A stretch of DNA of 64,000 bases from Dehalococcoidia bacterium (lineage in GTDB: Bacteria; Chloroflexota; Dehalococcoidia; DSTF01; JALHUB01), in assembly GCA_034420175.1 (NCBI GenBank), contig DAOULP010000083.1, positions 191 to 64,190 on the forward strand, given 5' to 3'. Under the pieces are notes generated by a model. The model had not been told where the DNA came from, did no database searches, and saw nothing but the letters and a program-made list of their open reading frames with translations. Both the position numbers and the translations under genes were made by a program. Of the stretch, positions 1-64,000 are shown one piece after another; positions within the stretch are counted from its first letter, which is position 1; each line of letters opens with the position of its first letter.

Positions 1-1270
1 CGCGACCCATAGCCACGCCGGCGCTGCCAGGACCGCCATGATCGGCGTCACTGGAAGGTGGTATCGAGGCTCGACGAAGAAGACCACGTGCACGGCCGTC
101 CAGGCAGCCAGAGCGGCGGCCAGAGGCCAGCGTCGGCCGTCAGTCGCACCGACCGGCAGCAGAAGGCCCGCCACGGCGGCCGCCAGAACGAAGTAGTAGA
201 AACCATCCGTCCAGCCGCGCAGGACTCCACGCTCTCCCTCGGATAGGAAGGTGGTCTGGCCCCAGGTCTCCGTCAGAGTGACGGCGTGGGCATCGTTGAT
301 GTAGAGGTGGTAGGCCTTGCGGGGCAGGAGGGACAGAGCATCCAGGGGGTGTTGCCGGATGAACTCGCGGCCCAACTCGAAGCCGCGGTAGTAGTCGTGT
401 CGCTCCTGCTCCGTCAGGTCGTCTGAGATGGTGGGAAACACCTCCGCCGGTGGCCAGCCCCATGTCCCCGTGGCCCCCTCATGATTGCCGATCCAGAAGT
501 TGAGCCCGGTGTTGGTTGAAATGGTGGGAACGCCTACCTTGACGGCGTTTCGCACCACCCAGGGCGTCAGCAAAAGGACCGCGGCCATCGCCGCCACGAG
601 AGTGGCGAGGGCCAGCGGTCGCCAGGGCGTCCCCCGGGCCCTCAGGGCGAAGGGAGTCGCGACCAGCAGCGAGAGACCCACCGGCCGGATGAGGGCCGCG
701 ATGCCGATTGCGAGGCCGACGGCCACCCAGTACGGGGCCCAACGGCGGTCCTCAGGGGAGGGCGCGGCAAGCAGGAGGCCGAGGCCCAAGAGGTAGACGG
801 CAGTGAACACCACTTCCGAGTGCAGTTGGGAGGCGTAGAGGATCTGGCTGGGGAAGACCGCGACAGCGAGAGCCGCCAGCAGCCCGGCGACCCGCCCGAA
901 GGCCCGGCTCCCTATCCAGTAGACGAGCCCCGCGGTGAGGGCGCCGAGCACCACGTTCAGCACCTCGCCGGCGACAGGCCTGTGGCCGACCAGCCAGTAG
1001 ACGATTCCCAGGACAGCCGGGTACCCGGGCGGGTAGTAGGCAGTGGCCCCGCCCTCTTCGTTGACATAACCCCGGCCCTCGGCCAGAGAGGCCGCCAGGC
1101 GGTCGTAGTGCCAGGGGTCGAAGAACCAGACGGGCTCTGTCTCAGCGTAGATGATCCAGGCCAGCCGGAGGACGGCTGCCAGGGCAACGATGGCCAGCAC
1201 AGCGAGGACGGTGCCCGAGCGGAGCCGTCGTGGCCACCACTGAGCCAGCTTGAGCCCAGAGACGCCCATC
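1..1270 (-). CDS. Membrane glycosyltransferase, GT39/ArnT/PMT-like (dolichyl-phosphate-mannose protein mannosyltransferase-like). C-terminus runs off the window start.
   Basis: Minus-strand ATG at 1270 (cat at 1268-1270). Open frame continues to position 1 with no stop. Many TM helices and GT-C-type motifs (AWIIYAE..FFDPWHYDRLAASLAEGRGY..YYPPGYP). Absent from the ORF track only because it is edge-truncated. Start ATG overlaps the stop of the next gene (ATGA). Confidence 0.7.
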
Positions 1271-1997
1271 AGCCCTTCAGCGTTGTACGCAGGCGATCGG
1301 GGTAGTCCGTTGTGATGGCATCAACGCCGTAGTCGCACAGGCGGCGCATGTCCTCCACCTCGTTGACCGTCCACGTGTAGAAGGTGAGCTTGCGCAGGTG
1401 AGCCTGGCGCACCACGTCCGCGTCCACTCGAGGATAGAAGACGGATACCCCCTGGGCGTTGAGCGACAGCGCAGAGGCGAAGAGAGAGGCCCAGTCCGTC
1501 AGGTCGACGGTGTTGGTGAGGAGGGCAGCCGGCATGGAAGGCTCCGATGCCCGGTAGCGGGCCACCACCTGTGGCAGGAAGGAATGAACGACGCAGTCGT
1601 TCACCGCGCCCAGGTCGCGGACGACGCGCAGCACCTGCTCCTCTATGTCAAGTTGCTTGATCTCCAGGACCATCAGTGCGCGGCCGCGGGTCAGTTCCAG
1701 CGCCTCCGCCAAGGTGGGAATCGGCTCTCCGGCGAACCGCCCTTCGAACTGGCGGGCGCCCGCGTCCAGCTTCCTGACCTGCGCCAGGGACATCTTGGTG
1801 ACATCGCCCTGGCCGTCGGTCGTGCGGTCCGCCGTAGGGTCGTGGATGAGGATGGGCACGCCGTCGGCTGTGGCGTGCACGTCCACCTCCATGCCGTCGA
1901 CACCTAGCTCGAGCGCGGCGCGAACGCCGGCAAGAGTGTTCTCCGGGGCGTGTCCTTTGCAGGCGGCGTGGGCGATGACGAATGGCTGTGGAGGCAT
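1269..1997 (-). CDS. Glycerophosphodiester phosphodiesterase (GDPD family, UgpQ-like)
   Basis: Translation has FVIAHAACKGHAPENTLAGVRAALELGVDGMEVDVHATADGVPILIHD, the hallmark GDPD HR..ENT / E.D.H motifs. Start taken at MPPQPF (ATG at 1997) with AGGACA RBS. The ORF extends upstream to 2054. Confidence 0.85.
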   Translation of the reverse strand: MPPQPFVIAHAACKGHAPENTLAGVRAALELGVDGMEVDVHATADGVPILIHDPTADRTTDGQGDVTKMSLAQVRKLDAGARQFEGRFAGEPIPTLAEALELTRGRALMVLEIKQLDIEEQVLRVVRDLGAVNDCVVHSFLPQVVARYRASEPSMPAALLTNTVDLTDWASLFASALSLNAQGVSVFYPRVDADVVRQAHLRKLTFYTWTVNEVEDMRRLCDYGVDAITTDYPDRLRTTLKG

Positions 1998-2147
1998 GAT
2001 TAGTGTCCTGCCTTTCGGGTCGGGCTTCGAGCCGCGGTTGGCCGGCAGGCCCATTCTAGGTTAGGGCCAGGCGGCGGACAAGGCAGCCCCTTGAGCCCCT
2101 GCCTGTTTCGTCCGAACGGCTCTTGTCCCACTGGCCGCTGGTCTCAA

Positions 2148-4973
2148 ATGATGGCTGCAACCCTTCGTCGAGGGAAAGCGGCGCGAGGAGGTGAGCGGTT
2201 GGCGAAGAAGACGAGACCGGGCCCGGGCCGCGCCTGGGAAGAGAAGTACCGCGACGTCTGGCGGTGGGACAAGACCGCCTGGGGGACTCACTGCGTGGAC
2301 TGCTACCCCACGAACTGCCCCTACCGGGTGTATGTCCGGGATGGGGTTGTCGTCCGCGAGGAGCAGGGCGCCACCTTCGAGACGGTGGAGGAGGGCGTCC
2401 CCGACATGAACCCCGCTGGCTGCCAGAAAGGCTCCTCCTGGAGCCAGATGCTCTACGGACAGGAGCGCGTCCTCTATCCGCTCCGTCGCGCGGGAGAACG
2501 AGGCGAGGGGAAATGGACCCGCATCTCCTGGGACGACGCGCTGACCGAGATCGCTGATGCCCTCTTGGACGCCATCCAGGAGTCGGGCCCCGAGTCCATC
2601 GTGCGCATCGGCACGCCTGGCGAGGGCGGCACGCAGACCATGGTGCTCGCCGGGGCGGTTCTCGCCCGCCTGGGGGCCACATCGACCGACGTACAGGCGG
2701 AGATCAACGACTTCAATCCGGGCGTCTATGTCACATTCGGCCGGTTTGACCCCGTGCCCAGCAGCGACGACTGGTTCCACTCGGAGCTGCTGCTCATCTG
2801 GGCCAACAACCCCGCCTACGGCTCCATCCCCTGGTACCACTACATCGTTGAGGCCCGCTACCACGGTAGCGAGGTCGTCACCATCGCGCCCGACTACAGC
2901 CCCTCGGCTATCCACGGCGACTCCTTTGTACCAGTGCGCATCGGCTCCGACGCCGCCCTGGCCCTGGCCATGTGCCGCGTCATCATCGACGAGGGCCTAA
3001 TGGACGAGCCCTTCGTCCGCGAGCAGACGGACCTTGGGCTGCTGGTACGAACCGACAACGGCCGCTTCCTCCGTCAGAGCGAGCTCCAGGAGGGCGGCTC
3101 GGACAGCATCTTCCACCTCTTCGATACCCGCGCCGGGCAGATCGCGGAGGCGCCGCGCACGCTTGACCTTGGCGCTCTGGAGCCCGCGCTCGAGGGGAGC
3201 TATGCTGCCACCCTGGCCGATGGCTCATCCGTCGAGGTGGTGCCGGCCTTCGTCCTCCTGCGGCGCCGTCTGGAAGACTATGCCCCGGAGGACGTGTCCG
3301 CTACCTGCGGCGTCCACCCGGAGACGATCCGCGACCTCGCCCGCAAGGTAGCGGGGAGCTGCACCCGCATTCTGCTGGGATGGACTCTGGGTAAGTCCTA
3401 CCATGGCGACCTCATGGAACGGGCCGTGTGCCTGGTGCTGGCTCTCACCGGCAACTGGGGCAAGAAGGGCGCCGGAACCCGTAGCTGGGGCGTCGGCATG
3501 TTCGACGGCATGTTCTTGTGGGGCAGCAAGTCCGGTCCGGGACAGGATGCCACGCGCGAGCTGGTCAAGGGCCAGCAGGCGATGTTGGATGCCGCTCTCT
3601 CGCAAGACCCCAGCCTCACCGAAGAGATCTTGATGACCGAGATGGGCTACGCGGGGTCCCGGATGGGCGGTACCGTGCCCCCCGTCTTCCTCTGGTACCA
3701 CCACTGCGGCTACCGGGAGGCGTGGAACCGTGCTGAGTGGCAAGACCCCTCTATGCGCCGCTCGTTCGACGAGTACTTGCGCGAGGCCATGGAGAAAGGC
3801 TGGTGGGAGGGCAGCGTGCAGCCGCCTCCCGACAAGCCGCCTCGCGTCATCTTCGAGATCGGCGGCAATCTGCTCCGACGCCAGCGCGGTGGCCAGCGGA
3901 TGCTGCTGCGCCACCTCTGGCCCAAGGTTCAGCTCATCGTCTCGGTGGACTGGCGCATGACCACCACCGGCCTCTACTCGGACATCATTCTGCCTGCCGC
4001 CCAGCACTATGAAAAGCCGAACTTCCCGTATACGACGCCCGACGTCATGAACCTCACCCTCTCCGATCGTGCCGTCCCGCCGCCGGGCGACGCCCGCTCC
4101 GAGTGGCAGATCACCCTGATGCTGGCGAAGAAGGTGTCCGAACGGGCAAAGGCGCGCGAGTTCGTTGAGATGCCGAGCCGCATGGGTGTGCCCGTCCGTC
4201 TCGACACGCTTTACGACGACCTCACGTATGGCGGTGCCCTTGCGGAGGACGATGCCGTTATCGACGAGATGGTGCGTGACTCGGTCGTGACGGGCAATCT
4301 GCCCCCCGGGACGACCCTGGAAACGCTGCGAGAGAAGGGCTGGGTGCGCTTCACGGGCTGGGGCCGCTCTCCGATGGCTCTGGCGCAGGCCTCAGACCTG
4401 CTCCCGAACGAGACCCATTCCCCCTTCAGATGGCAGACCGAGAAGAAGGAGCCCTTCCCGACTCTCACTCGCCGCGCCCAGTTCTACATCGACCACGAGT
4501 GGTTCCTGGAGGCCGGCGAGGAGTTGCCGGTGCACAAGGAGACACCGGCGCACGGCGGCAACTACCCGTTCCAGATCACGGGCGGCCACCCCCGCTGGAG
4601 CGTCAACGCCATGAACATGACGAACTGGGTCATCCTGGGAACGCAGCGCGGTCGGCCCACCGTCTACATTAACGATGGCGACGCCCGCGCTCGCGGCATC
4701 GAGGATGGGAGCGACGTGCGTGTCTTCAACGATGTGTCGTCGGTGCAGGTTCAGGCCAGGGTGGCGCCGGCAGTGCGGCCGGGGCAACTGGTCATGTACA
4801 ACGGATTCGAGCCCTACCAGTTCGACGGTTGGCAGGACTTCTCCAACGTGGAGCCGGGCATGGTGAAGTGGCTCCACCTGGCGGGCGGCTACGGCCACCT
4901 GCGCTACCGGGCCCTGCATTGGCAGCCCATACCCATCGACCGGGCGGTGCGGGTCGATGTCGCGCCGGCGTAG
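2148..4973 (+). CDS. Molybdopterin (bis-MGD) oxidoreductase catalytic subunit of the DMSO-reductase superfamily, NarG-like N-terminus. Orphan: no FeS/beta, gamma or chaperone subunit genes adjacent.
   Basis: About 940 aa. N-terminal YRDVWRWDKTAWGTHCVDCYPTNCPYRVYVRDGVVVREEQ resembles the NarG-type His/Cys3 FS0 cluster segment. No Tat signal. Molybdopterin-oxidoreductase-like regions throughout. Start chosen at the ATGATG at 2148; the ORF opens at 2091. Confidence 0.7.
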   Translation: MMAATLRRGKAARGGERLAKKTRPGPGRAWEEKYRDVWRWDKTAWGTHCVDCYPTNCPYRVYVRDGVVVREEQGATFETVEEGVPDMNPAGCQKGSSWSQMLYGQERVLYPLRRAGERGEGKWTRISWDDALTEIADALLDAIQESGPESIVRIGTPGEGGTQTMVLAGAVLARLGATSTDVQAEINDFNPGVYVTFGRFDPVPSSDDWFHSELLLIWANNPAYGSIPWYHYIVEARYHGSEVVTIAPDYSPSAIHGDSFVPVRIGSDAALALAMCRVIIDEGLMDEPFVREQTDLGLLVRTDNGRFLRQSELQEGGSDSIFHLFDTRAGQIAEAPRTLDLGALEPALEGSYAATLADGSSVEVVPAFVLLRRRLEDYAPEDVSATCGVHPETIRDLARKVAGSCTRILLGWTLGKSYHGDLMERAVCLVLALTGNWGKKGAGTRSWGVGMFDGMFLWGSKSGPGQDATRELVKGQQAMLDAALSQDPSLTEEILMTEMGYAGSRMGGTVPPVFLWYHHCGYREAWNRAEWQDPSMRRSFDEYLREAMEKGWWEGSVQPPPDKPPRVIFEIGGNLLRRQRGGQRMLLRHLWPKVQLIVSVDWRMTTTGLYSDIILPAAQHYEKPNFPYTTPDVMNLTLSDRAVPPPGDARSEWQITLMLAKKVSERAKAREFVEMPSRMGVPVRLDTLYDDLTYGGALAEDDAVIDEMVRDSVVTGNLPPGTTLETLREKGWVRFTGWGRSPMALAQASDLLPNETHSPFRWQTEKKEPFPTLTRRAQFYIDHEWFLEAGEELPVHKETPAHGGNYPFQITGGHPRWSVNAMNMTNWVILGTQRGRPTVYINDGDARARGIEDGSDVRVFNDVSSVQVQARVAPAVRPGQLVMYNGFEPYQFDGWQDFSNVEPGMVKWLHLAGGYGHLRYRALHWQPIPIDRAVRVDVAPA

Positions 4974-5372
4974 AGACGGACAAGGCCGGAGCGCAGTACT
5001 CCCGCAAGTAGGCCCAAGACGCGACCATTGACATGGTCAGCGCTGGCGTGCCTTCCACGGCGCTCGGGGGTGTGTGGGCATCGACGGGCCGCCCGGGCGT
5101 CACTGCCGCTCCCGCGAGCACGCCGCTGACGACCTTCGTCCGCTACCCCTGGCACCCGTCCCGGCAGTGCGGGCACGGCGAAAAGCCTGGTTGACACAGA
5201 CCTTTCGCATCGCTCAGTGTGACGGGTGGACCCTTCCTTCAGGGGGCTCCGCCTGCGCTCCGCCGCGGCGGCCGTGGCCAGCGTAGGCGGGCCAGTGTGG
5301 GGTGTGCGCCGGGGTGGCAGGCAAGGCGGGGATCATGGGCTGGCAGGTCAGCGGATGCTTCTGAGACGACGC

Positions 5373-6518
5373 ATGAGCAGGCGCCGTTTCCTGGGCGTTG
5401 GGGCGGCTCTGGCGGCCGTTGCGAGCCTGGGATTGACCTGCGAGCCTCCCGCTCCTTCGCCCTTCGTCTCGGCTCGTGGGCGCACGCTCGGGCAGCGGCA
5501 CCTGAGCTGGGTGTGGCAGTTCTCCCAAGATGGCCCGCCGGAGCAGCTTGTCTCCACTCTGGCTCAGCACGGCCTCGGTCTCCTCCTCAAGACGCACGAC
5601 GGCACCGACTGGATGTCGCGGTATGACACGTCATTCTACGCCGTCTCGGGCCCCGACCAGGTGGCGGTCCTGGCCCGCTACTACGAGACCTACGGCGTGC
5701 CGTTCCACGCCTGGTGCGTGCTCAAGGGAGCTGAGCCGCTGCGAGAGGCCGAGATGTGCGCGCAGGTGGTCGGCGCCGGAGCGCGCAGCCTGACCGCGGA
5801 CGTCGAGCCGCATAACGGCTTCTGGCAGGGCACCGCGCAGGACGCCGCCGCTTTCGGGAGCGAGTTCAGGCGACTGCAGCCCAATGCCACGTTGTTTGTC
5901 TCGGTGGATCCACGGCCCTGGGTGCTGGCCAAGATTCCCCTGGCGGAGTTCGCCTCCGCTGCCCAGGGATTCGTGCCCCAGATCTACTGGGAGACGTTCG
6001 ACACCTCAGAGAACCGCCAGCGGTTCGAGTCCAGCGGGTTCCCGCCCGGCGCCAATGGCATCACCCCCGAGTTCTTGCTGGACGTCAGCGGCGATCTGCT
6101 TGGCAAGTACGGCGTGCCTATTCTACCTGCGGGCCAGGGTGCCTCGGAGGACAGCGACGCCTGGAGGCGATTCGTGGACCACGCCTTTTCGCTGGGAATG
6201 GGCGGGTTGTCAGCGTGGAGGTACGGCGTGACGGGCGGCGACGTGTGGCGTTTGCTGCGAGACGTAGGGCCGCCTCGTCCCAGCAGAGGGGGCAGCGCCG
6301 TAGTCGCCGATACCGGATCGTGCCTAAACGTCAGGGGGGCGCAGACCCTGGGCGCGCCTGTCTTGACCTGCCTGCCCGACGGGACCGGTGTGGCCGTGCG
6401 CGACGGGCCGGCGGAGGCGGATGGGTATCGGTGGTGGCTTGTCGAGGGCGGTGGGACCCGAGGCTGGTCGGCGGAAGGCGAGCCCGGCGGCGTTCGCTGG
6501 CTGGTGCCGCTGCCGTAG
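5373..6518 (+). CDS. Tat-secreted TIM-barrel glycoside-hydrolase-like protein with C-terminal bacterial SH3 (SH3b) domain
   Basis: Twin-arginine signal MSRRRFLGVGAALAAVASLG. Central domain resembles GH-like/DUF4015-type TIM barrels (assignment tentative). C-terminal GSCLNVRGAQTLGAPVLTCLPDGTGVAVRDG..GYRWWLV is SH3b-like. Confidence 0.5.
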   Translation: MSRRRFLGVGAALAAVASLGLTCEPPAPSPFVSARGRTLGQRHLSWVWQFSQDGPPEQLVSTLAQHGLGLLLKTHDGTDWMSRYDTSFYAVSGPDQVAVLARYYETYGVPFHAWCVLKGAEPLREAEMCAQVVGAGARSLTADVEPHNGFWQGTAQDAAAFGSEFRRLQPNATLFVSVDPRPWVLAKIPLAEFASAAQGFVPQIYWETFDTSENRQRFESSGFPPGANGITPEFLLDVSGDLLGKYGVPILPAGQGASEDSDAWRRFVDHAFSLGMGGLSAWRYGVTGGDVWRLLRDVGPPRPSRGGSAVVADTGSCLNVRGAQTLGAPVLTCLPDGTGVAVRDGPAEADGYRWWLVEGGGTRGWSAEGEPGGVRWLVPLP

Positions 6519-6540
6519 ACAAGCCTGGCCGCGGCAGGGG

Positions 6541-7671
6541 CTAGGCGGCGGCCAGGACGGCTAGTATCTGATCCGCGTACTCTTGGCTCGGCTCGTCGTC
6601 CGTGAGGATGTCGATGTCCTGGGGCGAGGCTACTCCCAGGCCTAGCTCCACAGCCCGCGCGATCTGCGCCTGCCCGAAGACGGGTCCGTCGCTCACCTCG
6701 GGCGTGGTCCCCCAGTGGCGGAGCAGCGCTACCCCGACGGCGTCCAGCGCGATCCTGTCGGTAGCGGCCAGCACGACCTCCGCCGGCACTCTCGTGCCCT
6801 TGTCCGGCCCCTCTGTGGTGAAGGCCTCCACGCCGTCCAGAACGATGAACTCCGGGGTGTAGGCCGTATTGATCTCGGCGATCATCTCGCGCTGGCGGGG
6901 CGAGGAGTGCAGCTCGGTCATGTAATTGTGCGCCTGCCCCGGCACCGAACGGGCCACCAGGCCCACGGCATTCTTCAGCGACATCGTGAAGTGGCCGCCG
7001 AATCGGTGCGTCTTCAGGTTACAGGTTTGCACCACGGCATCCACCTGGCTCAGCAGGCGGGGCACGGCGAAGCCATCCGCCCAGTGGCTCTCCAGCGGCC
7101 GGAACAGGTCCCAGCCGTTCTCATCCAGCTCGTCAAAGGGCACCGTATCGAGACCCATCTCCCGCGCCAGCGCGACGACGCCGGTCGCCTCCATCACCGA
7201 CCGAGTCTGGCCCATTCCGCTCCGGTCGCCAACCGTCACGTGCGACGCCCCCTCGTTGAGCAGCCATTCCGCCAGGGCGCGCAACGTGTCGGGATGCGTC
7301 GAACCCGGCGACGGGTCGGCGCTGTTGAGGTTTGGCTTCAGGAGCACGCTCTTGCCGCGCATCCCGTCCGGTGACAGCAGGCGCAGCGCCCGCCGGACTC
7401 CTTCGGGGCGATCACTCGTCTTGACGAAGGCAACCCGCGACATCTCTCTCCCCCCTTCGGCGGCAGTGGGTGCGGTGGTGGGCGCTGGGGTGGGAGTGGC
7501 GGTCGGCGACGTTGTCCCGCCTCCACAGGCGGTAACGACAGGCGCCGTCGCAGCGAAGATGCCCAGGCCCGCCATGCCCCGCAGCACGTCGCGCCTGCCG
7601 ACTTTGCGCCTCGATCCGTGCGAGCCAGCCGTGCGGTCACCCGCCGCTGACGAGCTTGAGAACCGAGTCAT
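6541..7671 (-). CDS. DUF362 domain protein with Tat-type lipoprotein signal
   Basis: N-terminus RRDVLRGMAGLGIFAATAPVVTACGG (Tat motif plus lipobox Cys), then a Thr/Pro-rich linker. Rest matches DUF362 (VLLKPNLNSADP...CNLKTHRFGGHFTMSLKN). Start at MTRF (ATG 7671), 4 bp after the MFS gene stop. The ORF itself extends to 7878. Confidence 0.65.
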   Translation of the reverse strand: MTRFSSSSAAGDRTAGSHGSRRKVGRRDVLRGMAGLGIFAATAPVVTACGGGTTSPTATPTPAPTTAPTAAEGGREMSRVAFVKTSDRPEGVRRALRLLSPDGMRGKSVLLKPNLNSADPSPGSTHPDTLRALAEWLLNEGASHVTVGDRSGMGQTRSVMEATGVVALAREMGLDTVPFDELDENGWDLFRPLESHWADGFAVPRLLSQVDAVVQTCNLKTHRFGGHFTMSLKNAVGLVARSVPGQAHNYMTELHSSPRQREMIAEINTAYTPEFIVLDGVEAFTTEGPDKGTRVPAEVVLAATDRIALDAVGVALLRHWGTTPEVSDGPVFGQAQIARAVELGLGVASPQDIDILTDDEPSQEYADQILAVLAAA

Positions 7672-7675
7672 GCCG

Positions 7676-9151
7676 CTATTCGGCCCCTGCGGACGCCGAC
7701 TCTTCCATCGCCGGCTTGCCTGCCGCCACGGGCCTGCCTGGCGCCCGCCCTTCGTCCCATTCGGCGGCCCGCCGGGCCGTCTCTCGTTCTCGCCCCTCCT
7801 CGAGCGAACGGTCGAGGACGCGGAACGCCGGCATGAGCGCGAATATGAGCACTGTGGAAACAAGGAACAGCATGGCACCCACCGTCACGACAGGCGGCGC
7901 CCCAACGGACTCGGCGGCCACGCCCGCCGGCACGGCACCGAGCGGCATGAGGCCAAACGTCATCATCATGACGCTCATCACGCGGCCTCGCACCTCGTCC
8001 GGAATGACAAGCTGAATGGCCGTGTTGTTGACGGTCATGACGACCATGGAGCTGAAGCCCACGACGGCCAGGAACGGCAGCGCGAGCAGGAACCATGGGG
8101 ACAGGGCGAAGAGCGCCAGGAAGCCGCCGAAACCCAGCGCGCCGCCCAGCAGCAGCCTGCCCTTCCTGGGATAGGCATCCAGGTTCGCGATGATGAGGGC
8201 GCCGATGAGCCCACCGGCGCCGGCGGCGGCCTGCAACGTGCCGAATCCTTCCGAGCCGACGTGCCAGACCCTGTCCGCAAAGACGGGCATCAGCGTCTGG
8301 TAAGGCATGGCGAACATCACGGGCACGGTGGCGAAGAGGAGCAGGCCGAGCAATAGCGACGAGTTCTTGATGTACCGAACGCCGCCCACGAAATCCTCGA
8401 GGAACGTGAACTCTCGCTCTCGGACAGGAGGCATGGGGGGCAGCGCATACGTGGCGACGACGGCGAAGGTGTAGAAGGCTGTGCAAACGATGTAGGTGCC
8501 GCCGATGCCGATAGGATGCACCAGGATACCGGCCATGGGTGGCGCTATGACGCGGCTGGCATTCATGGCGGCGGTGCTGAGCGAGATGGCGTTCATCAGT
8601 TTGTCGCGCGGGACGAGCATGGCCACCAGCGCCTGTCGGCCCGGCATGTTGAAGGAGAAGGCCGCTCCTGAGAATGTGGACATGGCCGCCAGGTGCCAGA
8701 ACTGGATCGCGTCTGTGATGATCAGGACAGCGATGACGCTGTTGGACAAGACAAGTGCGAACTGGGTGATGAGCAGTAGCCGTCGCTTGTCGACCCGGTC
8801 CGCCACCACGCCACCAACCGGTGAAAGAAACAGCATGGGAACTGCGACGAAGGCCATGAGGTATCCCAGCAGGGCGGCGTTGTCCCATTTGTCCTGGACC
8901 AGCCACCCCCTGATGATGATCATCATGTTCATCCCGAAGAAGAAGCCGATGTTGCCCGCGAATAGGAAGGAGAAGTCCCGGTTCCCGGAGAGGGAAGAGA
9001 ACGTCTGTCGCCAACCCGTCAGGGGTATCGCGCCGCTCTGGAGAGCGCGACGGGCCTCCGGGTCCATACGCGGCGGTGGCTGCCCCGGACGGCCAGTCCC
9101 CATCCGGTCTGGCCGGCTGCGGGGCTCTCCATCGCGCTTGTCTTCGGCCAT
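7676..9151 (-). CDS. MFS transporter (EntS/MFS_1-like)
   Basis: About 12 predicted TM helices. MFS signature region GGVVADRVDKRRLLL. Glycine-rich membrane protein. Confidence 0.8.
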   Translation of the reverse strand: MAEDKRDGEPRSRPDRMGTGRPGQPPPRMDPEARRALQSGAIPLTGWRQTFSSLSGNRDFSFLFAGNIGFFFGMNMMIIIRGWLVQDKWDNAALLGYLMAFVAVPMLFLSPVGGVVADRVDKRRLLLITQFALVLSNSVIAVLIITDAIQFWHLAAMSTFSGAAFSFNMPGRQALVAMLVPRDKLMNAISLSTAAMNASRVIAPPMAGILVHPIGIGGTYIVCTAFYTFAVVATYALPPMPPVREREFTFLEDFVGGVRYIKNSSLLLGLLLFATVPVMFAMPYQTLMPVFADRVWHVGSEGFGTLQAAAGAGGLIGALIIANLDAYPRKGRLLLGGALGFGGFLALFALSPWFLLALPFLAVVGFSSMVVMTVNNTAIQLVIPDEVRGRVMSVMMMTFGLMPLGAVPAGVAAESVGAPPVVTVGAMLFLVSTVLIFALMPAFRVLDRSLEEGRERETARRAAEWDEGRAPGRPVAAGKPAMEESASAGAE

Positions 9152-9415
9152 TTCAGTCTGTCCTCGATTGATGTCTCAGCGGGCAGTGGCGGGCCCGCGA
9201 CAGCCCGACGGTGCCGGACGGGGCGGGCAGCATGGCTCGCTGGCACCCGCCAGGTGTGGGATCCATTCGGATGGTGGGCTTGCCTCTTGCCGGGTTCAGA
9301 AGCAGGGGCTCATGCTGGGCTGCCATTGTATCATGCTAGGCGATATCTAACGTCCACGTCAAGGTGAGGTTTGGCGCGCGAAGGGCGCCGGACGAGGGCC
9401 GCCGGCTGGCGCCAT

Positions 9416-10132
9416 CTACTGGCTCCCGCTGGGGTCCAGTAGCCCCGGGATGGGCAACTGGCCGGGCGAGGGTACCCCCTTCTCGTTGACCTCCACCGCC
9501 TCGCTGAGGATTTGCCAGACGCCCTCGCCCGAGACGTTGTGGCAGCTCATGCAGTTGCCCCGATACGTCCCGACGAAGACATCGCTGAAAAGGTGCGATG
9601 GATGGACGATGTCCCTCAGGGAGAGGGGGACCAGAAGCCCCAGCCCCTCGCGGTCCCCGGTGCCGGCGGCGTGGCAGGTCAGACAGACGGACACATTGGG
9701 CTCATCGGTGAGGCCCATGGGAGTGCCGTCGCGGGCCGCATCCGGGTGGTGCCTCCCCCGCGCCTCGGCCCGCTCGTGGGCCTCGAAGCCCAGCGTGTAC
9801 TTGCCGGTATCAGGCTCCACCAGGTGGTGGCAGGCAGGGCAACCTCGCCTCACCTCGAAAGCAGCGGCGTCCACGCCTGCGTCCTCGTCCGCATCAGCCT
9901 CCGTTTCGTCTCCTTCCTGGTCGTCTTCATCTTGTTGTCTGCCTTCATCCTCATGGTCGTCCTCTTCGCCGTGCTCTGCTGAGTTCGCCGGCGTGGAGAC
10001 GGTGGGGCGGCTCTGGGTCGTAGGTGAGCCGGCAGCCGGCTCCCCCCCATTGCAGGCCGAGGCGCTCAGGCCCGCGAGCATGAGAAGGCAGATGAGTACT
10101 GCCAGACAGCAGTGGGTCCGCATCGATTGCAC
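9416..10132 (-). CDS. Triheme c-type cytochrome lipoprotein with acidic low-complexity linker
   Basis: Signal peptide ending LAGLSASAC (lipobox-like). Three CxxCH motifs: CPACH, CLTCH, CMSCH. A 40-aa Asp/Glu-rich linker (EHGEEDDHEDEGRQQDEDDQEGDETEADADED). Confidence 0.7.
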   Translation of the reverse strand: MQSMRTHCCLAVLICLLMLAGLSASACNGGEPAAGSPTTQSRPTVSTPANSAEHGEEDDHEDEGRQQDEDDQEGDETEADADEDAGVDAAAFEVRRGCPACHHLVEPDTGKYTLGFEAHERAEARGRHHPDAARDGTPMGLTDEPNVSVCLTCHAAGTGDREGLGLLVPLSLRDIVHPSHLFSDVFVGTYRGNCMSCHNVSGEGVWQILSEAVEVNEKGVPSPGQLPIPGLLDPSGSQ

Positions 10133-10307
10133 CCTCCCTTAGCTTCGCCGCTGCACTGCCGGCCGGGCCACGCACGCTTGCCCCGACGGCGGGCGGCGCC
10201 GCCATACTCGGCACGATACGCGCTGGTGGTGATAGAGGGAAGCACCTTCTGTCGGAGCGGGAGACATCTGCCGCCGCTGGCTCCGGATACACCGGGGAAG
10301 GGTGCCG

Positions 10308-10979
10308 CTAGTGGGCGAAGGGCTCCGTGGCGGCCGTCTCTTCGGACCAGGCACCGCGGCCGATGAGGGGCACGAAGCGGCAGTCGCCGAGCTTGCGGAC
10401 GGTCGTCCCGCTGGGGGTCTTCGTGACGTGGAGAAGCTGCTGCACCCGGCGCTCGCCGACCGGGATGACCAGCCGCCCGCCGAGATTCAGTTGCTCGAGC
10501 AAGGGTCGGGGCACCCGCGGCGCGCCGGCCGTCACCAGGATGGCGTCGTACGGGGCGCTCTCCGGCCAGCCGAGGGCGTCCGCAGCCGTGTGCACCTCGA
10601 CGTTTCCGTAGCCCAGCTCCTCGAGGCGACGACGCGCCCCCTCCGCCAGCTCCGGCACGCGCTCCACCGTCACCACGTGCGCCGCCAGCTCGGCCAGCAG
10701 CGCCGTCTGGTAGCCGGAGCCGGTACCCAGCTCCAGGACCCGCTCGTCGCCGTGCAGGTGGAGGGCCTCGGTCATCATAGCCACCATCAGGGGCTGGGAG
10801 ATGGTCTGGCCGTGCCCGATGGGGAGCGGCCGGTCGTCGTAGGCAATGAGACGGAGGTCACGAGGTACGAAGTGCTCGCGGGGAACGCGCGCCATGGCGT
10901 CCAGGGTTCTCTCGTCGTGCACTTCGTAGCGCAGAGACCGGACGAGGTTCTCGCGGGCGGCGCCGTAGTCGATGGCCAT
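10308..10979 (-). CDS. pcm: Protein-L-isoaspartate O-methyltransferase
   Basis: Classical PCMT motifs: HGQTISQPLMVAMM, VLELGTGSGYQTALLAEL, DAILVTAGAP. Confidence 0.9.
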   Translation of the reverse strand: MAIDYGAARENLVRSLRYEVHDERTLDAMARVPREHFVPRDLRLIAYDDRPLPIGHGQTISQPLMVAMMTEALHLHGDERVLELGTGSGYQTALLAELAAHVVTVERVPELAEGARRRLEELGYGNVEVHTAADALGWPESAPYDAILVTAGAPRVPRPLLEQLNLGGRLVIPVGERRVQQLLHVTKTPSGTTVRKLGDCRFVPLIGRGAWSEETAATEPFAH

Positions 10980-11137
10980 GTCCCCCTTCGCGTCCCCTCG
11001 AAGCCAGGGGGCATCGCGCCCCTACCTTAGCACACCCGAAAGGACCCTCCAAAGGGCGGCGCGCGTGCTACAATTGCCTTCCGTCGCCGGCGCATGGTGA
11101 CCGGGAGGGCTCGGGCGCCGAGGGCGGGGGCTGCGCG

Positions 11138-11881
11138 ATGGCACGTCGATACTGGGTCGGCACCTCCGGCTGGGTCTACCCCCACTGGCGGGGCACCTTC
11201 TACCCGGCGGACCTCGCCGGCAGCCGCTGGCTCGACTTCTACACCGGCCGGTTTCCCACCGTCGAGATCAACGCCACCTTCTACCGCCTGCCGCAGGAGA
11301 AGACGTTCGCCGGCTGGGGCCGAAAGGTCCCGGAAGGCTTCCGCTTCGCCGTCAAGGCCAGCCGCTTCATCACCCACGTCAAGCGACTGAAGGATTGCCG
11401 GGAGCCGGTCGAGACGTTCCTGGGCCGGGCGCGTGCGATGGACGAGAGCCTGGGGCCGGTCCTCTACCAGATGCCCCCCAGCTTCCGTCGCAATGAAGAC
11501 AGCGAGGCCGTGCTGGTCGACTTCCTGTCCCTTCTGCCGCGGGACCTCCGGCACGTCTTCGAGTTCCGGCACGACTCCTGGTTCAACGCGGAGGTCTTCG
11601 CCGTCCTGCGGTTGCACAACGTGGGGTTCTGCGCCTACCACATGGTGGACAAGGAGACGCCCGTCGAGGCGACGACGGACTTCGCCTACGTGCGGTTCCA
11701 CGGCAGCAGCTCGCTGTACGGCGGCTGCTACCAGGAGGCGGAGCTACACCAGTGGGCGGAGCGCATCCGCGACCTGCCGGAGGACGTGCGGGACGTCTAC
11801 GTCTACTTCAACAACGACGCTCACGGCTTCGCCGTCCAGAACGCGCGGGAGCTGGCGGGGCTGCTGGCCGGCGGGGGGTAG
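11138..11881 (+). CDS. DUF72 (UPF0759) family protein
   Basis: YWVGTSGWVYPHWRGTFYP...TVEINATFYRLP...FAVKASRFITH matches the DUF72 signature. Confidence 0.85.
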   Translation: MARRYWVGTSGWVYPHWRGTFYPADLAGSRWLDFYTGRFPTVEINATFYRLPQEKTFAGWGRKVPEGFRFAVKASRFITHVKRLKDCREPVETFLGRARAMDESLGPVLYQMPPSFRRNEDSEAVLVDFLSLLPRDLRHVFEFRHDSWFNAEVFAVLRLHNVGFCAYHMVDKETPVEATTDFAYVRFHGSSSLYGGCYQEAELHQWAERIRDLPEDVRDVYVYFNNDAHGFAVQNARELAGLLAGGG

Positions 11882-12304
11882 GGACACCGGCCTGAACGAT
11901 GGTGGCTGAGCAACACAGAGGTGCTCGTCATGTCCTCTGCCTAGCGACGCCTTCGGCGGCCGCCAGGACGGTATTTCCAGATGTCCTCTCCGACGCGCAG
12001 CCACTTGGGATCTGGCCGGCCGCTGGCCCCTAGTGTGCCATCCGGCTGTAGGTACTGGTGGACAACTGCGACAAGCTCACGTTGCCCCTGACGTTGATGG
12101 AAGTAGGCTACGATCTGGCTGTGAGTGCAGTAGGGTGACCCCAGGTTGGCGGCGCGACTCCGGTTGAGATGATTCTCCTCGCGGACGCTGCTCTGAAGAC
12201 CGCCGCGAAGCAGTCGATGATATAATTGACTTGTGTTGAAAGCCTGTCGTATCCTTCGAGCCCCAACGTACTCTACGGTCATCTGCTAGACGAGGGCCAA
12301 GGTC

Positions 12305-12655
12305 ATGAATCCAGCCATCGAAATCGAATCCGTTGCGCGCTCCTACTTGGTGGGTGAGCGAACGCTCTCCGAGCTGGAGGACTGGCTTGCGCCGAACTTG
12401 CAGTTCCTGTTCCAACTGGACGCGTCGGCCTTCGCCTCGCGTCTCGCCGCCCGAATAGAGGGGGCCATCGCCGACATGGATGCTGAGAACCTTGGTGAGG
12501 ACCACGTGCGGGACTCCATTCGGGAACTCCTGTCAGCACAGTCGCTTGCCAACCGCCTGATAGTAGCGACCTTGGGTTCTGACCCTAACGATGTGGCCGA
12601 CACGGCATTCAGTTCCAACAGCTCCAAGGACCCGATACCTGTGGCGGTGGCTTAG
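12305..12655 (+). CDS. Hypothetical protein (116 aa), in a lower-GC patch
   Basis: Clean ORF with an ordinary amino-acid composition. No recognisable domain. Convergent with, and overlaps by 4 bp, the next ORF. Confidence 0.4.
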   Translation: MNPAIEIESVARSYLVGERTLSELEDWLAPNLQFLFQLDASAFASRLAARIEGAIADMDAENLGEDHVRDSIRELLSAQSLANRLIVATLGSDPNDVADTAFSSNSSKDPIPVAVA

Positions 12656-13113
12656 CTGGTCCCCGCGGGCGGTGGTCCAGCCTGCCGCACCAAGTTGTAC
12701 GTCAGCCTGAATGGCATCCGGGTGACGAACTGCTCATTCAGGAAGACATCGAACCAGTAGACCCCCTCTTGGTCGAACTTCGTCTGGGCCTGCGCCACGA
12801 GGTTCGCGCCTCGGTCTTCCCCTTCAAGCATCAGTGAGTGCTCCAAGAGATCTTTTCGAAGCCCGGACGGCTGCTCCTGGACTATCCTCAGGGTTTGGCG
12901 TCCTCGAGCGCTCCCTGACTTGAACGCTAGGGCGAACCACACCGTGTAGGAGACGGGGGGCAAAGGGTCCGGCATTTCAGTGCCTACGATCGTGTGGGTC
13001 AGGCGGTCAATTAGCCGGATCACGGACAAGACCCCGTCCTGCTCGCGAAGCACGCGCTCGCAGATGACTGCCATCTGAAGATAGGGTCCTCCCGGGATTG
13101 ATTGGGTCGCCAT
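12652..13113 (-). CDS. Hypothetical protein (153 aa), in a lower-GC patch
   Basis: Clean ORF with ordinary composition. No recognisable domain. Confidence 0.4.
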   Translation of the reverse strand: MATQSIPGGPYLQMAVICERVLREQDGVLSVIRLIDRLTHTIVGTEMPDPLPPVSYTVWFALAFKSGSARGRQTLRIVQEQPSGLRKDLLEHSLMLEGEDRGANLVAQAQTKFDQEGVYWFDVFLNEQFVTRMPFRLTYNLVRQAGPPPAGTS

Positions 13114-13302
13114 AGCTGTGGCTCCTCGCTGTTATTCCACGGGGTGGTCGACTACTTCGGAATATTCTGTCGGGCAGCCCCACCGCCATCTAGCCGATTG
13201 CCGCCCCTTCCTAGGCCGTTAGGCAGTCTAGCACAGGCAAGAAGAATCCCGCAGGTGCTCATTCGCCTTGTCCGACAGGCGGCGGGTCAAAGTGGGGGTG
13301 GC

Positions 13303-14004
13303 TCAGCCCAGCCTCTCGCAGACGTCGATGAGCTCCGCAAGGGATGATATCTCGAAGTCCGGCCGGATGCCGGTGTCGCTCGTGGTGCTCCGCCGGTTGA
13401 GCCACACGGAGCGCACTCCCGCCTGTCTTGCACCCCCCACGTCATCTCGAAGCGAATCGCCCACGTGCAGCAGCTCGCGCCCTGCGCATCCGGCCCGCTC
13501 GATCGCGACGTGGAACAGCCGCGGGTCGGGCTTCTCCACGCCGTGGTCCTGGGAGAACACCACGAACTGAAACCGGCCCTCCAGCCCGCAGCGCTCCGGG
13601 TAGCTGTTGCCGTTCGAGAGCAGTCCGAGCGTGTAGCGGCCGCCCAGGGCATCAAGCGTGGGTAGGACGTCGTCGAAGAGCTCGATGTCCTCGAAGCGGT
13701 GTCTCAGGTACAGGGCGCTGAGGTGGGCGGCCAGCTCGTCATCGGGAATGCCGGCCTGATCCAGGCTCCTCTTGAACGCCGCGAGCCGAACGTCCTCCAG
13801 GTTCGTCACCTTCCCTCGCACTTCCTCCGCGACCTGGTTGCGAATGGTGATCATCGTCTCGATGCTCAGGGCATCGGCAGCGGCGGGAGCCAAGCGGCGA
13901 AGCTCCGCCAGGACGCAGCCGAGGCCGTGGCGCATGACCTTCTCGAAGTCCCAGAGTGTGCCATCGGCGTCGAACGAAATAGCCTTGATTCCAACGAGGC
14001 TCAT
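13303..14004 (-). CDS. HAD-superfamily hydrolase (subfamily IA-like)
   Basis: Motif I ISFDADGTLWD. Motif II LLSNG. Motif III/IV K....HVGDSLRDDVGGARQAGV. Confidence 0.85.
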   Translation of the reverse strand: MSLVGIKAISFDADGTLWDFEKVMRHGLGCVLAELRRLAPAAADALSIETMITIRNQVAEEVRGKVTNLEDVRLAAFKRSLDQAGIPDDELAAHLSALYLRHRFEDIELFDDVLPTLDALGGRYTLGLLSNGNSYPERCGLEGRFQFVVFSQDHGVEKPDPRLFHVAIERAGCAGRELLHVGDSLRDDVGGARQAGVRSVWLNRRSTTSDTGIRPDFEISSLAELIDVCERLG

Positions 14005-14154
14005 GCTAAGTGGTTCGCCCTCCCCTACAGGTGTTCCTTCACCTTCTCAGCGAGGAAGCGGGCGTCCAGCAGTTGACGTCCCAACGTTCATCGCGTGCCA
14101 GGAATCGGAGGAGTCTGAAAGCCGACTGCGGGCTTCCGTCCTCCGAAGGGAAGA

Positions 14155-14712
14155 CTACTGCAGTGCCCTCATCCGCGCTGCTCGCAAGAATTCGCGTCGG
14201 ATGAGGGCGCTAAAGGGCCCAATGATCAACCAGTAGGCGCGAAACAGCCAGCAGGCCCTTGGCCCAGATGCCTCGACCCACGTCTCGGTCGATAGCAGCG
14301 AGCCGCTCTCTGTCGCCTCCACCCGCAAGTTGGCAATGGCCCGCATCGTGCCCGGTCGTCCTGAGGCGCGAAACCCATCGGCATCGAGGGCGGAGGGGGG
14401 CTCTCTGAGACGCCAGGGTCCGCCCGCGTTCCCAATGACGACCTCCAAGGCTGGCACCTCCTCAAGGATCAGGAACGGTGGGGTGCTGAAGAACTCCCGC
14501 AGCGTCATCTCCCCGGAGTGGCGGATGCCGCGCATGATGAAGAGGAGTCGCACGATGGGCATATCCGTTAGCCGGATCTGCTCAACCGCCTCGGCGACTC
14601 GTTCGGGCGGCGCTGCGACACGTGATTCGTGCCGTTCCAGCAGGCGGGCCTCAGGACCGAGCCATCCGTCGATGCGTGAGGGCGGACGCTGCTTCTTCAT
14701 CGAACCGCCCAA
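14155..14712 (-). CDS. Hypothetical protein, possibly SRPBCC/DUF2867-like
   Basis: 185-aa ORF in an operon-like arrangement with the HAD gene. No firm motif. The family assignment is a guess. Confidence 0.35.
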   Translation of the reverse strand: MGGSMKKQRPPSRIDGWLGPEARLLERHESRVAAPPERVAEAVEQIRLTDMPIVRLLFIMRGIRHSGEMTLREFFSTPPFLILEEVPALEVVIGNAGGPWRLREPPSALDADGFRASGRPGTMRAIANLRVEATESGSLLSTETWVEASGPRACWLFRAYWLIIGPFSALIRREFLRAARMRALQ

Positions 14713-14848
14713 GGACGCTTCTGCCTTCGTCCGGGCTCCAGGCTGCTGGTGGGCGTTCCCGATCCGATTGATCTGGACCAGACTCGATTGTGTGATATCG
14801 TCATGCAGACCTCAATGGGACGTGGACGGATGCTGCAAGGGCTGTCCC

Positions 14849-16693
14849 CTACATGTGCTCCTTCACCTTCTCGGCCAAACGGCGGGTGAAGCCGACGGTG
14901 GCGGCGATGTCGTCCAGGCTGGCCTCGCGGATGCCCTTCACGGAGCCGAACTTCCGTATCAGCGCCTGCTTCCGCTTCGGCCCGATGCCCGGCACCGAGT
15001 CCAGCGCCGACCGCATGCCCGCCTTCTGCCGCACCTTGCGGTGGTAGGTTATGGCGAACCGGTGCGCCTCGTCGCGGACGCGCTGCAGGAGGTAGAGGGC
15101 CTGCGAGGTCCGAGGCAACACTACTGGATCGGCCTCATCGACCAGGAAGAGCTCCTCCTGCCGCTTGGCCAGGCCGGCCAGGGGCACGTGGCCCACGGCT
15201 TGGTCGCGCATGACGTCGTGGGCGGCGCTCACCTGCCCCTTGCCCCCGTCGACGATGACCAGATCGGGCAGGGCGGCCCAGCCGTCGCCGCCTGCAGACT
15301 GTTCTGAAGTCCGGACGGTCTCGGCCGACACCCGCTTGAACCGGCGGCGCAGCACCTCGGCCAGCATGGCGAAGTCGTTGGCGCCCTCGACCGTCTTGAT
15401 GCGGAAGCGGCGGTACTCGGCGGGCCGGGGGTTCCCGTCGACGAAGACGACCATGCTGCCCACCGCGGACGTTCCCCCGATGTTGGAGACGTCGTAGCAC
15501 TCGATGCGCCGCGGCGGTTGGGGCAGGTTCAGCTCCTCTGTCAGCTCCTCCAGGGCGGCCCGTGTCTTGCCGGCGTCGGCCAGCCACTTGACGCGCTCCA
15601 TCTCCAGCGACTCGCGGGCGTTGTCCGTGGCCATCGCCACCAGGCGGCGCTTCTCGCCCCGCTGCGGGATCAGGAGCTGCATGGGGCCGCCTCGGCGCTG
15701 GGCGAGCCAATCCCCGATCAGCGCCTGTTCGCTGACGGCCAGGGGCAGGACGACGCGCCGGGGGACGTAGGTCGCCGATTCGTAGAACTGCTTGAGGAAG
15801 CTGCCCATGATCTCGGCGTCCGCCTCCTCCTGGGTGCCGTCCAGGGTGAAGTGGTCGCCGCCGATCATTTTGGTGCCCCGGATGAAGAAGACCTGGACGC
15901 AGGCCTCGCCGTTGGCGCGGGCCAGGCCGAAAACGTCCTCGTCCACGGGCCGGGTGTAGGCCGTTACCTGCTTCTCGGAGACACGCTCGATGGCCTGGAT
16001 CTGGTCGCGGAGGGAGGCGGCCCGCTCGAAGTGGAGGGCATCGGCCGCTGCCTCCATGCTGGCCCGGAGGTCGCGCACCACCTCGTCGGTGCGGCCCTCC
16101 AGAAAGAGGATGGTCTGGCGGATGACGTCGCCGTATTCCTCCTTGGTGCAGTAGCCGGTGCAGGGGGCGATGCAGCGGTGGATGTAGTAGTCGAGGCAGG
16201 GGCGCGGGTCCTTGCCGGTAATGGTCTTCGTGCACGAGCGCCAGGGAAACAGCTTCTTGACGATGTCCAGCGTCGTCCGCACCGAGGAGGCGCTGGCGTA
16301 GGGCCCGAAGTAGCGGGTGCCGTCGCTCTCGACGCGGCGGGTGATGTAGACGCGGGGCCAGGGGTCGTTGAGGTCCACCTTGAGGTACGGGTAGTGCTTG
16401 TCATCCTTGAGGCGGATGTTGAAGTACGGCTGATGACGCTTGACGAGGGTAGCCTCGAGATGCAGGGCCTCCTGAGGCGTGTTCGTCACGATGTAGTCGA
16501 AGTCGGCCACGCTGCTCGAAAGGTTCCGCGTCTTGGGCTCGAGGCTGCGCGCCGACCCGAAATAGGAGCGCACGCGGCTGCGCAGGTTCGCGGCCTTTCC
16601 CACGTAGAGGACCTGGCCTTGGGCGTCGCGCATGATGTAGACGCCAGGCCGGGCAGGCAGGGCCCGGAGCTGATGGGCGAAGCGTGTGGCCAT
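14849..16693 (-). CDS. uvrC: Excinuclease ABC subunit C
   Basis: N-terminal GIY-YIG domain (PGVYIMRDAQGQVLYVGKAANLRSRVRSYF). UvrBC-interaction and RNaseH-like domains. C-terminal HhH2 (VPGIGPKRKQALIRKFGSVKGIREASLDDI). Confidence 0.95.
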   Translation of the reverse strand: MATRFAHQLRALPARPGVYIMRDAQGQVLYVGKAANLRSRVRSYFGSARSLEPKTRNLSSSVADFDYIVTNTPQEALHLEATLVKRHQPYFNIRLKDDKHYPYLKVDLNDPWPRVYITRRVESDGTRYFGPYASASSVRTTLDIVKKLFPWRSCTKTITGKDPRPCLDYYIHRCIAPCTGYCTKEEYGDVIRQTILFLEGRTDEVVRDLRASMEAAADALHFERAASLRDQIQAIERVSEKQVTAYTRPVDEDVFGLARANGEACVQVFFIRGTKMIGGDHFTLDGTQEEADAEIMGSFLKQFYESATYVPRRVVLPLAVSEQALIGDWLAQRRGGPMQLLIPQRGEKRRLVAMATDNARESLEMERVKWLADAGKTRAALEELTEELNLPQPPRRIECYDVSNIGGTSAVGSMVVFVDGNPRPAEYRRFRIKTVEGANDFAMLAEVLRRRFKRVSAETVRTSEQSAGGDGWAALPDLVIVDGGKGQVSAAHDVMRDQAVGHVPLAGLAKRQEELFLVDEADPVVLPRTSQALYLLQRVRDEAHRFAITYHRKVRQKAGMRSALDSVPGIGPKRKQALIRKFGSVKGIREASLDDIAATVGFTRRLAEKVKEHM

Positions 16694-16809
16694 ACCACTT
16701 CCATTCTAGAAGAGGTAAGGGCCTTCCTCAACGAGCCGAATCTCGCGTAGCGCGCGCCCGCGCGCGAGCCGGCTAAAGGACTGCGCTGGCGAGCCGAAGC
16801 TTGACATAG

Positions 16810-18309
16810 ATGACCATGCCCATGCCCGAATCCGGAGAACGCTTGGAGAGCAGCTTGGACGAAGGCGCGGAACGCCCGCCCCGTCCGCCCGCAGACGCCA
16901 GGCTGACCGCGATCAGTGGCGAAATGACGCCGGAGGGTGTCCAGGATCGACCTGCGGCTGCCAACGGGGCCGCCCGGCTGCTGGCGCCCCCGTCTCCGCA
17001 GTCGCTGGCGGAGACGGGTCTCCCGTCGTCCTTCCTCCACGATCTGATCCTCAAGTTCCTCTTCTTCCAGAGCAGCCTCCGTCCGCCGGACCTGGCGAGC
17101 CGCCTTGCTCTGCCGCGGCGCCTGGTTGATGAGCTCCTGGAGCAGCTTAAGGGGGCGCACCTTGTGGAGATCGACCCCATGGCTCCCGGCCTGGGCCAGA
17201 CCTTCTCGTATCGTCTGACCGATGGCGGCCGGGAGCGGGCCGAGGCGGCGCTTGATCTGACTCGCTACCTGGGCCCGGCGCCAGTACCCCTGTCCCAGTA
17301 CGTGGCCTGCATCCAGGAGCAGAAGAGGCGTCGCTGGCGCGTCACTCCGGACGACATCAGGACGGCCCTGGGCCACCTGACGCTCTCCGATGAGATGCTC
17401 GACAGTGTGGGCCAGGCCTTCTTCTCCGGTCGAGCCGCCATCATCTACGGCGATTCCGGGAATGGCAAGACGGACATCGTCACCTCGCTATCCAGGCACG
17501 TGCTGGAAAGCGTCGTCATGCCCTGGGCGCTGTTCCTCGATGGACAGGTGATCAAGGTGTTCGATCCCCTGATCCACGAGGCTGTGCCTGCCGAGGTCGC
17601 CGCGCATCAGGACGGTGCGAGCGAGGTGCTGCGAGCTCCCCGGGACGGTCGGGACCGGCGCTGGCTTCTGGTGAAGCGACCCGTAGTGGTCGTCGGCGGT
17701 GAGTTCACCCTCGATGACCTGGAGCTCTCCTTCGACGCCGCCCAGCGCGTCTACCGGGCGCCTGCTTCGCTGCAGGCCCAGGGCGGCACCCTGGTCATCG
17801 ATGACCTGGGACGGCAGAGGGTGCGTCCCGTCGATATCCTCAACCGCTGGATTGTTCCCCTGGAGCGAGGATTTGACACCCTGGTGCTTCAGACGGGGCA
17901 CTTCGCCGTCGTCCCGTTTCGCGTCTCCCTCATCCTCTCCACCAACATGCCGCCGGCGGAGATCTTGGACGAGGCGCACCTGCGGCGAATCCCCTACAAG
18001 GTGTACGTCCCCGACCCTACGCCTGAGCAGTTCCGCCGCATCGTGACCCGTGTCTGCCACGAGAAGAACCTCTACTTCACGGAGGCGGCGATAGATCACC
18101 TTGTGAACCGTCTCTACGCGCGAGGACTGCCCGTGCGGGGCTGCTACGCCCGCGATATACTCCAGATCATCGTGGAAGCCGCCAGCTACCGAGGCATGGA
18201 GCCACTGCTCGATGCGGAGTGGGCCGACCGGGCCTGCGAGCTGTACCTCTATCGTCCCGGGATGGAGACGCCGACCGCGCTGCCACGACGGTCGGACCGG
18301 GCCGCCTAG
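16810..18309 (+). CDS. AAA+/P-loop ATPase with a disordered N-terminus and a putative winged-helix segment. Function unknown.
   Basis: Walker A GDSGNGKTD. Walker B-like TLVIDDLGRQ. Sensor-like LILSTN. N-terminal LILKFLFFQSSLRPPDLASRLALPRRLVDELLEQL looks like a wHTH. Confidence 0.55.
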   Translation: MTMPMPESGERLESSLDEGAERPPRPPADARLTAISGEMTPEGVQDRPAAANGAARLLAPPSPQSLAETGLPSSFLHDLILKFLFFQSSLRPPDLASRLALPRRLVDELLEQLKGAHLVEIDPMAPGLGQTFSYRLTDGGRERAEAALDLTRYLGPAPVPLSQYVACIQEQKRRRWRVTPDDIRTALGHLTLSDEMLDSVGQAFFSGRAAIIYGDSGNGKTDIVTSLSRHVLESVVMPWALFLDGQVIKVFDPLIHEAVPAEVAAHQDGASEVLRAPRDGRDRRWLLVKRPVVVVGGEFTLDDLELSFDAAQRVYRAPASLQAQGGTLVIDDLGRQRVRPVDILNRWIVPLERGFDTLVLQTGHFAVVPFRVSLILSTNMPPAEILDEAHLRRIPYKVYVPDPTPEQFRRIVTRVCHEKNLYFTEAAIDHLVNRLYARGLPVRGCYARDILQIIVEAASYRGMEPLLDAEWADRACELYLYRPGMETPTALPRRSDRAA

Positions 18310-18388
18310 CTGCCACTCCCGACGGGGCGCGTAGCCCCTCACTTTCGTTGACACAGATTCGCGGCGGTTGCTATACTGCGCTCCGCAT

Positions 18389-18463
18389 GGCAGCGTAGCT
18401 CAGTGGTAGAGCAGGGGACTCATAAGCCCTTGGTCGCAGGTTCGAATCCTGCCGCTGCTACCA
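18389..18463 (+). tRNA. tRNA-Met (anticodon CAU; could also be tRNA-Ile2 by lysidine modification), with encoded CCA
   Basis: Cloverleaf folded by hand. Acceptor GGCAGCG/CGCTGCT. D-arm GCTC-AGTGGTA-GAGC. Anticodon loop CTCATAA with U33/A37. T-arm GCAGG-TTCGAAT-CCTGC. Discriminator A then CCA. Confidence 0.85.
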
Positions 18464-18481
18464 GAGCCCCATCTTGAATCT

Positions 18482-18520
18482 GTCCCCTGTTTTCGCGAGC
18501 AGGGGACTCTTCTCTTCTGG
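18482..18520 (+). terminator. Rho-independent terminator-like hairpin downstream of tRNA-Met
   Basis: GTCCCCTG-ttttcgcgag-CAGGGGAC, a perfect 8-bp stem, followed by a T-rich run (tcttctcttct). Confidence 0.5.
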
Positions 18521-18693
18521 ACGCCTCTTAGCCTCTCCGGTAGATTCGAGACGGAGTCTAACCGGCAGCCCGTCAGACGAGGGGATAACCAGTCCCCTGG
18601 TCCATAGCGTCTACCGACGCTGCAGCGAGCCCAGGTCCCGACTGCCGGTGCCGGCGTGACCGCGGGAGCACGAACACTTGGCCCGCGTAGTAC

Positions 18694-18723
18694 TTGACAG
18701 CCCCTGCCCGCCAGTGATATGAA
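18694..18723 (+). promoter_or_regulatory. Putative sigma-70-type promoter upstream of the first TasA-like gene
   Basis: TTGACA at 18694-18699, an 18-bp spacer, then TATGAA at 18718-18723. Confidence 0.3.
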
Positions 18724-18799
18724 CCACTACGTCCGAGACCCCGCTATTCCCCGCCCGAGTCAAGTCCGCATCGGCGAGAACTCTCAGGAGACTGGTACC

Positions 18800-19441
18800 A
18801 TGAAGTGGCGAGCACTTTCGTTAGCGTTCACCGCGGCGGGTGTTGGCCTGGCGCTCACTATGGCGTTGGCTCAGCCTTGGACAGATACCCAGACGTCCAG
18901 TGGCAGCATCAACGCGACAACCGAGTCGGCCGAGCTGTATATCTGCGAGCCGGGTGGTGTGGACTGCGAAGTCGACGATAGCGGCGCCGATGAGGCCATC
19001 TTCGAAGGCGTAGAGGACCTGTACCCTGGAGCGACGGCGAGCTATTCGCTGAGGTTGAGAAACGTCGGAACCCTCCCGTGGGACGCCACTGGCATCGCTC
19101 CTGCCTTCGTCGAGACATCCGATCCGGGGGACGACTGTGACATTCAGCCCACCGTCCGCCTCAAGATGGTCTCCAAGAACGACAACCATATCACGAACCC
19201 GGTCGGGGGGTGCGGCAGCAACCCCGACTACGATCCTGGCCTCCCTCAACTCATCACTGAGAGCACTGAATGCGTGGACGGATATGGAATACCCAGGTAC
19301 TACTGCTGCGGGACAATCCATGTAGCTCCGAGCGGCAATGAGGACGTCCACATGTACGTGACTCTGTCTTCCAGCGCACCCGTTGCCTGCAAGGACAACG
19401 TATGGGACCTCTCGATTGTATGGACAGCCACACCAGACTAG
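18800..19441 (+). CDS. Secreted protein with a TasA/camelysin-like (SipW-cognate-type) N-terminal signal region
   Basis: AGGAG RBS. Signal peptide MKWRALSLAFTAAGVGLALTMALA followed by QPWTDTQTSSGSINAT, which resembles the F-S-D-T-E-T-S-S-G-N motif of TasA/camelysin-family signals. Cys-rich mature part. Confidence 0.5.
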   Translation: MKWRALSLAFTAAGVGLALTMALAQPWTDTQTSSGSINATTESAELYICEPGGVDCEVDDSGADEAIFEGVEDLYPGATASYSLRLRNVGTLPWDATGIAPAFVETSDPGDDCDIQPTVRLKMVSKNDNHITNPVGGCGSNPDYDPGLPQLITESTECVDGYGIPRYYCCGTIHVAPSGNEDVHMYVTLSSSAPVACKDNVWDLSIVWTATPD

Positions 19442-19495
19442 CGAGGCTGGATGAGCAGCGTCCTCCCTAATTGGACAAGGCGCGGGTACCCAGCA

Positions 19496-19966
19496 ATGAC
19501 GAAGCTGATACTGCTAGCGACACTCATGGGGGGCCTGGCGCTCTGTGCAGTGGCATACGCCACTGACTCCTGGACCGACTCCCAGACGGCGAACGGCTCC
19601 ATCAGCGCCGCGCCAGACACGGACGGTGACGGACTGTGGAATCCCGTTGACCCTGATGACGACAACGATGGGATATGTGACCCAGGAGTCGTTGACCCGT
19701 CATGTACGGGGTCCGACAACTGCCCCCTTGTCCCCAACTCCGACCAGGCGGACGGCGATGGAGATGGCATCGGTGACGCCTGCGACCAACCCGCTGCCGT
19801 GGGCGGCATCGCCGAACTCCCGGAAGCGGCTACGGCCGCTTTGCCAGAGCGCAGGTCGTCGCCTCCTAACACTGGCGTGCTTGCTGGCCTTTCAGCAGGT
19901 GGCGCCCTGTTGCTGACGGCGGCTGCCTGGTACGCCAGGAGGCGCCGACTCCGCCGAAGGGCTTGA
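19496..19966 (+). CDS. Secreted Ca-binding thrombospondin-type-3-repeat protein with a C-terminal sorting-signal-like anchor
   Basis: Signal MTKLILLATLMGGLALCAVAYA then SWTDSQTANGSISAA, the same motif as the upstream gene. DTDGDGLWNPVDPDDDNDGICD and DNCPLVPNSDQADGDGDGIGDACD are TSP3-like repeats. C-terminus PPNTG + GVLAGLSAGGALLLTAAAW + YARRRRLRRRA has LPXTG-like topology. Confidence 0.55.
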   Translation: MTKLILLATLMGGLALCAVAYATDSWTDSQTANGSISAAPDTDGDGLWNPVDPDDDNDGICDPGVVDPSCTGSDNCPLVPNSDQADGDGDGIGDACDQPAAVGGIAELPEAATAALPERRSSPPNTGVLAGLSAGGALLLTAAAWYARRRRLRRRA

Positions 19967-20098
19967 TGCCTCCGGGTCAGCCAGTATAGAATCCCCTCGT
20001 CAGCCATTTGGGCAAGGCGACCAGGGGATTCGTTCAGAGACCAGGGTTACCGACTTGCCTGCGGAGATTCGGGCAGACAAGTTCGCACCCGATATTGA

Positions 20099-20153
20099 AG
20101 CAGGGGACTCATAAGCCCTTGGTCGCAGGTTCGAATCCTGCCGCTGCTACCAA
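20099..20153 (+). repeat. Direct repeat: 55-nt copy of the 3' part of tRNA-Met (D-stem 3' half through CCA), no 5' half. Att-site-like.
   Basis: Identical to 18409-18463. Upstream sequence does not complete a tRNA. Confidence 0.85.
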
Positions 20154-20168
20154 CCCCCTTGGCCTCCT

Positions 20169-20453
20169 GTGGCAATGCCATTCACAGTGTATGTCCTTCG
20201 GAGCCTGCGCAATGGGCGCCACTACGTTGGGTTCACGTCGCGGAGTCTAGAGCAGCGTCTGGAGGAGCACAACCGCGGGTATCCGAAGGGGTGGTCTTCC
20301 CGCAACGGACCGTTCGAAGTGGTTTATCAGGAGACGCAGGAGTCTGAGGGGGAGGCAAGGGCCAGGGAGCGTTTTCTCGAGGGTGGTGGCGGTAGGGAGT
20401 GGCTGCGCGCGCGGCTGGCAGCGTACCCGCCTGCGGCGGGAGGCGGCTCATAA
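20169..20453 (+). CDS. GIY-YIG nuclease domain protein (YhbQ/UPF0213-like, 94 aa)
   Basis: FTVYVLRSLRNGRHYVGFTSRSLEQRLEEHNRG...PFEVVYQE is the canonical GIY-YIG core. Its TAA stop codon lies inside the anticodon-loop segment (ctcATAA) of the downstream tRNA-fragment repeat. Confidence 0.75.
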   Translation: MAMPFTVYVLRSLRNGRHYVGFTSRSLEQRLEEHNRGYPKGWSSRNGPFEVVYQETQESEGEARARERFLEGGGGREWLRARLAAYPPAAGGGS

Positions 20454-20515
20454 GCCCTTGGTCGCAGGTTCGGCCGGACGGCCGCCCGTCGGGGCGAATC
20501 CTGCCGCTGCTACCA
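20447..20515 (+). repeat. Third partial tRNA-Met 3' copy (anticodon loop through CCA), carrying a 24-nt hairpin insertion in the T-loop. Followed by a degenerate copy of the tRNA terminator flank.
   Basis: ctcataagcccttggtcgcaggttcg[GCCGGACGGCCGCCCGTCGGGGCG]aatcctgccgctgctacca. The insert has a GACGG-CCGC-CCGTC hairpin. The downstream tcttgaatctgtcccctg..ggggac matches the flank of copy 1. Confidence 0.8.
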
Positions 20516-20599
20516 AAGCCTCGTCTTGAATCTGTCCCCTGGTCGCGAGACTCGGGGACTCGCGTTTCCCAACCCGCTGTCTGACTTGGCCCAGCCCCG

Positions 20600-20628
20600 T
20601 TGATGTAACGGATGACCACGTGTACTAT
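20600..20628 (+). promoter_or_regulatory. Putative sigma-70-type promoter
   Basis: TTGATG, a 17-bp spacer, then TACTAT. Lies upstream of the GGAGGG RBS and GTG start of the small membrane protein gene. Confidence 0.35.
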
Positions 20629-20670
20629 CTGGGTGGACCGCCCAGGCCACAACAGCGGAGGGGTGCGCAA

Positions 20671-20931
20671 GTGCTGGAAGTGCTGACGTCAACCAGGGGC
20701 CGGGTCGGAGCCGCCCTCTTGACCAGTCTGGTCGTCGTGGCACTGGCCCTAACCTTCTTCAAAGATGCTCTCCCAATCGTGCCAGCAGGACTCGTCGCCG
20801 TCTGGGTGCCCGTCTTCGCTCCGCGCGAGCCTGTCTCGCCTCCCGCCAAGCGGCTGATGCTTGTCTTGACCGGAGTCCTGACCGCGCTGGCCGGGCTTGG
20901 CGTGCTCGTCTTCGTTCTCGTCGAGGCCTAA
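20671..20931 (+). CDS. Small membrane protein (about 86 aa, 3 predicted TM helices)
   Basis: GTG start with GGAGGGG RBS. Hydrophobic helices AALLTSLVVVALALTFF, LPIVPAGLVAVWVPVFA, LMLVLTGVLTALAGLGVLVFVLV. The ORF opens at 20620. Confidence 0.5.
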   Translation: MLEVLTSTRGRVGAALLTSLVVVALALTFFKDALPIVPAGLVAVWVPVFAPREPVSPPAKRLMLVLTGVLTALAGLGVLVFVLVEA

Positions 20932-21139
20932 TCCCCGCTGCCGCCCGACCGGCGACGCCAATCTTCTCTTGGACACCGCTCAGGTGCCGGGATACCGTCC
21001 TTGGAGCCAGGCGGACGGCTTGGGCGATCTCCTCGTTGCTCCGACCCTCGGCGATGAGCGGAAGCAGCCTGACTTCGGCCGCCGTCCGTCGCCTTCGACG
21101 CCGAGACGCGACCACCGGCCGTACAGATGCATCGACCAC
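20930..21139 (-). CDS. LuxR-family HTH domain protein. Possibly a truncated regulator. The ORF continues to 20759 as an Arg-rich tail that overlaps the opposite-strand membrane gene.
   Basis: TAAEVRLLPLIAEGRSNEEIAQAVRLAPRTVSRHLSGVQEKIGV is a complete LuxR_C/GerE-type HTH. No receiver or other N-terminal domain. Confidence 0.4.
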
Positions 21140-21394
21140 GGACTCGAAGGCGCGCTTCGTGGGGATAGGCGGAGGTAGGGAGGTGAAGCTGTGCTACGCC
21201 GGGCGCGTCCTGACGGAGAAACAGAACGGGTTGGTGGTGGACTCTGCTTGAGGCAACGTGCTGGTACCCGCCAGAACTCCCGCCCATGGTACAATGTGCG
21301 CCAACCCCGTCTCGCGAGCCGACGCTCCAGATCTCCGCAGAGATGCAGGACTCTTGGTCAGCGCCAGGCCTGACAGCATGGAGGCGTCCATCTG

Positions 21395-23986
21395 ATGATC
21401 CGCAGCGGACAGACTCCCGCACCTCCAGCGTGGCGGCCTCTTCTGGCTCTTGGGGCCGCCGCCTTGGTGGTCGGCCTCGCCCTCGGAGGTGTGCGGCCGA
21501 GCCGGGCCCAGCAGCCGCAGGAGGGATGGGCGGTATACGACGCAACCACCGACATCTCGTCCATGGGCCTCTTGGTGGCATCGACGGCGACCGTTGGTGA
21601 TATCCGAACCTGCACGCTCCTGGGCGGCGGCCTTTGCACAAGTGATCCTGCCACCGATCGGAAGCTCTCCGATGTGAATGTCACGATGGTGCTCGGGCCA
21701 TATCCCACTAAGTACGAGGCGCAGAAGGCGTTCTGCGACAACATCGTGCCAGACTCCGTATTCCGAGCGGCGCTGTCCTCGATGATGATGGCCCAGATGG
21801 CGTTTGATGGTCAGAACCACGGAATCAGCAACGGTCCGGCCTGTCCGCCCGCGACCCCGGCGCCGCCTACGGTGCGCCCGTCGACCCCGTCCGCAGTGGT
21901 GCCGATCGTACCGACAGCGACGCCGGAATTTGAGGGCTGCGTCATACGAGGGACCGTTCGGGACGCCGGCGCCAGTCCCACCGGCCAGTCCGTCGTGGGT
22001 CATCCTCTCGTTGGCGTGTACGTTGCCCTGGAGGCAGTCTCAGAGGAGCCAGCGAGGGCTGCCACCGACGACGCCGGCCGCTACGAGCTGGTCGTGACCA
22101 AAGATGACTTTCCAGGCTACTTCGATGCCGCAGTGGACACTGCGCGGGTGACGCTCCGCCTAAGGGACCTTGCCCACGAGCCCAGCCGCTTCGTGGTGGA
22201 GGTAGAGGACCAAGGTACTTGGCTACATAGCGATCGGTTCCTCCTCGCCGACGAGTGCGATGACGGCGTCGTGGAGAGGGACTTCCTCCTCGGCGACATC
22301 CCCTCCGACTACCAGGCATACTGGCCTGAGGCCGATCGCTGGGACGACATCGGCGAGATCTACGACCGCATCCACCGCGCGACCGAACTGGCGGATTTCC
22401 TGGGGCAACCCCTGGACTATAACCTGCCCGTCATGATCTGCGCCTTCTGCACGGGCATCGTCACGGATAGGCTGGACTACGCCGCGTGGTGCGGGGCCGC
22501 CAGCAATGGCGAATACTGCACAGATGGCCAGCCTTCCATTGAGCTGGGCGACAATACCAGCCTGCTCAGCGATGGCAACTGGCCCGACAACCGCGAGTAC
22601 CACGAGTTCGGCCATCACTTCATGGCGGACGCCTTCGATGACGCCATCCCGAGGAACAGCGGCGACGTCAACCACGGCGGCTACTACGAGAACCCCTCCA
22701 GCAGCGATTCGTGGGCAGAAGGCTTCGCCGAGTTCTTCTCCATCATGGTATCGAAGCACATCGATAACGAGCCTATGCCCCACCTCTACTGGCTTGGTGG
22801 TGGCCTCGAGAATCTGGAGCTCGAATACCGGCCGTGGTACGGACTGGGCTGGGGTGAGGAGTTCGCCATCGCCGGGCTCCTCCTGGACCTTGAGGATGGC
22901 CCCGAAGACTACGTCCAGGGCCGCGAGCAGCCCAACTTGCGCATCGCCTGGCACCACTTCTACGATGACCCCTCCCTGGGCCACCTCCTCATCGGTGAGG
23001 TAGTGAATGACTCGCCGTCGCCGGATCCCTACGAGGGCATTGACTACAGTGAGCAGACCATGGTCGCTGCCCAGTTCCTCGACGAGAATGGCCAGGAGGC
23101 GTTCGTAGGCTGGGCGTCCACCGTACCGTGGGACCTCCCTGCGCTGGGCGGACGCGGCTTCTTCTCCATTGCCCTGCCGCCGGACCTCACCTGGGACTCC
23201 TTCGCCGTTGTCGCCTTTGAAGGCCGCCCGGGCGACGTCCTCACAGACGACGATCCGGTGAATCTCACGCTGCAGGAGTTGTGGGACACTATCGTCCAAT
23301 ACGTAAGCGTCCAGCCCGAGAGCAACGGCTACCTCTTTGACGTCACCGACCTGTACGAGGCCATGAGGAGCAAGTTCGGGGGTCGAGATGCCGACGACAA
23401 CGGCATGGACGACATCGACCAGGTCTTCATCGCCCACGGCCTCTTCGCCGACACCGACGGCAACCAGAGCTTCCGCGGTGAAGTCCCCGGCCGCACCGAC
23501 CATCCCGCCTATCTGGAGTTTCCCGCCTACATCCCCAGACGCGACGCGCCGCCGGCGCCCGGCGCCCGCGTCGAGGTGAACGCGGGCAATGTGGATGCTC
23601 GCGTGTTGGTGCAGGTGACGCTGCCCGAACCGAACCAGTATCAGGGCTATAGCTACCTCGCGACGCCGGACACCGACAACCTCGTGCACGTCGCGATGCC
23701 TCCGCCCGAGTACGGCGGCACAGCGGCGCTCACCGTCCTGGCGCAGGGCTACAAGCCCGCCATCGCTGGCGTCATCGAGACCGAGACGTTCTGGGAAGAC
23801 GTTGAAGCGGGCAACGGCGAGCCGTTCCTCTCCTTCGATGTCACTCTCGAACGAGGAGATATCACCCCGTCGGACGGCTCCGGCGTCAACATCGGATGGC
23901 TGCTGGTGGGCGCGGGCGGCGTTGCCCTGATGACCGCGGCAGGAGCTTCGTTCGTGGTGATGCGCCGCCGAGGAGGGAATGCCTGA
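21395..23986 (+). CDS. Large secreted, C-terminally membrane-anchored zinc-metalloprotease-like protein (HEXXH)
   Basis: Signal peptide. CarboxypepD_reg-like beta-sandwich (GTVRDAGASPTGQ..GRYELVV). Zinc-binding motif YHEFGHHF (HExxH). C-terminal TM helix IGWLLVGAGGVALMTAAGASFVV then RRRGG. Confidence 0.55.
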   Translation: MIRSGQTPAPPAWRPLLALGAAALVVGLALGGVRPSRAQQPQEGWAVYDATTDISSMGLLVASTATVGDIRTCTLLGGGLCTSDPATDRKLSDVNVTMVLGPYPTKYEAQKAFCDNIVPDSVFRAALSSMMMAQMAFDGQNHGISNGPACPPATPAPPTVRPSTPSAVVPIVPTATPEFEGCVIRGTVRDAGASPTGQSVVGHPLVGVYVALEAVSEEPARAATDDAGRYELVVTKDDFPGYFDAAVDTARVTLRLRDLAHEPSRFVVEVEDQGTWLHSDRFLLADECDDGVVERDFLLGDIPSDYQAYWPEADRWDDIGEIYDRIHRATELADFLGQPLDYNLPVMICAFCTGIVTDRLDYAAWCGAASNGEYCTDGQPSIELGDNTSLLSDGNWPDNREYHEFGHHFMADAFDDAIPRNSGDVNHGGYYENPSSSDSWAEGFAEFFSIMVSKHIDNEPMPHLYWLGGGLENLELEYRPWYGLGWGEEFAIAGLLLDLEDGPEDYVQGREQPNLRIAWHHFYDDPSLGHLLIGEVVNDSPSPDPYEGIDYSEQTMVAAQFLDENGQEAFVGWASTVPWDLPALGGRGFFSIALPPDLTWDSFAVVAFEGRPGDVLTDDDPVNLTLQELWDTIVQYVSVQPESNGYLFDVTDLYEAMRSKFGGRDADDNGMDDIDQVFIAHGLFADTDGNQSFRGEVPGRTDHPAYLEFPAYIPRRDAPPAPGARVEVNAGNVDARVLVQVTLPEPNQYQGYSYLATPDTDNLVHVAMPPPEYGGTAALTVLAQGYKPAIAGVIETETFWEDVEAGNGEPFLSFDVTLERGDITPSDGSGVNIGWLLVGAGGVALMTAAGASFVVMRRRGGNA

Positions 23987-25101
23987 TGGCCGGCGATCGT
24001 ATCTGCCCCCAGTGCAACACCGTCGCCGCCGCCGATGCGAGTTTCTGCGACAATTGCGGCGCTGCGCTGTCGCAAGCCTGTCCTTCCTGCGGTAGGGAGT
24101 TGGCGCCCGGCCAGAGGTTCTGCGACGGGTGCGGCGCGCCGGTTGCTGCCGACACCGGCGCTCCCGGAGCGCCGCAGGACGCGCCGCCAGCGGCGGTAAT
24201 GCCACCTTCAACTCCGCGAGGGCGGCCCGGCCTCCCGGCTGCCCGGCGCGCGTTTCTCCTCCCGGCCGCGCTGCTCGGCGTTGGCCTGCTCCTTGCCGTC
24301 GTTGGCGCTGTCCTCGCCTTTCGCGGCGGCTCGGATGGTGACGACAGCTTCTCTCGCGCTCTCAGCAGATCCGGCGCGTTCAGGAGGGAGGCACCAGTGC
24401 CGGTCGACACCACGCCTCCCGGCGGCGCGCCCGATGATGAAGATGCGATCGTAGATGACGAGGATGCCCGCCCGACAGCCAGGCCGACGTCCACCGTGAC
24501 GCCCGAGCCTACGCTAAGCACGGCCTGGGGTGTTGTTCTGGAGGACGACTTCGATTCGGACGCCGGGCTCTGGCCCACCGGTGACTTTGAGGAAGGCAGT
24601 GCCAGCCGCACCAGGGACGTTGCGCAGGGCGTCTACAGCCTCTCGCTTGAATCCGAGGGAGGCTGGCTTGCTCCAGAGCTCGTTCCCGTCGACCTCGGAT
24701 CGGACTTCTACGTGGCTGTGGATGCGCTCAGGCAGGTGGGAGGCCCGGAGGCGGTCTGCGGCCTCATCATTGCGGGCAGCGGGACCTATCCTCGCGTGGC
24801 TCTGCTAGCCGCGGACCTGGACGGTAGTTTCCGCGTCTATCGCGTGGGCGAACAGGGCGCCGAGTTGGAGAATCTCATTGCCCTGACGCCCTCTTCCGCC
24901 ATCCAGGCTGGCTCGTTCAATAGCCTGGCCATCATTTCTCAAGGATCGCGTCTCGCCTTCTACATCAATACCGAGAAGGCCGGCGAGATCTATGATTCGC
25001 CGGTGGGCAACGTCGAATGGGCAGGCGTGGTGACGGGTCTCTGGGACGCCCGGGGCGCAGCCACCTGCCAGTTCGACAACTTCGAGGTGCGCGTTCCCTG
25101 A
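23986..25101 (+). CDS. Double zinc-ribbon (DZR) membrane protein with an extracytoplasmic domain
   Basis: AGGAGGGA RBS. ATG overlaps the upstream TGA (TGATG). CPQCNTVAAADASFCDNCGAAL and CPSCGRELAPGQRFCDGCGAPV are zinc ribbons. Single TM (AFLLPAALLGVGLLLAVVGAVLAF). About 250-aa C-terminal domain. Confidence 0.65.
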   Translation: MAGDRICPQCNTVAAADASFCDNCGAALSQACPSCGRELAPGQRFCDGCGAPVAADTGAPGAPQDAPPAAVMPPSTPRGRPGLPAARRAFLLPAALLGVGLLLAVVGAVLAFRGGSDGDDSFSRALSRSGAFRREAPVPVDTTPPGGAPDDEDAIVDDEDARPTARPTSTVTPEPTLSTAWGVVLEDDFDSDAGLWPTGDFEEGSASRTRDVAQGVYSLSLESEGGWLAPELVPVDLGSDFYVAVDALRQVGGPEAVCGLIIAGSGTYPRVALLAADLDGSFRVYRVGEQGAELENLIALTPSSAIQAGSFNSLAIISQGSRLAFYINTEKAGEIYDSPVGNVEWAGVVTGLWDARGAATCQFDNFEVRVP

Positions 25102-25427
25102 CGCCGGTCCAGCGGCGCTCTCGCAGACGCGCGCGATCCCGCCGAAACGCACCGTGTGAGAACAAGGATGGCGTCGTGCGCGGCGCGCTCGCGGACGGGT
25201 CGGTCAGGGCCCTCCGCCCAGCGTCCCCTTCCCGCCCACGACGGCAATGGACGTGAGGTTCTCGTCGAGGTCGATTGTCTTCACACCGGCGCCGGTGTTC
25301 CGGTCCCTACTTGAGGGGGCGTTGGAGCAATCGAGCCGGCCCGCCTGCGTTCTCCCTCCTGCAGAGGTGGCGAACCGGCCCGAATATCGGAGTTGGTGGA
25401 GACGGGGGAGAATTGAACTAACCCTAT

Positions 25428-25453
25428 GGCGTCTGTAGGCGTCGCTAGGCGTC
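25428..25453 (+). repeat. Three direct GGCGTC repeats at 10-bp phasing (ctatGGCGTCtgtaGGCGTCgctaGGCGTCggtt)
   Basis: Seen directly in the 540-bp gap between convergent genes. Possible regulator-binding iteron or chance. Confidence 0.3.
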
Positions 25454-25641
25454 GGTTGCAGATTCAGAATGGCCCTCTGCCGTCGCCCCCAGTCGCTGCG
25501 TCTGGCGGTCAGATTGGCGGTCAAGAATCCGTCCGCGTGCGACAGCCTCTCTACAACAGATCTGCGACCAGCTGGCCCGACAGGACGGCGGCAAGAACCA
25601 TGAGGGAGCCGACGAAGAACCCGTGGAGCCACCAGCGGAAT

Positions 25642-26373
25642 CTACTCTCGTGCTTCACCCGAGACTCGCCACCCAGCAAGGGGTTCGAAATAGGGCTCCA
25701 GCCTCGGGGCGAGCCCCAAGAATGAAGTCGAGTAGCTGATGAGATGGTAGTACAGCAGCCCCAGAGCTGCCGCCCGGCCGTTGACGGCTTGGAATGGCGC
25801 GTCACTCTCCCACTGTATCCTGTGGCCCTTTGCGACGAGAATCCCGCGGCTCAGAACGCAAATGAGATCCACAACGCCCTGGGCTTCCTCTTTCAGGAGT
25901 GTCTGCCACGTGGCACCCTCGTAGGCAAAGACGCAGCACAAGGGACGACTGTGGACAGGCCCTCGGCTCAACCCCGTGAAACCACCAGCGGGAGCCAGGT
26001 TCCTAACTCGTTTGAGCGCCGTCACAGCCTCTGCCAGTTTTTCCCTCGTCAGTTTCGACTTGACCTCAATGACAGCGAAGACGCCCTCGACCAGGTAGGC
26101 GTCCGCGCCGCCATACTCGAGTGAGGCAGCATCTTCTCTTAGTATGATGAGTTCGAGTTGTCCAGACTTATTGCCCTGGCTGTCCCATATCTCGCCTGGT
26201 CGGATGGTCAGCTTCGGCGGCAGGACGCGCTCCAGGAAGTTGCTGCAGAACAACTCCCGATTGTACCCCACGTTTGCAGACGCGCCCTGTTGCCCGGACC
26301 TTCGATACTGGCGAAGAAGCACACCGGACGTGTCATCGAAGTACTCGTAGAGGACGGGGCGCGAGATGCTCAC
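25642..26373 (-). CDS. Hypothetical protein, possibly PD-(D/E)xK nuclease-like
   Basis: 243 aa. Candidate catalytic-core motifs D..(QLELIIL)..EVK (GVFAVIEVKSKL). Lower local GC. Divergent from the AlbA_2/Schlafen gene. Confidence 0.4.
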   Translation of the reverse strand: MSISRPVLYEYFDDTSGVLLRQYRRSGQQGASANVGYNRELFCSNFLERVLPPKLTIRPGEIWDSQGNKSGQLELIILREDAASLEYGGADAYLVEGVFAVIEVKSKLTREKLAEAVTALKRVRNLAPAGGFTGLSRGPVHSRPLCCVFAYEGATWQTLLKEEAQGVVDLICVLSRGILVAKGHRIQWESDAPFQAVNGRAAALGLLYYHLISYSTSFLGLAPRLEPYFEPLAGWRVSGEARE

Positions 26374-26487
26374 AACGGCCGTATTCTAGCACACAGCAAG
26401 CCTCGTGGCGTTCACGAATATCGCCTCGGGCTGTACAATACGTCCGGTTCCGGCCGAGACCGCCGACTAGGTTGGAGCTAGCCCGAA

Positions 26488-27705
26488 ATGCTGCCCAAAC
26501 ATCCTGACCTCTACACCCACGACGAACTCGACACCTGGGTCAACCACCTGGTAGATGATCAGGTCGCGGAAGGGCCCCGTCTTGACTACAAGCAGTCAAT
26601 CGCCCTCGACAGCCAAAGCGAGCGCAGAGAGGCGGCCAAGGACATCTCGTCCTTTGCGAACGAGGTGGGCGGTTGCCTGATCTACGGTGTCCCGGAGAAG
26701 CGGCTTCCCCAGGACAGGGCAATTCCCCAGAGGCCGTACGGCATTGATCCCATCCCCGAAGTCGAGTCGCGTCTGGAGAACATCTACGTAGACGCGATCA
26801 AGCCTGTGCTCCAAGAGTGGCGCATCAGGAGGATCGGGCTCTCGCAATACCCCGGCAAGGTCGTCTATCTGGCATGGACACCGGAAAGCTGGGTAGGCGT
26901 GCACATGGTGGAAGCCTACGGGGATCGGCGCTACTACCGCCGCGGGCAACTGCGGGCCGTGGAGATGGCCGAGCACGAGGTCCGGGCCCGATATGAACGG
27001 GCTGCGGCTGCCCGCGACCGCCTTGCGGACTTCTTGTCTTCACCGGAACTCAACTACGTCCGCCAGCGGCTCCCCAAGGGCTTCGTTAGCCGCTACGTTG
27101 CCTCGCCGGTGCCGCTCACCACGACGAGAATAGACATGCAGAACAGCAGGTTCAGAGCCTGGCTTCAATCGCGTGCCGTGCCTCTGAGGCCGTGGCAGCC
27201 CTCCCCCTACGGAGCAAGGACCGACCTACCACGCGGGGGCTGGTCCCGTTCGGAGAGATACGCCGAGATCTTTCGAAACGGTGCCCTGGCGGTCTGGATC
27301 CCGACTGCCGCCGACCAAGAGAAGGATGGAACGTACACCTTCCCCTACCTTTGGGAGCTTAGTACACTCCTGGACTTCCTCAGATTTGCCAAGGACCTGT
27401 ACGGCGAGATTCAATACTGGGGGCCTCTCCGCTTCCTGGTGGATGTAGCCCACGAGTACACACCCGCCAGTGCCCTAACGTTCAGCCCCCCTACCCTCAG
27501 GTTCCCTGTCGGCCGGTTCAACTCGGACTGGCGTGCTCTTGAAACACACGATGGAGCACTCCGAGTTGCCGTAGAAGAATCGTCAGCAACCCTGCAGAAC
27601 AGCCCAAACAAGGTGCTCAAGCGACTTGCCGACGAGATATTCCACGCTTTCGGCCTCTGGGAGGCCACCTGTTTTGATGACGACCTGAACCTCATTCGTC
27701 GCTGA
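26488..27705 (+). CDS. AlbA_2 / Schlafen-like (putative DNA-binding, divergent ATPase-like) domain protein with an uncharacterised 250-aa C-terminal domain
   Basis: N-terminal EGPRLDYKQSIALDSQSERREAAKDISSFANEVGGCLIYGVPE matches the AlbA_2 (PF04326-type) signature E..LEFK.....kdisAFANt.GG.l..GV. Confidence 0.6.
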   Translation: MLPKHPDLYTHDELDTWVNHLVDDQVAEGPRLDYKQSIALDSQSERREAAKDISSFANEVGGCLIYGVPEKRLPQDRAIPQRPYGIDPIPEVESRLENIYVDAIKPVLQEWRIRRIGLSQYPGKVVYLAWTPESWVGVHMVEAYGDRRYYRRGQLRAVEMAEHEVRARYERAAAARDRLADFLSSPELNYVRQRLPKGFVSRYVASPVPLTTTRIDMQNSRFRAWLQSRAVPLRPWQPSPYGARTDLPRGGWSRSERYAEIFRNGALAVWIPTAADQEKDGTYTFPYLWELSTLLDFLRFAKDLYGEIQYWGPLRFLVDVAHEYTPASALTFSPPTLRFPVGRFNSDWRALETHDGALRVAVEESSATLQNSPNKVLKRLADEIFHAFGLWEATCFDDDLNLIRR

Positions 27706-28196
27706 CTCCCTGCCTCTCTAGTGCAGGGTGTCGCGTGATCGCACGGTGCAAGTTGCAGGGCTCGCCGACGAGCCCGGCGACATGAGATGCACTCCACACT
27801 CGCCGAAGTCCAACAGCCGCTCGTGAGACGGCGAGGCCCTGGTCCTCCCCAGGCAGAGGCATGCGCTGGAGCGGGCCAAAGACCAACCACATGAGTTGTG
27901 CGAGGCGGTCCGGAGGTATGCCCGCCCGTTCAGGCTGGGCGAACCCGGCGACGAACCGCTGAGCGTGGTGAGGGGGTAGCGCGGTGGCACCAAGGGGGAT
28001 ACGAGCGAGTCCCGCGCCCCTCGCAGGGCGAACACTGTGAGCGGATGGCGACGCCTGCGCTGCGCCGCGCAACGTGGCCGCCGTCAGCCGGGAAGAGGCG
28101 GCCATGCTCGGCCGCTGCGGCAACCGCCGACGCTCATTGAACGCGGGGACGGATTCGGGCGTTGGGGCGGTGGAGCACGTAGACGAAGCCGCGACA

Positions 28197-30698
28197 TCAC
28201 GCGGCCTTTCTTGATTCCTGTGCAGCGTCACGGAGGAGCTCAGATACCTCACGAGGCCGTCCAATGTGGTATCCCTGGGCGTAATCCACCCCGTGCTCCC
28301 GAAGCCATCGTAGGGTCTGCTCGTCGCCCACGAACTCGGCGATGGTCTTCATGGCCAGTCCACGGGCGACCTGCACCATGGCCCGAACCATATGCTGGTC
28401 CACCGGGCTCACTGGAAGATCGAGGACAAAGCTGCCGTCGATCTTCAAGTAGTCGACGGGCAGGTGCTTCAACTGATTGAAGGAGGAGAAGCCCACGCCG
28501 AAGTCATCAAGGGCGAAACGGCATCCGAGAGCCTTCAGAGTTCTCACGAATCCTTGTGCGTCACCGATGTTGGCTATGGCGGCCGTCTCCGTCACTTCCA
28601 GCACCAAAGATGCTGGATCAATCGAGGTCGCCTCCAGTTCCCGCTGTATCAGGGGCAGCAACTCGGCATCGGAGAACGCCTTGCCCGAGAGGTTGACCTC
28701 AAGCCGCAGATCCCTGCCACTGCGCATCTGCTCGGCGATGATGTGGATGGCCCGCGTCACCACCCAGCGGTCTATGGCCTGGATCATGCCAAAGCGTTCG
28801 GCGATGTCGACGAACGCCTTCGCAGGAACGATCTTGTCTCCTCCATCCAAGCGGAGCAGCAGCTCATACTGGCTGATTCTGTTTCTGGGTAGGTCGAGAA
28901 TGGGCTGGGCGTAGAGCATGAGAAGGTCCTTGTCTATGGCTTCCCGGACGCGGTTCCGCCAGCCGAGCCTGGAGCCGATCTCCTCTTGCCACTTCCTCTC
29001 CGGCGCATAGACGCGGTAGGTATTGCGCCCATCTTCCTTCGCCTGGTACATGGCCAGATCAGCGCGGGCAAGCAGCTCTTCAGCCGTGTCCCCGTGCTCT
29101 GGGTAGAACGCCACGCCAGCGCTTGCCGTGACGGTGATGGGGTGCCCGCCGATGACGAACGGATGGTGTCGCACCATCTCGATGAGTTGCTCAGCCAGCG
29201 CATCTGCCTCCTCGGCATCCGTGTGAGACAGCATAATGCAGAACTCGTCGCCCCCGGGGCGTGCGACGATGTCCGTCTTCCTGAGCCGTCGCCGCAGGAG
29301 GACAGCCAGGTTCGCAAGAAGCTCATCGCCCGCCCCGTGCCCCAGACTGTCGTTCACATCCTTGAACTGATCCAGGTCCAAGAACAGCAGCGCCCCGTGT
29401 GTGCCATAGCGCTCCGCTTCCGCCAGCTCGCGGTCGAGCTCCTCCTCCAATCGACGCCGATTGAACAGATCCGTCAAGGGGTCATGACTAGCCAGGTGTA
29501 TGAGTTGCCCTTCATAGCGCTTGCGCTCCGTGATGTCCCTGAAGGTGACGACCGCACCCAAGATCTCCCCGTGGTCGTCCCGGATCGGGGTCACGATGTA
29601 CTCGACCGGAAAGCTGGTGCCGTCCTTTCTCCAGAACAGCTCGTCTGTGACGCGGTGAACGGTACCGTCGCTGATGGCAGCGCAGACAAGACACTGCTCC
29701 TCGGGGTAGAGGGTGCCATCTGGCTTCGAGCGGTGCACCACGTCGTGGGATCCTTGGCCGATCAGGTCCGCCACCTCGCACCCAATCATTCGCGCTGCCG
29801 CCGGGTTTGCGAACGTGGTCCGCCCTTGCCGGTCGACCCCGAAGATGCCTTCCCCCGCTGCCTTGAGAATGAGTTCGTTCTGTCGACTCACCCGCAGTAG
29901 ATCTTCCTCTGCGTGCTGGCGCCCGGCGACCATCAGATTGAAGTCCTGGGCAAGAGATGTCACCTCGCTAGGTCCGGAGACTTCGGCTCTCACACTCAAG
30001 TCGCCCTGCGTGATCGCCTTGACACTGCCCCGTAGCAACCTCAGGGGGCGCACGACCGAGAAGACCAGCATGACCACGAGCGCCGTCCCGCCGGTTAGGG
30101 CGACCGCGCTTAGGCCGACCATCAGCGTAGTGGTCATCTGGGAGGCCCGGTCCGCCGCCGCCCCTGCGCTGGCCAGCTCCGCCTGCTGCCGCAAGGACAA
30201 TTGACTCAGCTCGGTCGTCCGCGCGCCGGTAGTGGGCCACATTAGCGGGAAGTAGTATTGGCCCATATCGATTCTGGTGGAGATGTCGGCGGTGAGGGCC
30301 CTTTCGACACTCGCCTCTATCGTTGCGTCCTCCCGAGCGGTCTCGGCAGCGAACTGCTCCAGCACAGCCAAGCCATCTTCGTCGCCCAGAGCGCTGAGCC
30401 CAGCCAGACTCTGGTCAAGCGCCAGAGATCGCTCCTCCACTGTCTCATGGTACAGGTCAATGAAGGGAGTTGCGTCTTCTGCGAACACGGCAGCGGCCAG
30501 CATCGTCATGCCCCTCAGCGCCTGATAGCGCACGTTCTCCAGGGCGACGACGACCTCAGATCTCTGCTCCAGCGAGCGGTGGCGACGCCCCTGATCGCGG
30601 GCGTAGGAAAGGCCCACGATCGCCACGATCGCGAGAATCAGCATGAAGCCGGTGCCAGCCAGCAAGGACCGTCCTTGGGCCGATCTCCAACTGAACAT
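28197..30698 (-). CDS. Membrane sensor diguanylate cyclase/phosphodiesterase (periplasmic sensor, HAMP, PAS, GGDEF, EAL)
   Basis: Two TM segments flank a periplasmic domain. HAMP (ITQGDLSVRAEVSGPSEVTSLAQDFN). PAS. GGDEF motif RPGGDEF. EAL motifs YELLLRL and EVTET. Confidence 0.9.
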   Translation of the reverse strand: MFSWRSAQGRSLLAGTGFMLILAIVAIVGLSYARDQGRRHRSLEQRSEVVVALENVRYQALRGMTMLAAAVFAEDATPFIDLYHETVEERSLALDQSLAGLSALGDEDGLAVLEQFAAETAREDATIEASVERALTADISTRIDMGQYYFPLMWPTTGARTTELSQLSLRQQAELASAGAAADRASQMTTTLMVGLSAVALTGGTALVVMLVFSVVRPLRLLRGSVKAITQGDLSVRAEVSGPSEVTSLAQDFNLMVAGRQHAEEDLLRVSRQNELILKAAGEGIFGVDRQGRTTFANPAAARMIGCEVADLIGQGSHDVVHRSKPDGTLYPEEQCLVCAAISDGTVHRVTDELFWRKDGTSFPVEYIVTPIRDDHGEILGAVVTFRDITERKRYEGQLIHLASHDPLTDLFNRRRLEEELDRELAEAERYGTHGALLFLDLDQFKDVNDSLGHGAGDELLANLAVLLRRRLRKTDIVARPGGDEFCIMLSHTDAEEADALAEQLIEMVRHHPFVIGGHPITVTASAGVAFYPEHGDTAEELLARADLAMYQAKEDGRNTYRVYAPERKWQEEIGSRLGWRNRVREAIDKDLLMLYAQPILDLPRNRISQYELLLRLDGGDKIVPAKAFVDIAERFGMIQAIDRWVVTRAIHIIAEQMRSGRDLRLEVNLSGKAFSDAELLPLIQRELEATSIDPASLVLEVTETAAIANIGDAQGFVRTLKALGCRFALDDFGVGFSSFNQLKHLPVDYLKIDGSFVLDLPVSPVDQHMVRAMVQVARGLAMKTIAEFVGDEQTLRWLREHGVDYAQGYHIGRPREVSELLRDAAQESRKAA

Positions 30699-31555
30699 CT
30701 CGGGGCTCGTTCCACTCCTCTCCAGGACTGTGGGGTGCCATGGCGCCCGCGATCAACCGGGGGCGTGACGCCACGTCCCTCCACATCTGGTTATCGGCTG
30801 GACCGCTGACTCCGACATGCGCCTTCGGACTGACAGGGGCTCAGCCCCCAGGTAGACTACTCGCCTCTGCCGGGGGCTACTCACAGGACCCCTACGAGGG
30901 CGCCAGGTTCGAGCCGCCTCACTTCGGGCGCTGACATCGGCGACATCGGGAGCGCCGAAGGCTCCGCGCCGCAAGCGCCGGCCCAGGTGCTCGGTGGCAG
31001 TGACGTCGCCCAGGGCCTTCGCGGCGGCATCCCAAACGGGGCTGCGCGGTTGGTGTCCCTGGGCCTCGCACCTCTCGTTCGTAGCCTCTGCGGTCTCCTC
31101 ATAGGCTTTCCTGAGCCGGCGCTGCATGCGCCAGTCGAGGAACCGGCGCGTGGCGAGGCTGGCTGCAAACCTTGTGGCTGCCAGGGCGATGGTCGGCTCG
31201 GTCATGGCTCGTGTACCAGGAGCGCGATATGTCGCGGGCAGTTCAACCGCACGAGAGTGCTTCGCAGTTCGAGACGTACCGGGCGGCCCGGAGTCTGGCG
31301 GATGATAGTCAGGCTGTCGACGTCTGAGGCCAGTCGGGTGGCGCGCCGTTCGGGCCGTCCTCGGGGCGGCAATCCCCGAGATGACGGCGGACGGCCTGCA
31401 TCCGCCGAAAGGGTGAGGCGGGCTCACCCTCTCGGTCGATGCTGCGTCCGCCGGGACTTGCCGACCAACAAGCTGAGGGCCCTATTGGCCGATTCTGCAC
31501 CGAGAGACACGCTGCCCAGGTGCATTGACGGCTGGTCCAAGGGGGGAGCTTCCGG

Positions 31556-32356
31556 ATGAGACCTGGCACGTCCCCAGGGACAGTACCCCCTGGAAAGCGC
31601 GAGACACCGGAGGCCCGCCTCTTCCGATTGCATACCTCCCGAAGGAGCAGGACCCGTGCTGTATGGCTCGCCGTAGGTGCCACGGCGGCCATGACTGTGG
31701 TGCTTGTGGTCTGGATGATCCCTTGGGTGCCGGCCGGCATGACTGCGGACGACTACAGCCCCGCCGTACGGGTCGCCTTGGCGCTGGCCACCGGCAGCAC
31801 TGCCCTGAGTCTCCTGGCTCTGTTTGCACGACAGCCCATCGACGGAGAAGGAGAAGTCGCGCAGGTATGGCACAGTCTGTTGGGTAGCCGTAAAACATTA
31901 CGGAACCGCACCCAGTTCCACAAGCGGCTCGCGAGGGAGTGCGAGCGCGCACAGCGCGATCAGCGGCGCTGGCTGTCACTGCTGGTGGTGCGCGTCCAAG
32001 GGAATGGTGACTGCGGCATCAGAGGAAGCGCAGATGCCTTTGAGCTCATCGCAGGCTCAATGGTGCCGCTGGTGCGGTCCAGCGACGTCATCGGGATGGC
32101 GGGGGACAGCGAACTCGGTGTCCTCGCCATCGGCGCGGACGCCAAGGCACGGGAGATCATCTGTCTGAGGTTTGAGCCGGCGCTCGCCTCCGCCCTGCGC
32201 GAATGGTGGGCAGAGGCCGGGGTGTCCGGCAGGGAGGCCCTCGTCTCACTGGGAGCCAGCACCTTTGGCGCCGACGGAATTGAGCCGGGTCATCTGTTGG
32301 CCGCGGCCCGGGACTCGCTCACCCCTGTCATCCCTGGATCCAGGAGCGCTGCGTAG
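31556..32356 (+). CDS. Membrane protein with a degenerate GGDEF-like domain. Paralog of the 42062-42859 gene.
   Basis: N-terminal TM pair (AVWLAVGATAAMTVVLVVWMIPWVPAG...). RLARECERAQRDQRRWLSLLVVRV resembles the GGDEF A-site region, but no GG(D/E)EF motif. PWVPAGMTADDYSPAVRVALAL aligns with the paralog's PWFPGGLSEEDYSSQVALTL. Confidence 0.55.
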   Translation: MRPGTSPGTVPPGKRETPEARLFRLHTSRRSRTRAVWLAVGATAAMTVVLVVWMIPWVPAGMTADDYSPAVRVALALATGSTALSLLALFARQPIDGEGEVAQVWHSLLGSRKTLRNRTQFHKRLARECERAQRDQRRWLSLLVVRVQGNGDCGIRGSADAFELIAGSMVPLVRSSDVIGMAGDSELGVLAIGADAKAREIICLRFEPALASALREWWAEAGVSGREALVSLGASTFGADGIEPGHLLAAARDSLTPVIPGSRSAA

Positions 32357-32644
32357 CAGCCCGAGCGGCCCCACCCATGCCCTCGTCTGGCCTGACACGG
32401 TCTGCCGCCCCCTGGCCGTGTTCGTGAGGTGTCGTGCGGCGCATGCGCGGACTCCAGGAAGGCGGTGCAGCTCTGGGCGGCCCGCGCGCCGTCGGCGTTC
32501 CCACAGTACTCCTTCCGGCGTATGAGAAGATTCTGCCTTTTGACAGATACCCGCGCCGCCGCAGCGGCCGACGCTGTCACTAGGGAGCGATTCTCGCCTT
32601 GGTCGCATCCCGAGGGCTGATGCGCAACAAGAGGGAGGTCTTCC

Positions 32645-33016
32645 ATGGAGGCCAGGACACAAACCAGGAGAACGCGGAGTGGTGAAGACGGCTTCACGCT
32701 GGTTGAGCTTCTCATCGTTGTGGCCATTCTGGCCGTACTCGTCGCCGTCGTACTGCCCAACTTCACCGGCCTGCTGGGTGGCAGCCAGACGACAGCCGCC
32801 GAGGCCGAGAAGGTCATCGTGCAGACGGCTGTGGACGCCAAGATGGCGGACCAGGGCATGGCGACAACAACCGCCATCACTACGGCGACCAGCGACATGA
32901 CAACGGCCGCTGGTGGCTTTGGGCTGACGCCGACCTACATGCGCAGCACGGCCACCAACGGGACCTATACGGTCAACACCGCCGGGCAGGTCACGCAGGC
33001 CAGCACAGGGTACTGA
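32645..33016 (+). CDS. Type IV pilin / pseudopilin-like protein (prepilin N-methylation domain)
   Basis: Leader ending SGEDG then FTLVELLIVVAILAVLVAVVLPNF, the class III signal with Glu5. Thr/Ala-rich C-terminal part. Confidence 0.8.
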   Translation: MEARTQTRRTRSGEDGFTLVELLIVVAILAVLVAVVLPNFTGLLGGSQTTAAEAEKVIVQTAVDAKMADQGMATTTAITTATSDMTTAAGGFGLTPTYMRSTATNGTYTVNTAGQVTQASTGY

Positions 33017-33132
33017 CCCCGGCTTGGCATCGTGACGAGGTCGCGCCCAACCCCGGGCAACCTGACGAGACCAGTGCCAAGCCTGCCCGGCAACGCCCGA
33101 CCAGAAGGCGACTCCGGCGGGGAAGGGGTGCC

Positions 33133-33525
33133 ATGGGTGAGAAGATCCTTGTAGTCGAGGATTCGCCGACCGCTCTCCGGCTGGTGACCTTCGCCCTGGA
33201 GTCTGAGGGCTATGAGGTCATCTCGGCCGTCAACGGCCTTGAGGGCCTGCGCAAGGCCCGCGCCGAGGCGCCAGCTCTCGTCGTGCTGGACCTGGTGCTC
33301 CCCGGGATTGACGGAGGCGAGGTCTGCCAGCAGCTGCGCTCGGACCAGTGCAGCTCTCAAGCCCGCCTGCCCATTCTGGTGCTCAGCGCCTACCCTCAAT
33401 ACGCGGAGTGGTTGGCCCGCAGGGAAGACGGCGCCGACCGCTACCTCCCCAAGCCTGCCACGCCGGAAGAGATCACGGAGGCGGTCCGCAGCCTTCTCGA
33501 CGCGCGCCAGGACCCCGATGGCTGA
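33133..33525 (+). CDS. Single-domain response regulator (CheY-like receiver)
   Basis: KILVVEDSPTALRLV...LVVLDLVLPGIDGGEV...YLPKP shows the receiver-domain hallmarks. Confidence 0.85.
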   Translation: MGEKILVVEDSPTALRLVTFALESEGYEVISAVNGLEGLRKARAEAPALVVLDLVLPGIDGGEVCQQLRSDQCSSQARLPILVLSAYPQYAEWLARREDGADRYLPKPATPEEITEAVRSLLDARQDPDG

Positions 33526-33852
33526 GGTCTCTGCGTCGTCAACATCGCTGATGCCGGCTCGCTGGCGACGGAGCAGCTCGACGGCACGATGGCGCAAGCG
33601 GAGTTGAGTCGCCGATTCGCCTGAACCTCTCTTGTCAGCGTCTGGCTGATTACCGTACTTCGCGGCCGGTTCGGTGCACCCGCATGGCGCTTCTTTCAGT
33701 TGACTTGAAAAGTCCTGCCTGGGGTGGTAAAAAGCAGTGTGACCTGCGCCATGTGCCTGACACCGCTCGGATGCGGAATCTAGCTTCGGTTCGGGAGGAG
33801 CCCCTGATAACCGGCCGGGGGTAACAGCGCGAAGGAGCCGCTGAGGCGCGCC

Positions 33853-34593
33853 ATGCCGTCCCCGCCTCGGTCGCCGCGGAGAGGTCAGCCCAGCGTCCTG
33901 GTAGCGGACGATGACCCCGGTATCCTCGTCGTTCTCTCACGGGCCCTTGAGTCGAACGGCTTCCTCGTCTTCACCTGCAGCGACGGCCGCGAGGCCGTCA
34001 ATCTGCAGGAGCAGCTCCGCCCTTCTCTCGTAGTCCTCGACGTCAGAATGCCCAAGATGGACGGGCTCGCCGCCTGCCGGGACATTCGTTCCCAGTCCGA
34101 CGTGCCCATCGTCATGCTTACTGTCCTGGCCGGTGAGTCCGACGCCGCCCACGCCCTCGAGATGGGGGCGGACGACTACGTGAGGAAACCTTTCGGGCTG
34201 GACGAGTTCATGGCCCGTGTCAAAGCCGTTCTCAGGCGCACCGGCGTCACGGACTCCGGCGGGGAGCGGCTCGTGGCCGGCCCGCTGGTGGTCGACGAAC
34301 GCGAGCATCGGGTTGCCGTCGACGGTGTGGAGATCCCGCTGTCGAGGACTGAGTTCGCCCTTCTCGCCTACCTGGTCCGGAACGAGAACCGGGTGCTGAC
34401 CCATGACCAGATCCTCGAACGGGTCTGGGGTCCCGAGTACGTCGGGGCCCACAACGTGCTGCGCATGATGATGACCCGTCTACGTCAGAAACTGCGAACC
34501 CTGGACGCCCCGGTCATCGAGACCCTTGCGGGCGTCGGCTACCGACTAAAGCCACCCAATGATGAGCCGGAGGATGCCACGTCCTTCGACTAG
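33853..34593 (+). CDS. OmpR/PhoB-family two-component response regulator
   Basis: Receiver (VLVADDDPGILVVLSRALE...VVLDVRMPKMDGLAA) plus winged-helix Trans_reg_C (LSRTEFALLAYLVRNENRVLTHDQILERVWG...VGYRL). Confidence 0.9.
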   Translation: MPSPPRSPRRGQPSVLVADDDPGILVVLSRALESNGFLVFTCSDGREAVNLQEQLRPSLVVLDVRMPKMDGLAACRDIRSQSDVPIVMLTVLAGESDAAHALEMGADDYVRKPFGLDEFMARVKAVLRRTGVTDSGGERLVAGPLVVDEREHRVAVDGVEIPLSRTEFALLAYLVRNENRVLTHDQILERVWGPEYVGAHNVLRMMMTRLRQKLRTLDAPVIETLAGVGYRLKPPNDEPEDATSFD

Positions 34594-34638
34594 GCGGCTG
34601 GCGGAAAGCTACTCGCGGCGGAAAGAGGGGGTCGGCAG

Positions 34639-37600
34639 ATGGGAGACAAGGACCGGATCCCAAAACACCTCGCTCGCGAGCGGGCGCAGTCAAGAACGGG
34701 CAGGAAGGCTCACGCACGACCGTCCTCGGCCGTGCGCGAAGACGTTGGGGCGTACCAACGAGTCCTGGAGGACCTCGGCGAGGTACTCATCCGGGCAGAC
34801 GCCGACGGCACCATCGTCGAAGTCAGCCCATCGCCACTTGCATATGGGTACACCGCTGAGGACCTGATCGGGAAGCCCGCGCCGCGATTCTATGGGGGTT
34901 CGGAACAACGTGCGGCACTGCTGGCGGCCCTCGCCGAACACGGCGAGGTCACGGACTACGAGGTGCGCCTCAGGGCCAGGGACGGCCGCACCGTGGTCGC
35001 TTCCGCAAACGTACGTCTGCTTCGCCGTCCCGACGGCACGGTTGTCGGGGCTGAGGCTCTGCTCCGCGACATCACGGCGCGAAAACGGGCGGAGGAGGAG
35101 CTGCGAAAGGCCCACGATGAGCTGGAAGCGCGGGTGGCCGAGCGGACCGCGGAGCTGCTGAGGGCCAACGAACGCCTGGGCCAAGAGATCGAAGAGCGCA
35201 GGCGGGCGGAGCAGGCGGCTAGGGAGTCGGAATCGAAGTGGCGCTCGCTGGTGGAAAACGCTCCCGCCCTGATCATGACTCTCGACCGCGACGGCACGAT
35301 CCAGTTCGCCAACCACGGGGTGACAGGAGCTCCCCTGGAAGAGGCGATCGGGTCCTCGATCTTCAGGTACGCACCACCCCAGTATCACGATGACATGAGG
35401 GAGGTCTTCGCGCGGGTCTTCGAGACAGGGGAGATCGGCGGGGACTTCGACGTCCCCTGGCCAGAGGCAGATGGCAGCACGTCGTGGCATTCGGCGCGGG
35501 TGGGGCCCCTGAGGCAGAACGGCGAAGTCGTCGCCCTCACCATCATCGCGACGGAGGTGACGGAACGCAACCAGGCGGAGAACGCGCTACGGGAGAGCGA
35601 GGAGCGGTTCCATCGGCTGGCGGACGCGAGTTTCGAGGGCGTCGCCGTCCATGACAAAGGCAGGATCCTCGAGGCTAGTGAGCAGTATGCTTCGATGTTT
35701 GGCTATGCACTTTCCGACGTGATAGGGCGGCACGCGCTGGAGTTCACCGCGCCAGAGTGGCGGGCTCTTCTGGCGCAGCAGCTCGAGTCGGGGTTCGAAG
35801 GGCCGTTCGAGGCGGTAGGTCTAAGAAGGGACGGCACTACGTTCTGGGGTGAGGTGCGGGCGAAGGCCATCCCGTACCGAGGACGCACGGTCAGCGTGAC
35901 AGCCATACGCGACATTGCGGAGCGCAAGGAGGCGGAGGAGGCGCTTCGGGAGAGCGAGCGGCGCTTCCGGGATGTCCTGAGTGTCTCCCGTGACCTGACC
36001 TACAGGCTGAATCTGCAGATCGGGAGCTTTGACTACGTCAGCCCGTCCGTGCTCCGGCTGACAGGTTTCACGGTCAAGGAGTTCGTAGCTCTTGGCTGGA
36101 AAGGCGTTGCGAAGAGGTTCACCCCTGATACGCGGCCACACTTGCAGGGGATCGGCGACGGCCAGCCCAATCTTTCGATCGAGGCCGAAGAGACGCCTGA
36201 GGTCGAGTACCGATGGAGAGTCAAGAACGGTGAGTACCGCTGGTTTCGCGACAACAGGGCCCCGATCCGGGATGAACAGGGGCGGCCCGTCGCCGTAGTG
36301 GGCACGACCAGCGACGTCACGGAGCGCAAGCGAGCGGAGGAGGCCCTGCGCGAGAGTGAGGAGCGCCTGCGTGAGGTCTTGGACGCGTCCCGCGATGTCA
36401 TCTTTAGGCGCAGCCTACGGACCGACGAATTCGAGTACGTGAGCCCGGCCGCGTTTGAAGTCACCGGGTTCACTGCCGAGCAGCACGTTGCCATGGGCCG
36501 CAAGGGCGCTGACAAGAGGATTCACCCGGACGACCTCCCCGTACTGGACGCCCACACAGAGCGTCTGCTCAGTTCCGCCGGAGAAGAGGACACCATTCCT
36601 CCGGTCGACTACCGTTGGAGACACAAGGACGGGGAGTACCGCTGGATGAGCAGCAACCGTGTGCTGGTTCGCGACAGCGATGGTGAGCCAGTGGCCATCG
36701 TAGGCACCGTTCGCGACATCACGCAGCGCAAGCGGGTCGAGCAGGCCCTCCGCGATGGTGAGGAGCGGTTGCGCACAGTCGTCACCAATGCTCCTGTGAT
36801 CCTGTTCGCCACTGACAGCGACGGAGCGTTCACACTCTGTGACGGCAAAGGCCTCCAAGGCCTGGGAATGGCGCCAGGCGAGCATGTCGGCCAGTCGGTG
36901 TTCGATGTCTATCGTGACGTTCCGGTGATTGTTGACCACGCACGGCGAGCGCTGGCTGGCGAATCCTCGACGGCGCTGGTAGATCTCGGAGAGCTGACGT
37001 TTGAGGTTCACTGTACGCCTGTCCGTGACCACCAGGGGCGAATCACAGGCGGCATCGGCGTTGCCATCGATATCACAGAGCGCAAGCGGGCTGAGGAAGC
37101 GCTTCGGCAGAGCGAGGAGCGGTTTCGACTGCTGTACGAGGAAGCTCCTATCGGCTACCAGTCGCTGGATGAGGAGGGGCGCGTACTGACGGTAAACAAG
37201 ACTTGGCTGGCGCTTCTCGGGTACGCCAGCGACGAAGTCATCGGCCGGCCGTTCGGCGAGTTCCTCGTTCCGAGCCAGCAAGGACTCTACCAAGAGCGAT
37301 TCTCGCGATTCAGGGCTGCTGGCGAGGTTCACGATGTTGAGTTCGAGATGGTGCGCAAGGATGGGTCGCGCTTCCTGGGGCTCTTCGACGGAGTCATAGG
37401 CCGCGATGATCGAGGCGCGTTCAGGCAGACGCATTGCACCATGCACGACGTCACGGAACGGCGACGGGCCGAACAGGCGCTACGTGAGAGCGAGGAGCGC
37501 CTGCGCACCGTCGTGGCAAACGCGCCGCTATTCTTGTTCGCCACCGACCGGGATGGTGTGGTCATGCTGTCGGAAGGCAAGGGTTTGGAGAGCATTGGCC

Positions 37601-40161
37601 GTGGTCAAGGCGATGCCGTTGGACAGTCGGCGTTCGACAGGTACGGCGACATACCGGAAGTGGTGGGCAACATGCGCCGCGCCCTCGCTGGTGAATCGTT
37701 CACAGCAGTGGTGGAGCTGCGGGGCGCGACGCTGGAGATCCACCACGTGCCGATCCGCGACAACCAGGGACAGGTCACCGGCATGATCGGCGTCGCCACG
37801 GACATCACCGAGCGCAAGCGGGCGGAGCAGGCGCTGCGCGATAGCGAGGAGCGGCTGCGCCAGGTTCTGGAGGTGTCTCTGGAGCCGATCTACAGGCTCG
37901 ATCTCCGGACTGGCACCTACGACTACGTTAGCCCGTCCATCTGCCGTGTGCTGGGTTTCACCCCTAAGGAGCTGGTTGCAATGGGGTTCCAGGGAGTCGC
38001 GCGCAGGGTACATCCCAAGGACCGACAACGCGTGCGGCTCTCCCTTGGCTCTCTCCGCGACCACACAGCTCAACGTGGCGGCGAGCCGAGGGAGTATCGC
38101 TGCAGACACAAGAATGGCGAGTACCGCTGGCTGAGCGATAGCCGCGCCTTGATTCGTGACCGAGATGGGCGACCCGTGGCCATAGTCGGGACCGTCAGTG
38201 ACATCACGGAGCGCAAGCGGGCGGAGGAGGCACTACGCAGTAGAGAGAAAGAAGTCCGCGTGATTGCCGAGAACGTCCCAGCCTTGTTCTCGTACGTGGA
38301 CGCCCAAGCTCGCTACCGCTTCGTGAACAAGCGGTACGGAGAGTGGTTTGGGTTGGCCCCAACGGAGATCATTGGGAAGCACTACGGGGACATCGTTGGC
38401 CGGGAGGCATATGCGCTGATAAAGCATCGCGTCCACAGGGTGTTGTCGGGCGAGCGAGTGTCGTACGAAGAGGCGCTGCCCTACAAGTACGGCGGCAAGC
38501 GCTGGGTGACTGCGGACTACGTTCCAGACAGCGACGACAGGGGAACGGTACGGGGCTTCTTTGCCCTCGTCGTCGACATCACTGAGCGCAAGCGGGCGGA
38601 AGAGGCCCTGCGGGAGAGCGAGGAGCGCCTCCGGCTGCTGGCGGAGAACGCCCGCGACATCATCTATCGTTACCGGCTCAGTCCCACGCGCGGATTCGAG
38701 TACGTCAGCCCGGCGGCGACAACGATCAGCGGCTACACGCCGGAGGAGCACTACGCCAACCCCAACCTCACCTTCAGTATGATCCACCCCCGTGATCGGG
38801 AGGCCCTCCGGCAGGTGATCGATGAGGGCGCGACCGCGCCAATCGTCCTGCGCTGGATACGCAAGGACGGCGCCAGCGTATGGACGGAGCAGAGACTGGT
38901 CCCCATCTACGATGACGCCGGCAACCGTGTCGCACTCGAGGGGATCGCCCGCGACGTGACAGAGCGCCATCTGGCCGAGGAGGCGCTGCGCGAGAGCGAG
39001 GAGCGCTACCGAAGGCTGGTGCAGGACTCGGTGGACGGCATAGTGGTCGTTGAGGGTGAGGAGATTGCGTTCGTTAATCCAACCCTCGTCAGGATGATGG
39101 GGTGCCGGAGAGACAAGGAGATGGTGGGCCATCCCTTTACCGACTTCGTGTCACGGGAACACCGACGGTTGATGGCGGAACGGGGCCGTGCCAGGGAACG
39201 GGGCGAGGATGTGCCCGACCGCTATGAGTTCAAGGCGATGCGCAAGGATGGCAGCGAGTTCGACGCCGAGCTCTCCGTCGGCATGATAACCTACCATGGC
39301 AGGCCAGCGCGGCAAGGGATCATCAGGGAGGTCACGGAGCGCAAGCGGGCGGAGGAAGAGCTGGAGCAGCACCGGCACCACCTCGCGGCGCTGGTTGAGG
39401 AGCGAACCGCCGAAGTCACCGCCCTGAACACGGAGCTGGAAGCCTTCGTCCACTCCGTGTCGCACGATCTGCGCGCCCCCCTGCGCAGCATCGATGGCTT
39501 CAGCCGCGCCCTTTTGGAGGACCTGGGCGAGCGGCTGGATGAGGCGGCCCTCGACTCCGTCCGCCGCGTCCGCGGGGCAACCCAGCGCATGAAGCAGCTC
39601 ATGGAGGACCTGCTGGCTCTGTCCCACGTGACAAAGACCGAGATCCGGGACGAGGCGGTCGATCTCAGCGACCTGGCGAAGACCATCGCCGGTGAACTCT
39701 TGGACGACGAGCCGGAACGGAAGGTGACCTTCGAGATCGCGGACGGTCTGACCGCGAGGGGTGACCCGTCTCTGCTGCAGATGGCCCTGGAGAACCTGCT
39801 GGACAACGCCTGGAAGTTCACGAGTCGTCACGAGACGGGGCACATTGAGTTCGGCTCCGCCAAAATTGGCCGCGAGCTGGCGTACTTCGTGCGTGACGAT
39901 GGTGTCGGCTTCGACATGGCCGGGCGGGAAAGGCTGTTCGTCCCCTTCCAGCGGCTGCATGCGGAGAGTGACTTCCCCGGCAGTGGCATCGGCCTGCCTA
40001 CCGTGCAACGCGTGGTGCATCGCCACGGCGGTCGGGTGTGGGCCGAAGGTTCGCCGGAAGGCGGCGCCACGTTCTACTTCACGCTCGCGGGCCGGAAGGG
40101 CCGGCGCCGCCAGCAGCCCCGTCCCAAGGGCCGCCCTCGGCGGTCTCCTGGCCAGACATGA
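34639..40161 (+). CDS. Giant cytoplasmic sensor histidine kinase with about 12 tandem PAS/PAC domains plus HisKA and HATPase_c
   Basis: 1840 aa. The inter-PAS linker DITERKRAEEALRESEERLR is iterated about 12 times. HisKA H-box (FVHSVSHDLRAPLRSI). HATPase N/G boxes (LLDNAWKFT, GSGIGLPTVQRVV). Confidence 0.9.
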   Translation: MGDKDRIPKHLARERAQSRTGRKAHARPSSAVREDVGAYQRVLEDLGEVLIRADADGTIVEVSPSPLAYGYTAEDLIGKPAPRFYGGSEQRAALLAALAEHGEVTDYEVRLRARDGRTVVASANVRLLRRPDGTVVGAEALLRDITARKRAEEELRKAHDELEARVAERTAELLRANERLGQEIEERRRAEQAARESESKWRSLVENAPALIMTLDRDGTIQFANHGVTGAPLEEAIGSSIFRYAPPQYHDDMREVFARVFETGEIGGDFDVPWPEADGSTSWHSARVGPLRQNGEVVALTIIATEVTERNQAENALRESEERFHRLADASFEGVAVHDKGRILEASEQYASMFGYALSDVIGRHALEFTAPEWRALLAQQLESGFEGPFEAVGLRRDGTTFWGEVRAKAIPYRGRTVSVTAIRDIAERKEAEEALRESERRFRDVLSVSRDLTYRLNLQIGSFDYVSPSVLRLTGFTVKEFVALGWKGVAKRFTPDTRPHLQGIGDGQPNLSIEAEETPEVEYRWRVKNGEYRWFRDNRAPIRDEQGRPVAVVGTTSDVTERKRAEEALRESEERLREVLDASRDVIFRRSLRTDEFEYVSPAAFEVTGFTAEQHVAMGRKGADKRIHPDDLPVLDAHTERLLSSAGEEDTIPPVDYRWRHKDGEYRWMSSNRVLVRDSDGEPVAIVGTVRDITQRKRVEQALRDGEERLRTVVTNAPVILFATDSDGAFTLCDGKGLQGLGMAPGEHVGQSVFDVYRDVPVIVDHARRALAGESSTALVDLGELTFEVHCTPVRDHQGRITGGIGVAIDITERKRAEEALRQSEERFRLLYEEAPIGYQSLDEEGRVLTVNKTWLALLGYASDEVIGRPFGEFLVPSQQGLYQERFSRFRAAGEVHDVEFEMVRKDGSRFLGLFDGVIGRDDRGAFRQTHCTMHDVTERRRAEQALRESEERLRTVVANAPLFLFATDRDGVVMLSEGKGLESIGRGQGDAVGQSAFDRYGDIPEVVGNMRRALAGESFTAVVELRGATLEIHHVPIRDNQGQVTGMIGVATDITERKRAEQALRDSEERLRQVLEVSLEPIYRLDLRTGTYDYVSPSICRVLGFTPKELVAMGFQGVARRVHPKDRQRVRLSLGSLRDHTAQRGGEPREYRCRHKNGEYRWLSDSRALIRDRDGRPVAIVGTVSDITERKRAEEALRSREKEVRVIAENVPALFSYVDAQARYRFVNKRYGEWFGLAPTEIIGKHYGDIVGREAYALIKHRVHRVLSGERVSYEEALPYKYGGKRWVTADYVPDSDDRGTVRGFFALVVDITERKRAEEALRESEERLRLLAENARDIIYRYRLSPTRGFEYVSPAATTISGYTPEEHYANPNLTFSMIHPRDREALRQVIDEGATAPIVLRWIRKDGASVWTEQRLVPIYDDAGNRVALEGIARDVTERHLAEEALRESEERYRRLVQDSVDGIVVVEGEEIAFVNPTLVRMMGCRRDKEMVGHPFTDFVSREHRRLMAERGRARERGEDVPDRYEFKAMRKDGSEFDAELSVGMITYHGRPARQGIIREVTERKRAEEELEQHRHHLAALVEERTAEVTALNTELEAFVHSVSHDLRAPLRSIDGFSRALLEDLGERLDEAALDSVRRVRGATQRMKQLMEDLLALSHVTKTEIRDEAVDLSDLAKTIAGELLDDEPERKVTFEIADGLTARGDPSLLQMALENLLDNAWKFTSRHETGHIEFGSAKIGRELAYFVRDDGVGFDMAGRERLFVPFQRLHAESDFPGSGIGLPTVQRVVHRHGGRVWAEGSPEGGATFYFTLAGRKGRRRQQPRPKGRPRRSPGQT

Positions 40162-40184
40162 GTAGGGAAAGAAAGTGGGCTTCG

Positions 40185-41732
40185 ATGGGAGAACCTGTGC
40201 GTTTGCTGATTGTCGAGGATTCAGAGGATGACACAATGCTGGTCGTGCGCGAGTTGCGGCGCGGGGGTTATGCCCCGGAACATGAACGCGTCGAGACGTC
40301 AGCGGCGATGCGCGCGGCCCTGGCCGGCTCGCGATGGGATGTGGTCATCTCCGACTTCTACCTGCCGACCTTCGACGCACCCAGCGCCTTGGAGGTGTTG
40401 AAGGAGAGTGGGCTTGACCTGCCCTTCATCGTTGTCACGGGCAGCATTGGCGAGGACATCGCCGTCGCCGCTATGAAGGCTGGGGCCAGCGACTATCTCC
40501 TCAAGGACAACCTGGCCCGCCTGGTGCCCGCGGTTCGGCGAGAGCTCCGAGAGGCGGAGAGCCGTAGACAGGGGAGGGCACTCGTCGACCGGCTTGCCCA
40601 GGCGGAGAAGCTGGAGAGCCTGGGCCGGCTGGCAGGCGGCGTGGCCCACGATCTCAGTAGCATCCTAACCTCCATCCTGGGGTACGCGGACCTGGGGTTG
40701 GGCCAGCTCCCGGATGGCCACGCCGCGCGTGACGACATCCAAGGGATCCGGCAGCATGTCCAGCGCGCGGCGACCCTCACCCGGCAGCTCCTGGCGGTCG
40801 CCAGCCGGCAGGTGATAGAGCCACGGGTCCTCAACCTGAATGACGCGATACTCGACTCTCTCCCGACGCTCCGTCCCATCCTCGGCGGCGACGTTGAGCT
40901 GGCCACGGCCCTGGCCCCTGACCTGTGGCCGGTGACGGCGGATCCCCGTCAGATCGAGCAGGTCCTCGTTTGCCTGGTGACCAACGCCCAAGAGGCTATA
41001 CCTGGCGGGGGCGAGATCACCATCGAGACGCGCAACGCCCGCCTGAGTGAGGGTGGGCGGGACAGGCAGCCGCCCGACGTCGCTGACGAGTGTGCGGTCC
41101 TGGCGGTCAGTGACACCGGTGTGGGGATGACCGACGAGGTCAAGGCTCGTGCCTTTGAGCCGTTCTTCTCTACCAAGCCACCGGGCGAGGGCAACGGTCT
41201 GGGCCTGGCGACCTGCTACGGAATCGTCGCTCAGAACGGCGGACACATCGACGTGAGCAGCGCGCCCGATCTTGGCACGACCTTCAACGTCTACCTGCCC
41301 CGCGCCAGGCAGGCTGTCGAGGCGCCACTTGAGGCTGAGGGGCCGGGCCCTGGAGCGGCGGGTACGGAGACGCTGCTCCTGGTTGAGGACGAGGAGTCGG
41401 CCCGGGTGGTCATGGCTCAGGCACTTCGCCGCTTCGGCTACACAGTTGTAGAGGCTGCGGATGGCCCGGCGGCGCTCCGCATCGTCTCAGAACCCAGCGA
41501 TCCCACGATCGATCTGTTGGTGACCGACATCGTGATGCCTCACATGAGCGGCAAAGAGCTGGCAGACAGGATGGCACTCACACACCCAAGCACCAGAGTT
41601 CTCTTCATCTCCGGTTACCCGGATGAGACCATCGCGCGCCATGGTGTGCTTGGGGCCGGCATCACCCTGTTGCAGAAGCCCTTCTCCTCGGCAGAGCTGG
41701 CGACCGCAATCCGGCGGGTACTGGATCGCTAG
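40185..41732 (+). CDS. Hybrid histidine kinase / response regulator (REC-HisKA-HATPase_c-REC)
   Basis: N-terminal receiver (VRLLIVEDSEDD...DVVISDFYLPTFDAPS). H-box LAGGVAHDLSSIL. HATPase (GNGLGLATCYGIV). C-terminal receiver (TLLLVEDEE...DLLVTDIVMPHMSG). An in-frame alternative ATG at 40158 overlaps the upstream stop (ATGA). Confidence 0.85.
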   Translation: MGEPVRLLIVEDSEDDTMLVVRELRRGGYAPEHERVETSAAMRAALAGSRWDVVISDFYLPTFDAPSALEVLKESGLDLPFIVVTGSIGEDIAVAAMKAGASDYLLKDNLARLVPAVRRELREAESRRQGRALVDRLAQAEKLESLGRLAGGVAHDLSSILTSILGYADLGLGQLPDGHAARDDIQGIRQHVQRAATLTRQLLAVASRQVIEPRVLNLNDAILDSLPTLRPILGGDVELATALAPDLWPVTADPRQIEQVLVCLVTNAQEAIPGGGEITIETRNARLSEGGRDRQPPDVADECAVLAVSDTGVGMTDEVKARAFEPFFSTKPPGEGNGLGLATCYGIVAQNGGHIDVSSAPDLGTTFNVYLPRARQAVEAPLEAEGPGPGAAGTETLLLVEDEESARVVMAQALRRFGYTVVEAADGPAALRIVSEPSDPTIDLLVTDIVMPHMSGKELADRMALTHPSTRVLFISGYPDETIARHGVLGAGITLLQKPFSSAELATAIRRVLDR

Positions 41733-42061
41733 GGAGGTGGCCCGATCCCAGCCTTGTGCGGCCAATCAGAGATCCGCAGCCAGATGTCATTTGGATTGTC
41801 AGCGAAGGATCAGTGATCGGGGACCCGCTTCCGGGATGCTTCACACCGCACGGCATGATAAAGACCAAGCAGTGAACTTGCCGGCGAATCCCTGACCCAG
41901 GACTCCAGCAGAGTGCCGATAGAGCGAGGTGGGCCGCTCCTGGTTCCATAGGCCAACCACGAGCGGAAGCTACGGGGCGCACGCCTTGGGCCTGTCGAAG
42001 AGCGTCCCACATGCTCGGGCGAGAGAAGAGCCCGGCCCGCGTCGCAGAGACAGCAGGGCGC

Positions 42062-42859
42062 TCAGGCGGCCCTGTCTTCCGGGCTCCCTGCGTGTCCGCT
42101 CTGGCCTGCGTCCGGGTCCCCCAGAGGGCGGCGGGCGTGGCGGATGAGATCCTGCGCATCTCTTGCGTCATCCGGGTAGGTGGAGACGCCCAGGCGAAGA
42201 CACTTGCCCGCGGAGCCGCCCGGCCTGCCGGTCAGCGCTCTGTCGAGCGCAGCGCACAAGCGCTGGCCCAAGTCCAACGCGGACTCCTTGTCGACGCCGG
42301 AGGTGGCGACGGCCAGTTCGTTGGCGCCCAGGACGGCTACTGCGTCCGAATCGCGGGTGCCGCGCACTAGGGCATCGCTCAGTTGCTGCAGAGCTTTCTC
42401 CGGGCCGCCCTTCCTGTTGGCGACGGCCGCCAACTCGAAGCGGAAGAGCAGTAACGAAACAGGGATATCAAGGCGCTGAGCTCTGTCGCACTCCAGGCTC
42501 AACCGGTCATAGAAGTAACCCCTGGCATAGAGCCCCGTGGCGGAGTCGTAGACCCCGCTGAGCGCCGCTATGGCGTCGTTTCGCCGACGGACCCACTGAC
42601 GCAATAGCAGCGTCATCGCGCCGACCCCGAAGGTTCCGCCCCCAAGGATGAGTGTGAGCGCCACCTGGCTGCTGTAGTCCTCTTCCGAGAGGCCGCCCGG
42701 GAACCAGGGGATCGCCAAGTACAAGAAGAAGGCCAGCATGGTCCAGAAGACGGCACCTATCAAGCGGGACCACCTGAGAAGCCGGATATACTGACGGTAT
42801 AGCCGTGAGCCGGCACGCCTCTCCTCCACCCGGAGCCGCAGTGTCACGTTGTCGTCCAT
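42062..42859 (-). CDS. Membrane protein with a degenerate GGDEF-like domain. Paralog of 31556-32356.
   Basis: TM pair, then SGVYDSATGLYARGYFYDRLSLECDRAQRLDIPVSLLLFRFE is a GGDEF-fold segment without GGDEF. Confidence 0.55.
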   Translation of the reverse strand: MDDNVTLRLRVEERRAGSRLYRQYIRLLRWSRLIGAVFWTMLAFFLYLAIPWFPGGLSEEDYSSQVALTLILGGGTFGVGAMTLLLRQWVRRRNDAIAALSGVYDSATGLYARGYFYDRLSLECDRAQRLDIPVSLLLFRFELAAVANRKGGPEKALQQLSDALVRGTRDSDAVAVLGANELAVATSGVDKESALDLGQRLCAALDRALTGRPGGSAGKCLRLGVSTYPDDARDAQDLIRHARRPLGDPDAGQSGHAGSPEDRAA

Positions 42860-42958
42860 AGTCTCATCCTCGACTTGCCGGGTGGTGCACTGGTTCGAGC
42901 CTCATCTCGCCCCAGGCCCCGTCGGCGAAGCCATCGTGTGGCCGCTACCCGCTCACCG

Positions 42959-45900
42959 CTAGGCGGCAGCGTCCTCTTGCCCATCGTTTGTGCGCAGAGC
43001 AGGGAGCATTCCCTGCCTGCGGAGGTGCATCAGGGCCTCCACGACCCTGGGACTGAACTGCTCGCTGGAACACGCCGAGATCTCCCGCGCGGCGGCTGCC
43101 ACGGACCGGGCAGGTCTGTAGGGCCGATCGCTGGTAATGGCATCGAAACTGTCGGCCACGGCGACGATGGCCGCGGCCTCAGGAATTGCGTCGCCCGCGA
43201 GGCCGTCGGGGTAGCCTGTGCCGTCCCAACGCTCGTGGTGTGAGCGGGCGATGGTGGCCGCCAGGTCGAAGTCCGGCCGGCCGATCAGGAACTCGTAGCC
43301 CCAAGTGGTGTGGTGCTTCATCAGTTCCCATTCCTCCCTGGTGAGGCGGCCGGTGCTGGCGAGCACCACGTCAGGTACGCGGATCTTGCCGATGTCATGG
43401 AGCACGGCCGCCACACCCAGTTCGCTCGCGTCCTCCTCGCTTTGGCCGAGATCACATGCTAGCGCCTCGGCAAGGCAACGGACGTTGCGGAGGTGGGACC
43501 CGGTGGTGCGATCATGGGCTTCGGCGGCGGCGGCGAGCAGCATGACCGTTTCTACTCGGGCCTCCGCAAGACCTGTCGAGGCCGACTGCAGGTCGTCCAC
43601 CAGCGTCGCCATGCGGACCATGGCGGTGACCTGCGCGGCGACCACCATCGTGAAGTCACCATCAAGCGGCGTGAAGGCCGCGCCTCGCTTGCTGGCAACC
43701 GAGAGGCTGCCGATCAGTTCACCCCTCCAGATCATCGGCGCTACCAAAGCCGAGCGTAGGCCGGCGGAGCCCAGCAGTTCCCTCTCGCCCGCGGTAAGTC
43801 GCTGGTCGGTCCGCACGTCATCTATGATGATCGGTCGCTGTAAGCGTTCGAGGGTTTGGCGAAGAGGGTGGTCTGCGGCCCTCCGGTGTTCACGATTCCA
43901 CATCTCGATTGCCTCTTCAGAGGCCCCGGAATACGCGGCCTGGGTCGTTGGCGGCTCCGACGGATGCCCGTACACCCGGAAGTTGACTCCGTCGTAGCCA
44001 GCACCGACCGACAGACGATGAGCGACCAGCCGAAGCTTCTCTCCGAGGTCGCTCGGCGACGTCAGGAGGGGCGCGATCTCCCCCACCAGTTTCGCCGCCC
44101 TCTGACTGCCGAGGCGGTGCGCCACACGCCCTCTGGCCGACGCCACAGGCCGCTGGCGTTTCGCGGCGTACATCTCGTCGTCGGCTAGCTTCACCAGTTC
44201 CTCGATCTCATCGGCCTCTGTCGGGTAGACCACGAGCCCGAGGCTGGCGGCGATTCCCACCTGGGCGCCGGTCTCCGGATCGGTCAGGCCGGTATCTGCC
44301 AGGGCGCTGAGCACGGCGTCACGATAGCATTCCGCCGCGGTGCGGTCGGCTCCGGGCAAGAGCGCCAAGAACTCATCCCCACCGTATCGGCCGACGAGCG
44401 CCCCATCCCTCGACAGCGTGCCCGCCACTGCCAGCAGCACGGCGTCGCCGACCTGGTGGCCGTAGGCGTCGTTTGTCGCCTTCAAGCCGTCCACGTCAGC
44501 CATTGCCACGGCGTGCAAGGCACCGTCGGAGCGGCCCGAAATCAGACGGCGCAGCTCCCCCACGATCGCTCCATGGTTGAGCACGCCGGTCAGCGGATCA
44601 CGCCGCACCTGCTCGCGCAACGTCTCCTCCAGCAGCTTGCGCTCGGTGATGTCGCGCACGAAGGCGTTGAGGGTAACGGTGGCCCCGGATCGAACCGGCC
44701 AGATGGCCAGCTCAACAGGGAACTGGTGCCCGTCGCGGTGCAGCGCCGTCATCTCGATCCGCTGGTTCAGCACAGGTCCCTCGCCGGTCTTGAGGAAGTG
44801 CTTCAGGCCCCGTTCGTGTGCCTCTCGGTGGTCCGGTGGGATGATCGTGTCGGCCATTCTCCGGCCCAGGGCCAGCGACCGGGGCCAGCCGAAGGTGGCC
44901 TCGGCCTGAACGTTCCAACCCGTGATCAGGCCGTCGGGGTCCATGGAGACGAGAGCATCGTTGGCGGTCTCGACGATGAGGCGAGCCCTTTCCTCGCTCT
45001 CGCGGAGCGCCTCCTCCATGCGCCTACGCTCCGTGATATCCCTCGTCACAGCTGTGAATGCGTGCGGCCTGCCGTCCGTGTCGGTGACCACCGAGGCACT
45101 GAGTTCGCCGGCGAATCTCGTGCCGTCCTTCCTGAGCAGGGTGTACTCGATGTTTCTGGCCGTGCCCGATTCCAGGGTCTTCCTGGCGTTTTCGATGGCG
45201 CGCTGGCGGTCCTCGGGCGCGATGAAGTCCAGGGCGTTCCTGGCGCTGGAAAGCAGATCCTCGACGCTCTCGAATCCCTGCAGCCGCGCCGCCTGCTCAT
45301 TGCACATGATGACGCTGGTGTCGAGATCCGTCAGCGTGATTGCGTCAGGGGAAGCTTCGACAAGGCTCCGGTAGCGCTCCTCGCTCTCCCTCAGCGCGTC
45401 TGCTGCGCGCCGGCGCTCCGTGAACTCGCCCAGCCGTTCGGCGATGGCTTCGATCAGGCTGCGCTCTTCCTTCAGGAACGGTCCCTCATCAGCGTCGGGC
45501 CTTCGTTCCCGGTAGTAGACTTCCACACTGCCAACGCGATTGCCGCCCACGCTGATCGGGGCGGCCAGCCCCCACGTGGTTCGATCGAAGCTCACACTCC
45601 GGAACTCCTGGCCTTCGACCGTGATCCGTGCACACGCCACGTCTGGGTACTGCCAGCTCGGAGGAATTAGCTGGACTGCGCCTCCCAGGGCCGCCTCCAG
45701 CGTCGCACGTGGCTCCTGAAGGAGGTTGGAGAGGCGATAGAGGCAGTTCAGCTCCTTCACGCGCTCGCCCAGATCATGGGTCTTGTGTCGCAGCGCCGCC
45801 TCGGCCCGCTTGCGCTCGGCGACCATGTCGTTGAAGTCGCGGGCCAGGGAGGCCAGCTCCTCAGGGCCAGACACTTCGGCGCTGGCGTCCAGATTCCCCG

Positions 45901-46591
45901 AAGCGATGGTCCTGACCCTTGCGCGCAGCAAAGAGAGTGGGCGCACGACCGAAAGCGCGAGCATTGCCACCGCGGCGGCCGCTGCAAGGAAGGCAGCAGT
46001 TGCCGATCCCACCAACAGCCAGAGTGTGATGTCTGCCGAGCGGTCCGCCGCGGCCCGCTCGGCGGCCAGCATCTCCTGCTGCCGGCCGGCCTGCCGGTCC
46101 AGACCTGCTAGCTGCGCCTCGGCCTCTGCCCATAGCTGTGGGTAGTACTGCTGGGCCACCGCGATCCTCGTGGCGATGTCGGCTGTCGCGGCGGAGTCAA
46201 CGATTGCGTCTACTGCCTGACTCGTTTGATCCAACTGCTCAAGGAACCCGTCGATGGCGGCGACTCCGTCCGCGTCGCCTAGGGCGATCAGACCCGTCCG
46301 AGCTCGATCGAGCTCGTCGATCCGCTGTTCGTCCTCTTGTCGCGCCGCCTGGACGTAGGGAGTCGCGTCTTCTGCAAACACGGCGGCGGTGACCATGGTG
46401 GCGCCGCGGAAGGCCTGAGCACGGGCGTTCTCCATTGAGGCAACCACCTCTGACCTCCGCTCCAGCAGGTCATGCTGGTGCCGGTCGTCATTGGCCCGCC
46501 AGACGGCTGCCAACCCCACGGTCGCCAGCAGGAGCGTGAGCAGTGCCCCAGCCAGGAGGGCTCTGCCCCGGACGGATCTCCAGATCAGCAT
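42959..46591 (-). CDS. Multidomain membrane c-di-GMP signalling protein: periplasmic sensor, HAMP, 2x PAS, GGDEF, GAF, HD-GYP
   Basis: Start at MLIWRSV (ATG 46591); the ORF extends to 46684. HAMP. PAS linkers DITERRRMEEALRESEE. GGDEF motif RYGGDEF. GAF. HD-GYP motifs (HD...HHERWDGTGYP). Confidence 0.9.
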   Translation of the reverse strand: MLIWRSVRGRALLAGALLTLLLATVGLAAVWRANDDRHQHDLLERRSEVVASMENARAQAFRGATMVTAAVFAEDATPYVQAARQEDEQRIDELDRARTGLIALGDADGVAAIDGFLEQLDQTSQAVDAIVDSAATADIATRIAVAQQYYPQLWAEAEAQLAGLDRQAGRQQEMLAAERAAADRSADITLWLLVGSATAAFLAAAAAVAMLALSVVRPLSLLRARVRTIASGNLDASAEVSGPEELASLARDFNDMVAERKRAEAALRHKTHDLGERVKELNCLYRLSNLLQEPRATLEAALGGAVQLIPPSWQYPDVACARITVEGQEFRSVSFDRTTWGLAAPISVGGNRVGSVEVYYRERRPDADEGPFLKEERSLIEAIAERLGEFTERRRAADALRESEERYRSLVEASPDAITLTDLDTSVIMCNEQAARLQGFESVEDLLSSARNALDFIAPEDRQRAIENARKTLESGTARNIEYTLLRKDGTRFAGELSASVVTDTDGRPHAFTAVTRDITERRRMEEALRESEERARLIVETANDALVSMDPDGLITGWNVQAEATFGWPRSLALGRRMADTIIPPDHREAHERGLKHFLKTGEGPVLNQRIEMTALHRDGHQFPVELAIWPVRSGATVTLNAFVRDITERKLLEETLREQVRRDPLTGVLNHGAIVGELRRLISGRSDGALHAVAMADVDGLKATNDAYGHQVGDAVLLAVAGTLSRDGALVGRYGGDEFLALLPGADRTAAECYRDAVLSALADTGLTDPETGAQVGIAASLGLVVYPTEADEIEELVKLADDEMYAAKRQRPVASARGRVAHRLGSQRAAKLVGEIAPLLTSPSDLGEKLRLVAHRLSVGAGYDGVNFRVYGHPSEPPTTQAAYSGASEEAIEMWNREHRRAADHPLRQTLERLQRPIIIDDVRTDQRLTAGERELLGSAGLRSALVAPMIWRGELIGSLSVASKRGAAFTPLDGDFTMVVAAQVTAMVRMATLVDDLQSASTGLAEARVETVMLLAAAAEAHDRTTGSHLRNVRCLAEALACDLGQSEEDASELGVAAVLHDIGKIRVPDVVLASTGRLTREEWELMKHHTTWGYEFLIGRPDFDLAATIARSHHERWDGTGYPDGLAGDAIPEAAAIVAVADSFDAITSDRPYRPARSVAAAAREISACSSEQFSPRVVEALMHLRRQGMLPALRTNDGQEDAAA

Positions 46592-46820
46592 TGCCGGGCC
46601 TGCTCCTCCCCGTTGGCGATACGGGCGGACGGCACGCCTGCATTCCCACGACGTGCTGGCGCCGTGGGCTCGCGCACTTCCCACATGTCAGATCGGCTTC
46701 AGGGGGTGGCGTCCGCACCCGCCCTTTGGCCGATGGACGTATCAGCCAAGAGGCCGATAGGCCTCAGTTGTCGTGATCTGCCGTGAGCGCCCTCCTTCGA
46801 GGACTCAGAGTCTTGTGGCG

Positions 46821-47618
46821 CTAGCCGGCCTTCAATTCGTCAGCCTGTCGCTCAACCAGAGGCCAGGGCTGGCGCAAGCCGAGGAGCGCCAGGGTGGCCG
46901 TGAGCCGGTCCGGCGTGCCAAGTCGACGGTAGGCGTGTCGCAGGTGAGTCTTCACCGTCCCGACGCTGAGGTGGAGCCTGGCCCCGATCTCCTTGTTGCT
47001 CATGCCCCGCGCCACGAGCTCAAGCACCTCCCCCTCACGAGGACTGACAGAGTGCAACACGCGGGGGTCTACTCGAGCGCCTGCGTCCAGACGTCCAGCG
47101 CGTTCTTGTGGGGCTCGCTGCTCAGGTAGTCGAGAGGCTACCAGCGGGTCCATCACAAACCAGCGATGGGCGACGGCCAACAGCGCGCTCGGGAGAGCGT
47201 CTCCCGCCAGGCTCCCGAGAACGTACCCGCTAGCACCGGCCCGAACCGCTGCCATCAAGGAATCCGCGCTGGCATCGCGGGCCAGCACAACCACGTGCGC
47301 GCCTGCGAAGGCCTGGACGACACGCCGGAGCGATTCCGCTCCGTCTGATTCCAGAAGGTCTATCCCCACCAGCACGATGTCTGGTGGAGGACAGCGGAAC
47401 GTATCCAGGCTCATCAGGTCGGCGGATGGCCCCGCCACCACCTCCAGATCTCGGCAGGCGGAGAGAGCCGCCTGAATGCCGTCCCGCAATAGGGGGGACG
47501 GCTCCAACAAGAGGATCCGTCGGCGGCGGACTGCGGCTGCTGAGTCGGCTTGGCCAATCGAGAGGTGTTCACCACTCCCGGTGGGCGCGGGGCCACTTGC
47601 GGTGAGATTCTGTGTCAT
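46821..47618 (-). CDS. NarL/FixJ-family response regulator (REC + LuxR HTH)
   Basis: GGAGGAG RBS before ATG 47618; the ORF opens at 47744. Receiver RILLLEPSPLLRDGIQ..DIVLVGIDL. LuxR HTH LSPREGEVLELVARGMSNKEIGARLHLSVGTVKTHLRHAYRRLG. Confidence 0.85.
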   Translation of the reverse strand: MTQNLTASGPAPTGSGEHLSIGQADSAAAVRRRRILLLEPSPLLRDGIQAALSACRDLEVVAGPSADLMSLDTFRCPPPDIVLVGIDLLESDGAESLRRVVQAFAGAHVVVLARDASADSLMAAVRAGASGYVLGSLAGDALPSALLAVAHRWFVMDPLVASRLPEQRAPQERAGRLDAGARVDPRVLHSVSPREGEVLELVARGMSNKEIGARLHLSVGTVKTHLRHAYRRLGTPDRLTATLALLGLRQPWPLVERQADELKAG

Positions 47619-47733
47619 TGGGTCTCCTCCCTGCTGCAGACGGTGCGTCTTGGCCGATGGACCACTGCTGGCATCACATCTGCGGGCTACAGGTGCCCCG
47701 CTTCCCCCGGGGCGGTGTCCGAACACCATCACG

Positions 47734-48531
47734 CTAGGCCGCATCCACGGCCTTCGTCTCGGCCACCATCTTGCGAAGACGGCTCAAGGCGCGACGGTGG
47801 ATCTCGCAGGCGCGGGCGGACGACACTCCCAGACATCGCGAGATGCTCACCATCGTGTCACCGTGGAAGTACCGGCGAACCACGACTTCCCGCTCGCGGT
47901 GTGGGAGCGAGGCCACCATTCTGCGGATGAACTCGGCCTGAATCCGATCGATAGCAGCCTCTTCGGCCGGCCCCTCGCTGCCCCCCTTCTCCTCAGCTTC
48001 CCTTCCCGCTTCCCACAGATGTAGGGTGCGAATGGCCCGCGACTCCATCAACGCTCTGGCCTCCCTCCGGCCCGTTCCCAGCCGGGCCGCCACTTCAGCC
48101 GGTTCCGGCTCACGCCCTAGTTCGATCGCGAGTTCGCTCCACACGGCGTCGTACCGCCGCAGGTTGTCTCGTATCTGACGGGAGTGAGGCTCCGCCCTTC
48201 GAAGCGAGTCGACGATGGCACCACGGATGCGGATGGAGGCGAAGGCCGAGAAGGCCACGCCCCGCTCCGGCTCGAAGGCGTGGGCCGCCTGCACCAGCGC
48301 CACATAGCCGTCGCTTTCGGCGTCCTCTCGGCCCACCCGCCCGCTGTCTTGTACCAGACATCGGGCGAAGTACCTCACCAAAGGAATGCAGCTCGTGATC
48401 AATTTCTCCTGTGGCGTCAACTCTCTTCTTGCCCTCCGTCGGCATCGTTGCCGACTGCGGCAGCCGGACGAGCGCTGCTGGCTGCCATCGTTCCTTCCCA
48501 AGGCGACACCATTGTGCGCCTGACGGATCAC
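47734..48531 (-). CDS. Sigma-70 family RNA polymerase sigma factor (group 3, FliA/SigB-like)
   Basis: Region 2 (LITSCIPLVRYFARCLV..DAESDGYVALVQAAHAFEPERGVAFSAFASIRIRGAIVD). Region 4 HTH (VVRRYFHGDTMVSISRCLGVSSARACEIHRRALSRLR). Exact start uncertain. Confidence 0.8.
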   Translation of the reverse strand: MIRQAHNGVALGRNDGSQQRSSGCRSRQRCRRRARRELTPQEKLITSCIPLVRYFARCLVQDSGRVGREDAESDGYVALVQAAHAFEPERGVAFSAFASIRIRGAIVDSLRRAEPHSRQIRDNLRRYDAVWSELAIELGREPEPAEVAARLGTGRREARALMESRAIRTLHLWEAGREAEEKGGSEGPAEEAAIDRIQAEFIRRMVASLPHREREVVVRRYFHGDTMVSISRCLGVSSARACEIHRRALSRLRKMVAETKAVDAA

Positions 48532-48825
48532 GAAAGCGTTTCACGGTCAGAGGCTTGTGTGTCAAAGGCGTAACAGCGCTCACTGCCGCCACGGCGCAGC
48601 TTCCACATCCGAAGGACGGGTAGGCTCAGGACACCCTCACGGCGGCGAGGATTCGCCGATTGTTCAATGGAATGTGGCGTCCGCCGGCCGTCAGGCGGCG
48701 GTCACCGCGGCGGATGTCGGATTGGACTCCGGCCTCATGACCCGAACAGCGGCCGGGTCTCGGTGCCCGTCTTCGTCTCTCCACTCGCCGACGGGGCTGG
48801 TACTGGGAGGGCAGACAGCGTGGAG

Positions 48826-50235
48826 ATGACAAGAGTTCTCGGAATCCTACAACGTTGGTGGTGGGTGCTTCTGTTGGGGATCGTTGTGGGCGGTGGCGCC
48901 GGCTTCGTCATCAGCAAGGCCATGACGCCCATCTACCAGGCATCGGCAAGTCTGCTCGTCAACCAGACTCAGACGCCGGGCGTCCTCGCCTACAACGACG
49001 TCCTGACGAGCGAGCGCCTCACTAAGACCTACCGCGAGCTCGTAACGCAACGGCCGGTCCTAGAGGAGGTCGTGGAGCGCGTAGGAGAGCCCCTGGACGC
49101 GGAGACCCTGCGCGACATGATTAGCGTGAGTGTGGTCCGCGACACGCAGCTTCTACTCTTGTCCGTGGAGAGCGATGACCCCATCGAGGCCACGATACTG
49201 GCGAACGCCACAGCGGAGGCCTTCATAAGTCAGAACGATGATGCGGACGTCAGTCGGGTAGGCACGGTCAGCGTGGTGGAGCCGGCGGCGGTGCCGGCCA
49301 GTCCTGTGAAGCCTAGGGTCACGGTGAACGTCGTGCTGGGGCTTCTTGCCGGCCTGATTATTGCTGCGGGCCTGGTCTTGCTGATGGAGTACCTGGACGA
49401 CACGGTGAAGTCGGAGCAGGACGTGGAGCGGGTGTCTGGTCTGGCCACTCTGGGTGTGGTCATGCGTTTCGGCCGCCGGGCACCGCGCCAGCCCGTGAGC
49501 GGATGTGGGTCACAGAATCCGGTCGCCGAGGCCTACCGAAGCATCCGGACAAGCGTGCAGTTTGCGACTATGGAGCGGTCGGGGCAGGTCCTGCTCGTGA
49601 CCAGCGCCAACCCCCTTGAGGGCAAATCCACGACGGCCGCCAACCTGGCTGTGACAATGGCCCAGGCCGGCAAACGGGTCGTGCTGGTGGACGCCGACCT
49701 TCGCCGGCCCACTCTCCACCAGGTCTTCAACGTCGAGAACCGAGCAGGCCTCACCAGCGCTCTTCTCACCGGAAACGGGGCCGACCCCTACGTCCAGCCC
49801 ACGGCGTACGAGAACCTGTGCCTGCTGGCGAGCGGCCCCATCCCACCCAATCCTTCAGAGCTGCTGGCTTCTACACGCATGCGCGAGCTAGTCGAGGCGT
49901 TGCGAGGGCAGGCGGACATCGTGATCGTGGATAGCCCGCCGGCGCTCATGATAACCGACGCGACGCTCCTGGCGGCCCTGGTCGATGGAACCATCGTCGT
50001 GACGGAGGCGGGTCGAACCCGCTCAGCCGCCCTGCGCCACACCGTGGACGGACTGAGCAGGGCCACTGACGGCCTGCTGGGTGTCGTTCTCAACAAGATC
50101 GGTTCCCGCCGCACTCGGTCCTACCTCAACTACTACCGGTACTACTCGCCGGGCGCGACGGATCGGCGGCGAGAGGAGCGTGCCGAGTCCGTGGTTCCGG
50201 CAACGATGTCCGCCAGAGGGGCACCCAATGACTAG
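48826..50235 (+). CDS. Polysaccharide co-polymerase / tyrosine autokinase (Wzc/EpsB-like: Wzz domain fused to CpsD/CapB ATPase)
   Basis: Start MTRVLG (ATG 48826); the ORF opens at 48667. N-terminal TM, chain-length-determinant region and second TM. Walker A LVTSANPLEGKSTTAANLA. Walker B VVLVDADLRRP and IVIVDSPP. C-terminal Tyr-rich tail YLNYYRYYSP. Confidence 0.85.
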   Translation: MTRVLGILQRWWWVLLLGIVVGGGAGFVISKAMTPIYQASASLLVNQTQTPGVLAYNDVLTSERLTKTYRELVTQRPVLEEVVERVGEPLDAETLRDMISVSVVRDTQLLLLSVESDDPIEATILANATAEAFISQNDDADVSRVGTVSVVEPAAVPASPVKPRVTVNVVLGLLAGLIIAAGLVLLMEYLDDTVKSEQDVERVSGLATLGVVMRFGRRAPRQPVSGCGSQNPVAEAYRSIRTSVQFATMERSGQVLLVTSANPLEGKSTTAANLAVTMAQAGKRVVLVDADLRRPTLHQVFNVENRAGLTSALLTGNGADPYVQPTAYENLCLLASGPIPPNPSELLASTRMRELVEALRGQADIVIVDSPPALMITDATLLAALVDGTIVVTEAGRTRSAALRHTVDGLSRATDGLLGVVLNKIGSRRTRSYLNYYRYYSPGATDRRREERAESVVPATMSARGAPND

Positions 50236-51001
50236 AACGGCAACCCGGGGTGCCGAATGCCAACGAGGTGAAGACGCCCTGGAACAACGCGTGGTGGAAC
50301 TGGACGCGTTTACCTGCAGTGTCTTCCATGATCTGAAGCAGCCGCTGCGCGCCATCGAAGCGTTCAGCCAGTTCCTGCTGGAGGATTACGGCGGCCAGTT
50401 CGACGAGCAGGGACGAGAGTACCTGGCAAAGTTGCGCAACGCGAGCGTGCGCATGAAACGCTTGCTCCAAGATCTCTCAGTGTTCTCACACGTATCACGC
50501 CAAGTGGGTCCCCCAGCGCGGGTGAATGTCGGTCAGTTGGCCACAGAGGTAATCGACGGGCTGCAGCCCGCGATTGAAGCGAAGGGCGCACTGGTGGAGA
50601 TAGAGAACGGCCTGCCGGACGTCCGGGGCGAAGCGTGCCGGATCGACCAGGTCTTCACGAACCTGATAGCCAATGCTCTCAAGTTCACCGGGGACAAGCC
50701 ACCGGTTGTCAGGGTCGGCCTAAGGAGATCTGAGGGCCTGGCGGCCACCTTCTACGTTGAGGACAACGGGATTGGCATCGACCGAAGGCATCACGAGCGG
50801 ATCTTCGGCATGTTCCAGAGACTGCACCGGCAGGATGAGTACGACGGGACCGGCGCAGGCCTTGCCATCGTGAAGCGGGTAGTGGAGGCGCTTGGGGGGC
50901 GCGTGTGGGTGGAGTCGGAAGTCGGCTCCGGGGCAACGTTCCTGTTCACGCTGCCGCTGTGGGTGGAGGCGCCTTCTTCTGACAAACTCAGCACAACGTG
51001 A
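50228..51001 (+). CDS. Cytoplasmic histidine kinase (HisKA + HATPase_c)
   Basis: ATG at 50228 after a GAGGGG RBS, overlapping the Wzc stop. H-box FTCSVFHDLKQPLRAI. N-box FTNLIANALKFT. G-boxes DNGIGID and GTGAGLAIVKRVV. Confidence 0.85.
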   Translation: MTRTATRGAECQRGEDALEQRVVELDAFTCSVFHDLKQPLRAIEAFSQFLLEDYGGQFDEQGREYLAKLRNASVRMKRLLQDLSVFSHVSRQVGPPARVNVGQLATEVIDGLQPAIEAKGALVEIENGLPDVRGEACRIDQVFTNLIANALKFTGDKPPVVRVGLRRSEGLAATFYVEDNGIGIDRRHHERIFGMFQRLHRQDEYDGTGAGLAIVKRVVEALGGRVWVESEVGSGATFLFTLPLWVEAPSSDKLSTT

Positions 51002-51017
51002 CCGAGAGGAGTGCACT

Positions 51018-51470
51018 GTGGACAGGCGTAAGCCCCTGCAGATCCTCCTGGTGGAGGACAACCCAGATGATGTGGAGATCACCCGTAGGGCGCTCATTGG
51101 GGGCTGCCGGGCTACGGCGCTCCAGGCTGTGGGCACTGCCCGGGAGGCCCTTGACTACCTGTTCCCCGGGGCCGCCGTCATCGCCGAAAGCCAGGAGTCG
51201 CGGCCTGACTTGATTCTGTTGGATCTGAATCTGCCGGAAGTCGATGGGCTCCAGGTACTGGCGACAGTTCGCGCCAGCCGGGACCTCCGGACGACACCTG
51301 TCGTCATCCTCACCGCCTCAGACCGAGACGAGGATGTGGTCAAGAGCTATGAACTGGGCGCGAACAGTTACATTCAGAAGCCGGTGGAATTCGAGGAATT
51401 CCGCCACGCCGTTGAGGTTCTTGGCGAGTACTGGGGGGATGTGGCGACGCTTCCGCGACGAGCTGCCTAG
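51018..51470 (+). CDS. Single-domain response regulator (receiver)
   Basis: GTG start at 51018 after a GAGAGGA RBS. LQILLVEDNPDDVEI...LILLDLNLPEVDG...ILTAS..D...KSYELGANSYIQKP. Confidence 0.8.
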   Translation: MDRRKPLQILLVEDNPDDVEITRRALIGGCRATALQAVGTAREALDYLFPGAAVIAESQESRPDLILLDLNLPEVDGLQVLATVRASRDLRTTPVVILTASDRDEDVVKSYELGANSYIQKPVEFEEFRHAVEVLGEYWGDVATLPRRAA

Positions 51471-51524
51471 GAATCCACCGACCAGATGGGCAGCACATCG
51501 AAGTAGGGTAGGAGGGATTCAACC

Positions 51525-52001
51525 ATGGATGCTACTCTCGATCTGAGGCGCCTGGCACGTGTGTATAGGGCCCTGGGCGACCGAACCCGCCTGCAGTTGG
51601 TCATGCTCCTGGCCGAAACGAAACCTAGGCACGAGGCGAACGTTAGCGAGCTCGCCAACGATCTGGGCATCAGGCAGTCGTTGGCTTCTGTGCATCTGGC
51701 GACTCTCCGGGCCGCCGGCTTACTGACGCGCGAGCGCCGGGGGAGACGCATGTACTACCGCTTGGATCGCGCTGCTCTCGAGTCCCACTCCCGCCAAGTA
51801 CTTGCCACGCTTGGGGAGGAGTTCCTGACCTACAGCCTCGGCGTGCTGCCGGGCGCGAGACACGCCTTGGAGAGCCCTTCCCGTGAAGGGAGGCTGGCCG
51901 AGACAGGGAACGGTCGGCGCCGGCGCGCGGTGGGTAGGGAGCGGTCATCCCCACGACACCGGTATCGCCCCGTTGACGTGGCAGCCTCCGCAGCGGCCTG
52001 A
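51525..52001 (+). CDS. ArsR/SmtB-family HTH transcriptional regulator
   Basis: ALGDRTRLQLVMLLAE...NVSELANDLGIRQSLASVHLATLRAAGLL is an ArsR-type wHTH. C-terminal Arg-rich extension. Confidence 0.7.
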   Translation: MDATLDLRRLARVYRALGDRTRLQLVMLLAETKPRHEANVSELANDLGIRQSLASVHLATLRAAGLLTRERRGRRMYYRLDRAALESHSRQVLATLGEEFLTYSLGVLPGARHALESPSREGRLAETGNGRRRRAVGRERSSPRHRYRPVDVAASAAA

Positions 52002-52490
52002 GACGGAGCCGGCCCACGAACCTGCGAGGGAGGAACAGTGTCGCGCCGGGCTGTTGCCGGCGCCTGTCCGTGCGCCCGGGACGCCCTGCGACTCTCACGC
52101 CCATCGTCGTTCCTCAGCCAACTGAGAGACAGCGACGGCCAAGGGTACCGGGGCGTCGCCTCCACTCATGCGCTCGCAACGCCCATCGATGGCGGCCAGG
52201 CGTCTCACTGGGCTGCCCCGCCGCCAGTCTTGACATAACAGCTCACGCGGCAGGCAAAGCCTGCCTCTGCCCCGTCACGGGTGGCTCGCCGGGGGCGTAG
52301 CGCTCTCCCCGGTCGCGATGGGCTTGAGTGCCTGCGCCGCCCGTGACGTGGCTTGGCGTGCAGTGAGGTGGATGGGGTTCGCCTCCGCAGGGATCTCGCG
52401 CTGCCCTCGCTGGGCAGGCGAATGCGGAGAGATCCGGCGATCCTTCTGCTGGGGCGTTGAGGCCAATGGCGGAGCGCCGCCCGCAGGATT

Positions 52491-52865
52491 TCAGCCCGGC
52501 TCCCCGGCGTCGAGCAGCTCAATGAGGACTCCGTGGGCGCTCTTGGGATGGATGAACCGGTCCCCTATGACCCTCAGCCCCTTCTCCTTGCATGACACCA
52601 GCACTTCGTCAAGGGAGTCAACCGCGATGGAAACGTGGTGGATTCCCTCCCCATTGGCGTCGAGAAACCGCTCGATCAGCCCGCCTTCACCCTTTGGTTC
52701 CAGCAGCTCGAAGAGGCCCGATCCGACCGTGACCATCCGGGAGAGGAACTCGCCCGTTTCCATCGAGTAGTCTGTCCGCTGCGCGTCGAACACCTCCTCG
52801 AAGAACGCGGTGACTTCTTCGACACTTCGCACGGCAAGACCCACGTGGTGAATGCCTTGTCTCAT
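52491..52865 (-). CDS. VOC-family (glyoxalase/bleomycin-resistance/dioxygenase fold) protein, methylmalonyl-CoA-epimerase-like
   Basis: IHHVGLAVRSVEEVTAFFEEVF...GIHHVSIAVDSLDEVL shows the paired betaalphabetabetabeta modules. Confidence 0.8.
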   Translation of the reverse strand: MRQGIHHVGLAVRSVEEVTAFFEEVFDAQRTDYSMETGEFLSRMVTVGSGLFELLEPKGEGGLIERFLDANGEGIHHVSIAVDSLDEVLVSCKEKGLRVIGDRFIHPKSAHGVLIELLDAGEPG

Positions 52866-53068
52866 GCCTTCTCCTTCTCAAGACGCCCTTCGCTGCGCCG
52901 TCCAGGCAGATCGGCTGGCGGGTCTATCGCCCCCTTCGGTTCGCAGCCACGTGCGGGCCGACGCGCTCCAACGCCATTATGCTCGGTTGCTCCGGTCCCG
53001 ATCCAGGCATATGCTCTGGGGCGCAGGGTGGATGCGGGGAGCGCCAGGGTTCGGCAAGGGGGCACAGC

Positions 53069-53452
53069 ATGCCGAGAGTCGTACATTTCGAGATACTTGC
53101 GGACGATCCGGAGCGAGCCCAGGAGTTCTACGCCGCTGTCTTCGGTTGGCACGTGCAGAAGTGGGAGGGGCCAGTGGACTACTGGCTGGTCACAACCGGT
53201 CCGGAGGACAGCCCCGGGATCAACGGTGCCATCATGAGACGTGAGGGAGCCGCGACTGGAGACTCGGTTACAGCGTACATCAACACCATCGACGTGCCGT
53301 CCGTCGACGAGTTTGTTGCCAAGGTCACGGCTCGTGGAGGCGCGGTGGATGTGCCCAAGACGGCTGTGCCAGGCGTTGGCTGGGTTGCCTACTGCAGGGA
53401 CACCGAGGGGAACGTATTCGGCATGATGCAGATGGACGAGTCCGCAACGTAG
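53069..53452 (+). CDS. VOC-family (glyoxalase-like) protein
   Basis: AAGGGGG RBS. VVHFEILADDPERAQEFYAAVFGWHVQKW...VAYCRDTEGNVFGMMQ. Confidence 0.8.
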   Translation: MPRVVHFEILADDPERAQEFYAAVFGWHVQKWEGPVDYWLVTTGPEDSPGINGAIMRREGAATGDSVTAYINTIDVPSVDEFVAKVTARGGAVDVPKTAVPGVGWVAYCRDTEGNVFGMMQMDESAT

Positions 53453-54007
53453 CCCCAAGAAAGCCCACTCCGTCTCCCAGGCGGACGCTCGCTGGCGCTG
53501 GCATCGTGGACCACCGGAGCGGCCCGTCCAGGCCAACGGCGAGCAGGCCGCCGGCGGTTCACGCTGGGATCTGCAATGAAGACCCACCCCCCTTTTGGGT
53601 AGCGCTTATCTAGCTTCTCTCTCGCCTCCAAGTGGCGCGGCGGGCGGCAACCGGGTTGGTGCCCACCGAAACACTGGACTGACTCCTCACCGTATTCGGC
53701 GTCTCCCAGCCACCTTGCGGCCAGGCTGGCCCGCTGATTCCGCGAGGGCCCATTGCCCACCACGGCTGCCGTCCCAGGGCACTGGATCCTGACTAGGACT
53801 CGCGCCAGTGTGGAACGCGCAGTGTTGGACAGGGTGAGCGACCGCAAGGATCTGCCCTGCCTACCGCCGAGTTGGAGGCGCAGTGCGGGGTGGCCTGCGC
53901 CTGCCCCCCGAATGGTACGGCGAGCAGCGCTGCTCTTCGGGGGCCCGGGCGCTCGCCTGGCGTGCTAGCCCTTCGGACTAGTCCAGTCGGCTTTCTCGCT
54001 AGTCTCT

Positions 54008-54496
54008 TTGGCGGGCGCAATCTGTCGGGCCGTACGGTGCGCCCCTGACGGCCGCGACGTAGCCTGTGTTTGGTCTCGTAAGCCTGATTCAAGGACTACT
54101 TGCGTGGTTAGGGCAACGGCAGACCGCTCTGGGCTGGAGGACACCGATCGGGGGTCCGGGGTGGTCATCCTCTACCGGAGTCGTCTCTTCCGTGATGTCA
54201 TAGTCCGCATTCTCCGGGATGCTCGGGGAGTGAGCATAGCCTGCGCCACTCACCGGCGCGGTGAGGCCCTTCAGGTCGCGGGCCGGCGGGCGGTGCAGAG
54301 CCTCATTGTGGAGACCAACGGGCCGGTGCAACAGGATAGGGGACTGCTGCGTTTTCTCTCTGGGGTGACAAGTATGAACCCCAATCTCCGAATCGTAGCC
54401 CTCAGCCTGAGCGAAGCCGGGGCCTTTGTCTATGCCTGGCGGAGGCTGGACCACATCGAGGCAGATCAGTTGGTGGCCGAGCTCTGCGCCCGATAG
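54008..54496 (+). CDS. Hypothetical protein with a degenerate receiver-like (REC-like) domain
   Basis: VVILYRSRLFRDVIVRILRDARGVSI...LIVETNG...NPNLRIVALSLSEAG has a CheY-like pattern with no clear phospho-acceptor context. Start uncertain. Confidence 0.3.
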   Translation: MAGAICRAVRCAPDGRDVACVWSRKPDSRTTCVVRATADRSGLEDTDRGSGVVILYRSRLFRDVIVRILRDARGVSIACATHRRGEALQVAGRRAVQSLIVETNGPVQQDRGLLRFLSGVTSMNPNLRIVALSLSEAGAFVYAWRRLDHIEADQLVAELCAR

Positions 54497-54508
54497 GGGA
54501 GAAGTCGC

Positions 54509-55294
54509 GTGCGAGATAGTCTGACTGTCCTGGGGGTCCGGATCGACCGCGTCAGCATGGCGCAGGCCTCTGCGCAGATCGAGCGGTTCGTGAGTCAGGG
54601 GGGAGCACACCGGATCGTAACAGTGAACCTTGACTACCTCCGGCACAGCCGCCGCGATCAACGCTTTCTTGACGCGCTGAATTCCGCGGACCTAGCCGTT
54701 GCTGACGGCGCGCCGCTTGTCTGGGCCTCGCGCCTTCTCGGCCAGCCCGTGCCGGAGCGGGTAACGGGTGTGGACATGGCGGAGCGCTGTGCCGAACTGG
54801 CGGCGGAAAGGGGATACGGTCTCTTCCTCCTCGGCGCGGCGCCTGGCGTGGCGGAGGCGACGGCCCGTGTGTTCGAACAGAGGTACCCCGGCGTTCGTGT
54901 CGTCGACACGTACAGTCCATCCTTCGGCGAGCTCTCTCGAGAGGAGGAGGAGGGCATCGTGGAGCGCATCCGCCGGACCAAGCCTGACATCCTGCTGGTT
55001 GCCCTTCCGACGCCACACCAGGAATTGTGGAACCACGGTCGCGTCGCCCAGTGGAGGGTGCCCGTTACGATTGGCGTGGGTGCCGCGTTCGATATGTTGA
55101 GCGGTCGCGTCCCCCGGGCTCCGCTCTGGATGCAGCGCTCCGGTCTTGAATGGCTGTTTCGTTTGTGGGTGGAGCCACGAAGGCTCTGGAAGAGATACCT
55201 TCTCCACGATCTCCCCGTTCTGATCCAGGTGCTGGGATCAGGGCTGACTTCGATTTGGCGCTCCTTGGGATACCGTCCTGGGAGCAGTCCGTAG
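54509..55294 (+). CDS. WecB/TagA/CpsF-family glycosyltransferase (N-acetylmannosaminyl- or glucosyl-transferase)
   Basis: LTVLGVRIDRVSMAQASAQIERF...RIVTVNLDYL...ADGAPLVWASRLLG...RVFLLGAAPGVAE...KPDILLVALPTPHQELW. Confidence 0.85.
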   Translation: MRDSLTVLGVRIDRVSMAQASAQIERFVSQGGAHRIVTVNLDYLRHSRRDQRFLDALNSADLAVADGAPLVWASRLLGQPVPERVTGVDMAERCAELAAERGYGLFLLGAAPGVAEATARVFEQRYPGVRVVDTYSPSFGELSREEEEGIVERIRRTKPDILLVALPTPHQELWNHGRVAQWRVPVTIGVGAAFDMLSGRVPRAPLWMQRSGLEWLFRLWVEPRRLWKRYLLHDLPVLIQVLGSGLTSIWRSLGYRPGSSP

Positions 55295-55334
55295 CACGTT
55301 GGGACCTGAGGACTTGAGGAGTAGATAAACGTCG

Positions 55335-56783
55335 ATGAGATCGCTGGACGTGCGAACTGAGAGTCTCCCCGTTGGAATAGCGACGACCGCGGCGGGCGGC
55401 CTGGCCGGGCGCCTTCTGTTCCCGGCGGCGTTTGCGATGGCCGACAGTGTGGCGTTGCTGGTCGCCGCCACCGCGTCACACTGGCTGCCTGGTACGACCA
55501 GCGAATCGGGGTGGCAGGGTTTCCTACCGGGCGTCCGGTTCATGTATCCGCTTGCCGTCTGGGTGGCCTCGATGTCGTCCCTGGTTGTCTTCGGCTTCTA
55601 CGATCGCCTGCGGACGGCCTTTCGCAAGCATGAACTGGTGGAACTCTACCGTGTCCTTGCCGTCAGCGTCATCCTTGCCGTTGCGGTCACCCTCATTCTC
55701 AATGGCGAAGCAGCTGCCCCTCTCGCCTACGTGGCCACGTGGCTGATTGCGCCGCCGGCTCTGGTTGGAGCTCGGGGCCTAGTGCGATGGTTCCGGAGGC
55801 AGGTTGCGCCTGCTTCCACTCTGGCTGTTCCTGTGCTGATCCTGGGCGAGGACGAGGCGGTCCAACGGCTGGCGGCACATCTGGAATCGCTACCCGAACT
55901 TGACCTTGCCCCAGTCGACAGAACCGGCGATGACCTGACAGGTTCATTCCCGGCGACCGGTGACATCTCGCGGCTCGCCTGGGAATCTGGTGTTCGGCAC
56001 CTTGTCGTCGTGTTAGCAGAAAAGAACGCTGGCAACATGCTACGGGTTGCCGCCCGTGCTCGTGAGGTTGGGTTGAGGGTAACCTGCCTGCAGCCGGCGA
56101 CTGGGCCGTCGCTGCGAGCGTCATCGCCACAGGTCTGGGAGGACGCGGCGGTCGTCGAACTGGTCGGTGCCGGGACCCGACAAGACTACGAGAGGGCCAA
56201 ACGGGCGCTCGACCTGGTGGCCACAACTGCTCTCAGCATCGCACTGCTGCCCGTGATGGTGGCAGTCGCGATCGCCATCAAACTCGATTCACCAGGGCCG
56301 GCCCTGATCCGCCAGACACGCATCGGACGCGACGGACGGCCTTTCCCGATGTACAAGTTCCGGAGCATGAGAACTGTCAGCGAGGAGATACCGACGGAGC
56401 TCAGACGCAGGAACGAAGCGACAGGACCTCTGTTCAAGATCCGCCGCGATCCGCGAACGACGAGGGTGGGTCGATTCCTGCGGAGGGCAAGCCTCGATGA
56501 ACTGCCTCAGCTACTCAATGTCGTGCGTGGCGAAATGAGCCTTGTTGGCCCGCGGCCCCCCCTGCCTCGGGAAATGCCTGGCTACGACGAGGTTCAGCGC
56601 AGACGGCTCACGGTCACTCCGGGGATCACCGGGATGTGGCAGGTGAGCGGTCGCAGCAATCTCACCTTTGAGGACATGCTGAGCCTTGACCTGGAGTACA
56701 TCGAGAAGCGTTCGCTGCCGCTGGACTTCGTCATCCTGTTGAGAACCGTTCCGTGCGTACTTGGCGGCAAGGGAGCCTGCTAG
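55335..56783 (+). CDS. Polyprenyl-phosphate sugar transferase (WbaP/EpsE-like exopolysaccharide priming glycosylphosphotransferase)
   Basis: N-terminal TM helices. C-terminal Bac_transf motifs: KRALDLVATTALSIALLPVMVAVAIAIKLDSPGPALIRQTRIGRDGRPFPMYKFRSM, DELPQLLNVVRGEMSLVGPRP, PGITGMWQVSGRS. Confidence 0.9.
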   Translation: MRSLDVRTESLPVGIATTAAGGLAGRLLFPAAFAMADSVALLVAATASHWLPGTTSESGWQGFLPGVRFMYPLAVWVASMSSLVVFGFYDRLRTAFRKHELVELYRVLAVSVILAVAVTLILNGEAAAPLAYVATWLIAPPALVGARGLVRWFRRQVAPASTLAVPVLILGEDEAVQRLAAHLESLPELDLAPVDRTGDDLTGSFPATGDISRLAWESGVRHLVVVLAEKNAGNMLRVAARAREVGLRVTCLQPATGPSLRASSPQVWEDAAVVELVGAGTRQDYERAKRALDLVATTALSIALLPVMVAVAIAIKLDSPGPALIRQTRIGRDGRPFPMYKFRSMRTVSEEIPTELRRRNEATGPLFKIRRDPRTTRVGRFLRRASLDELPQLLNVVRGEMSLVGPRPPLPREMPGYDEVQRRRLTVTPGITGMWQVSGRSNLTFEDMLSLDLEYIEKRSLPLDFVILLRTVPCVLGGKGAC

Positions 56784-56806
56784 CGCACTCCGGCGGGAGG
56801 AAAGAC

Positions 56807-57856
56807 ATGAGACCGTACGTCGAAACCCTGTTCAGACACCCCCTCTTGCTGGTGGTGCCGGGCATTCTGATACCCGTCCTTGTGGCCATCGGTGCCTTCC
56901 TCACGACGCGCAACTACGAGGTGTCAGCAGCCCTCTGGGCCCATGGGTCCTCTGTTGTCGTCGAGGATCGTGACACGTCGTACCGCGCGCCCGCGGCCAC
57001 GGAGGCGCAGACCTTCAGGGAGCGGCTGGATACAGAGGCGTTCCGAGACCAGATCATCACGGCTGCCGGCCTGGACAGCCAGGTAGCGGACATGGAGTGG
57101 CCGCCCTCCTCGGACCTTGGCCGGCTCCTCTCGAAGACGCCGCTGACCAAGCCCATCGCGACGGTGCTTGGTCTCGCGCCTCCAGCCAGCGCGGAGGATG
57201 CTCACAGCCGCGCTCTAGCAGAGATCAATAAGGGGATAACCGTGGAGGCCCAGGGTGACAACCTGGTTCGGATCACATACGGGGGGAATGATCCGGAGAT
57301 CGGCGTCGCTGTCGTCGAGGCGGCAATCAAGGTCTACCAAGAGGAACAGGTCCAGAGCTCCAGTTCCCAGGCTCAGGCCATTCTCCAGTTTTACCAGGAC
57401 CAGGTGTCTGACCGGAAGGTGGAGCTGGACGAGGCCACTGCCGCTCTCAGCAGCTTTGAGGCTCTTCACCCGGAAGTGGAGGGCGTGCCGCGACCAGTGT
57501 CCGAGGCAGAGCAACTGGCCCAGCTTCAAGCCGACCGCGAAGTCCGCCTGAGCCAGTACGAGGCGGCTCTACAGCGGTTGAATGAGGCGGAACTCCGTGC
57601 TGATACGGATATCACCGGCCAGCAATATGATCTCGTCGTGGTGGATGCCCCGACTGCGCCGGATGGACCGACACTGGACGTGAGCCGGGCGCTGACGCTC
57701 GTCTTCATGGGCATTGTCTTCGGGGTTGGGGTTGGGGGTGTCTTGCTCCTCGTTCGCACCTGGTCAGACCAGACGTTGCGCCGGGCCGAGGATGTCGAGC
57801 TAAGGCTGCGAGTGCCGGTGCTCGCCAGCCTGCCCCACGTGGGGAAAGGCAACTGA
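56807..57856 (+). CDS. Polysaccharide chain-length determinant (Wzz/CapA-like) membrane protein
   Basis: GGGAGG RBS then ATG 56807; the ORF opens at 56753 with GTG. N-terminal TM. Long coiled periplasmic region. C-terminal TM (LTLVFMGIVFGVGVGGVLLLV). Confidence 0.75.
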   Translation: MRPYVETLFRHPLLLVVPGILIPVLVAIGAFLTTRNYEVSAALWAHGSSVVVEDRDTSYRAPAATEAQTFRERLDTEAFRDQIITAAGLDSQVADMEWPPSSDLGRLLSKTPLTKPIATVLGLAPPASAEDAHSRALAEINKGITVEAQGDNLVRITYGGNDPEIGVAVVEAAIKVYQEEQVQSSSSQAQAILQFYQDQVSDRKVELDEATAALSSFEALHPEVEGVPRPVSEAEQLAQLQADREVRLSQYEAALQRLNEAELRADTDITGQQYDLVVVDAPTAPDGPTLDVSRALTLVFMGIVFGVGVGGVLLLVRTWSDQTLRRAEDVELRLRVPVLASLPHVGKGN

Positions 57857-57858
57857 CG

Positions 57859-58632
57859 ATGCAAGAAGCGAAGAGACCAGCAAGCGTCAAAGAGAGAGCC
57901 GTGTGGCATGGAGCCCGCAACGGCCACGGCCGCTTGTCCGCCGTGGTCGGGGCGGTGCGGGCCGCCGGACGAGGATGGAGCAACCGCGAAATGGAGTTGG
58001 CGCCGGCGGAGGATGTATTGCGGTCCGCCTCAACCCTGGAGGCGCTTCGTGGCGTCTACGATCGCATTCTGGCCTCCACGCCAACCGAGCGTGGCCTGTT
58101 CTCGGTGACCAGCGCTGTCGGTGGTGAGGGCAAGACGGTAGTCTCCGTGGCCCTCGCGCAACTGATGGCAGACGATCTCGAGAAGTCTGTCGTCATCGTA
58201 GACGGCAACTTCCGTGCTCCATCTGTCCATGAGATCCTGGGTGTGCCACTTGTGCCGGGCTTGGCTGAGTGCATTCGGGGGGAGTGTGGGCTTGAGGCCA
58301 TAACCCAGGTGGGGCGTCTTTGGGTGCTGCCGGCTGGCGAGGAGGCGAATCCCTCACGCCTGGCGCGGTCGGCGGCGGCAAGTGCGCTGATGGAGCAAGT
58401 GCGTGGAGCCCTGGACATAGTCATCCTGGATCTGCCCTCCCTGTCGTCGGCCAGCGAAGCCCGTGTCATGGCGAGCTGGGCCGATGCGCTTGTCATGGTG
58501 GTTCGTGCTGATTCCACGCCGGCACCGGCGGTCCTCAGCGCCATGGAAAGCATCGACCAAGAGAAGCTCTTGGGTGTCGTGCTGAACCACCAGACATCCT
58601 CCATTCCGGGCTGGATCGAGAAGCTTCTCTAG
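57859..58632 (+). CDS. CapB/CpsD-like tyrosine-kinase ATPase domain protein (partner of the upstream Wzz-like protein)
   Basis: Walker A FSVTSAVGGEGKTVVSVALA. Walker A' VVIVDGNFRAPS. Walker B IVILDLPS. No Tyr-cluster tail. Confidence 0.75.
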   Translation: MQEAKRPASVKERAVWHGARNGHGRLSAVVGAVRAAGRGWSNREMELAPAEDVLRSASTLEALRGVYDRILASTPTERGLFSVTSAVGGEGKTVVSVALAQLMADDLEKSVVIVDGNFRAPSVHEILGVPLVPGLAECIRGECGLEAITQVGRLWVLPAGEEANPSRLARSAAASALMEQVRGALDIVILDLPSLSSASEARVMASWADALVMVVRADSTPAPAVLSAMESIDQEKLLGVVLNHQTSSIPGWIEKLL

Positions 58633-58801
58633 AAGGGGCACTGCCTGATGCAGGGGTTGACCCTTGTCGTAGCCCTCATCCTCCTCTTCCTCCTGCTGGG
58701 TCTCAACATCCGTGAGGAGACGGGTCCCGTGCGGCTGCTTATGCTCGGGGCCATCGTCGTCATGAGTGGCTGGTACCTTCTGTTCTGACACCTGCTGGCC
58801 A

Positions 58802-60337
58802 ATGAAGCAACTCGCGACCATTGTCGACAACATTGTCGCACTAATGCTGCGTCAGGCTCTGACCTGGTCACTGACCGCGGTTCTGATAGTCTTCTTCCTG
58901 CCCAGATACCTGGGTGACGAGGGCCTCGGCAAGATCACGTTCGCCATCTCTGTGACCATGATCCTGCAGGTCCTCACGAACATGGGCACCGCCATCTTCA
59001 CGGTCAAGGAGGTGGCCCTCGACCGCTCCCGGGTGTCGGAGCTCCTGTGGAACGCCTACGGGATCCGTTTGGCGAGCGGTATCGCCCTTGCGTCCATTCT
59101 GGTGTTCGTCGTACGGAACCTGGCGCTTGAGTCGGACGCAAAGGCCGTCCTCTACATTGCCAGCGCCACGATGATCATCATGGGTCTGGACAAGGCCCAG
59201 ATCGCCGTCATCCAGGGGCTCGAGAAGATGCGCTGGATTGGCGCCGCGGAGGTGGCGAACAAGGCCACTGTCATGGCGCTGGGGATCGCCGTTCTGGTGA
59301 CGGGACACGGCGTGGTCGCCTATGCCCTGGTCTTGCTCGTCGGCGCCACGATGGGCCTGCTGGTGAACGGGTCCTACGTGGCGCGGCGGCACCTGCGCTG
59401 GCCCCAGCTCCGCCTTGGCACGATCAGGTGGCTGCTGATCGGCGGTCTACCCTTCTTCGCCACTGGCGCGTTGGGGCAGGTCTACCTGTGGATGGATATC
59501 GTCATCCTCCGAATCATGACGCGGGACGCGGTGGTCGGCTGGCTGGGGGCCGCCACCCAGCTCTACGCCACCGTCAACTTCTTTCCCCTGGTCATCATCA
59601 CGGCAATGCTGCCCGCGCTTACCCGCTTCCATGCTCAGGATAGCGAGGTCATGCGAGTCGCCGTGCGAAAGAGCATCCAGGCAGTGCTGATTGTGGGAAT
59701 ACCACTGGCGCTTGCCCTCATGCTTCTGTCGGGAGATGTCATCCGATTCCTGCGCTATCCAGTTGAGTTCGACCACTCCATTCCACTTCTGGCAGTGTTG
59801 TCCATCAACATGCCCGTGACCGGCATGCTGATGCTTGTCGGGACCGTTGTTGCCGCGGCGAATCTCCAGAAGCGCTGGGCCATCGTGATGTTGCTGACTA
59901 CGGTCGTGGCCCTGGCGCTCGACCCAGCCTTCATCTGGGCCTTCGACCGATGGTACGGCAATGGGGCCATAGGTGCCGTGGTGGTCTCGGTGATCTGCGA
60001 GACCTTCATGATAAGCATCGGGTTCCGTCTTCTGCCGGCGGGGCTCGTGGACCGGAGCGTCCTGGGGATGCTGCTCCGCATTTCTGCTGCCTCTGTGGTG
60101 ATGGCGGGCGCCATGGGCGCCGCGAAGGTCCTGGTGGACCCCGGCCTCATACCGCTGGTGCTCATCGGTGGTCCTGTCTACTGCGTCGCGCTGCTGGCGG
60201 CCGGCGGCGTGACGGTTGACGAAGTACGGCTTGTGGCATCCAGTGTCTTTCGGCGGGGCAGCGTTGGCGAGGCGCCCCTCGCTGGCGGCGGAGCCGCCGG
60301 ATACGCCACAGCGCATGTCGGGGGAGAGGGCGTGTAG
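58802..60337 (+). CDS. Polysaccharide biosynthesis flippase (Wzx / MOP superfamily)
   Basis: Start MKQLATIV; the ORF opens at 58766. About 12-14 TM helices. Typical Wzx N-terminal segment (KITFAISVTMILQVLTNMGTAIFTVKEVA). Confidence 0.8.
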   Translation: MKQLATIVDNIVALMLRQALTWSLTAVLIVFFLPRYLGDEGLGKITFAISVTMILQVLTNMGTAIFTVKEVALDRSRVSELLWNAYGIRLASGIALASILVFVVRNLALESDAKAVLYIASATMIIMGLDKAQIAVIQGLEKMRWIGAAEVANKATVMALGIAVLVTGHGVVAYALVLLVGATMGLLVNGSYVARRHLRWPQLRLGTIRWLLIGGLPFFATGALGQVYLWMDIVILRIMTRDAVVGWLGAATQLYATVNFFPLVIITAMLPALTRFHAQDSEVMRVAVRKSIQAVLIVGIPLALALMLLSGDVIRFLRYPVEFDHSIPLLAVLSINMPVTGMLMLVGTVVAAANLQKRWAIVMLLTTVVALALDPAFIWAFDRWYGNGAIGAVVVSVICETFMISIGFRLLPAGLVDRSVLGMLLRISAASVVMAGAMGAAKVLVDPGLIPLVLIGGPVYCVALLAAGGVTVDEVRLVASSVFRRGSVGEAPLAGGGAAGYATAHVGGEGV

Positions 60338-60340
60338 GGG

Positions 60341-61381
60341 GTGGAGACGATGACATCGAAGACACTGCGGCGAAAACGAGGCGTGGCCGAGCATACTGCC
60401 ACGCCGGATGTCAGCATTGTCATACCGACTCACAACCGTTGCTCGTTGCTTGAGAAGGCTCTGTGCCGTCTCGCGGCCCAGACAGTGGATATGTCCCGGG
60501 CAGAGGTCGTCGTGGTCCTTGATGGCTGCACCGATGGCACCCAGGACATGTTACCCGCGCGAGACTGGCCCTTTGGTCTCCGGGTGATCGTGCAGGAGCA
60601 GAAAGGCCCGGGCGCGTCCCGGAATGCCGGAGCAAGAGCCGCCCGCTCGCTGGTGCTCGTCTTCATCGATGACGACATCATGGCGGAACCAGACCTTGTG
60701 GAGGGTCACCTCCGTGCCCATCAGGACACGGAGACGGCGGTGGCCGTTGGCCGCCTGGCGCCCGATCCCTCGCCCAAGGTGCCCGGCTGGTGGCGCTGGT
60801 TGGAGTGGCAGCTCGGCAAGCAGTACGCGGCGATTCAGACGGGCGAGCGTCCGACGGATGGTCGATCCCTCTACAGTGGCAACTTCTCGGTCAAACGCGA
60901 GGCATTCATGCGGGTCGGGGGGTTCGATGAAGGCCTGCGCCATTCGGAAGACATCGAGCTGGGCCTGCGGCTGGAACAAGATGGCGCCACTTTTCGTCTG
61001 CTGGGGGACGCCTGTGGGGAGCACTGGGGCTACACGACCTATGAGTCATGGCTTGAGATGGCCGCCAGGTACGGTCGCTGGGACGGCGCACTGGCGGTCA
61101 ATCCTCAGTATCCCTTCGCCTGGGATCGGCTCTTCGACGCCTATCGGCAGCGGAGTCCTCTGCTTCGGCGCTGCGCGAAGGTAGTCTTGGACCACCCGAC
61201 ACGATTCGGAGTGCTCGTGCGTCTGTTACGAGCGATCAGCCTGGTCGCCCATGCTCTGCACGTTCGTGTCCTGGAGCGGATCCTCTATGCCGGCATCTAC
61301 GATCTCACCTACTGGCAGGGGGTCTGCGATGAGTGGGGTGGGGCAAGGGTTCTGTGGAGGACGTTGCGGAGGCAAGGATGA
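60341..61381 (+). CDS. Glycosyltransferase family 2
   Basis: VSIVIPTHNR...VVVVLDGCTDGT...VFIDDDIMAEPDLVEGH...SGNFSVKREAF shows DxD and GT-A motifs. Confidence 0.85.
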   Translation: METMTSKTLRRKRGVAEHTATPDVSIVIPTHNRCSLLEKALCRLAAQTVDMSRAEVVVVLDGCTDGTQDMLPARDWPFGLRVIVQEQKGPGASRNAGARAARSLVLVFIDDDIMAEPDLVEGHLRAHQDTETAVAVGRLAPDPSPKVPGWWRWLEWQLGKQYAAIQTGERPTDGRSLYSGNFSVKREAFMRVGGFDEGLRHSEDIELGLRLEQDGATFRLLGDACGEHWGYTTYESWLEMAARYGRWDGALAVNPQYPFAWDRLFDAYRQRSPLLRRCAKVVLDHPTRFGVLVRLLRAISLVAHALHVRVLERILYAGIYDLTYWQGVCDEWGGARVLWRTLRRQG

Positions 61382-62259
61382 CCCTTCGGGGTGAACTGGC
61401 CGGTCCGATGGCTGACGAGAGGCTCGCACTTCCTCGAACGCGCGACCTGTACTGGTTCAGCATGCGCTTGGGTCTGGGATCACTCGGCCGGGGGCCGAGA
61501 AGGGCTGCGCTCGCCCGTGTACTGAACCCTCTGGCCTATCCGAGGGGGATGGAATTCGCCCTGACGCTTCGCGGGCTCAGTCTGCCCCAGGCGGGCCGTG
61601 TACTTGACATAGCGAGCCCCAAGCTACTCTTCCTCTGGCTGGCCTCTCACACCTCCACGATCATTCACACTACCGACATCACGACGGACTTCGTGGCTCC
61701 CGTGGAGCACTTCGTTGGCCGCCTCGGGCTGAGTGGCGATCTGCAGAACCGACTGTACCTGGAGCAGCAGGACGCCCGTGCTCTTACGTATGAGGACGCT
61801 TCCTTTGACGCCGTCTACTCCATATCGGTCGTGGAGCACATTCCGGGCCATGGCGACAGCGCTGCTCTGCGGGAGATGGGCCGGGTCCTTCGACCCGGCG
61901 GTCGCGCCTGTCTGACGGTGCCGTTCCATCACCGCGACTACGGGGAGACGTGGGTAGCCGGCGACGTCTTCGAGCGCCGACGGAGCCGGAACGGCGAACG
62001 GCTCTTCTACGAGCGCCGCTACAACCCTGACGAACTGCGGCGACGGCTCGTGGAGCCTTCGGGCCTGCGCCTGGAGAGCTTCACCTGCTTCGGCGAGCCC
62101 TACGTGCCGTTCGACCGCTTATGGAGGAGGCTCCCCTTGCTCGCTCACCTGCCCCTCGGCTGGGCCCAGCCTCTCTTCGAGGCCGCTCTGCTGCGACCTC
62201 TGGAGCAGGGGCGGGTTGACAGAGCTATCGGCGTCGCTCTGACGCTTGTCAAGGACTAG
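61378..62259 (+). CDS. Class I SAM-dependent methyltransferase (Methyltransf_11-like)
   Basis: ATG overlaps the GT2 stop (ATGA). VLDIASPK...YEDASFDAVYSISVVEHIPGHGD...RVLRPGGRACLTV. Confidence 0.7.
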   Translation: MTLRGELAGPMADERLALPRTRDLYWFSMRLGLGSLGRGPRRAALARVLNPLAYPRGMEFALTLRGLSLPQAGRVLDIASPKLLFLWLASHTSTIIHTTDITTDFVAPVEHFVGRLGLSGDLQNRLYLEQQDARALTYEDASFDAVYSISVVEHIPGHGDSAALREMGRVLRPGGRACLTVPFHHRDYGETWVAGDVFERRRSRNGERLFYERRYNPDELRRRLVEPSGLRLESFTCFGEPYVPFDRLWRRLPLLAHLPLGWAQPLFEAALLRPLEQGRVDRAIGVALTLVKD

Positions 62260-62268
62260 GAGGATCGG

Positions 62269-63870
62269 TTGGCGTTGGAGTCTTCTCCCCCGCTCACAGC
62301 CGTAGCGGCTCCGCCCCCGGCCGCTCGCTATGCTGCTGCTGGCAGGAGCGTAGACATCGTTCTCTTGGCGATCGGTGCGCTGCTCGGGGCAGCGCTTGCC
62401 TGGCTGCTCCTCATCTATGGGGAAGTGGGTGGCAACCTCTTCGCGCCCGTTCTGGCGCTGGCGCTCATCATCGTCGGGCCGATCGTCTGGCGGCGGCCCG
62501 TCTACGGGCTCTACATCCTGATGGGCGCTGCCGTGGCTATCGAAGAGAACCCACTTGGCTTCGGCAGTGCGTTGACTGATCAGTTGCCCTTCTTCCGTGA
62601 CATCAATGGCATCATCACCATTCGCGGCATCTGGCTGAACTCAGCGGAAGTCGTCATGGTGATTATCGCCCTGGCCTGGATCACCCGCAACGGGGCGGCA
62701 TCTGCCAGGCCACGACTGGAGCCGGGGCCTATCTTCCTGCCTTTCACCGCCTTCATGGCCATCCTTGCGTTCGGCGTGATGCACGGAGTGCTTGCTGGTG
62801 GCGACCTGAAGATCTCCCTCTGGACGGTGAGGCCGCTCGCCTACTTCTTCCTGACCTATGTCCTCACTGTGCACATCGTGCGAAACCGTGGGGAGGTCAA
62901 CGTCTTGATGTCGATATTCGTCGCTGGGGTGATCCTGAAGGGGGTGGTTGGCTGGTGGCGGTACTACGCCGACCTGGACATGGACCTCTCCCGGCTTGAC
63001 GCGATTGCCGGCGTCAACTCGCTGATGGCCCACGAGGAGTCCTTCTTCTTCCTAGCGGTGATCCTCCTCGCTGTGGTGCAACTTCTCTACGGCTCCCCCG
63101 GCAAACAGCGGGTCCTGGCCCTATCCGCGATGGGCGTTGTCCTTCTCCCGCTCCTGGCGAATCAGCGACGGGCGAGTTCGCTGGCCCTGCTCGTCGGGCT
63201 GCTGGCGCTGTTCTTGATTACCTACGGCCTGTTGCGCGAGAGACGAAGGCTCCTTCTCGGGCTTCTGGTCGTCGGCGCTGTGGCCATGCCCATTTACGGT
63301 GCCGTCTTCTGGAACAGCACGAGCCTGATTGCCGAGCCGGTGCAGGCGATCAAGTCCGGATTCGAGCCGGACGAGCGCGACGATGCCTCCAACGCGTATC
63401 GTGAGGCGGAGAACGTGAACCTGGAGTTCACGGTGCGGGAGAGCCCCATCGTCGGCATTGGCTTTGGCAAGGAGATGGTGATGCACTGGCCGCTCCCGGA
63501 CATCGGGGAGTTCTTCGCCTGGTACACAATAGTGCCTCACAACACCATCCTCTGGGTGATGATGACGACGGGCATCGTGGGCTTCATCGCCTTCTGGTAC
63601 TGGATCGGGGTCACGTTCGTCCAAGGGTGCCTGGCAGCTCGACGGCTGGTCGAGAGGCAGAATCTGGGTCTCGCTGTCTACGGCATAACGATGCTGGCGG
63701 CCATGCTGGTGGTTGCCCTGTATGATCAGGGCCTGCTGAGCATGCGGATCACGATCTTCATGGGTATTCTCGTGGGACTCACCATGATCAGCCCCCGTCT
63801 CGAGCGCAGGCAACAGGACGAGCAGGGTGAGCCCACGGAGGACCGGGAGGAAGCAGCAACCCGTGTTTGA
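62269..63870 (+). CDS. O-antigen ligase / polymerase-like (Wzy/WaaL family) membrane protein
   Basis: About 11 TM helices with a large loop. O-antigen-ligase-like region (VVLLPLLANQRRASSLALLVGLLAL...). Acidic C-terminal tail. Confidence 0.7.
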   Translation: MALESSPPLTAVAAPPPAARYAAAGRSVDIVLLAIGALLGAALAWLLLIYGEVGGNLFAPVLALALIIVGPIVWRRPVYGLYILMGAAVAIEENPLGFGSALTDQLPFFRDINGIITIRGIWLNSAEVVMVIIALAWITRNGAASARPRLEPGPIFLPFTAFMAILAFGVMHGVLAGGDLKISLWTVRPLAYFFLTYVLTVHIVRNRGEVNVLMSIFVAGVILKGVVGWWRYYADLDMDLSRLDAIAGVNSLMAHEESFFFLAVILLAVVQLLYGSPGKQRVLALSAMGVVLLPLLANQRRASSLALLVGLLALFLITYGLLRERRRLLLGLLVVGAVAMPIYGAVFWNSTSLIAEPVQAIKSGFEPDERDDASNAYREAENVNLEFTVRESPIVGIGFGKEMVMHWPLPDIGEFFAWYTIVPHNTILWVMMTTGIVGFIAFWYWIGVTFVQGCLAARRLVERQNLGLAVYGITMLAAMLVVALYDQGLLSMRITIFMGILVGLTMISPRLERRQQDEQGEPTEDREEAATRV

Positions 63871-64000
63871 GGGAACGGGCGACGCCCAGAGGTACACCCC
63901 GCAGCGGCCGCGTCTGGGCCTTCGGCTCCTAAGGCGCAAAGTGGCGGAGGCGTTGCGCGCGTTCCACTTCAAGCTGTGGTTTGTGGACCTGTTGTTGGGG
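63864..64000 (+). CDS. 5' end of a further gene (unknown product), truncated by the window end
   Basis: GTG at 63864 overlaps the upstream stop. Open frame to the window end (VFEGTGDAQRYTPQRPRLGLRLLRRKVAEALRAFHFKLWFVDLLLG). Confidence 0.3.

Follow-up and report, generated by a model that had tools for sequence, protein, structure and literature searches.

The characterised enzymes with EbdA, S25dA, CmdA, SerA, ClrA, DdhA and PcrA as catalytic (alpha) subunits are all periplasmic and are encoded together with their partners (PMC10100899). In ethylbenzene dehydrogenase (EBDH), the enzyme of EbdA, a lysine (Lys450) holds the aspartate ligand of the molybdenum monodentate (PMC6153880). The steroid C25 dehydrogenases (S25DH) depart from a one-to-one arrangement of subunits. 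Sterolibacterium denitrificans has eight alpha paralogs, of which alpha1, alpha2 and alpha3 each form an active enzyme with beta3 gamma3 and the chaperone SdhD (PMC6016249), and its beta/gamma and chaperone genes are fewer than its alpha genes (PMC6153880). The majority of environmental EBDH-like sequences have been reported to group with ahyA, the evidence for AhyA being proteomics only and not enzymology (PMC7803848); AhyA, a putative alkane hydroxylase of D. oleovorans, resembles the protein described here as an EBDH-like alpha subunit from an anaerobe. A Dehalococcoidia MAG has also been reported to encode proteins that share over 40% identity with CmdA and AhyA (bioRxiv 10.1101/400804). 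In the open-access literature, we found no paper on an EbdA-like clade without Tat signals or on orphan alphas from the Chloroflexota or the Binatia.

The gene studied here, an orphan of this kind, lies in an open frame that runs uninterrupted from 2091 to 4973 on the + strand of the window, by which we mean the whole 64-kb stretch of DNA that was analysed (Table 1). The earlier note had begun the gene at the ATG at 2148. The true start is probably TTG 2199, given that a GGAGG precedes it by 7 nt, that P0001 (89% identical) starts at the same position, that homologs are 916-931 aa long, and that the AlphaFold model gives a pLDDT below 50 to the first 25 residues of the 941-aa version. The ORF is genuine. 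Its isolation among unrelated signalling and envelope genes could suggest a decaying or silent remnant left after the break-up of an operon, but we consider this very improbable against an intact 2.8 kb frame with a strong ribosome-binding site before the likely start, a GC3 of 0.86 similar to that of the neighbouring genes, the retention of every cofactor ligand, and more than 150 invariant columns common to 109 homologs (58-89% identity).

Table 1. Features of the gene and its flanks, in coordinates of the window
Feature	Position	Strand	Remarks
GDPD gene, upstream	1269-2054	-	Adjoining gene
Shine-Dalgarno-like GGAGG before TTG 2199	2187..2191	+	Read from sequence
ORF with ATG start (call of the earlier note)	2148..4973	+	941 aa, N-terminal tail disordered; encodes EbdA-type Mo-bisPGD catalytic (alpha) subunit
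Likely true CDS, TTG start	2199..4973	+	924 aa
FS0 [4Fe-4S] binding segment	2259..2345	+	aa 38-66, WRWDKTAWGTHCVDCYPTNCPYRVYVRDG; predicted ligands His48, Cys52, Cys57; pattern H-x3-C-x4-C
Cys92, predicted fourth FS0 ligand	2421..2423	+	Motif NPAGCQKG; aligns to EbdA Cys127
Molybdopterin oxidoreductase domain PF00384	2466..4130	+	aa 107-661; E 1.1e-35, 123.8 bits, above cutoff
Pro157, at the position of EBDH active-site His192	2616..2618	+	By alignment to EbdA
Asp188, predicted molybdenum ligand	2709..2711	+	Aligns to EbdA Asp223
Lys416, predicted partner keeping the Asp ligand monodentate	3393..3395	+	Aligns to EbdA Lys450
Molybdopterin dinucleotide-binding domain PF01568 (Molydop_binding)	4569..4811	+	aa 808-888; E 1.1e-15, 58 bits, above cutoff
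Downstream protein gene	5226-6518		Tat-type signal MSRRRFLGVGAALAAVASLGLTC; no Pfam match

With PF00384 and a C-terminal PF01568 both above their cutoffs, the protein belongs to the MopB (Mo/W-bisPGD, DMSO reductase) superfamily, and its aligned ligands identify it as the catalytic subunit of a type II (Asp-ligated, FS0-bearing) molybdoenzyme, in keeping with the earlier description of a molybdoenzyme catalytic subunit with an N-terminal His/Cys segment of the NarG type. His48, Cys52, Cys57 and Cys92 align to EbdA His82, Cys86, Cys92 and Cys127, the one His and three Cys expected of FS0 in this family, and the Asp molybdenum ligand and its Lys partner are present by the same alignment. These positions are strongly conserved among the relatives: the FS0 cysteines, the Asp and the Lys are each kept in 110 of 110 paralogs and the His in 103, while alignment A2 shows no variation at Cys52 or Cys57 and almost none at His48 (90% or more). 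The position of the EBDH active-site His192 is different, with Pro in 76 of the 110 paralogs and His in none. S25DH likewise does without this histidine (PMC6153880).

Within the type II DMSO-reductase family, the protein is a full-length alpha subunit of the EbdA type. A sequence search gave EbdA from Aromatoleum aromaticum (2IVF chain A, 2ivf_A) as the top match (E 8e-234, aa 24-939, 782 bits; computed identity 40.7%, ~41%), and the same chain is the best fold match of the AlphaFold model (TMq 0.92, TMt 0.95, rmsd 2.4 A). This model, built on a 109-sequence alignment with a pLDDT of 86, covers EbdA end to end and thus shows a complete EbdA fold; an earlier model from a 16-sequence alignment (mean pLDDT 56) was set aside. 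The perchlorate reductase subunit PcrA (PDB 4YDD) is second by both sequence and structure (467 bits, 30% identity, TM 0.85-0.90). The best NCBIfam model is TIGR03479 (type II alpha), matched over model positions 40-912 of 913 at 906.7 bits, a near miss of the curated cutoff of 984.75; the EbdA equivalog NF042978 gives 813.7 bits against a cutoff of 2000.

The earlier note had seen in this gene a short, NarG-like enzyme, in effect a truncated NarG that lacks some 300 residues and its partners. The two proteins do share several features, since NarG, of the respiratory nitrate reductase, is also cytoplasm-facing, has no functional Tat signal, and shares the FS0 ligand type and the Asp molybdenum ligand. 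Nevertheless, NarG is a protein of ~1245 aa with large insertions, it scores only 182 bits at 19% identity, and its equivalog model TIGR01580 (cutoff 1084) is matched in four fragments at 228.3 bits. The model of the window protein reaches a TMt of only 0.60 to NarG, because NarG has extra insertions. Nor is a length of ~940 aa short: the figure assumed for EbdA was wrong, the PDB chains of EbdA and PcrA having 976 and 899 residues, respectively, and homologs overall measuring 916-958 aa. Profile scores, sequence search and structure comparison together refute the truncated-NarG reading, and its probability is in our estimate close to nil. To our knowledge, NarG is always encoded with narHJI.

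The likeness to EbdA thus extends over the full-length fold, the His/Cys3 FS0, the Asp molybdenum ligand with its Lys partner, and a comparable length, and the differences lie in the Pro157 substitution, in the surroundings of the gene, which has no ebdB, ebdC or ebdD next to it, and in the predicted location of the product. EBDH is periplasmic (PMC8840923), whereas neither a twin-arginine signal nor a hydrophobic h-region was found in any frame of 2041-2260, which bears out the earlier statement on this point, and the highest 12-residue hydropathy is 0.18 as against 1.47 in a Tat-bearing paralog. The enzyme is therefore predicted to be cytoplasmic. Tat signals are found in no member that shares at least 53% identity with the window protein, and canonical S/TRRxFLK Tat signals are borne by paralogs of 38-52% identity from the same loci. 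PcrA is also a type II alpha subunit, is about as large and acts as an alpha-beta complex; it differs in being periplasmic with a Tat signal and in its oxyanion substrate, and it stands further from the window protein than EbdA does.

An adjacent four-cluster beta subunit of the NarH/EbdB type, which is a trait of the type II family, was not found in the 64-kb window. No NarH/EbdB-like, EbdC-like (gamma), delta or NarJ-like gene is present within the 64 kb, a six-frame scan of the window found no beta ferredoxin motif (CxxCxxCxxxCP), tblastn of the window with the beta, gamma and delta subunits of the relatives gave a best E of only 0.2, and tblastn with the MobB-FmdE and radical-SAM proteins of related loci gave nothing. 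Pfam annotation of 20 window proteins returned signalling, envelope, repair and transport genes only. The earlier observation that partner subunits are missing nearby thus holds for the whole window. The flanks had been given as a GDPD gene and a Tat-secreted TIM-barrel protein; the first and the Tat signal of the second were found again, and the TIM barrel found no backing, as the downstream protein has no Pfam match. Among the neighbours of the orphan orthologs, a GDPD and PMT_2-like pair is the only one shared, and L001 and L005, the nearest relatives, are the only loci that share it; it was rejected as a functional partner and is taken as lineage synteny. A DUF362 neighbour was likewise set aside as coincidence, since L076 is the sole other locus that has one.

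Our survey of relatives comprised 110 distinct alpha genes in 80 loci, from uncultured Dehalococcoidia/Chloroflexota and from Binatia-like MAGs, and it shows that the window protein belongs to a large, uncharacterised radiation of EbdA-like paralogs without Tat signals, with dozens of divergent paralogs per lineage. One close homolog, P0002, carries the automated JGI label 'steroid C-25 hydroxylase alpha subunit'. When the window clade is defined by an identity of at least 75% with the window protein, the lone-gene layout is predominant in it: 13 of its 15 independent contexts are orphans, with neighbours unrelated to one another. Mis-assembly, which the earlier note had considered, does not account for the orphan state, because it is repeated in 12 further independent contigs whose proteins are 75-82% identical to that of the window.

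In the other two contexts of the clade an EbdB-like beta gene lies directly upstream. P0025 (L085, 76% identical) is preceded, at a distance of 71 nt, by a gene for a Fer4_11 beta of 345 aa, and an NJ tree nests it among the orphans. P0034 (L088, 76% identical; not included in the tree) belongs to a cluster of four genes in the order alpha-beta-alpha-alpha, all on the same strand and separated by 52, 89 and 68 nt, so that three alphas are accompanied by a single beta. The sister branch (L018/L020) also has a beta directly upstream, in L008 and L009 a paralogous beta-alpha pair lies ~4 kb away from the orphan alpha, and two orphan-bearing MAGs hold an alpha-beta pair without Tat signals elsewhere (L005 with L046; L048 with L044). 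With two clade members so closely preceded by an EbdB-like beta gene, the electron partner, which had been called unclear, is less obscure than claimed. Across the same loci, the 110 alpha genes face only 38 full-length beta genes, and delta genes are scarce in the radiation (9 loci). The beta subunit is the more conserved module: its median pairwise identity is 63% vs 53% for alpha, and it exceeds that of alpha in 89% of comparisons.

We consider it fairly probable that the gene encodes a cytoplasmic EbdA-type alpha subunit, carrying Mo-bisPGD on Asp188 and FS0, that works with a beta subunit from elsewhere in the genome. The alpha subunit would not be self-sufficient and would dock onto an EbdB/NarH-type four-cluster beta from another locus, and a single beta would serve several alpha paralogs. 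Electrons would pass from the molybdenum via FS0 to the FS1-FS4 clusters of the beta, and substrate specificity would come from the diversified alpha subunits. The beta gene in this organism is assumed, because the search covered the 64-kb window only. A precedent, likened here by description, is provided by S25DH1-4, in which the alphas outnumber and share the beta/gamma subunits and some alphas are encoded apart (PMC6016249, PMC6153880). There are differences, too: S25DH uses a heme b gamma subunit, and S25dA (alpha1) has a Tat signal, a periplasmic location having been proposed for its enzyme (PMC6016249).

The absence of a NarJ-like chaperone nearby and the scarcity of delta genes speak against this reading. 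The 13 of 15 contexts in which the gene has no neighbouring beta and stands among unrelated genes would also fit a self-sufficient, single-subunit cytoplasmic enzyme. Such a protein would exchange electrons between FS0 and a soluble carrier (ferredoxin or flavodoxin), as in the NasA/NarB and FdhF types, or catalyze a redox-neutral hydration, for which acetylene hydratase is the model. The wider superfamily does contain single-subunit cytoplasmic members, such as acetylene hydratase and FdhH (among the sequence matches), and orthologs of 75-82% identity in MAGs labelled Dehalococcoidia, Binatia and Myxococcales fit the transfer of a gene that works alone. On the other hand, the Asp-ligated type II clade has no characterised stand-alone member, all of those reviewed being multi-subunit (PMC10100899), and the host MAGs contain many beta genes without Tat signals, besides the direct beta linkage in two clade members and the sister branch. 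The models of the stand-alone types NasA, NasC and FdhF yield only 53-148 bits, and stand-alone NasA/NasC/NarB enzymes have a Cys molybdenum ligand as against the Asp found here. Placement in a characterised stand-alone clade, which the earlier note had entertained with an assimilatory NasA-like group in mind, is not borne out, since the NasA/NasC-type models reach only 53-72 bits (NF047855, 71.6 against a cutoff of 1100; NF041323, 53.2 against 1000). A single-subunit enzyme is thus in our view unlikely, although far from negligible. We would give a low probability to the further proposition that the window clade is truly self-sufficient, as a one-gene module passed between phyla and the first type II catalytic subunit without a NarH/EbdB partner.

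With an alpha subunit served by a beta in trans as the preferred reading, the reaction may, more speculatively and by analogy with EbdA, CmdA and S25dA, be a water-dependent, O2-independent hydroxylation of alkyl C-H bonds in a hydrocarbon, terpenoid or lipid-like substrate. The suggestion of hydroxylase chemistry comes solely from the closest relatives to have been characterised, which share 41% identity, and the EBDH His192 is here replaced by Pro. The same beta in trans could instead support cytoplasmic reduction of an oxyanion or oxide (perchlorate, chlorate, selenate, nitrate or DMSO), given that PcrA is the second-best match, that reductases and hydroxylases both occur in the type II clade (PMC10100899), and that the EBDH-specific histidine is missing. 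We judge such a reductase quite improbable, however: EbdA is clearly nearer than PcrA or NarG, dozens of paralogs per lineage fit diverse organic substrates better than a few oxyanions, and among the genes of related loci are ones for acyl-CoA dehydrogenases, enoyl-CoA hydratases, CoA ligases, a glycyl-radical enzyme and SDRs.

For this gene the outcome is mostly one of clarification, in that it encodes an EbdA-type subunit of ordinary length, and standing alone is the usual state of such genes in its clade. For the family it means more, as the characterised periplasmic enzymes encoded with their partners contrast with a large, unstudied radiation without Tat signals in which catalytic subunits greatly outnumber electron-transfer subunits. 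The biocatalytic relevance of related enzymes is already apparent from the use of S25DH to make 25-hydroxyvitamin D3 (PMC6016249). If the members of the radiation are O2-independent C-H hydroxylases, they would form a cytoplasmic, modular toolkit of many alphas served by few betas, which could attack recalcitrant hydrocarbons, terpenoids and sterol-like compounds without oxygen and would matter for biocatalysis as well as for the cycling of carbon in soils, sediments and aquifers.

The molybdoenzyme gene is an uninterrupted forward-strand open reading frame with a GC3 of 0.86, on par with other genes in the window (GC 62-69%). Among the possible start codons, TTG 2199 is more likely than ATG 2148, because it follows a GGAGG with a 7-nt spacer and is the equivalent of the start of P0001, a homolog with 89% identity; residues 1-25 of the 941-aa version are disordered in the AlphaFold model (109 homologs; mean pLDDT 86.1, pTM 0.89).

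The protein carries the Molybdopterin and Molydop_binding domains (Pfam) and its best-scoring NCBIfam model is TIGR03479 for type II alpha subunits, just under the cutoff (906.7 against 984.75 bits); the curated EbdA (813.7 bits, cutoff 2000) and NarG (228 bits, cutoff 1084) equivalog thresholds are not reached. In a PDB sequence search, the alpha subunit of ethylbenzene dehydrogenase (EBDH), EbdA (2ivf_A, 976 aa), matched aa 24-939 with its residues 57-974 (E 8e-234), and PcrA scored 467 bits, NarG 182 bits and NxrA 139 bits; identity to EbdA across 914 aligned positions is 40.7%. Foldseek against the PDB likewise superimposed the model on EbdA (TMq 0.92, TMt 0.95, rmsd 2.4 A) and on PcrA (TMq 0.85, TMt 0.89-0.90; 30% identity), with a TMt of 0.60 for NarG, which is larger by about 300 residues. 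These scores, matches and fits identify a complete EbdA-type alpha subunit with the structural hallmarks that define type II DMSO-reductase alpha subunits, namely the Asp ligand, the His/Cys3 site of the N-terminal cluster FS0 and the fold. The earlier note regarded about 940 aa as short for NarG and EbdA-type enzymes; this, its surprising part, is an error for the EbdA type, whose chain is matched nearly end to end. A truncated NarG is refuted by the NCBIfam scores, the sequence search and Foldseek, and a pseudogene remnant is very unlikely given the gene-like GC3 and the cofactor ligands kept across paralogs.

The FS0 and molybdenum sites, both of which the earlier note had proposed to check, were aligned with EbdA and 110 distinct full-length alpha paralogs. 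All four FS0 ligands align, and both the Asp ligand and the Lys that keeps it monodentate in EbdA (PMC6153880) are present, so that the Mo-bisPGD and FS0 sites look complete. The active-site His192 of EBDH is replaced by Pro157, from which the substrate pocket is judged to differ from that of EBDH; the His192 equivalent is also absent from steroid C25 dehydrogenase (S25DH) (PMC6153880).

Features of the molybdoenzyme gene, its product and its neighbours in the window
Feature	Position	Strand	Remark
GDPD	1269-2054	-	upstream neighbour
Molybdoenzyme ORF	2091-4973	+	941 aa from ATG 2148; 924 aa from TTG 2199
GGAGG	2187-2191	+	7 nt ahead of TTG 2199
FS0 segment WRWDKTAWGTHCVDCYPTNCPYRVYVRDG	aa 38-66		quoted in the earlier note
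EbdA His82 (FS0)	His48		His in 103/110 paralogs
EbdA Cys86 (FS0)	Cys52		Cys in 110/110
EbdA Cys92 (FS0)	Cys57		Cys in 110/110
EbdA Cys127 (FS0)	Cys92		Cys in 110/110
EbdA Asp223 (Mo ligand)	Asp188		Asp in 110/110
EbdA Lys450	Lys416		Lys in 110/110
EbdA His192 (EBDH active site)	Pro157		Pro in 76/110, His in 0/110
Tat-signal lipoprotein-like protein	5226-6518	+	430 aa, without Pfam domain
DUF362 protein	6541-7878	-	neighbour
MFS transporter	7676-9151		neighbour
Small cytochrome c-like protein	9416-10132	-	238 aa, weak sub-threshold matches
Sensor histidine kinase	34639-40161	+	1840 aa, at least 7 PAS domains

No RR motif followed by a hydrophobic stretch occurs in any frame of 2041-2260, where the top 12-residue hydropathy is 0.18 versus 1.47 in a Tat-bearing paralog, and the divergent GDPD gene leaves just 93-144 nt ahead of the alpha start. 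As an internal control, the same related loci contain paralogs with 38-52% identity to the window protein, and these carry textbook Tat signals (e.g., MRPISRRTLLKGAGGAAVALTL); no member with 53% identity or more has one, with or without a neighbouring beta gene. The absence of a Tat signal reported earlier thus stands. Given that PMC10100899 lists the characterized EbdA, S25dA, CmdA, SerA, ClrA, DdhA and PcrA as periplasmic without exception, the cytoplasmic location predicted here is a real difference from them, and unlike every characterized relative the protein lacks both a Tat signal and adjacent partner genes.

At a related locus, L043, a gamma-beta-delta-alpha operon (7425-12763) with a Tat-less alpha and an EbdC-like gamma without obvious signal peptide suggests a fully cytoplasmic alpha-beta-gamma enzyme; a second alpha with a canonical Tat signal (15258-18170) lies 2.5 kb away, so cytoplasmic and periplasmic versions would coexist in one locus. 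The N-terminal motif MF(G/T)ASL..L.(A/D)LQ, common to alphas at L030:9929, L032:73/3192/8699 and L043:9932 and not found in the window clade, may by analogy with the NarG N-terminus be a chaperone-binding tail; these loci also hold NarJ-like delta genes, adjoining three of the five motif-bearing alphas.

Within the 64 kb, the claim that partner subunits are missing was confirmed: a six-frame scan found no CxxCxxCxxxCP-type ferredoxin motif, and tblastn with proteins from related loci (EbdB-like beta, EbdC-like gamma (PF09459), NarJ-like delta (PF02613), a MobB-FmdE fusion and a radical-SAM/SPASM protein) gave a best E of only 0.2. In the lipoprotein-like neighbour, an internal Met precedes a Tat-type signal that closes with a lipobox-like LGLTC (MSRRRFLGVGAALAAVASLGLTC), and the C-terminal part is Trp/Gly-rich; one weak homolog occurs in L051 (38% identity), and no Pfam domain supports the TIM-barrel label given in the earlier note. 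The DUF362 frame probably starts later than annotated, as it overlaps the MFS transporter frame by about 200 nt; its proximity to alpha is probably coincidental, since it recurs in only two of about 80 loci overall (also at L076:12850-14055, reverse strand). The cytochrome-like gene lies 4.4 kb beyond the molybdoenzyme gene, with no tie between the two, and matches multihaem cytochrome c families (Paired_CXXCH_1, MtrC/MtrF domains, cytochrome c7) only weakly, below threshold. Other neighbours are DUF72, HAD hydrolase and UvrC genes, followed farther along by polysaccharide and PAS/GGDEF/EAL/histidine-kinase signalling genes, including a very large sensor kinase flanked by PAS/GGDEF/EAL/HD-GYP-type proteins (28197-30698, 42959-46684).

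Well over 100 homologs (916-958 aa, 58-89% identical), all from metagenomes or MAGs, were found in the protein database. A one-genome-per-species scan, whose best match was 82% identical, so that the window's own genome is outside the set, gave 78 loci, all in MAGs labelled Dehalococcoidia/Chloroflexota, Binatia, 'delta proteobacterium' or Myxococcota. In the 80 loci compared, distinct full-length alpha genes number 110, frequently with more than one at a locus and with four or more in each MAG. Full-length beta genes number only 38, and gamma and delta genes occur in seven and nine loci, respectively. Orthologs 75-82% identical in MAGs labelled Dehalococcoidia/Chloroflexota, Binatia, Myxococcales and 'delta proteobacterium' (L018, L020, L007, L008, L048 versus L005, L006, L009) suggest that single alpha genes were transferred horizontally or else that the taxonomy labels are unreliable.

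In a neighbor-joining tree the window protein groups with proteins that share 75-82% identity with it; the sister branch of this clade is L018/L020 (65-66%), with beta directly upstream. Of 15 contexts inspected at 75% identity or more, 13 have an orphan alpha, flanked on each side by kilobases of unrelated genes (the window, L001, L002, L005, L006, L007, L008, L009, L048, L083, L084, L086 and L087); the window shares GDPD and PMT_2-like upstream genes with L001 and with the Dehalococcoidia-labelled L005, which ties the three together, and L008 and L009 have a beta-alpha paralog pair about 4 kb from the orphan. The orphan layout is therefore neither special to this genome nor the mis-assembly that the earlier note had allowed for. 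The other two contexts show that the clade has kept its tie to beta subunits. At L085, P0025 (76% identical to the window protein), which nests within the orphan clade, follows a 345-aa Fer4_11 beta at a distance of 71 nt; at L088 the genes run alpha-beta-alpha(P0034)-alpha along a single strand, 52, 89 and 68 nt apart, with one beta for three alphas that share just 54-76% identity with one another, P0034 (76%) being assigned to the clade by identity and not by tree placement.

A stand-alone enzyme, with a soluble ferredoxin partner or redox-neutral chemistry as in acetylene hydratase, is favoured by the prevalence of lone genes among neighbours that are unrelated; next to the beta-linked members we consider it unlikely. 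The most economical reading is that the window alpha would confer substrate specificity on a cytoplasmic alpha-beta enzyme that may include further subunits, and that its beta would be encoded elsewhere in the genome and shared among alpha paralogs. This is supported by the higher median pairwise identity of beta than of alpha (63% versus 53%; beta higher in 89% of 300 comparisons), by the L085 beta, 75-84% identical to betas whose neighbouring alphas share only about 54% identity with the window protein, and by Tat-less alpha-beta pairs elsewhere in two orphan-holding MAGs (L005 with L046, L048 with L044). Experimental precedent for several alphas served by one beta/gamma is S25DH of Sterolibacterium denitrificans, where alpha1, alpha2 and alpha3 of eight paralogs are each active with beta3 gamma3 and SdhD (PMC6016249) and beta/gamma and chaperone genes are fewer than alpha genes (PMC6153880). 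We infer that a beta gene is present in the window's genome, and electrons would pass from Mo through FS0 to the beta clusters. More speculatively, the reaction may be a hydroxylation (R-H + H2O -> R-OH + 2e- + 2H+), by analogy with the nearest characterized relatives and given the paralog diversity and the catabolic genes near some relatives (acyl-CoA dehydrogenases, hydratases, CoA ligases/transferases, SDRs, a glycyl-radical enzyme with activase). Oxyanion reduction instead, a rather improbable option, bears on the chemistry alone; it can go with a beta in trans and so overlaps the preferred explanation.

Other genes recur beside Tat-less relatives. A MobB-FmdE fusion of about 364 aa (L026:7031-8125 and eight other loci, e.g., L017, L022, L057 and L066) adjoins Tat-less EbdA-like alpha and beta genes in loci where NarJ-like delta is rare. 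The fusion joins MobB, which takes part in bis-MGD synthesis, to the Zn-binding domain FmdE, and may serve the Tat-less radiation as a dedicated cofactor-insertion factor. Radical-SAM/SPASM pairs adjoin Tat-less alpha-beta pairs in eight loci (L004/L009:6130-8549 and L019:2892-4136, both reverse strand, among them), with maturase, peptide-modification or anaerobic-sulfatase-maturase-like roles as possibilities. Directly upstream of the P0025 pair, L085 encodes a glycyl-radical enzyme (PFL-like and Gly_radical) and a radical-SAM activase (1182-3569 and 7975-8871), with a CoA ligase, acyl-CoA dehydrogenase, MarR regulator and SDR in between, and resembles an island for the anaerobic catabolism of hydrocarbons or aromatics.

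The existence of the family was already known, as 'CmdA/AhyA-like' genes were flagged in Dehalococcoidia metagenomes (bioRxiv 10.1101/400804) and the majority of environmental EBDH-like sequences were noted to cluster with ahyA (PMC7803848); we found no open-access paper that describes the Tat-less status, the surplus of alpha genes relative to beta genes or the conservation of the orphan clade. The orphan state is readily explained by analogy with the S25DH precedent, and we contend that the point worth pursuing is a cytoplasmic radiation with many alphas and few betas.

Follow-up and report, generated by a model that had tools for sequence, protein, structure and literature searches.

A divergent gene pair of a Schlafen-domain protein and a NucC-fold nuclease as a candidate defence islet

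Prokaryotic Schlafens (pSlfns) are defined by a PF04326 domain longer than 100 residues, an Ex4(E/D)xK motif, and a putative sensor domain fused to it, and they include RorSlfn5 and EcoSlfn7 (Nat Microbiol 2026, PMC13056530). The class in which the fused domain is TBP-like accounts for 1.5% of 5,930 pSlfns (PMC13056530). The nuclease NucC is an effector of CBASS and type III CRISPR systems and forms a homotrimer, which hexamerises upon ligand binding (10.1101/694703). The active site of NucC follows the pattern ID-x30-EAK (D73, E104, K106), its cAAA pocket contains R53, Y81, and T226, and its latch contains H136 and Y141 (10.1101/694703). Damona is a single-gene anti-phage cassette of the DUF6602 family, located in the chromosomal integron of Vibrio cholerae (10.1101/2024.07.02.601686). 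Both genes of the locus described here are members of recently described single-gene anti-phage families, and the expectation of the initial annotation that the domain types suit an immunity system agrees with the literature (PMC13056530, PMC13462974, 10.1101/2024.07.02.601686, 10.1101/694703).

The gene pair is located in the window, which is the whole 64-kb stretch of DNA that was analysed. The locus contains the following features:

25102..25641, left spacer of 540 bp separating the nuclease gene from its convergent zinc-ribbon neighbour, at the left edge of the low-GC pair
25642..26373, minus strand, gene of the 243-aa nuclease, GTG start
26059..26154, minus strand, codons of the predicted nuclease active site (Glu74 at 26152-26154; Glu103-Val104-Lys105 at 26059-26067)
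26374..26487, no strand, divergent intergenic spacer of 114 bp
26488..27705, plus strand, gene of the 405-aa pSlfn, ATG start, with a Slfn/AlbA_2 RNase-type domain and a C-terminal TBP-like domain
26557..27012, plus strand, Slfn/AlbA_2 domain, approximately residues 24-175, including E28-x4-D33-x-K35 (nucleotides 26569-26592)
27040..27702, plus strand, C-terminal domain of about 220 aa, no sequence family, predicted TBP-like fold
27692-28264, minus strand, open reading frame inside the right spacer, a 186-aa gene in the public record
27706..28196, right spacer of 491 bp separating the Schlafen gene from its convergent GGDEF-EAL neighbour

The two divergent open reading frames, the spacer between them, and the convergent neighbours are all present as stated in the initial annotation. 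The left neighbour is a DZR zinc-ribbon gene ending at 25101, and the right one is a HAMP-PAS-GGDEF-EAL gene on the minus strand (28197-30698). The start codons of both genes are credible, because the N-termini of the two proteins align with those of homologs. A sigma-70-like site (TTCACG-17-TACAAT, 26411-26439, plus strand) is located upstream of the Schlafen gene, but it is a consensus match only, with one site found against 0.5 expected. Just the final 20-36 nucleotides of the 114-bp spacer, preceding the Schlafen ATG, are common to relatives. The 540-bp and 491-bp flanking spacers have no similarity to related loci; the left one, with a GC content of 0.66, contains one 29-nucleotide partial match, the only one within the window. 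The open reading frame in the right spacer has GC1/GC2/GC3 values of 0.72/0.60/0.71, whereas GC2 is about 0.45 in real genes of the window, and it has neither a Pfam match nor a homolog in related loci. Based on its codon-position GC and lack of conservation, it is probably non-coding and was rejected as a third component of the locus.

The initial annotation placed the pair in a visibly AT-richer segment, which is correct, although the dip is modest. The GC content of 25642-27705 is 60.5%, below that of every equal-sized stretch sampled (2,064-bp windows across the 64 kb: mean 65.2%, SD 1.8%, minimum 60.6%). The GC3 values of the two genes are 0.70 and 0.73, and those of neighbouring genes 0.74-0.92. 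Horizontal acquisition is suggested because the GC content of the pair is the lowest in the window. Around the pair we saw none of the marks of a discrete mobile element: no tRNA or Rfam family, no recombinase, and no flanking repeat beyond chance. A 13-nucleotide inverted repeat flanks it (25525/28144), which is at chance level for a GC-rich region of 3.4 kb. A tblastn search of 50,697 phage records returned zero matches, and a phage origin of the pair was therefore dropped. Plasmids carry only distant DUF6602 genes (about 30% identity), which are there paired with an HD-domain gene. The few named homologs are from Chloroflexota metagenome-assembled genomes (MAGs).

Judged by its sequence, the 405-aa protein is a prokaryotic Schlafen that fits the published definition. 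The peptide EGPRLDYKQSIALDS...KDISSFANEVGGCLIYGVPE, quoted in the initial annotation as evidence of an AlbA_2/Schlafen domain, is present, and the 29 bits of the match to Pfam PF04326 (SLFN_AlbA_2) exceed the gathering score (25.3). At E<=1e-30, the full-length family counts 407 cluster representatives (clusters at 50% identity). The motif of the protein is E28-GPRL-D33-Y-K35, and all three catalytic-type residues are invariant in 32 family members and align exactly with the catalytic E17/D22/K24 of CbCash. The AlphaFold2 (AF2) model of the protein has a pLDDT of 90.1. Its C-terminal domain, previously called unassignable, is not wholly so: the domain is confidently modelled with the topology beta-alpha-beta4-alpha, and its matches to TBP and TBP-like folds are weak but consistent. 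It has no conserved polar residues, and when searched alone it gave only three matches, all fragments of the same Schlafen family, a result that speaks neither for nor against reuse of the domain as a module in other architectures. The protein probably belongs to the published TBP-like class of pSlfns, a match based on the fold only, and the TBP-like domain is presumed to be a sensor or regulatory module. A scan of the protein against Pfam and NCBIfam did not identify an HTH or HATPase_c_4 domain after the AlbA_2 domain. The protein does not fit the AlbA_2-HTH or HisKinase-type transcription regulators; its predicted C-terminal fold is TBP-like and not wHTH or GHKL.

The predicted structure of the 243-aa protein shows a NucC fold over the full length, and the protein is assigned to the PD-(D/E)xK endonucleases of family DUF6602. 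The initial suggestion of a PD-(D/E)xK nuclease was right, and Foldseek and profile searches make it more exact. The protein matches PF20247 (DUF6602) with an E-value of 2e-20, and its best PADLOC match is the Cas-associated PD_DExK model (3e-24), with NucC models at 2e-9 and 9e-8. In a Foldseek search of the PDB with the monomeric AF2 model (pLDDT 90.4), the top 14 matches were all NucC (E-values 6e-16 to 7e-11, TM-scores 0.60-0.71, about 250 aligned columns), the next ones being type II restriction enzymes with E>2e-3. Searched with the family profile, NucC sequences gave E-values from 7e-15 to 5e-7. The E-V-K arrangement noted earlier is E103-V104-K105, and the upstream acidic position holds Glu74. 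In the alignment to NucC of E. coli and Serratia, these residues correspond to D73 and E104-A-K106. Position 74 is Glu in the window protein (LE74) and Asp in most family members; across the family it is D or E, E103 is nearly invariant, and K105 is invariant. The predicted catalytic site E74/E103/K105 is intact.

Four of the five residues of the NucC cyclic tri-AMP (cA3) pocket and latch are lost in the 243-aa protein, as compared by a profile alignment, the C-terminal part of which is less certain. R53 of NucC corresponds to K54, with K or R kept in the family, Y81 to D81, which is invariant, and T226 to L219. The latch residues H136/Y141 correspond to L135/V140, aliphatic residues in a variable loop. 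Residues 127-142 form a loop as long as the gate loop of NucC, modelled with lower pLDDT. The family contains an invariant C-terminal PYFEP..W motif. A PADLOC sweep of the 51 open reading frames of the window did not find a CD-NTase, Cas10, or cas gene, and a cyclase or CRISPR partner within the window was therefore rejected. Such signalling partners were not found in the public annotation of the 10 kb on either side of the pair, and more than 20 loci of nuclease homologs lack an adjoining cyclase, Cas10, or cas genes. Matches of the CARF3 model to 46824-47783 span only an HTH-like stretch, and the sweep gave a single match of the Csa3 model, not tied to a particular open reading frame. The NucC-like gene is the only defence-type neighbour of the Schlafen gene in the 64-kb window according to the sweep. 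The profile signature of the 243-aa protein (DUF6602, Cas PD_DExK, and small CBASS endonuclease) is like that of Damona. The initial annotation could not match the locus to a named system, which was overstated, as the pSlfn definition is fitted and the nuclease shares the signature of Damona.

The initial annotation regarded the two genes as one immunity module, and the comparison of related loci does not bear out a conserved two-gene system. A nuclease partner was found in one of 76 Schlafen-family loci (L006), 21 of which extend at least 1.5 kb on both sides. None of the 14 genome loci with the nuclease had a Schlafen partner, and a further case, L106, came from extra look-ups; about 16 independently sampled nuclease contexts included one with a Schlafen partner. 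The orientation differs in all three pairs: divergent in the window (114 bp apart), tandem in L006 (228 bp), and convergent in L106 (98 bp). With the window and with each other, the nearest Schlafen relatives (identity 65-77%) have the Schlafen gene alone in common. L003 lacks the nuclease, although its Schlafen is 88% identical to that of L006. The nucleases of L104 and L006 are 97% identical and their flanks are collinear, but an unrelated segment of 1.16 kb in L104 takes the place of the 1.3-kb Schlafen cassette of L006, which is a clean cassette swap. In view of the co-occurrence counts, the three orientations, and this swap, we rejected an obligate two-gene system.

The nucleases that adjoin a Schlafen gene (window, L006/P0104, and L106/P0105) form an exclusive clade of four leaves among 116, and those of L006/P0104 and L106/P0105 are the closest relatives of the window nuclease in a database of 5.8 billion sequences. 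A loose, non-operonic linkage of this nuclease clade with the Schlafen family is real, because a Schlafen gene is adjacent in three of the four contexts of the clade, in three orientations. Co-occurrence is thus enriched in the closest clade of the nuclease, but it is not regular across the two families (1/76 and 0/14). The Schlafen partners of the paired loci are only 45% identical to each other, and L106 is the outgroup to the window and L006 in both gene trees. The adjacency is not random; the linkage has either outlasted deep divergence together with three rearrangements or arisen more than once, and both histories hint at a functional connection. Other DUF6602 genes have mixed neighbours, including type III R-M, a type IIG R-M enzyme, SoFic, ParE, and a resolvase, and sequence comparison did not find a domain common to the neighbouring proteins. 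HMM and BLAST comparisons of the neighbours (PIN_12/8, kinase, HD, and unknown proteins of 244, 338, and 392 aa) with the Schlafen halves were negative, and a hidden common domain was rejected.

Inside the carA-carB operon, in about 10 loci, lies a gene from another, large clade of the Schlafen family found in the window. The sequence identity of these Schlafens tracks that of the flanking genes, the gaps to carB range from -24 to +31 nucleotides, and the clade is vertically inherited. The contexts of the family thus range from swappable cassettes to the carA-carB operon. A carA-carB clade is atypical for a defence gene, which makes a non-immune role of the family conceivable. Two outcomes had been named in advance as speaking against a defence module, namely a 243-aa protein lacking a nuclease fold together with families that never co-occur, or an AlbA_2 protein that is a conserved housekeeping transcription-factor ortholog. 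Only half of this was seen: the nuclease fold was confirmed, and the families co-occur but rarely; the carA-carB clade behaves as an operon gene passed on vertically.

The explanation we favour, with moderate confidence, is horizontal acquisition of a small islet of two separable single-gene immune modules; the locus would not be an obligate two-component system. The pair is probably a mini defence islet in which both genes are autonomous, each transcribed independently from its own promoter. By analogy with RorSlfn5 and CbCash, the E-x4-D-x-K site of the 405-aa protein would be a metal-dependent RNase site that cuts tRNA upon activation, and the TBP-like domain may serve as a sensor of a phage cue or as an auto-inhibitory module. 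The 243-aa protein would be a DNase of the NucC fold that cuts DNA under control other than cyclic tri-AMP. Given the loss of its cyclic tri-AMP contacts and the lack of a cyclase or CRISPR partner in the window, its mode is probably that of the stand-alone DUF6602 protein Damona. The repeated adjacency of the two genes in one lineage of the nuclease may stem from a common variable hotspot in which cassettes are shuffled, and possibly also from RNA-targeting and DNA-targeting defence complementing each other. Our data show the folds, the motifs, the lack of a cyclase in the window, the separability and recurrent adjacency of the genes, and the cassette swap, whereas the tRNase and DNase activities, the role in defence, and the sensor function of the TBP-like domain are inferred.

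The same adjacency can be read as a sign of a dual-nuclease system that does not depend on an operon. The Schlafen would sense infection and, directly or via RNA products, license the DNase, or the nuclease would be a backup of the RNase, with its remodelled allosteric pocket answering a partner-dependent signal instead of cA3. This would explain why the nuclease of the closest clade keeps a Schlafen neighbour in three of four contexts despite the 45% identity of the Schlafens and the three orientations, and the outgroup position of L106 in both trees is compatible with co-inheritance. The pocket positions are strongly conserved and chemically changed (K/R54, D81 in place of Y81, PYFEP..W), and prokaryotic Schlafens are often tightly linked to nuclease-based systems (PMC13462974). 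Nevertheless, we consider such a system rather unlikely, since the order and orientation of the genes vary, near-identical solo copies exist (the L104 nuclease at 97% and the L003 Schlafen at 88%), the partner is missing from over 70 loci of the Schlafen family and from about 15 contexts of the nuclease, and both parent families have documented single-gene activity. We speculate, while regarding it as a long shot, that the DUF6602 clade is a NucC-derived DNase with a three-fold allosteric pocket rebuilt through the invariant Asp in place of the adenine-stacking Tyr and the new PYFEP..W motif. It would answer a signal dependent on the Schlafen-TBP-like protein, for example RNA cleavage products or direct binding, and the two proteins would together provide orientation-independent dual RNA/DNA-nuclease immunity that requires no cyclase.

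It is improbable that the pair lacks an immune role, with the AlbA_2/TBP-like protein being a nucleic-acid-binding regulator or RNA-processing factor, the nuclease a solitary restriction-like or repair enzyme, and their juxtaposition meaningless. Such a reading could draw on the approximately 10 carA-carB loci with identity tracking the flanking genes, on the 30% of pSlfn genes located away from any defence gene (PMC13056530), and on the window having no known defence gene besides the pair. However, the E-x4-D-x-K motif is invariant across the Schlafen family, Pfam and fold searches found no HTH domain, the C-terminal half resembling TBP, and the clade of the window carries the Schlafen as a context-free, swappable cassette. 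Moreover, the pair is compositionally anomalous, and several nuclease homologs adjoin R-M, SoFic, or toxin genes. Slightly less probable still is a canonical second-messenger role of the 243-aa protein, as an effector activated by a cyclic oligonucleotide from a CBASS CD-NTase or type III CRISPR Cas10 encoded elsewhere in the genome, with the Schlafen being incidental. The full-length NucC fold including a loop of gate-loop length, the K/R54 equivalent of R53, and the best PADLOC match to a Cas-associated profile are consistent with this role, and the cyclase search spans 64 kb of a 131-kb contig of an incomplete MAG. In contrast, the family has an invariant Asp in the place of Y81, T226 has become Leu, and the positions of H136/Y141 hold variable aliphatic residues. 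Neither the window nor the surroundings of more than 20 homologs showed a cyclase, Cas10, or cas gene, and the CARF-model matches in the window are confined to an HTH-like segment.

If the islet of two autonomous modules is the true reading, two very young defence families, the bacterial Schlafens and the stand-alone DUF6602/NucC-like nucleases, gain an environmental example through this locus. A TBP-like domain may then serve as a Schlafen sensor, the NucC fold would persist without cyclic-nucleotide signalling, and RNA-targeting and DNA-targeting defence genes would be repeatedly adjacent and yet individually swappable. The carA-carB Schlafens bear on the non-immune roles of prokaryotic Schlafens and may interest the Schlafen field more than the pair itself.

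Among the known systems, SAMD9/SAMD9L and mammalian SLFN11/13/14 are eukaryotic and combine several domains, among them helicase or STAND modules, unlike the 405-aa protein, and the mammalian SLFN N-domains are two-lobed, whereas that of the 405-aa protein is single-lobed. The 405-aa protein resembles the described pSlfns in combining an N-terminal PF04326 effector and a C-terminal non-catalytic domain in one polypeptide. It differs in its TBP-like C-terminus, which is Ig-like or DUF262 in the tested RorSlfn5 and EcoSlfn7, and in that part of its family is a stable gene of the carA-carB operon. At the sequence level, the PDB entry that the family profile matches best is the CRISPR-associated Schlafen CbCash from a Chloroflexi bacterium (PDB 9ylu; PMC13462974), with an E-value of 0.013 and residues 26-146 aligned to 15-135. 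CbCash contains a Csx15 Rossmann-like cA4 sensor and belongs to type III CRISPR loci, whereas in the 405-aa protein the fused domain is TBP-like and the gene lies outside a CRISPR context. The 243-aa protein shares with NucC (PDB 6p7p, 6q1h, 6uxf, 7zgv) the whole-chain fold (TM-score 0.71; 243 and 241 aa), the acid ... E-x-K residues at equal positions, the basic residue at the position of R53, and the N-terminal motifs G..NE...LP...DS.G..S.Q.D. However, the identity is only 18-20%, Y81, T226, and H136/Y141 are not kept, and the gene has no CD-NTase, HORMA/Trip13, or Cas10 neighbour. Damona resides in an integron, whereas the window gene is located outside one, with no attC-like or recombinase features seen, and the host phylum is apparently other, as the few named homologs are in Chloroflexota MAGs. 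Compared by profile signature and not by sequence, the 243-aa protein is like Damona in that signature, in its behaviour as a stand-alone gene, and in its cassette-like mobility.

We somewhat favour reading the divergent gene pair as a horizontally acquired mini-islet, in which two autonomous single-gene defences are held together by a loose, lineage-specific linkage. The locus is arranged as follows.

up to 25101: left neighbour, convergent, gene of a double-zinc-ribbon protein
25642–26373, minus strand: nuclease ORF, 243 aa
26488–27705, plus strand: Schlafen ORF, 405 aa
28197–30698: right neighbour, convergent, HAMP-PAS-GGDEF-EAL gene

The divergent ORFs, their 114-bp spacer and the convergent neighbours lie where the initial annotation had placed them, and the N-termini of both proteins align with those of their homologs. 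The AT-richness it had described was also confirmed: the GC content of the pair, 60.5%, is lower than that of every 2,064-bp segment sampled across the 64 kb (mean 65.2%, SD 1.8%), and GC3 is 0.70–0.73 in the pair genes versus 0.74–0.92 in the neighbours. The window corresponds to part of a 131-kb contig of the MAG GCA_964632905.1, and the pair recurs on one Logan contig. The ORF at 27692–28264 on the minus strand (186–190 aa; a 186-aa gene in the public record) overlaps the 3′ end of the Schlafen gene. It lacks a Pfam match and homologs in related loci, and its GC1/2/3 of 0.72/0.60/0.71 resembles that of non-coding DNA. It is probably not a gene, and the pair would therefore be flanked on either side by unusually long non-coding spacers of about 0.5 kb. 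These 540-bp and 491-bp spacers have no match in related loci, and the pair is not bracketed by a tRNA, an Rfam family or any meaningful repeat.

Another low-GC patch of the window, at 18389–20453 (GC 0.59 at 19000–19750), lies just downstream of the only tRNA gene, tRNA-Met (18389–18463). It contains two ORFs without a family match (18800–19441 and 19451–19966) and a 92-aa GIY-YIG ORF, and may be an integrated element. Elsewhere, PADLOC CARF3 models match only an HTH-like stretch, residues 226–288, of a 320-aa ORF (46824–47783, minus strand). The Csa3 model matches one ORF (E = 2e-14) that was not among the 20 tested individually, and mad2-model matches at 10311–11021 and 61333–62256 were not taken to be defence genes.

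The 243-aa protein matches Pfam DUF6602 (E = 2e-20). Its PADLOC matches are a Cas-associated PD_DExK profile (3e-24) and two profiles of NucC effectors. With the single sequence as query, a search of PDB sequences gave Serratia NucC at 7e-4, and a profile of 30 members of its family reached the NucC proteins of Serratia, V. metoecus, E. coli and P. aeruginosa at 7e-15 to 5e-7, with an alignment covering residues 36–231. The 14 best PDB matches to its AF2 model (pLDDT 90.4) are all NucC (E to 6e-16, TM ~0.7, ~250 columns), followed by type II restriction enzymes only at E > 2e-3. The NucC active site, ID-x30-EAK (D73, E104, K106; 10.1101/694703), is retained as E74, E103 and K105, residue 74 being Glu in the window nuclease and Asp in most relatives. 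The proposed PD-(D/E)xK assignment is upheld by the NucC fold of the model and the E103-x-K105 motif, and the protein is probably an active NucC-fold DNase.

Two papers of 2026 define prokaryotic Schlafens (pSlfns) by a PF04326 domain that bears the catalytic motif E-x4-(E/D)-x-K and is joined to one of various sensor domains (PMC13056530, PMC13462974). The AlbA_2/Schlafen call for the 405-aa protein was correct: its PF04326-type domain carries E28-GPRL-D33-Y-K35, in which E28, D33 and K35 are invariant among 32 family members. It is a pSlfn with a probable TBP-like sensor in its C-terminal ~220 residues. Many metagenomic proteins share the full-length architecture: at E ≤ 1e-30, clustering at 50% identity leaves 407 representatives. 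Loci L048, L052, L055 and L066 belong to a distant Schlafen clade (~31% identity); in them the 3′ end of the Schlafen gene adjoins or is overlapped by a 135-aa DUF2513 gene (for example, L052:1554–1958), which may be a clade-specific partner.

Each gene occurs without the other. The nuclease lies beside the Schlafen family in one of 76 fetched metagenome loci, L006, upstream on the same strand of a Schlafen 77% identical to that of the window, and the Schlafen family is absent from all 14 nuclease genome loci. Further look-ups placed DUF6602 genes next to a kinase and unknowns, TCAD9/STAND NTPase, a PIN_12/8 protein, methyltransferases, ParE, type III and type IIG restriction-modification genes, SoFic and resolvase; no domain common to these neighbours was found. 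The closest Schlafen relatives (65–77% identical) share only the Schlafen gene with the window and with each other, the homology extending from 3–36 nt before the start codon to within ~14 nt past the stop. Locus L003 has a Schlafen 88% identical to that of L006 and no nuclease. Conversely, the nuclease of L104 is 97% identical to that of L006, and between flanks collinear on both sides (96% and 90% identical) the 1.3-kb Schlafen cassette (L006:2077–3388) is cleanly swapped for an unrelated 1.16-kb segment (L104:1402–2563) encoding a secreted-looking 244-aa protein. The upstream flanks of the 976-bp nuclease block of these two loci are non-homologous. The absences in L003 and L104 and the gene-only homology indicate that each gene is individually mobile and dispensable for the other over very short evolutionary distances.

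Other DUF6602 nucleases have recurrent downstream genes of their own (L108:512–2950; L102:6013–7222; L103:6001–7213; L095:7001–10580). A 422–441-aa PIN_12/PIN_8 protein is encoded there in two contexts. On Xanthomonas MOBH plasmids it is a 150-aa HD-domain protein, whose gene lies ~5 kb from one for a tyrosine recombinase; the third set comprises a Ser/Thr kinase and two unknown proteins. The DUF6602 genes in L084:7770–8741 and L085:328–852 each contain one in-frame stop at profile position ~150–155, and Schlafen genes are split into 2–3 ORFs in L050, L070, L071 and L073; such broken copies are pseudogenes or result from misassembly.

The earlier proposal of an uncharacterised two-gene immunity system finds only partial support. 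In L106, a nuclease 62.5% identical to that of the window is convergent with a 405-aa Schlafen family member 98 bp away, which is only 45% identical to the window Schlafen. When 116 DUF6602 proteins are placed in a neighbour-joining tree, the Schlafen-adjacent nucleases of the window, L006 and L106 form an exclusive four-leaf clade, and the latter two are the nearest database relatives of the window nuclease. Their Schlafen partners split into two distinct clades, and 64 of 96 sequences fall within the smallest clade that contains both. Because both families are rare, the three adjacencies are not due to chance. Such above-chance adjacency within one clade would suit a genuinely cooperative dual-nuclease system, which we nevertheless consider unlikely: the co-occurrence counts and the cassette swap speak against it. 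The three differing orientations, together with the separability of the genes, point to genes that reside together in a shuffling hotspot rather than to a co-transcribed, interdependent system. Perhaps the two genes share such a hotspot with complementary benefit.

Non-immune functions are more doubtful still. In about ten loci (L010–L027, for example, L012:646–7793), the ~400-aa Schlafen/TBP-like family resides in a pyrimidine/arginine operon ordered dihydroorotase, carA, Slfn, carB, with Slfn–carB gaps of −24 to +31 nt. Schlafen identity follows that of carA/carB (84/97/84%, 74/90/71% and 58/77/64%), which indicates vertical, operonic inheritance. Such inheritance is unusual for a defence-type gene and complicates the defence reading, and 30% of pSlfn genes lie away from defence genes, with non-immune roles raised as possible (PMC13056530). 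The E-x4-D-x-K motif is still invariant in these copies, and the window's own Schlafen clade, unlike them, behaves as a context-free cassette. It is very improbable that the 243-aa nuclease is an effector under distal cyclic-nucleotide control. NucC contacts cAAA through R53, Y81 and T226 and latches its gate loop with H136 and Y141 (10.1101/694703). In the family alignment, only R53 of the pocket is retained, as K/R54. An invariant Asp81 takes the place of Y81, and Leu219 that of T226; both latch positions map to a variable loop. The 51 window ORFs, the public annotation within ±10 kb and the surroundings of more than 20 homologs contain no CD-NTase, Cas10 or cas gene. Regulation of the protein by cA3 is unlikely.

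Returning to two autonomous defences, both proteins can be assigned to recently named families, pSlfn and the DUF6602/NucC-like stand-alone nucleases, where the initial annotation had been unable to match the pair to a named system. The closest precedent for the 243-aa protein is Damona, a single-gene anti-phage cassette of a V. cholerae integron, whose description is the only mention of DUF6602 in the literature searched (10.1101/2024.07.02.601686). Its profile signature is exactly that of the window protein, which by this analogy resembles a stand-alone defence nuclease. Among pSlfns, which act as trigger-activated single-gene tRNases (PMC13056530, PMC13462974), the experimentally verified E17/D22/K24 triad of CbCash aligns with E28/D33/K35 of the 405-aa protein in the Schlafen family profile.

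Follow-up and report, generated by a model that had tools for sequence, protein, structure and literature searches.

Listeria PssE, Bacillus YdaK and Pseudomonas/Bacillus PelD combine an N-terminal membrane anchor with a GGDEF fold whose active site is ruined (PMC4125290, PMC5422440, PMC7064775, PMC7112168). They keep an RxxD motif five residues upstream of the GGDEF-motif position, and genes for polysaccharides and c-di-GMP enzymes lie close to theirs. As an I-site receptor with a degenerate GGDEF domain, PssE is essential for EPS (PMC4125290), and YdaK works with a dedicated cyclase, DgcK (PMC5422440, PMC7064775). Type IV pili (T4P) of the Vibrio MshE and Thermus PilF kind are controlled through the MshEN domain, a high-affinity c-di-GMP receptor (PMC5013675). 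On σ-AntA, ClgR and PopR, a C-terminal Ala-Ala serves as a ClpXP degron (PMC7142297, PMC9775585), and 67 of 71 σ-AntA orthologs end in AA (PMC7142297). Here a signalling cluster at positions 28197-48531 of the window, that is, the whole 64,000-nucleotide stretch of DNA analyzed, is compared with these systems. The source is an uncultured MAG of a Dehalococcoidia bacterium.

The original prediction of dense sensory and regulatory content was confirmed by the domain map, since Pfam and NCBIfam scans of the 12 genes of the interval found signalling or regulatory functions throughout, bar one small prepilin. The EPS cluster predicted to adjoin the interval is also present. The features, named below by their left coordinate, are:

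28197..30698, minus strand: HAMP-PAS-GGDEF-EAL membrane sensor enzyme, C-terminus -KAA (Pfam, motifs)
30699..31555: divergent spacer of 857 bp, holding ORF 30753-31427 (minus strand)
31556..32356, plus strand: degenerate-GGDEF membrane protein, subfamily B (GGDEF 17 bits, under cut-off), C-terminus -SAA
32645..33016, plus strand: small prepilin of 123 aa, leader ...G/FTLVE with the N-methylation motif (PF07963, 32.7 bits; TIGR02532)
33133..33525, plus strand: CheY-like single-domain response regulator (PF00072, 81 bits)
33853..34593, plus strand: OmpR-type response regulator (REC and Trans_reg_C)
34639..40161, plus strand: soluble histidine kinase, 12 PAS domains followed by HisKA and HATPase_c
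40197..41732, plus strand: hybrid kinase REC-HisKA-HATPase-REC, 511 aa by the gene call in L001 (Pfam)
42062..42859, minus strand: degenerate-GGDEF membrane protein, subfamily A (GGDEF 47.6 bits), C-terminus -RAA
42959..46591, minus strand: HAMP-PAS-PAS-GGDEF-GAF-HD-GYP membrane sensor enzyme, C-terminus -AAA (Pfam, motifs); the start at 46591 is from the gene call and the longest ORF reaches 46684
46821..47618, minus strand: NarL/GerE-type response regulator with atypical receiver
47734..48420, minus strand: group-3 sigma-70 family factor, C-terminus -DAA (Pfam regions 2, 3 and 4); right end 48420 or 48531
48820..50235, plus strand: Wzz/GNVR chain-length determinant fused to a BY-tyrosine kinase, first EPS gene (TIGR01007, 190 bits)
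50228-51001, plus strand: histidine kinase, outside the interval
51018-51470, plus strand: response regulator, outside the interval, C-terminus -RAA
51525-52001, plus strand: ArsR-type HTH regulator, outside the interval, C-terminus -AAA
54509..63870, plus strand: Wzx/Wzy-type EPS biosynthesis genes

Signalling genes therefore extend beyond the right edge of the interval. The EPS genes follow in the order WecG, priming sugar transferase, a second chain-length/ATPase pair, Wzx, GT2, methyltransferase and Wzy. The ORF in the divergent spacer is probably not a gene: its GC is flat across codon positions (0.68/0.68/0.70 versus about 0.70/0.46/0.78 in real genes), and it has no coding signature and no Pfam or NCBIfam match.

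A family of degenerate-GGDEF membrane proteins

The paralogy foreseen for 31556 and 42062 holds. They share 28% identity over 208 aa, membrane part included (E 2e-18), while 31556 reaches an E-value of only 0.004 against the generic GGDEF model, so that the two are nearer to each other than to generic GGDEF domains. Their inverted placement was correctly described as well, the genes being convergent about the core. Each has a two-helix membrane hairpin, with the loop PWVPAG...DY, an RSSD I-site and GDSEL replacing GGDEF in 31556, and the loop PWFPGG...DY, RDSD and GANEL in 42062. The GGDEF fold of 42062 was confirmed by an AF2 model of moderate quality (pLDDT 67) and its Foldseek matches to GGDEF domains. 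Both proteins are members of what appears to be an undescribed family, whose hallmarks are the hairpin, an invariant PWxPxG...DY loop and a conserved C-terminal Ala-Ala. The catalytic DxD, KxxND and GHxxGD residues and GG[DE]EF are all lost in the two paralogs and their orthologs, GG[DE]EF occurring in 0 of 78 family members, and RxxD is located exactly 5 residues upstream of the GGDEF-motif position.

Anchor, fold, ruined active site and I-site register are thus those of PssE, YdaK and PelD, although NCBIfam detects the generic GGDEF domain alone and no sequence-level orthology to the three emerged. Differences are also evident. The anchor here is a two-helix hairpin only, with an invariant outer loop PWxPxG(x4)DY, the GAF domain of PelD is missing, the genes are not within an EPS operon and the C-terminal Ala-Ala is conserved. 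Moreover, the usual partner of subfamily A is a NarL-type regulator, and subfamily B heads a pilin-CheY-T4P operon.

Judging from these motifs, 31556 and 42062 would bind c-di-GMP at the retained RxxD and would be catalytically dead. It could be argued instead that they act independently of nucleotides, as scaffolds or membrane adaptors conserved for their hairpin loop, since the most invariant residues across the family are the P, W, P, G, D and Y of that loop and not residues of the GGDEF domain, and since a crude regular expression finds [RK]xxD in register in 58 of 78 members, leaving about a quarter without it. Nevertheless, R169 and D172 of the motif are invariant in an 18-sequence alignment spanning both subfamilies, in the register of proven I-site receptors (PMC4125290), and the genes adjoin c-di-GMP-metabolising enzymes here and an MshEN-type ATPase in relatives. 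Hence, the scaffold function is unlikely, and a receptor function is preferred. The pairing of YdaK with its cyclase parallels the enzyme-receptor adjacency of this cluster (PMC5422440, PMC7064775).

The surroundings of the orthologs make the proposed role in surface behaviour plausible. Orthologs of 31556 (subfamily B, 47-59% identity) head a type IV pilus operon with pilin, CheY and MshEN ATPase genes and adjoining glycosyltransferase genes, and some orthologs of 42062 have Wzy, methyltransferase and glycosyltransferase genes as neighbours. However, many subfamily-A orthologs lie among housekeeping genes such as those for FabH, a Na/Ca exchanger and pyruvate kinase, so the link to EPS is loose.

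Pilin, regulators and C-terminal tails

The genes of 31556, the pilin and CheY are collinear with those of the related locus L091 (identities of 59%, 78% and 58%), in which CheY is followed by an MshEN/T2SSE ATPase, T2SSF and PilM/N. L091 and L092, with the 31556 ortholog, then pilin, CheY and an ATPase bearing the MshEN domain, resemble the Vibrio MshE and Thermus PilF systems. The window differs from such MshEN-controlled pili, as the ATPase and platform genes are missing at the position after CheY. No described role of a degenerate GGDEF protein heading an MshEN-type T4P operon was found in the literature. The OmpR regulator 33853 is 40% identical to the regulator adjoining the 31556 ortholog in L093.

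The receiver of the NarL regulator carries EP for DD, A for T/S and G for K. Its orthologs, 42-54% identical, are encoded directly upstream of subfamily-A genes elsewhere, an arrangement present in 18 of 38 informative metagenome loci, and across loci the identity of the regulator tracks that of its subfamily-A partner. The best match of the sigma factor is FliA/WhiG (TIGR02479, 136.8 bits versus a cut-off of 189.6).

In the degenerate-GGDEF family, 53 of the 78 collected members end in -AA and 67 in [AVTS]A (28 and 37, respectively, of 43 complete metagenome copies); the variants LVA and LAV are also seen. At related loci the -AA ending is present in 2 of 57 neighbouring genes versus 4 of 5 family members. 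Between 28.2 and 52.0 kb of the window it is carried by 7 of about 15 genes versus 1 of about 40 elsewhere (Fisher p 2e-4). The chance expectation is about 1.5%, raised by the Ala-rich proteome, and the observed rates are far above it. As in the ssrA tag and in Streptomyces σ-AntA, ClgR and PopR, the terminal -AA is conserved in the family and the preceding residues vary, which suggests that it marks the receptors, the enzymes, the sigma factor and two regulators for ClpXP-type turnover. In contrast to the known degrons, the tail is here predicted as a degron from sequence and is placed on c-di-GMP receptors and enzymes. Because these are membrane-anchored, they might have to be extracted first or be handled by a membrane protease, for example FtsH. 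The C-terminal AA could also serve another purpose.

Sensor enzymes, kinases and PAS linkers

Enzyme 28197 is laid out as a transmembrane helix, a predicted periplasmic four-helix bundle, a second transmembrane helix, HAMP, PAS, GGDEF and EAL. The GGDEF motif is intact, with an RKTD I-site, and EAL appears as the variant ELL. The closest solved relative of the EAL domain is P. aeruginosa PA0861/RbdA (5xgb, E 9e-56), a PAS-GGDEF-EAL phosphodiesterase with which 28197 shares the domain order and the ELL and AEFV motif variants. It departs from RbdA in its N-terminal sensor, a predicted four-helix bundle with HAMP, and in the residue after AEFV, where Gly replaces the usual second Glu of EGVE, which makes the activity of this domain uncertain. 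In 42959, a paralogous sensor and HAMP are followed by a weak GAF-like region, two PAS domains, GGDEF, GAF and HD-GYP; the GGDEF motif is intact, without RxxD, and the HD-GYP motifs read HD...HDIGK...HHERWDGTGYP.

The N-terminal 267 aa of 28197, comprising sensor and HAMP, are 47% identical to 42959 (E 4e-53). This is the genuine shared module of the cluster, and not the PAS linker. The sensor has no Pfam match. Its AF2 model, built on two sequences only, is all-helical (pLDDT 79.5), with the topology TM1, four-helix bundle, TM2 and HAMP. The predicted topology resembles that of NarQ/Tar-type sensors; the best structural matches, to the NarQ sensor-TM-HAMP fragment and to 4HB ligand-binding domains, are weak (best E 0.008, TM 0.35-0.45).

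The 12 PAS domains attributed to the giant kinase 34639 were recovered exactly by an iterated HMM, whose E-values are inflated because these very proteins had served to train the profile; Pfam finds 10-11 PAS stretches. The hybrid kinase 40197 is CckA-like and LvrB-like by NCBIfam, under the cut-offs. A PAS linker had been reported in 28197, 34639 and 42959 and taken as a sign of domain shuffling. The linkers are indeed similar, but the exact 18-residue string occurs in the giant kinase only, where a 71-nt linker repeat is found 12 times; 42959 keeps 15 of the 18 residues and 28197 about the first 8. Recombination at these linkers, moving PAS modules among the genes of the cluster, would fit the linker DNA, 25-82 nt of which is 71-96% similar among the three genes (inverted repeats I1-I18), and the internal duplication evident in the giant kinase, whose PAS subfamilies are 34-62% identical, some domains reaching 47-62%. 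The similarity is however limited to the linker. This 'DITERKRAEE...' sequence is the widespread PAS-terminal DIT motif, a general PAS feature of the form DIT...RK..E..L (PMC3183031, PMC4810494), present as well in 10 unrelated genomes (1.2 Mb of control loci). PAS domains of different cluster proteins are only 22-38% identical, no nearer than unrelated PAS domains, and the sole inter-gene module with raised identity, the sensor with HAMP, is PAS-free. There is hence no evidence of local shuffling, and such an origin of the sensors is very improbable.

Conservation of the cluster and proposed circuit

Synteny with the close relatives (87-100% identity) holds throughout the recovered part, which runs from the sigma-factor gene to that of the giant kinase. 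In relatives of about 50% identity the components of the cluster are scattered over separate loci, and the idea of an island conserved as a unit was not sustained. Among the compared metagenome loci, homologs of the kinases were found in the close relatives L002 and L086 only, and none of the sensor module, sigma factor or HD-GYP domain. A horizontally acquired, strain-specific mobile island might be suspected from tRNA-Met at 18389-18463, followed by lower-GC DNA (0.61-0.63 at 25-30 kb) that, shortly before the interval begins, encodes a NucC-like PD-(D/E)xK nuclease as well as a protein of the Schlafen/AlbA_2 type. Yet DNA that looks mobile, if any, is confined to 18.7-27.7 kb, outside the interval; GC over 30-48 kb (0.63-0.67) is similar to the remaining window; neither an integrase or transposase nor direct or inverted repeats at the borders turned up; and the orthologs on related metagenome contigs have vertical-looking, co-varying identities. 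Acquisition as an island is thus extremely unlikely.

Adjacency of genes does not imply that they form one circuit. The interval could consist of neighbouring independent operons with unrelated targets, with no functional meaning in their mutual proximity or in the nearness of the EPS locus, and the occurrence of the modules in different loci in the relatives of about 50% identity, the division into four or more transcription units spread over both strands and the lack of shared regulatory sites or terminators above shuffled controls agree with this. What such independence would leave as coincidence is that a sensor enzyme, itself one of two paralogs, is paired with a degenerate-GGDEF receptor twice within 20 kb, that seven neighbouring regulators have the -AA tail in common, that both receptor subfamilies recur beside surface-structure genes elsewhere and that the arrangement is kept in relatives of 87% identity. 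We regard independence as doubtful. It is reasonably probable that in this lineage at least four distinct signalling modules have come together next to a Wzx/Wzy EPS locus, where they control surface structures without being one conserved or mobile unit.

In the model, module 1 (31556-33525) would comprise the subfamily-B protein, pilin and CheY, in relatives the head of a T4P operon with an MshEN-type ATPase. Module 2 (33853-41732), with the OmpR regulator, the 12-PAS kinase and the hybrid kinase, would be a cytoplasmic phosphorelay. Module 3 (48420-42062, minus strand) would contain the sigma factor, the atypical NarL regulator, the HAMP-PAS-GGDEF-GAF-HD-GYP enzyme and the subfamily-A protein, the pair of NarL regulator and degenerate GGDEF being ancient and the large enzyme a lineage-specific insertion between the two. 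Module 4 would be the RbdA-like enzyme 28197, with its sensor and HAMP paralogous to those of module 3. The two membrane enzymes would sense related signals from outside the cytoplasm and determine how much c-di-GMP is present. The hairpin-anchored degenerate GGDEF proteins, making no c-di-GMP themselves but binding it, would relay the signal to membrane or regulatory partners such as the NarL regulator and the machinery for pili or EPS. Transcriptional control would be added by the PAS phosphorelay together with the sigma factor, and the Ala-Ala-tailed proteins would be turned over by a ClpXP-type protease.

The cluster is real but rather ordinary among bacterial signalling clusters adjoining a polysaccharide locus. 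Its most notable parts are the two small membrane proteins, which look like inactive c-di-GMP enzymes reused as sensors.

The signalling genes and their surroundings

The genes between positions 28197 and 48531, named here by their start coordinates, were mapped by Pfam and NCBIfam scans together with the gene calls of the public record, in which the window belongs to contig CAZWDW010000008.1 of the metagenome-assembled genome GCA_964632905.1, with 67 kb of that contig extending past its right end. The map bears out the original prediction of a dense sensory and regulatory gene content, and the EPS locus (Wzx/Wzy polysaccharide genes) announced to the right of the cluster is real.

Genes of the signalling cluster (Pfam/NCBIfam; for 42959 also the gene call) and the sole RNA gene of the window (Rfam and tRNA search)
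28197-30698, minus strand, HAMP-PAS-GGDEF-EAL protein
31556-32356, plus strand, membrane protein with a very weak GGDEF match
32645-33016, plus strand, prepilin
33133-33525, plus strand, CheY-like receiver
33853-34593, plus strand, OmpR-type regulator
34639-40161, plus strand, PAS-rich histidine kinase of 1840 aa (the giant kinase)
40197-41732, plus strand, REC-HisKA-HATPase-REC hybrid kinase
42062-42859, minus strand, membrane protein with a GGDEF domain
42959-46591, minus strand, HAMP-PAS-PAS-GGDEF-GAF-HD-GYP enzyme of 1210 aa
46821-47618, minus strand, NarL/GerE regulator
47734-48420, minus strand, sigma-70 family factor, best match FliA/WhiG below cut-off
18389-18463, tRNA-Met

Apart from this tRNA, Rfam turned up neither a riboswitch nor any further RNA across the window. 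At the right edge of the interval regulators run on to 52.0 kb, where a histidine kinase, a response regulator and an ArsR protein are interleaved with the first EPS gene; these three genes (50228-52001) are placed between a BY-kinase gene and the remaining EPS locus. Inside the latter, positions 56753-58632 are taken up by another chain-length-determinant-like gene, which is split, together with a ParA-like ATPase pair.

An 857-bp gap (30699-31555) with a 224-codon ORF separates 28197 from 31556, which points the opposite way. The ORF at 30753-31427 was ruled out as a gene because the coding signature is absent, neither a codon-position GC signal nor homologs being found, and the gap is probably a long regulatory spacer. 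Scanning for promoters and terminators gave results no better than those obtained with shuffled sequences. Prepilin 32645 carries a leader ending in GEDG ahead of FTLVELLIVVAILA, with the cleavage/methylation site and the hydrophobic helix, and scores 32.7 bits with PF07963 (cut-off 21.2) and 29.5 with TIGR02532 (cut-off 16.3). The sigma factor 47734 stays outside FliA/WhiG (TIGR02479, 136.8 bits against a cut-off of 189.6), and the sigma-70 superfamily model is the only one in NCBIfam for which it exceeds the cut-off.

Membrane proteins with a degenerate GGDEF domain

Proteins 31556 (subfamily B) and 42062 (subfamily A) had been described as paralogs with degenerate GGDEF domains, and both statements hold. 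Their identity is 28% across 208 residues, the membrane part included (E 2e-18). When they are aligned with the intact GGDEF domains found in 28197 and 42959, every catalytic and metal/GTP residue, at the DxD (beta1), KxxND and GHxxGD positions, proves to be replaced. The active diguanylate cyclase motif GG[DE]EF is substituted by GDSEL in 31556 and GANEL in 42062, and is present in none of the 78 family members, whose consensus is GGNEL. The fold is nevertheless that of a GGDEF domain: Foldseek searches with an AF2 model of 42062 (pLDDT 67) gave only GGDEF domains as top hits (E 1e-7, target TM 0.66-0.74), and this protein exceeds the Pfam PF00990 cut-off, 31556 remaining below it (17.3 vs 23.8 bits). 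The model places a pair of long N-terminal helices ahead of the GGDEF fold. A short loop connects them, and it is here that conservation within the family peaks, at the residues PWxPxG(x4)DY.

Exactly five residues upstream of the degenerate motif both proteins keep an RxxD sequence (RSSD-x5-GDSEL in 31556, RDSD-x5-GANEL in 42062), whose R and D are invariant in an alignment of 18 sequences from both subfamilies; by regular expression the motif is found in 58 of the 78 members. This is the arrangement of PssE, YdaK and PelD, degenerate-GGDEF receptors that bind through the I-site (PMC4125290, PMC5422440, PMC7064775, PMC7112168). By this likeness 31556 and 42062 would be hairpin-anchored I-site c-di-GMP receptors; that they might serve instead as nucleotide-independent scaffolds seems to us quite unlikely.

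Each putative receptor has a group of orthologs of its own (21 matches belong to 42062 and 12 to 31556, with identities of 43-59% once near-identical relatives are set aside), hence the duplication that separated them is old. Searching 1.84 billion representatives with a profile returned 45 clusters (50% identity) at E<=1e-30, approximately the value past which the list merges into ordinary GGDEF proteins. With a degenerate DNA pattern designed by hand on the loop, 57 metagenome loci were retrieved, 52 of them true members. NCBIfam offers no specific model for the family, the generic GGDEF domain alone being available.

All four GGDEF-containing proteins of the interval (28197, 31556, 42062 and 42959) end in Ala-Ala, as do the sigma factor 47734, the regulator at 51018-51470 and the ArsR protein at 51525-52001. 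This ending is thus carried by 7 of about 15 genes at 28.2-52.0 kb, whereas in the rest of the window about 40 ORF proxies gave a single case (Fisher p 2e-4). The eighth such protein, encoded at 16810-18309, lies outside the regulator group. The tail is conserved within the putative receptor family, in contrast to the residues ahead of it, which are acidic in subfamily A and basic in subfamily B. It is -AA in the 12 matches of 31556 and [AVT]A in 20 of the 21 close matches of 42062; among the 78 collected members 53 end in -AA and 67 in [AVTS]A, and among 43 complete metagenome copies 28 and 37, respectively, most others ending in -LAV. Only 2 of 57 other genes in the related loci end in -AA, one of them the ortholog of 42959.

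The ssrA/ClpXP degron depends chiefly on a terminal Ala-Ala, an ending that controls sigma-AntA, ClgR and PopR in Streptomyces (PMC7142297, PMC9775585). The receptor tail, a conserved C-terminal Ala-Ala or a close variant (VA/TA/AV), resembles such an ssrA-like degron. Given the conservation of the tail and the role of ClpXP degrons, regulated proteolysis would be a reasonable reading for the proteins that carry it.

The large enzymes and the recurrent neighbours of the putative receptors

The large enzymes 28197 and 42959 have in common an N-terminal sensor module that the original prediction missed. Residues 1-267 of the former and 32-298 of the latter are 47% identical (E 4e-53), while their PAS-GGDEF parts reach only 31%. 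The module corresponds to no Pfam family; its AF2 model, built from two sequences (pLDDT 79.5), consists of TM1, four helices, TM2 and HAMP, and matches the NarQ sensor-TM-HAMP fragment and other four-helix-bundle sensors weakly (best E 0.008). From the identity of their modules, both enzymes probably read related extracytoplasmic signals and convert them into different outputs. In 28197 the GGDEF domain is intact, with an RKTD I-site. Its EAL domain, scored for E(A/L/V)L-R, N, ExxE, DDFG, KxD, EGVE and Q, presents ELLLR, EVNLS, EVTE, DDFGVGFSS, KID and QGY; AEFVGDE stands in place of AEGVE, with Gly at the second Glu and the other signature residues kept. The closest solved relative, P. aeruginosa PA0861/RbdA (5xgb), likewise has AEFV. 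In 42959 the GGDEF domain is intact and the I-site absent, and the HD-GYP domain is fully canonical (PF13487, 108 bits), with HD at 1057, HDIGK at 1096 and HHERWDGTGYP ending at 1159. Residues ~300-430 of 42959, from the HAMP to the first PAS, form an extra region of ~130 residues with a weak GAF match (E 0.01) and no counterpart in 28197.

In 18 of the 38 loci with enough flank, a NarL-type regulator is encoded immediately upstream of the subfamily A receptor on the same strand. It is orthologous to 46821 of the window, its 42-54% identity tracking the 48-54% of the receptor, and in the relatives is usually followed by FabH and an Na/Ca exchanger. The 1210-aa HD-GYP enzyme intervenes between regulator and receptor only in the window and in the loci of its close relatives, L002 (identical) and L086 (87%). 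The receiver of 46821 carries EP for DD, A for T/S and G for K, the first two substitutions also in its orthologs and Gly-for-Lys in the window copy, and its conserved Asp lies 2 residues off the aligned position, in agreement with a Pfam REC score of 27.1 bits against a cut-off of 30.2. These substitutions suggest control by means other than simple phosphorylation, and 46821 is probably an atypical, possibly phosphorylation-independent regulator.

Subfamily B has a different partner. In three loci (L091, L092 and L130) the receptor gene is followed by genes for proteins of 118 and 54 aa, a pilin (78% identical) and a CheY protein (58% identical), and in the first two the series runs on through an MshEN/T2SSE ATPase, T2SSF and minor-pilin-like genes to PilM and PilN, a divergent GT4/methyltransferase cluster lying upstream of the receptor. 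The ortholog of 31556 thereby heads a complete type IV pilus-like operon (10001-20792) that includes a 766-aa pilin-like protein; the 118-aa protein also terminates in -AKAA, and two hydrolase-guanylate cyclase fusion genes are found upstream of the operon. Although receptor, pilin and CheY are kept in the window, pilus machinery is absent from all its 64 kb. In L093 and L095 the receptor is near an OmpR-type regulator (40-41% identical), and in L093 a gas-vesicle cluster (GvpA, GvpL/F, GvpH-like and AAA proteins; 36-4510) is located a few kb upstream of the 31556 ortholog.

Assembly of the cluster and proposed function

The suggestion of an island-like unit was not sustained. The GC content is ~65% throughout the window (0.61-0.69) and an unremarkable 0.62-0.67 in the interval, searches for integrase or transposase domains and for bounding repeats were negative, and the nearest and only tRNA lies 10 kb to the left, so that horizontal acquisition as a mobile island is exceedingly improbable. 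Left of the cluster, the tRNA-Met is followed by ~9 kb of slightly lower-GC DNA (18389-27705) that may be an integrated defence or mobile element: it encodes two proteins without family match (863 aa, 21395-23986; 240 aa, 18719-19441), a double zinc-ribbon protein (23896-25101), a DUF6602 / PD-(D/E)xK NucC-like nuclease (25642-26373) and a Schlafen AlbA_2 protein (26488-27705). No integrase was found in it.

Linker-mediated shuffling of PAS modules among the cluster genes had been argued from an 18-residue string quoted as common to three sensors. The string is exact only in the giant kinase and matches 42959 at 15 of 18 positions and 28197 at about 8. It represents the 'DIT' motif at the end of PAS domains and the charged coiled-coil linker behind it, which published work describes as widespread (PMC3183031, PMC4810494). 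The control DNA, 1.2 Mb from 80 unrelated GGDEF loci originally fetched with a generic GGDEF peptide pattern, contains DIT[ED..][RQ][KR]..E..L in 10 loci of unrelated lineages, for instance as DVTEQKRSEEALRKSEERF in a Candidatus Edwardsbacteria MAG. DNA repeats between genes do exist and would speak for shuffling, but the repeat search yielded them at the PAS linkers alone, and PAS cores of different cluster proteins are only 22-38% identical. With the motif widespread, the cores diverged and the repeats confined to linkers, the string is uninformative on exchange inside the cluster, which we regard as very improbable. Internal duplication within the giant kinase, by contrast, is real. An iterated profile counts the 12 predicted PAS domains, having been trained on the same proteins, while Pfam itself gives 10-11 stretches; two subfamilies can be told apart, one made up of domains 4, 5, 9 and 11, which have an insertion and 34-55% identity, the other of domains 6 and 8 at 62% identity, and this grouping shows duplications other than simple tandem copying.

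Homologs of the sensor module, the sigma factor and the HD-GYP domain were not found in the loci of relatives, and those of the kinases are confined to L002 and L086, both close relatives. By the criterion set with the original prediction, conservation does not extend to the entire cluster, which is assembled from older two- and three-gene modules. A single duplication of a sensor enzyme together with a receptor was considered and rejected: the receptors, at 28% identity and with their own ortholog groups, split anciently, whereas the sensor modules are 47% identical and missing from the relatives' loci.

We propose that the interval would be a lineage-specific aggregation of c-di-GMP and two-component modules, most likely governing surface structures, namely EPS and perhaps pili. 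In this scheme the role of I-site receptors would fall to the degenerate GGDEF proteins with their hairpin anchors, for which the paralogous sensor enzymes 28197 and 42959 may provide local sources and sinks of c-di-GMP. The analysis demonstrates the domain content, the paralogy, which motifs were lost or kept, and the synteny, whereas c-di-GMP binding, partners, proteolysis and outputs are inferred. As the main rival, the modules may simply adjoin one another and serve unrelated targets. The receptor is found among housekeeping genes in L088 and L090; in the window the first EPS gene is ~6 kb from 42062, L083 and L084 have a Wzy/methyltransferase/GT4 cluster at a distance of a few kb on the upstream side of the receptor, and in L091 genes of this kind (glycosyltransferase, Wzy, methyltransferase) are adjacent to it. 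We consider mere neighbourhood unlikely, and retain surface-behaviour control and paralogy from the original interpretation, rejecting shuffling and the island-like unit.

The cluster is thus an ordinary kind of regulatory neighbourhood, one more case of c-di-GMP and two-component genes beside a polysaccharide locus, gatherings that are common in environmental bacteria with large regulatory repertoires; its widespread PAS 'DIT' linker should not be taken as a sign of local domain shuffling. What deserves follow-up is the family of putative receptors, marked by the conserved loop and the di-alanine tail; its members, with an invariant extracytoplasmic loop and a kept I-site, are clean, testable c-di-GMP receptor candidates. 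Their two recurring partners, the NarL-type regulator and the pilin-CheY-T4P operon, hint at a signal route to transcription and pili, and the -AA tails on neighbouring regulators at coordinated proteolytic control. As a tentative proposal, possible but still doubtful, this may be an undescribed family of hairpin-anchored receptors whose abundance is set by a ClpXP-type Ala-Ala degron, the tail having spread in this lineage to c-di-GMP enzymes, a sigma factor, a response regulator and an ArsR protein, so that one protease would reset the surface circuit. If true, second-messenger sensing would be tied to regulated proteolysis of the receptors themselves.
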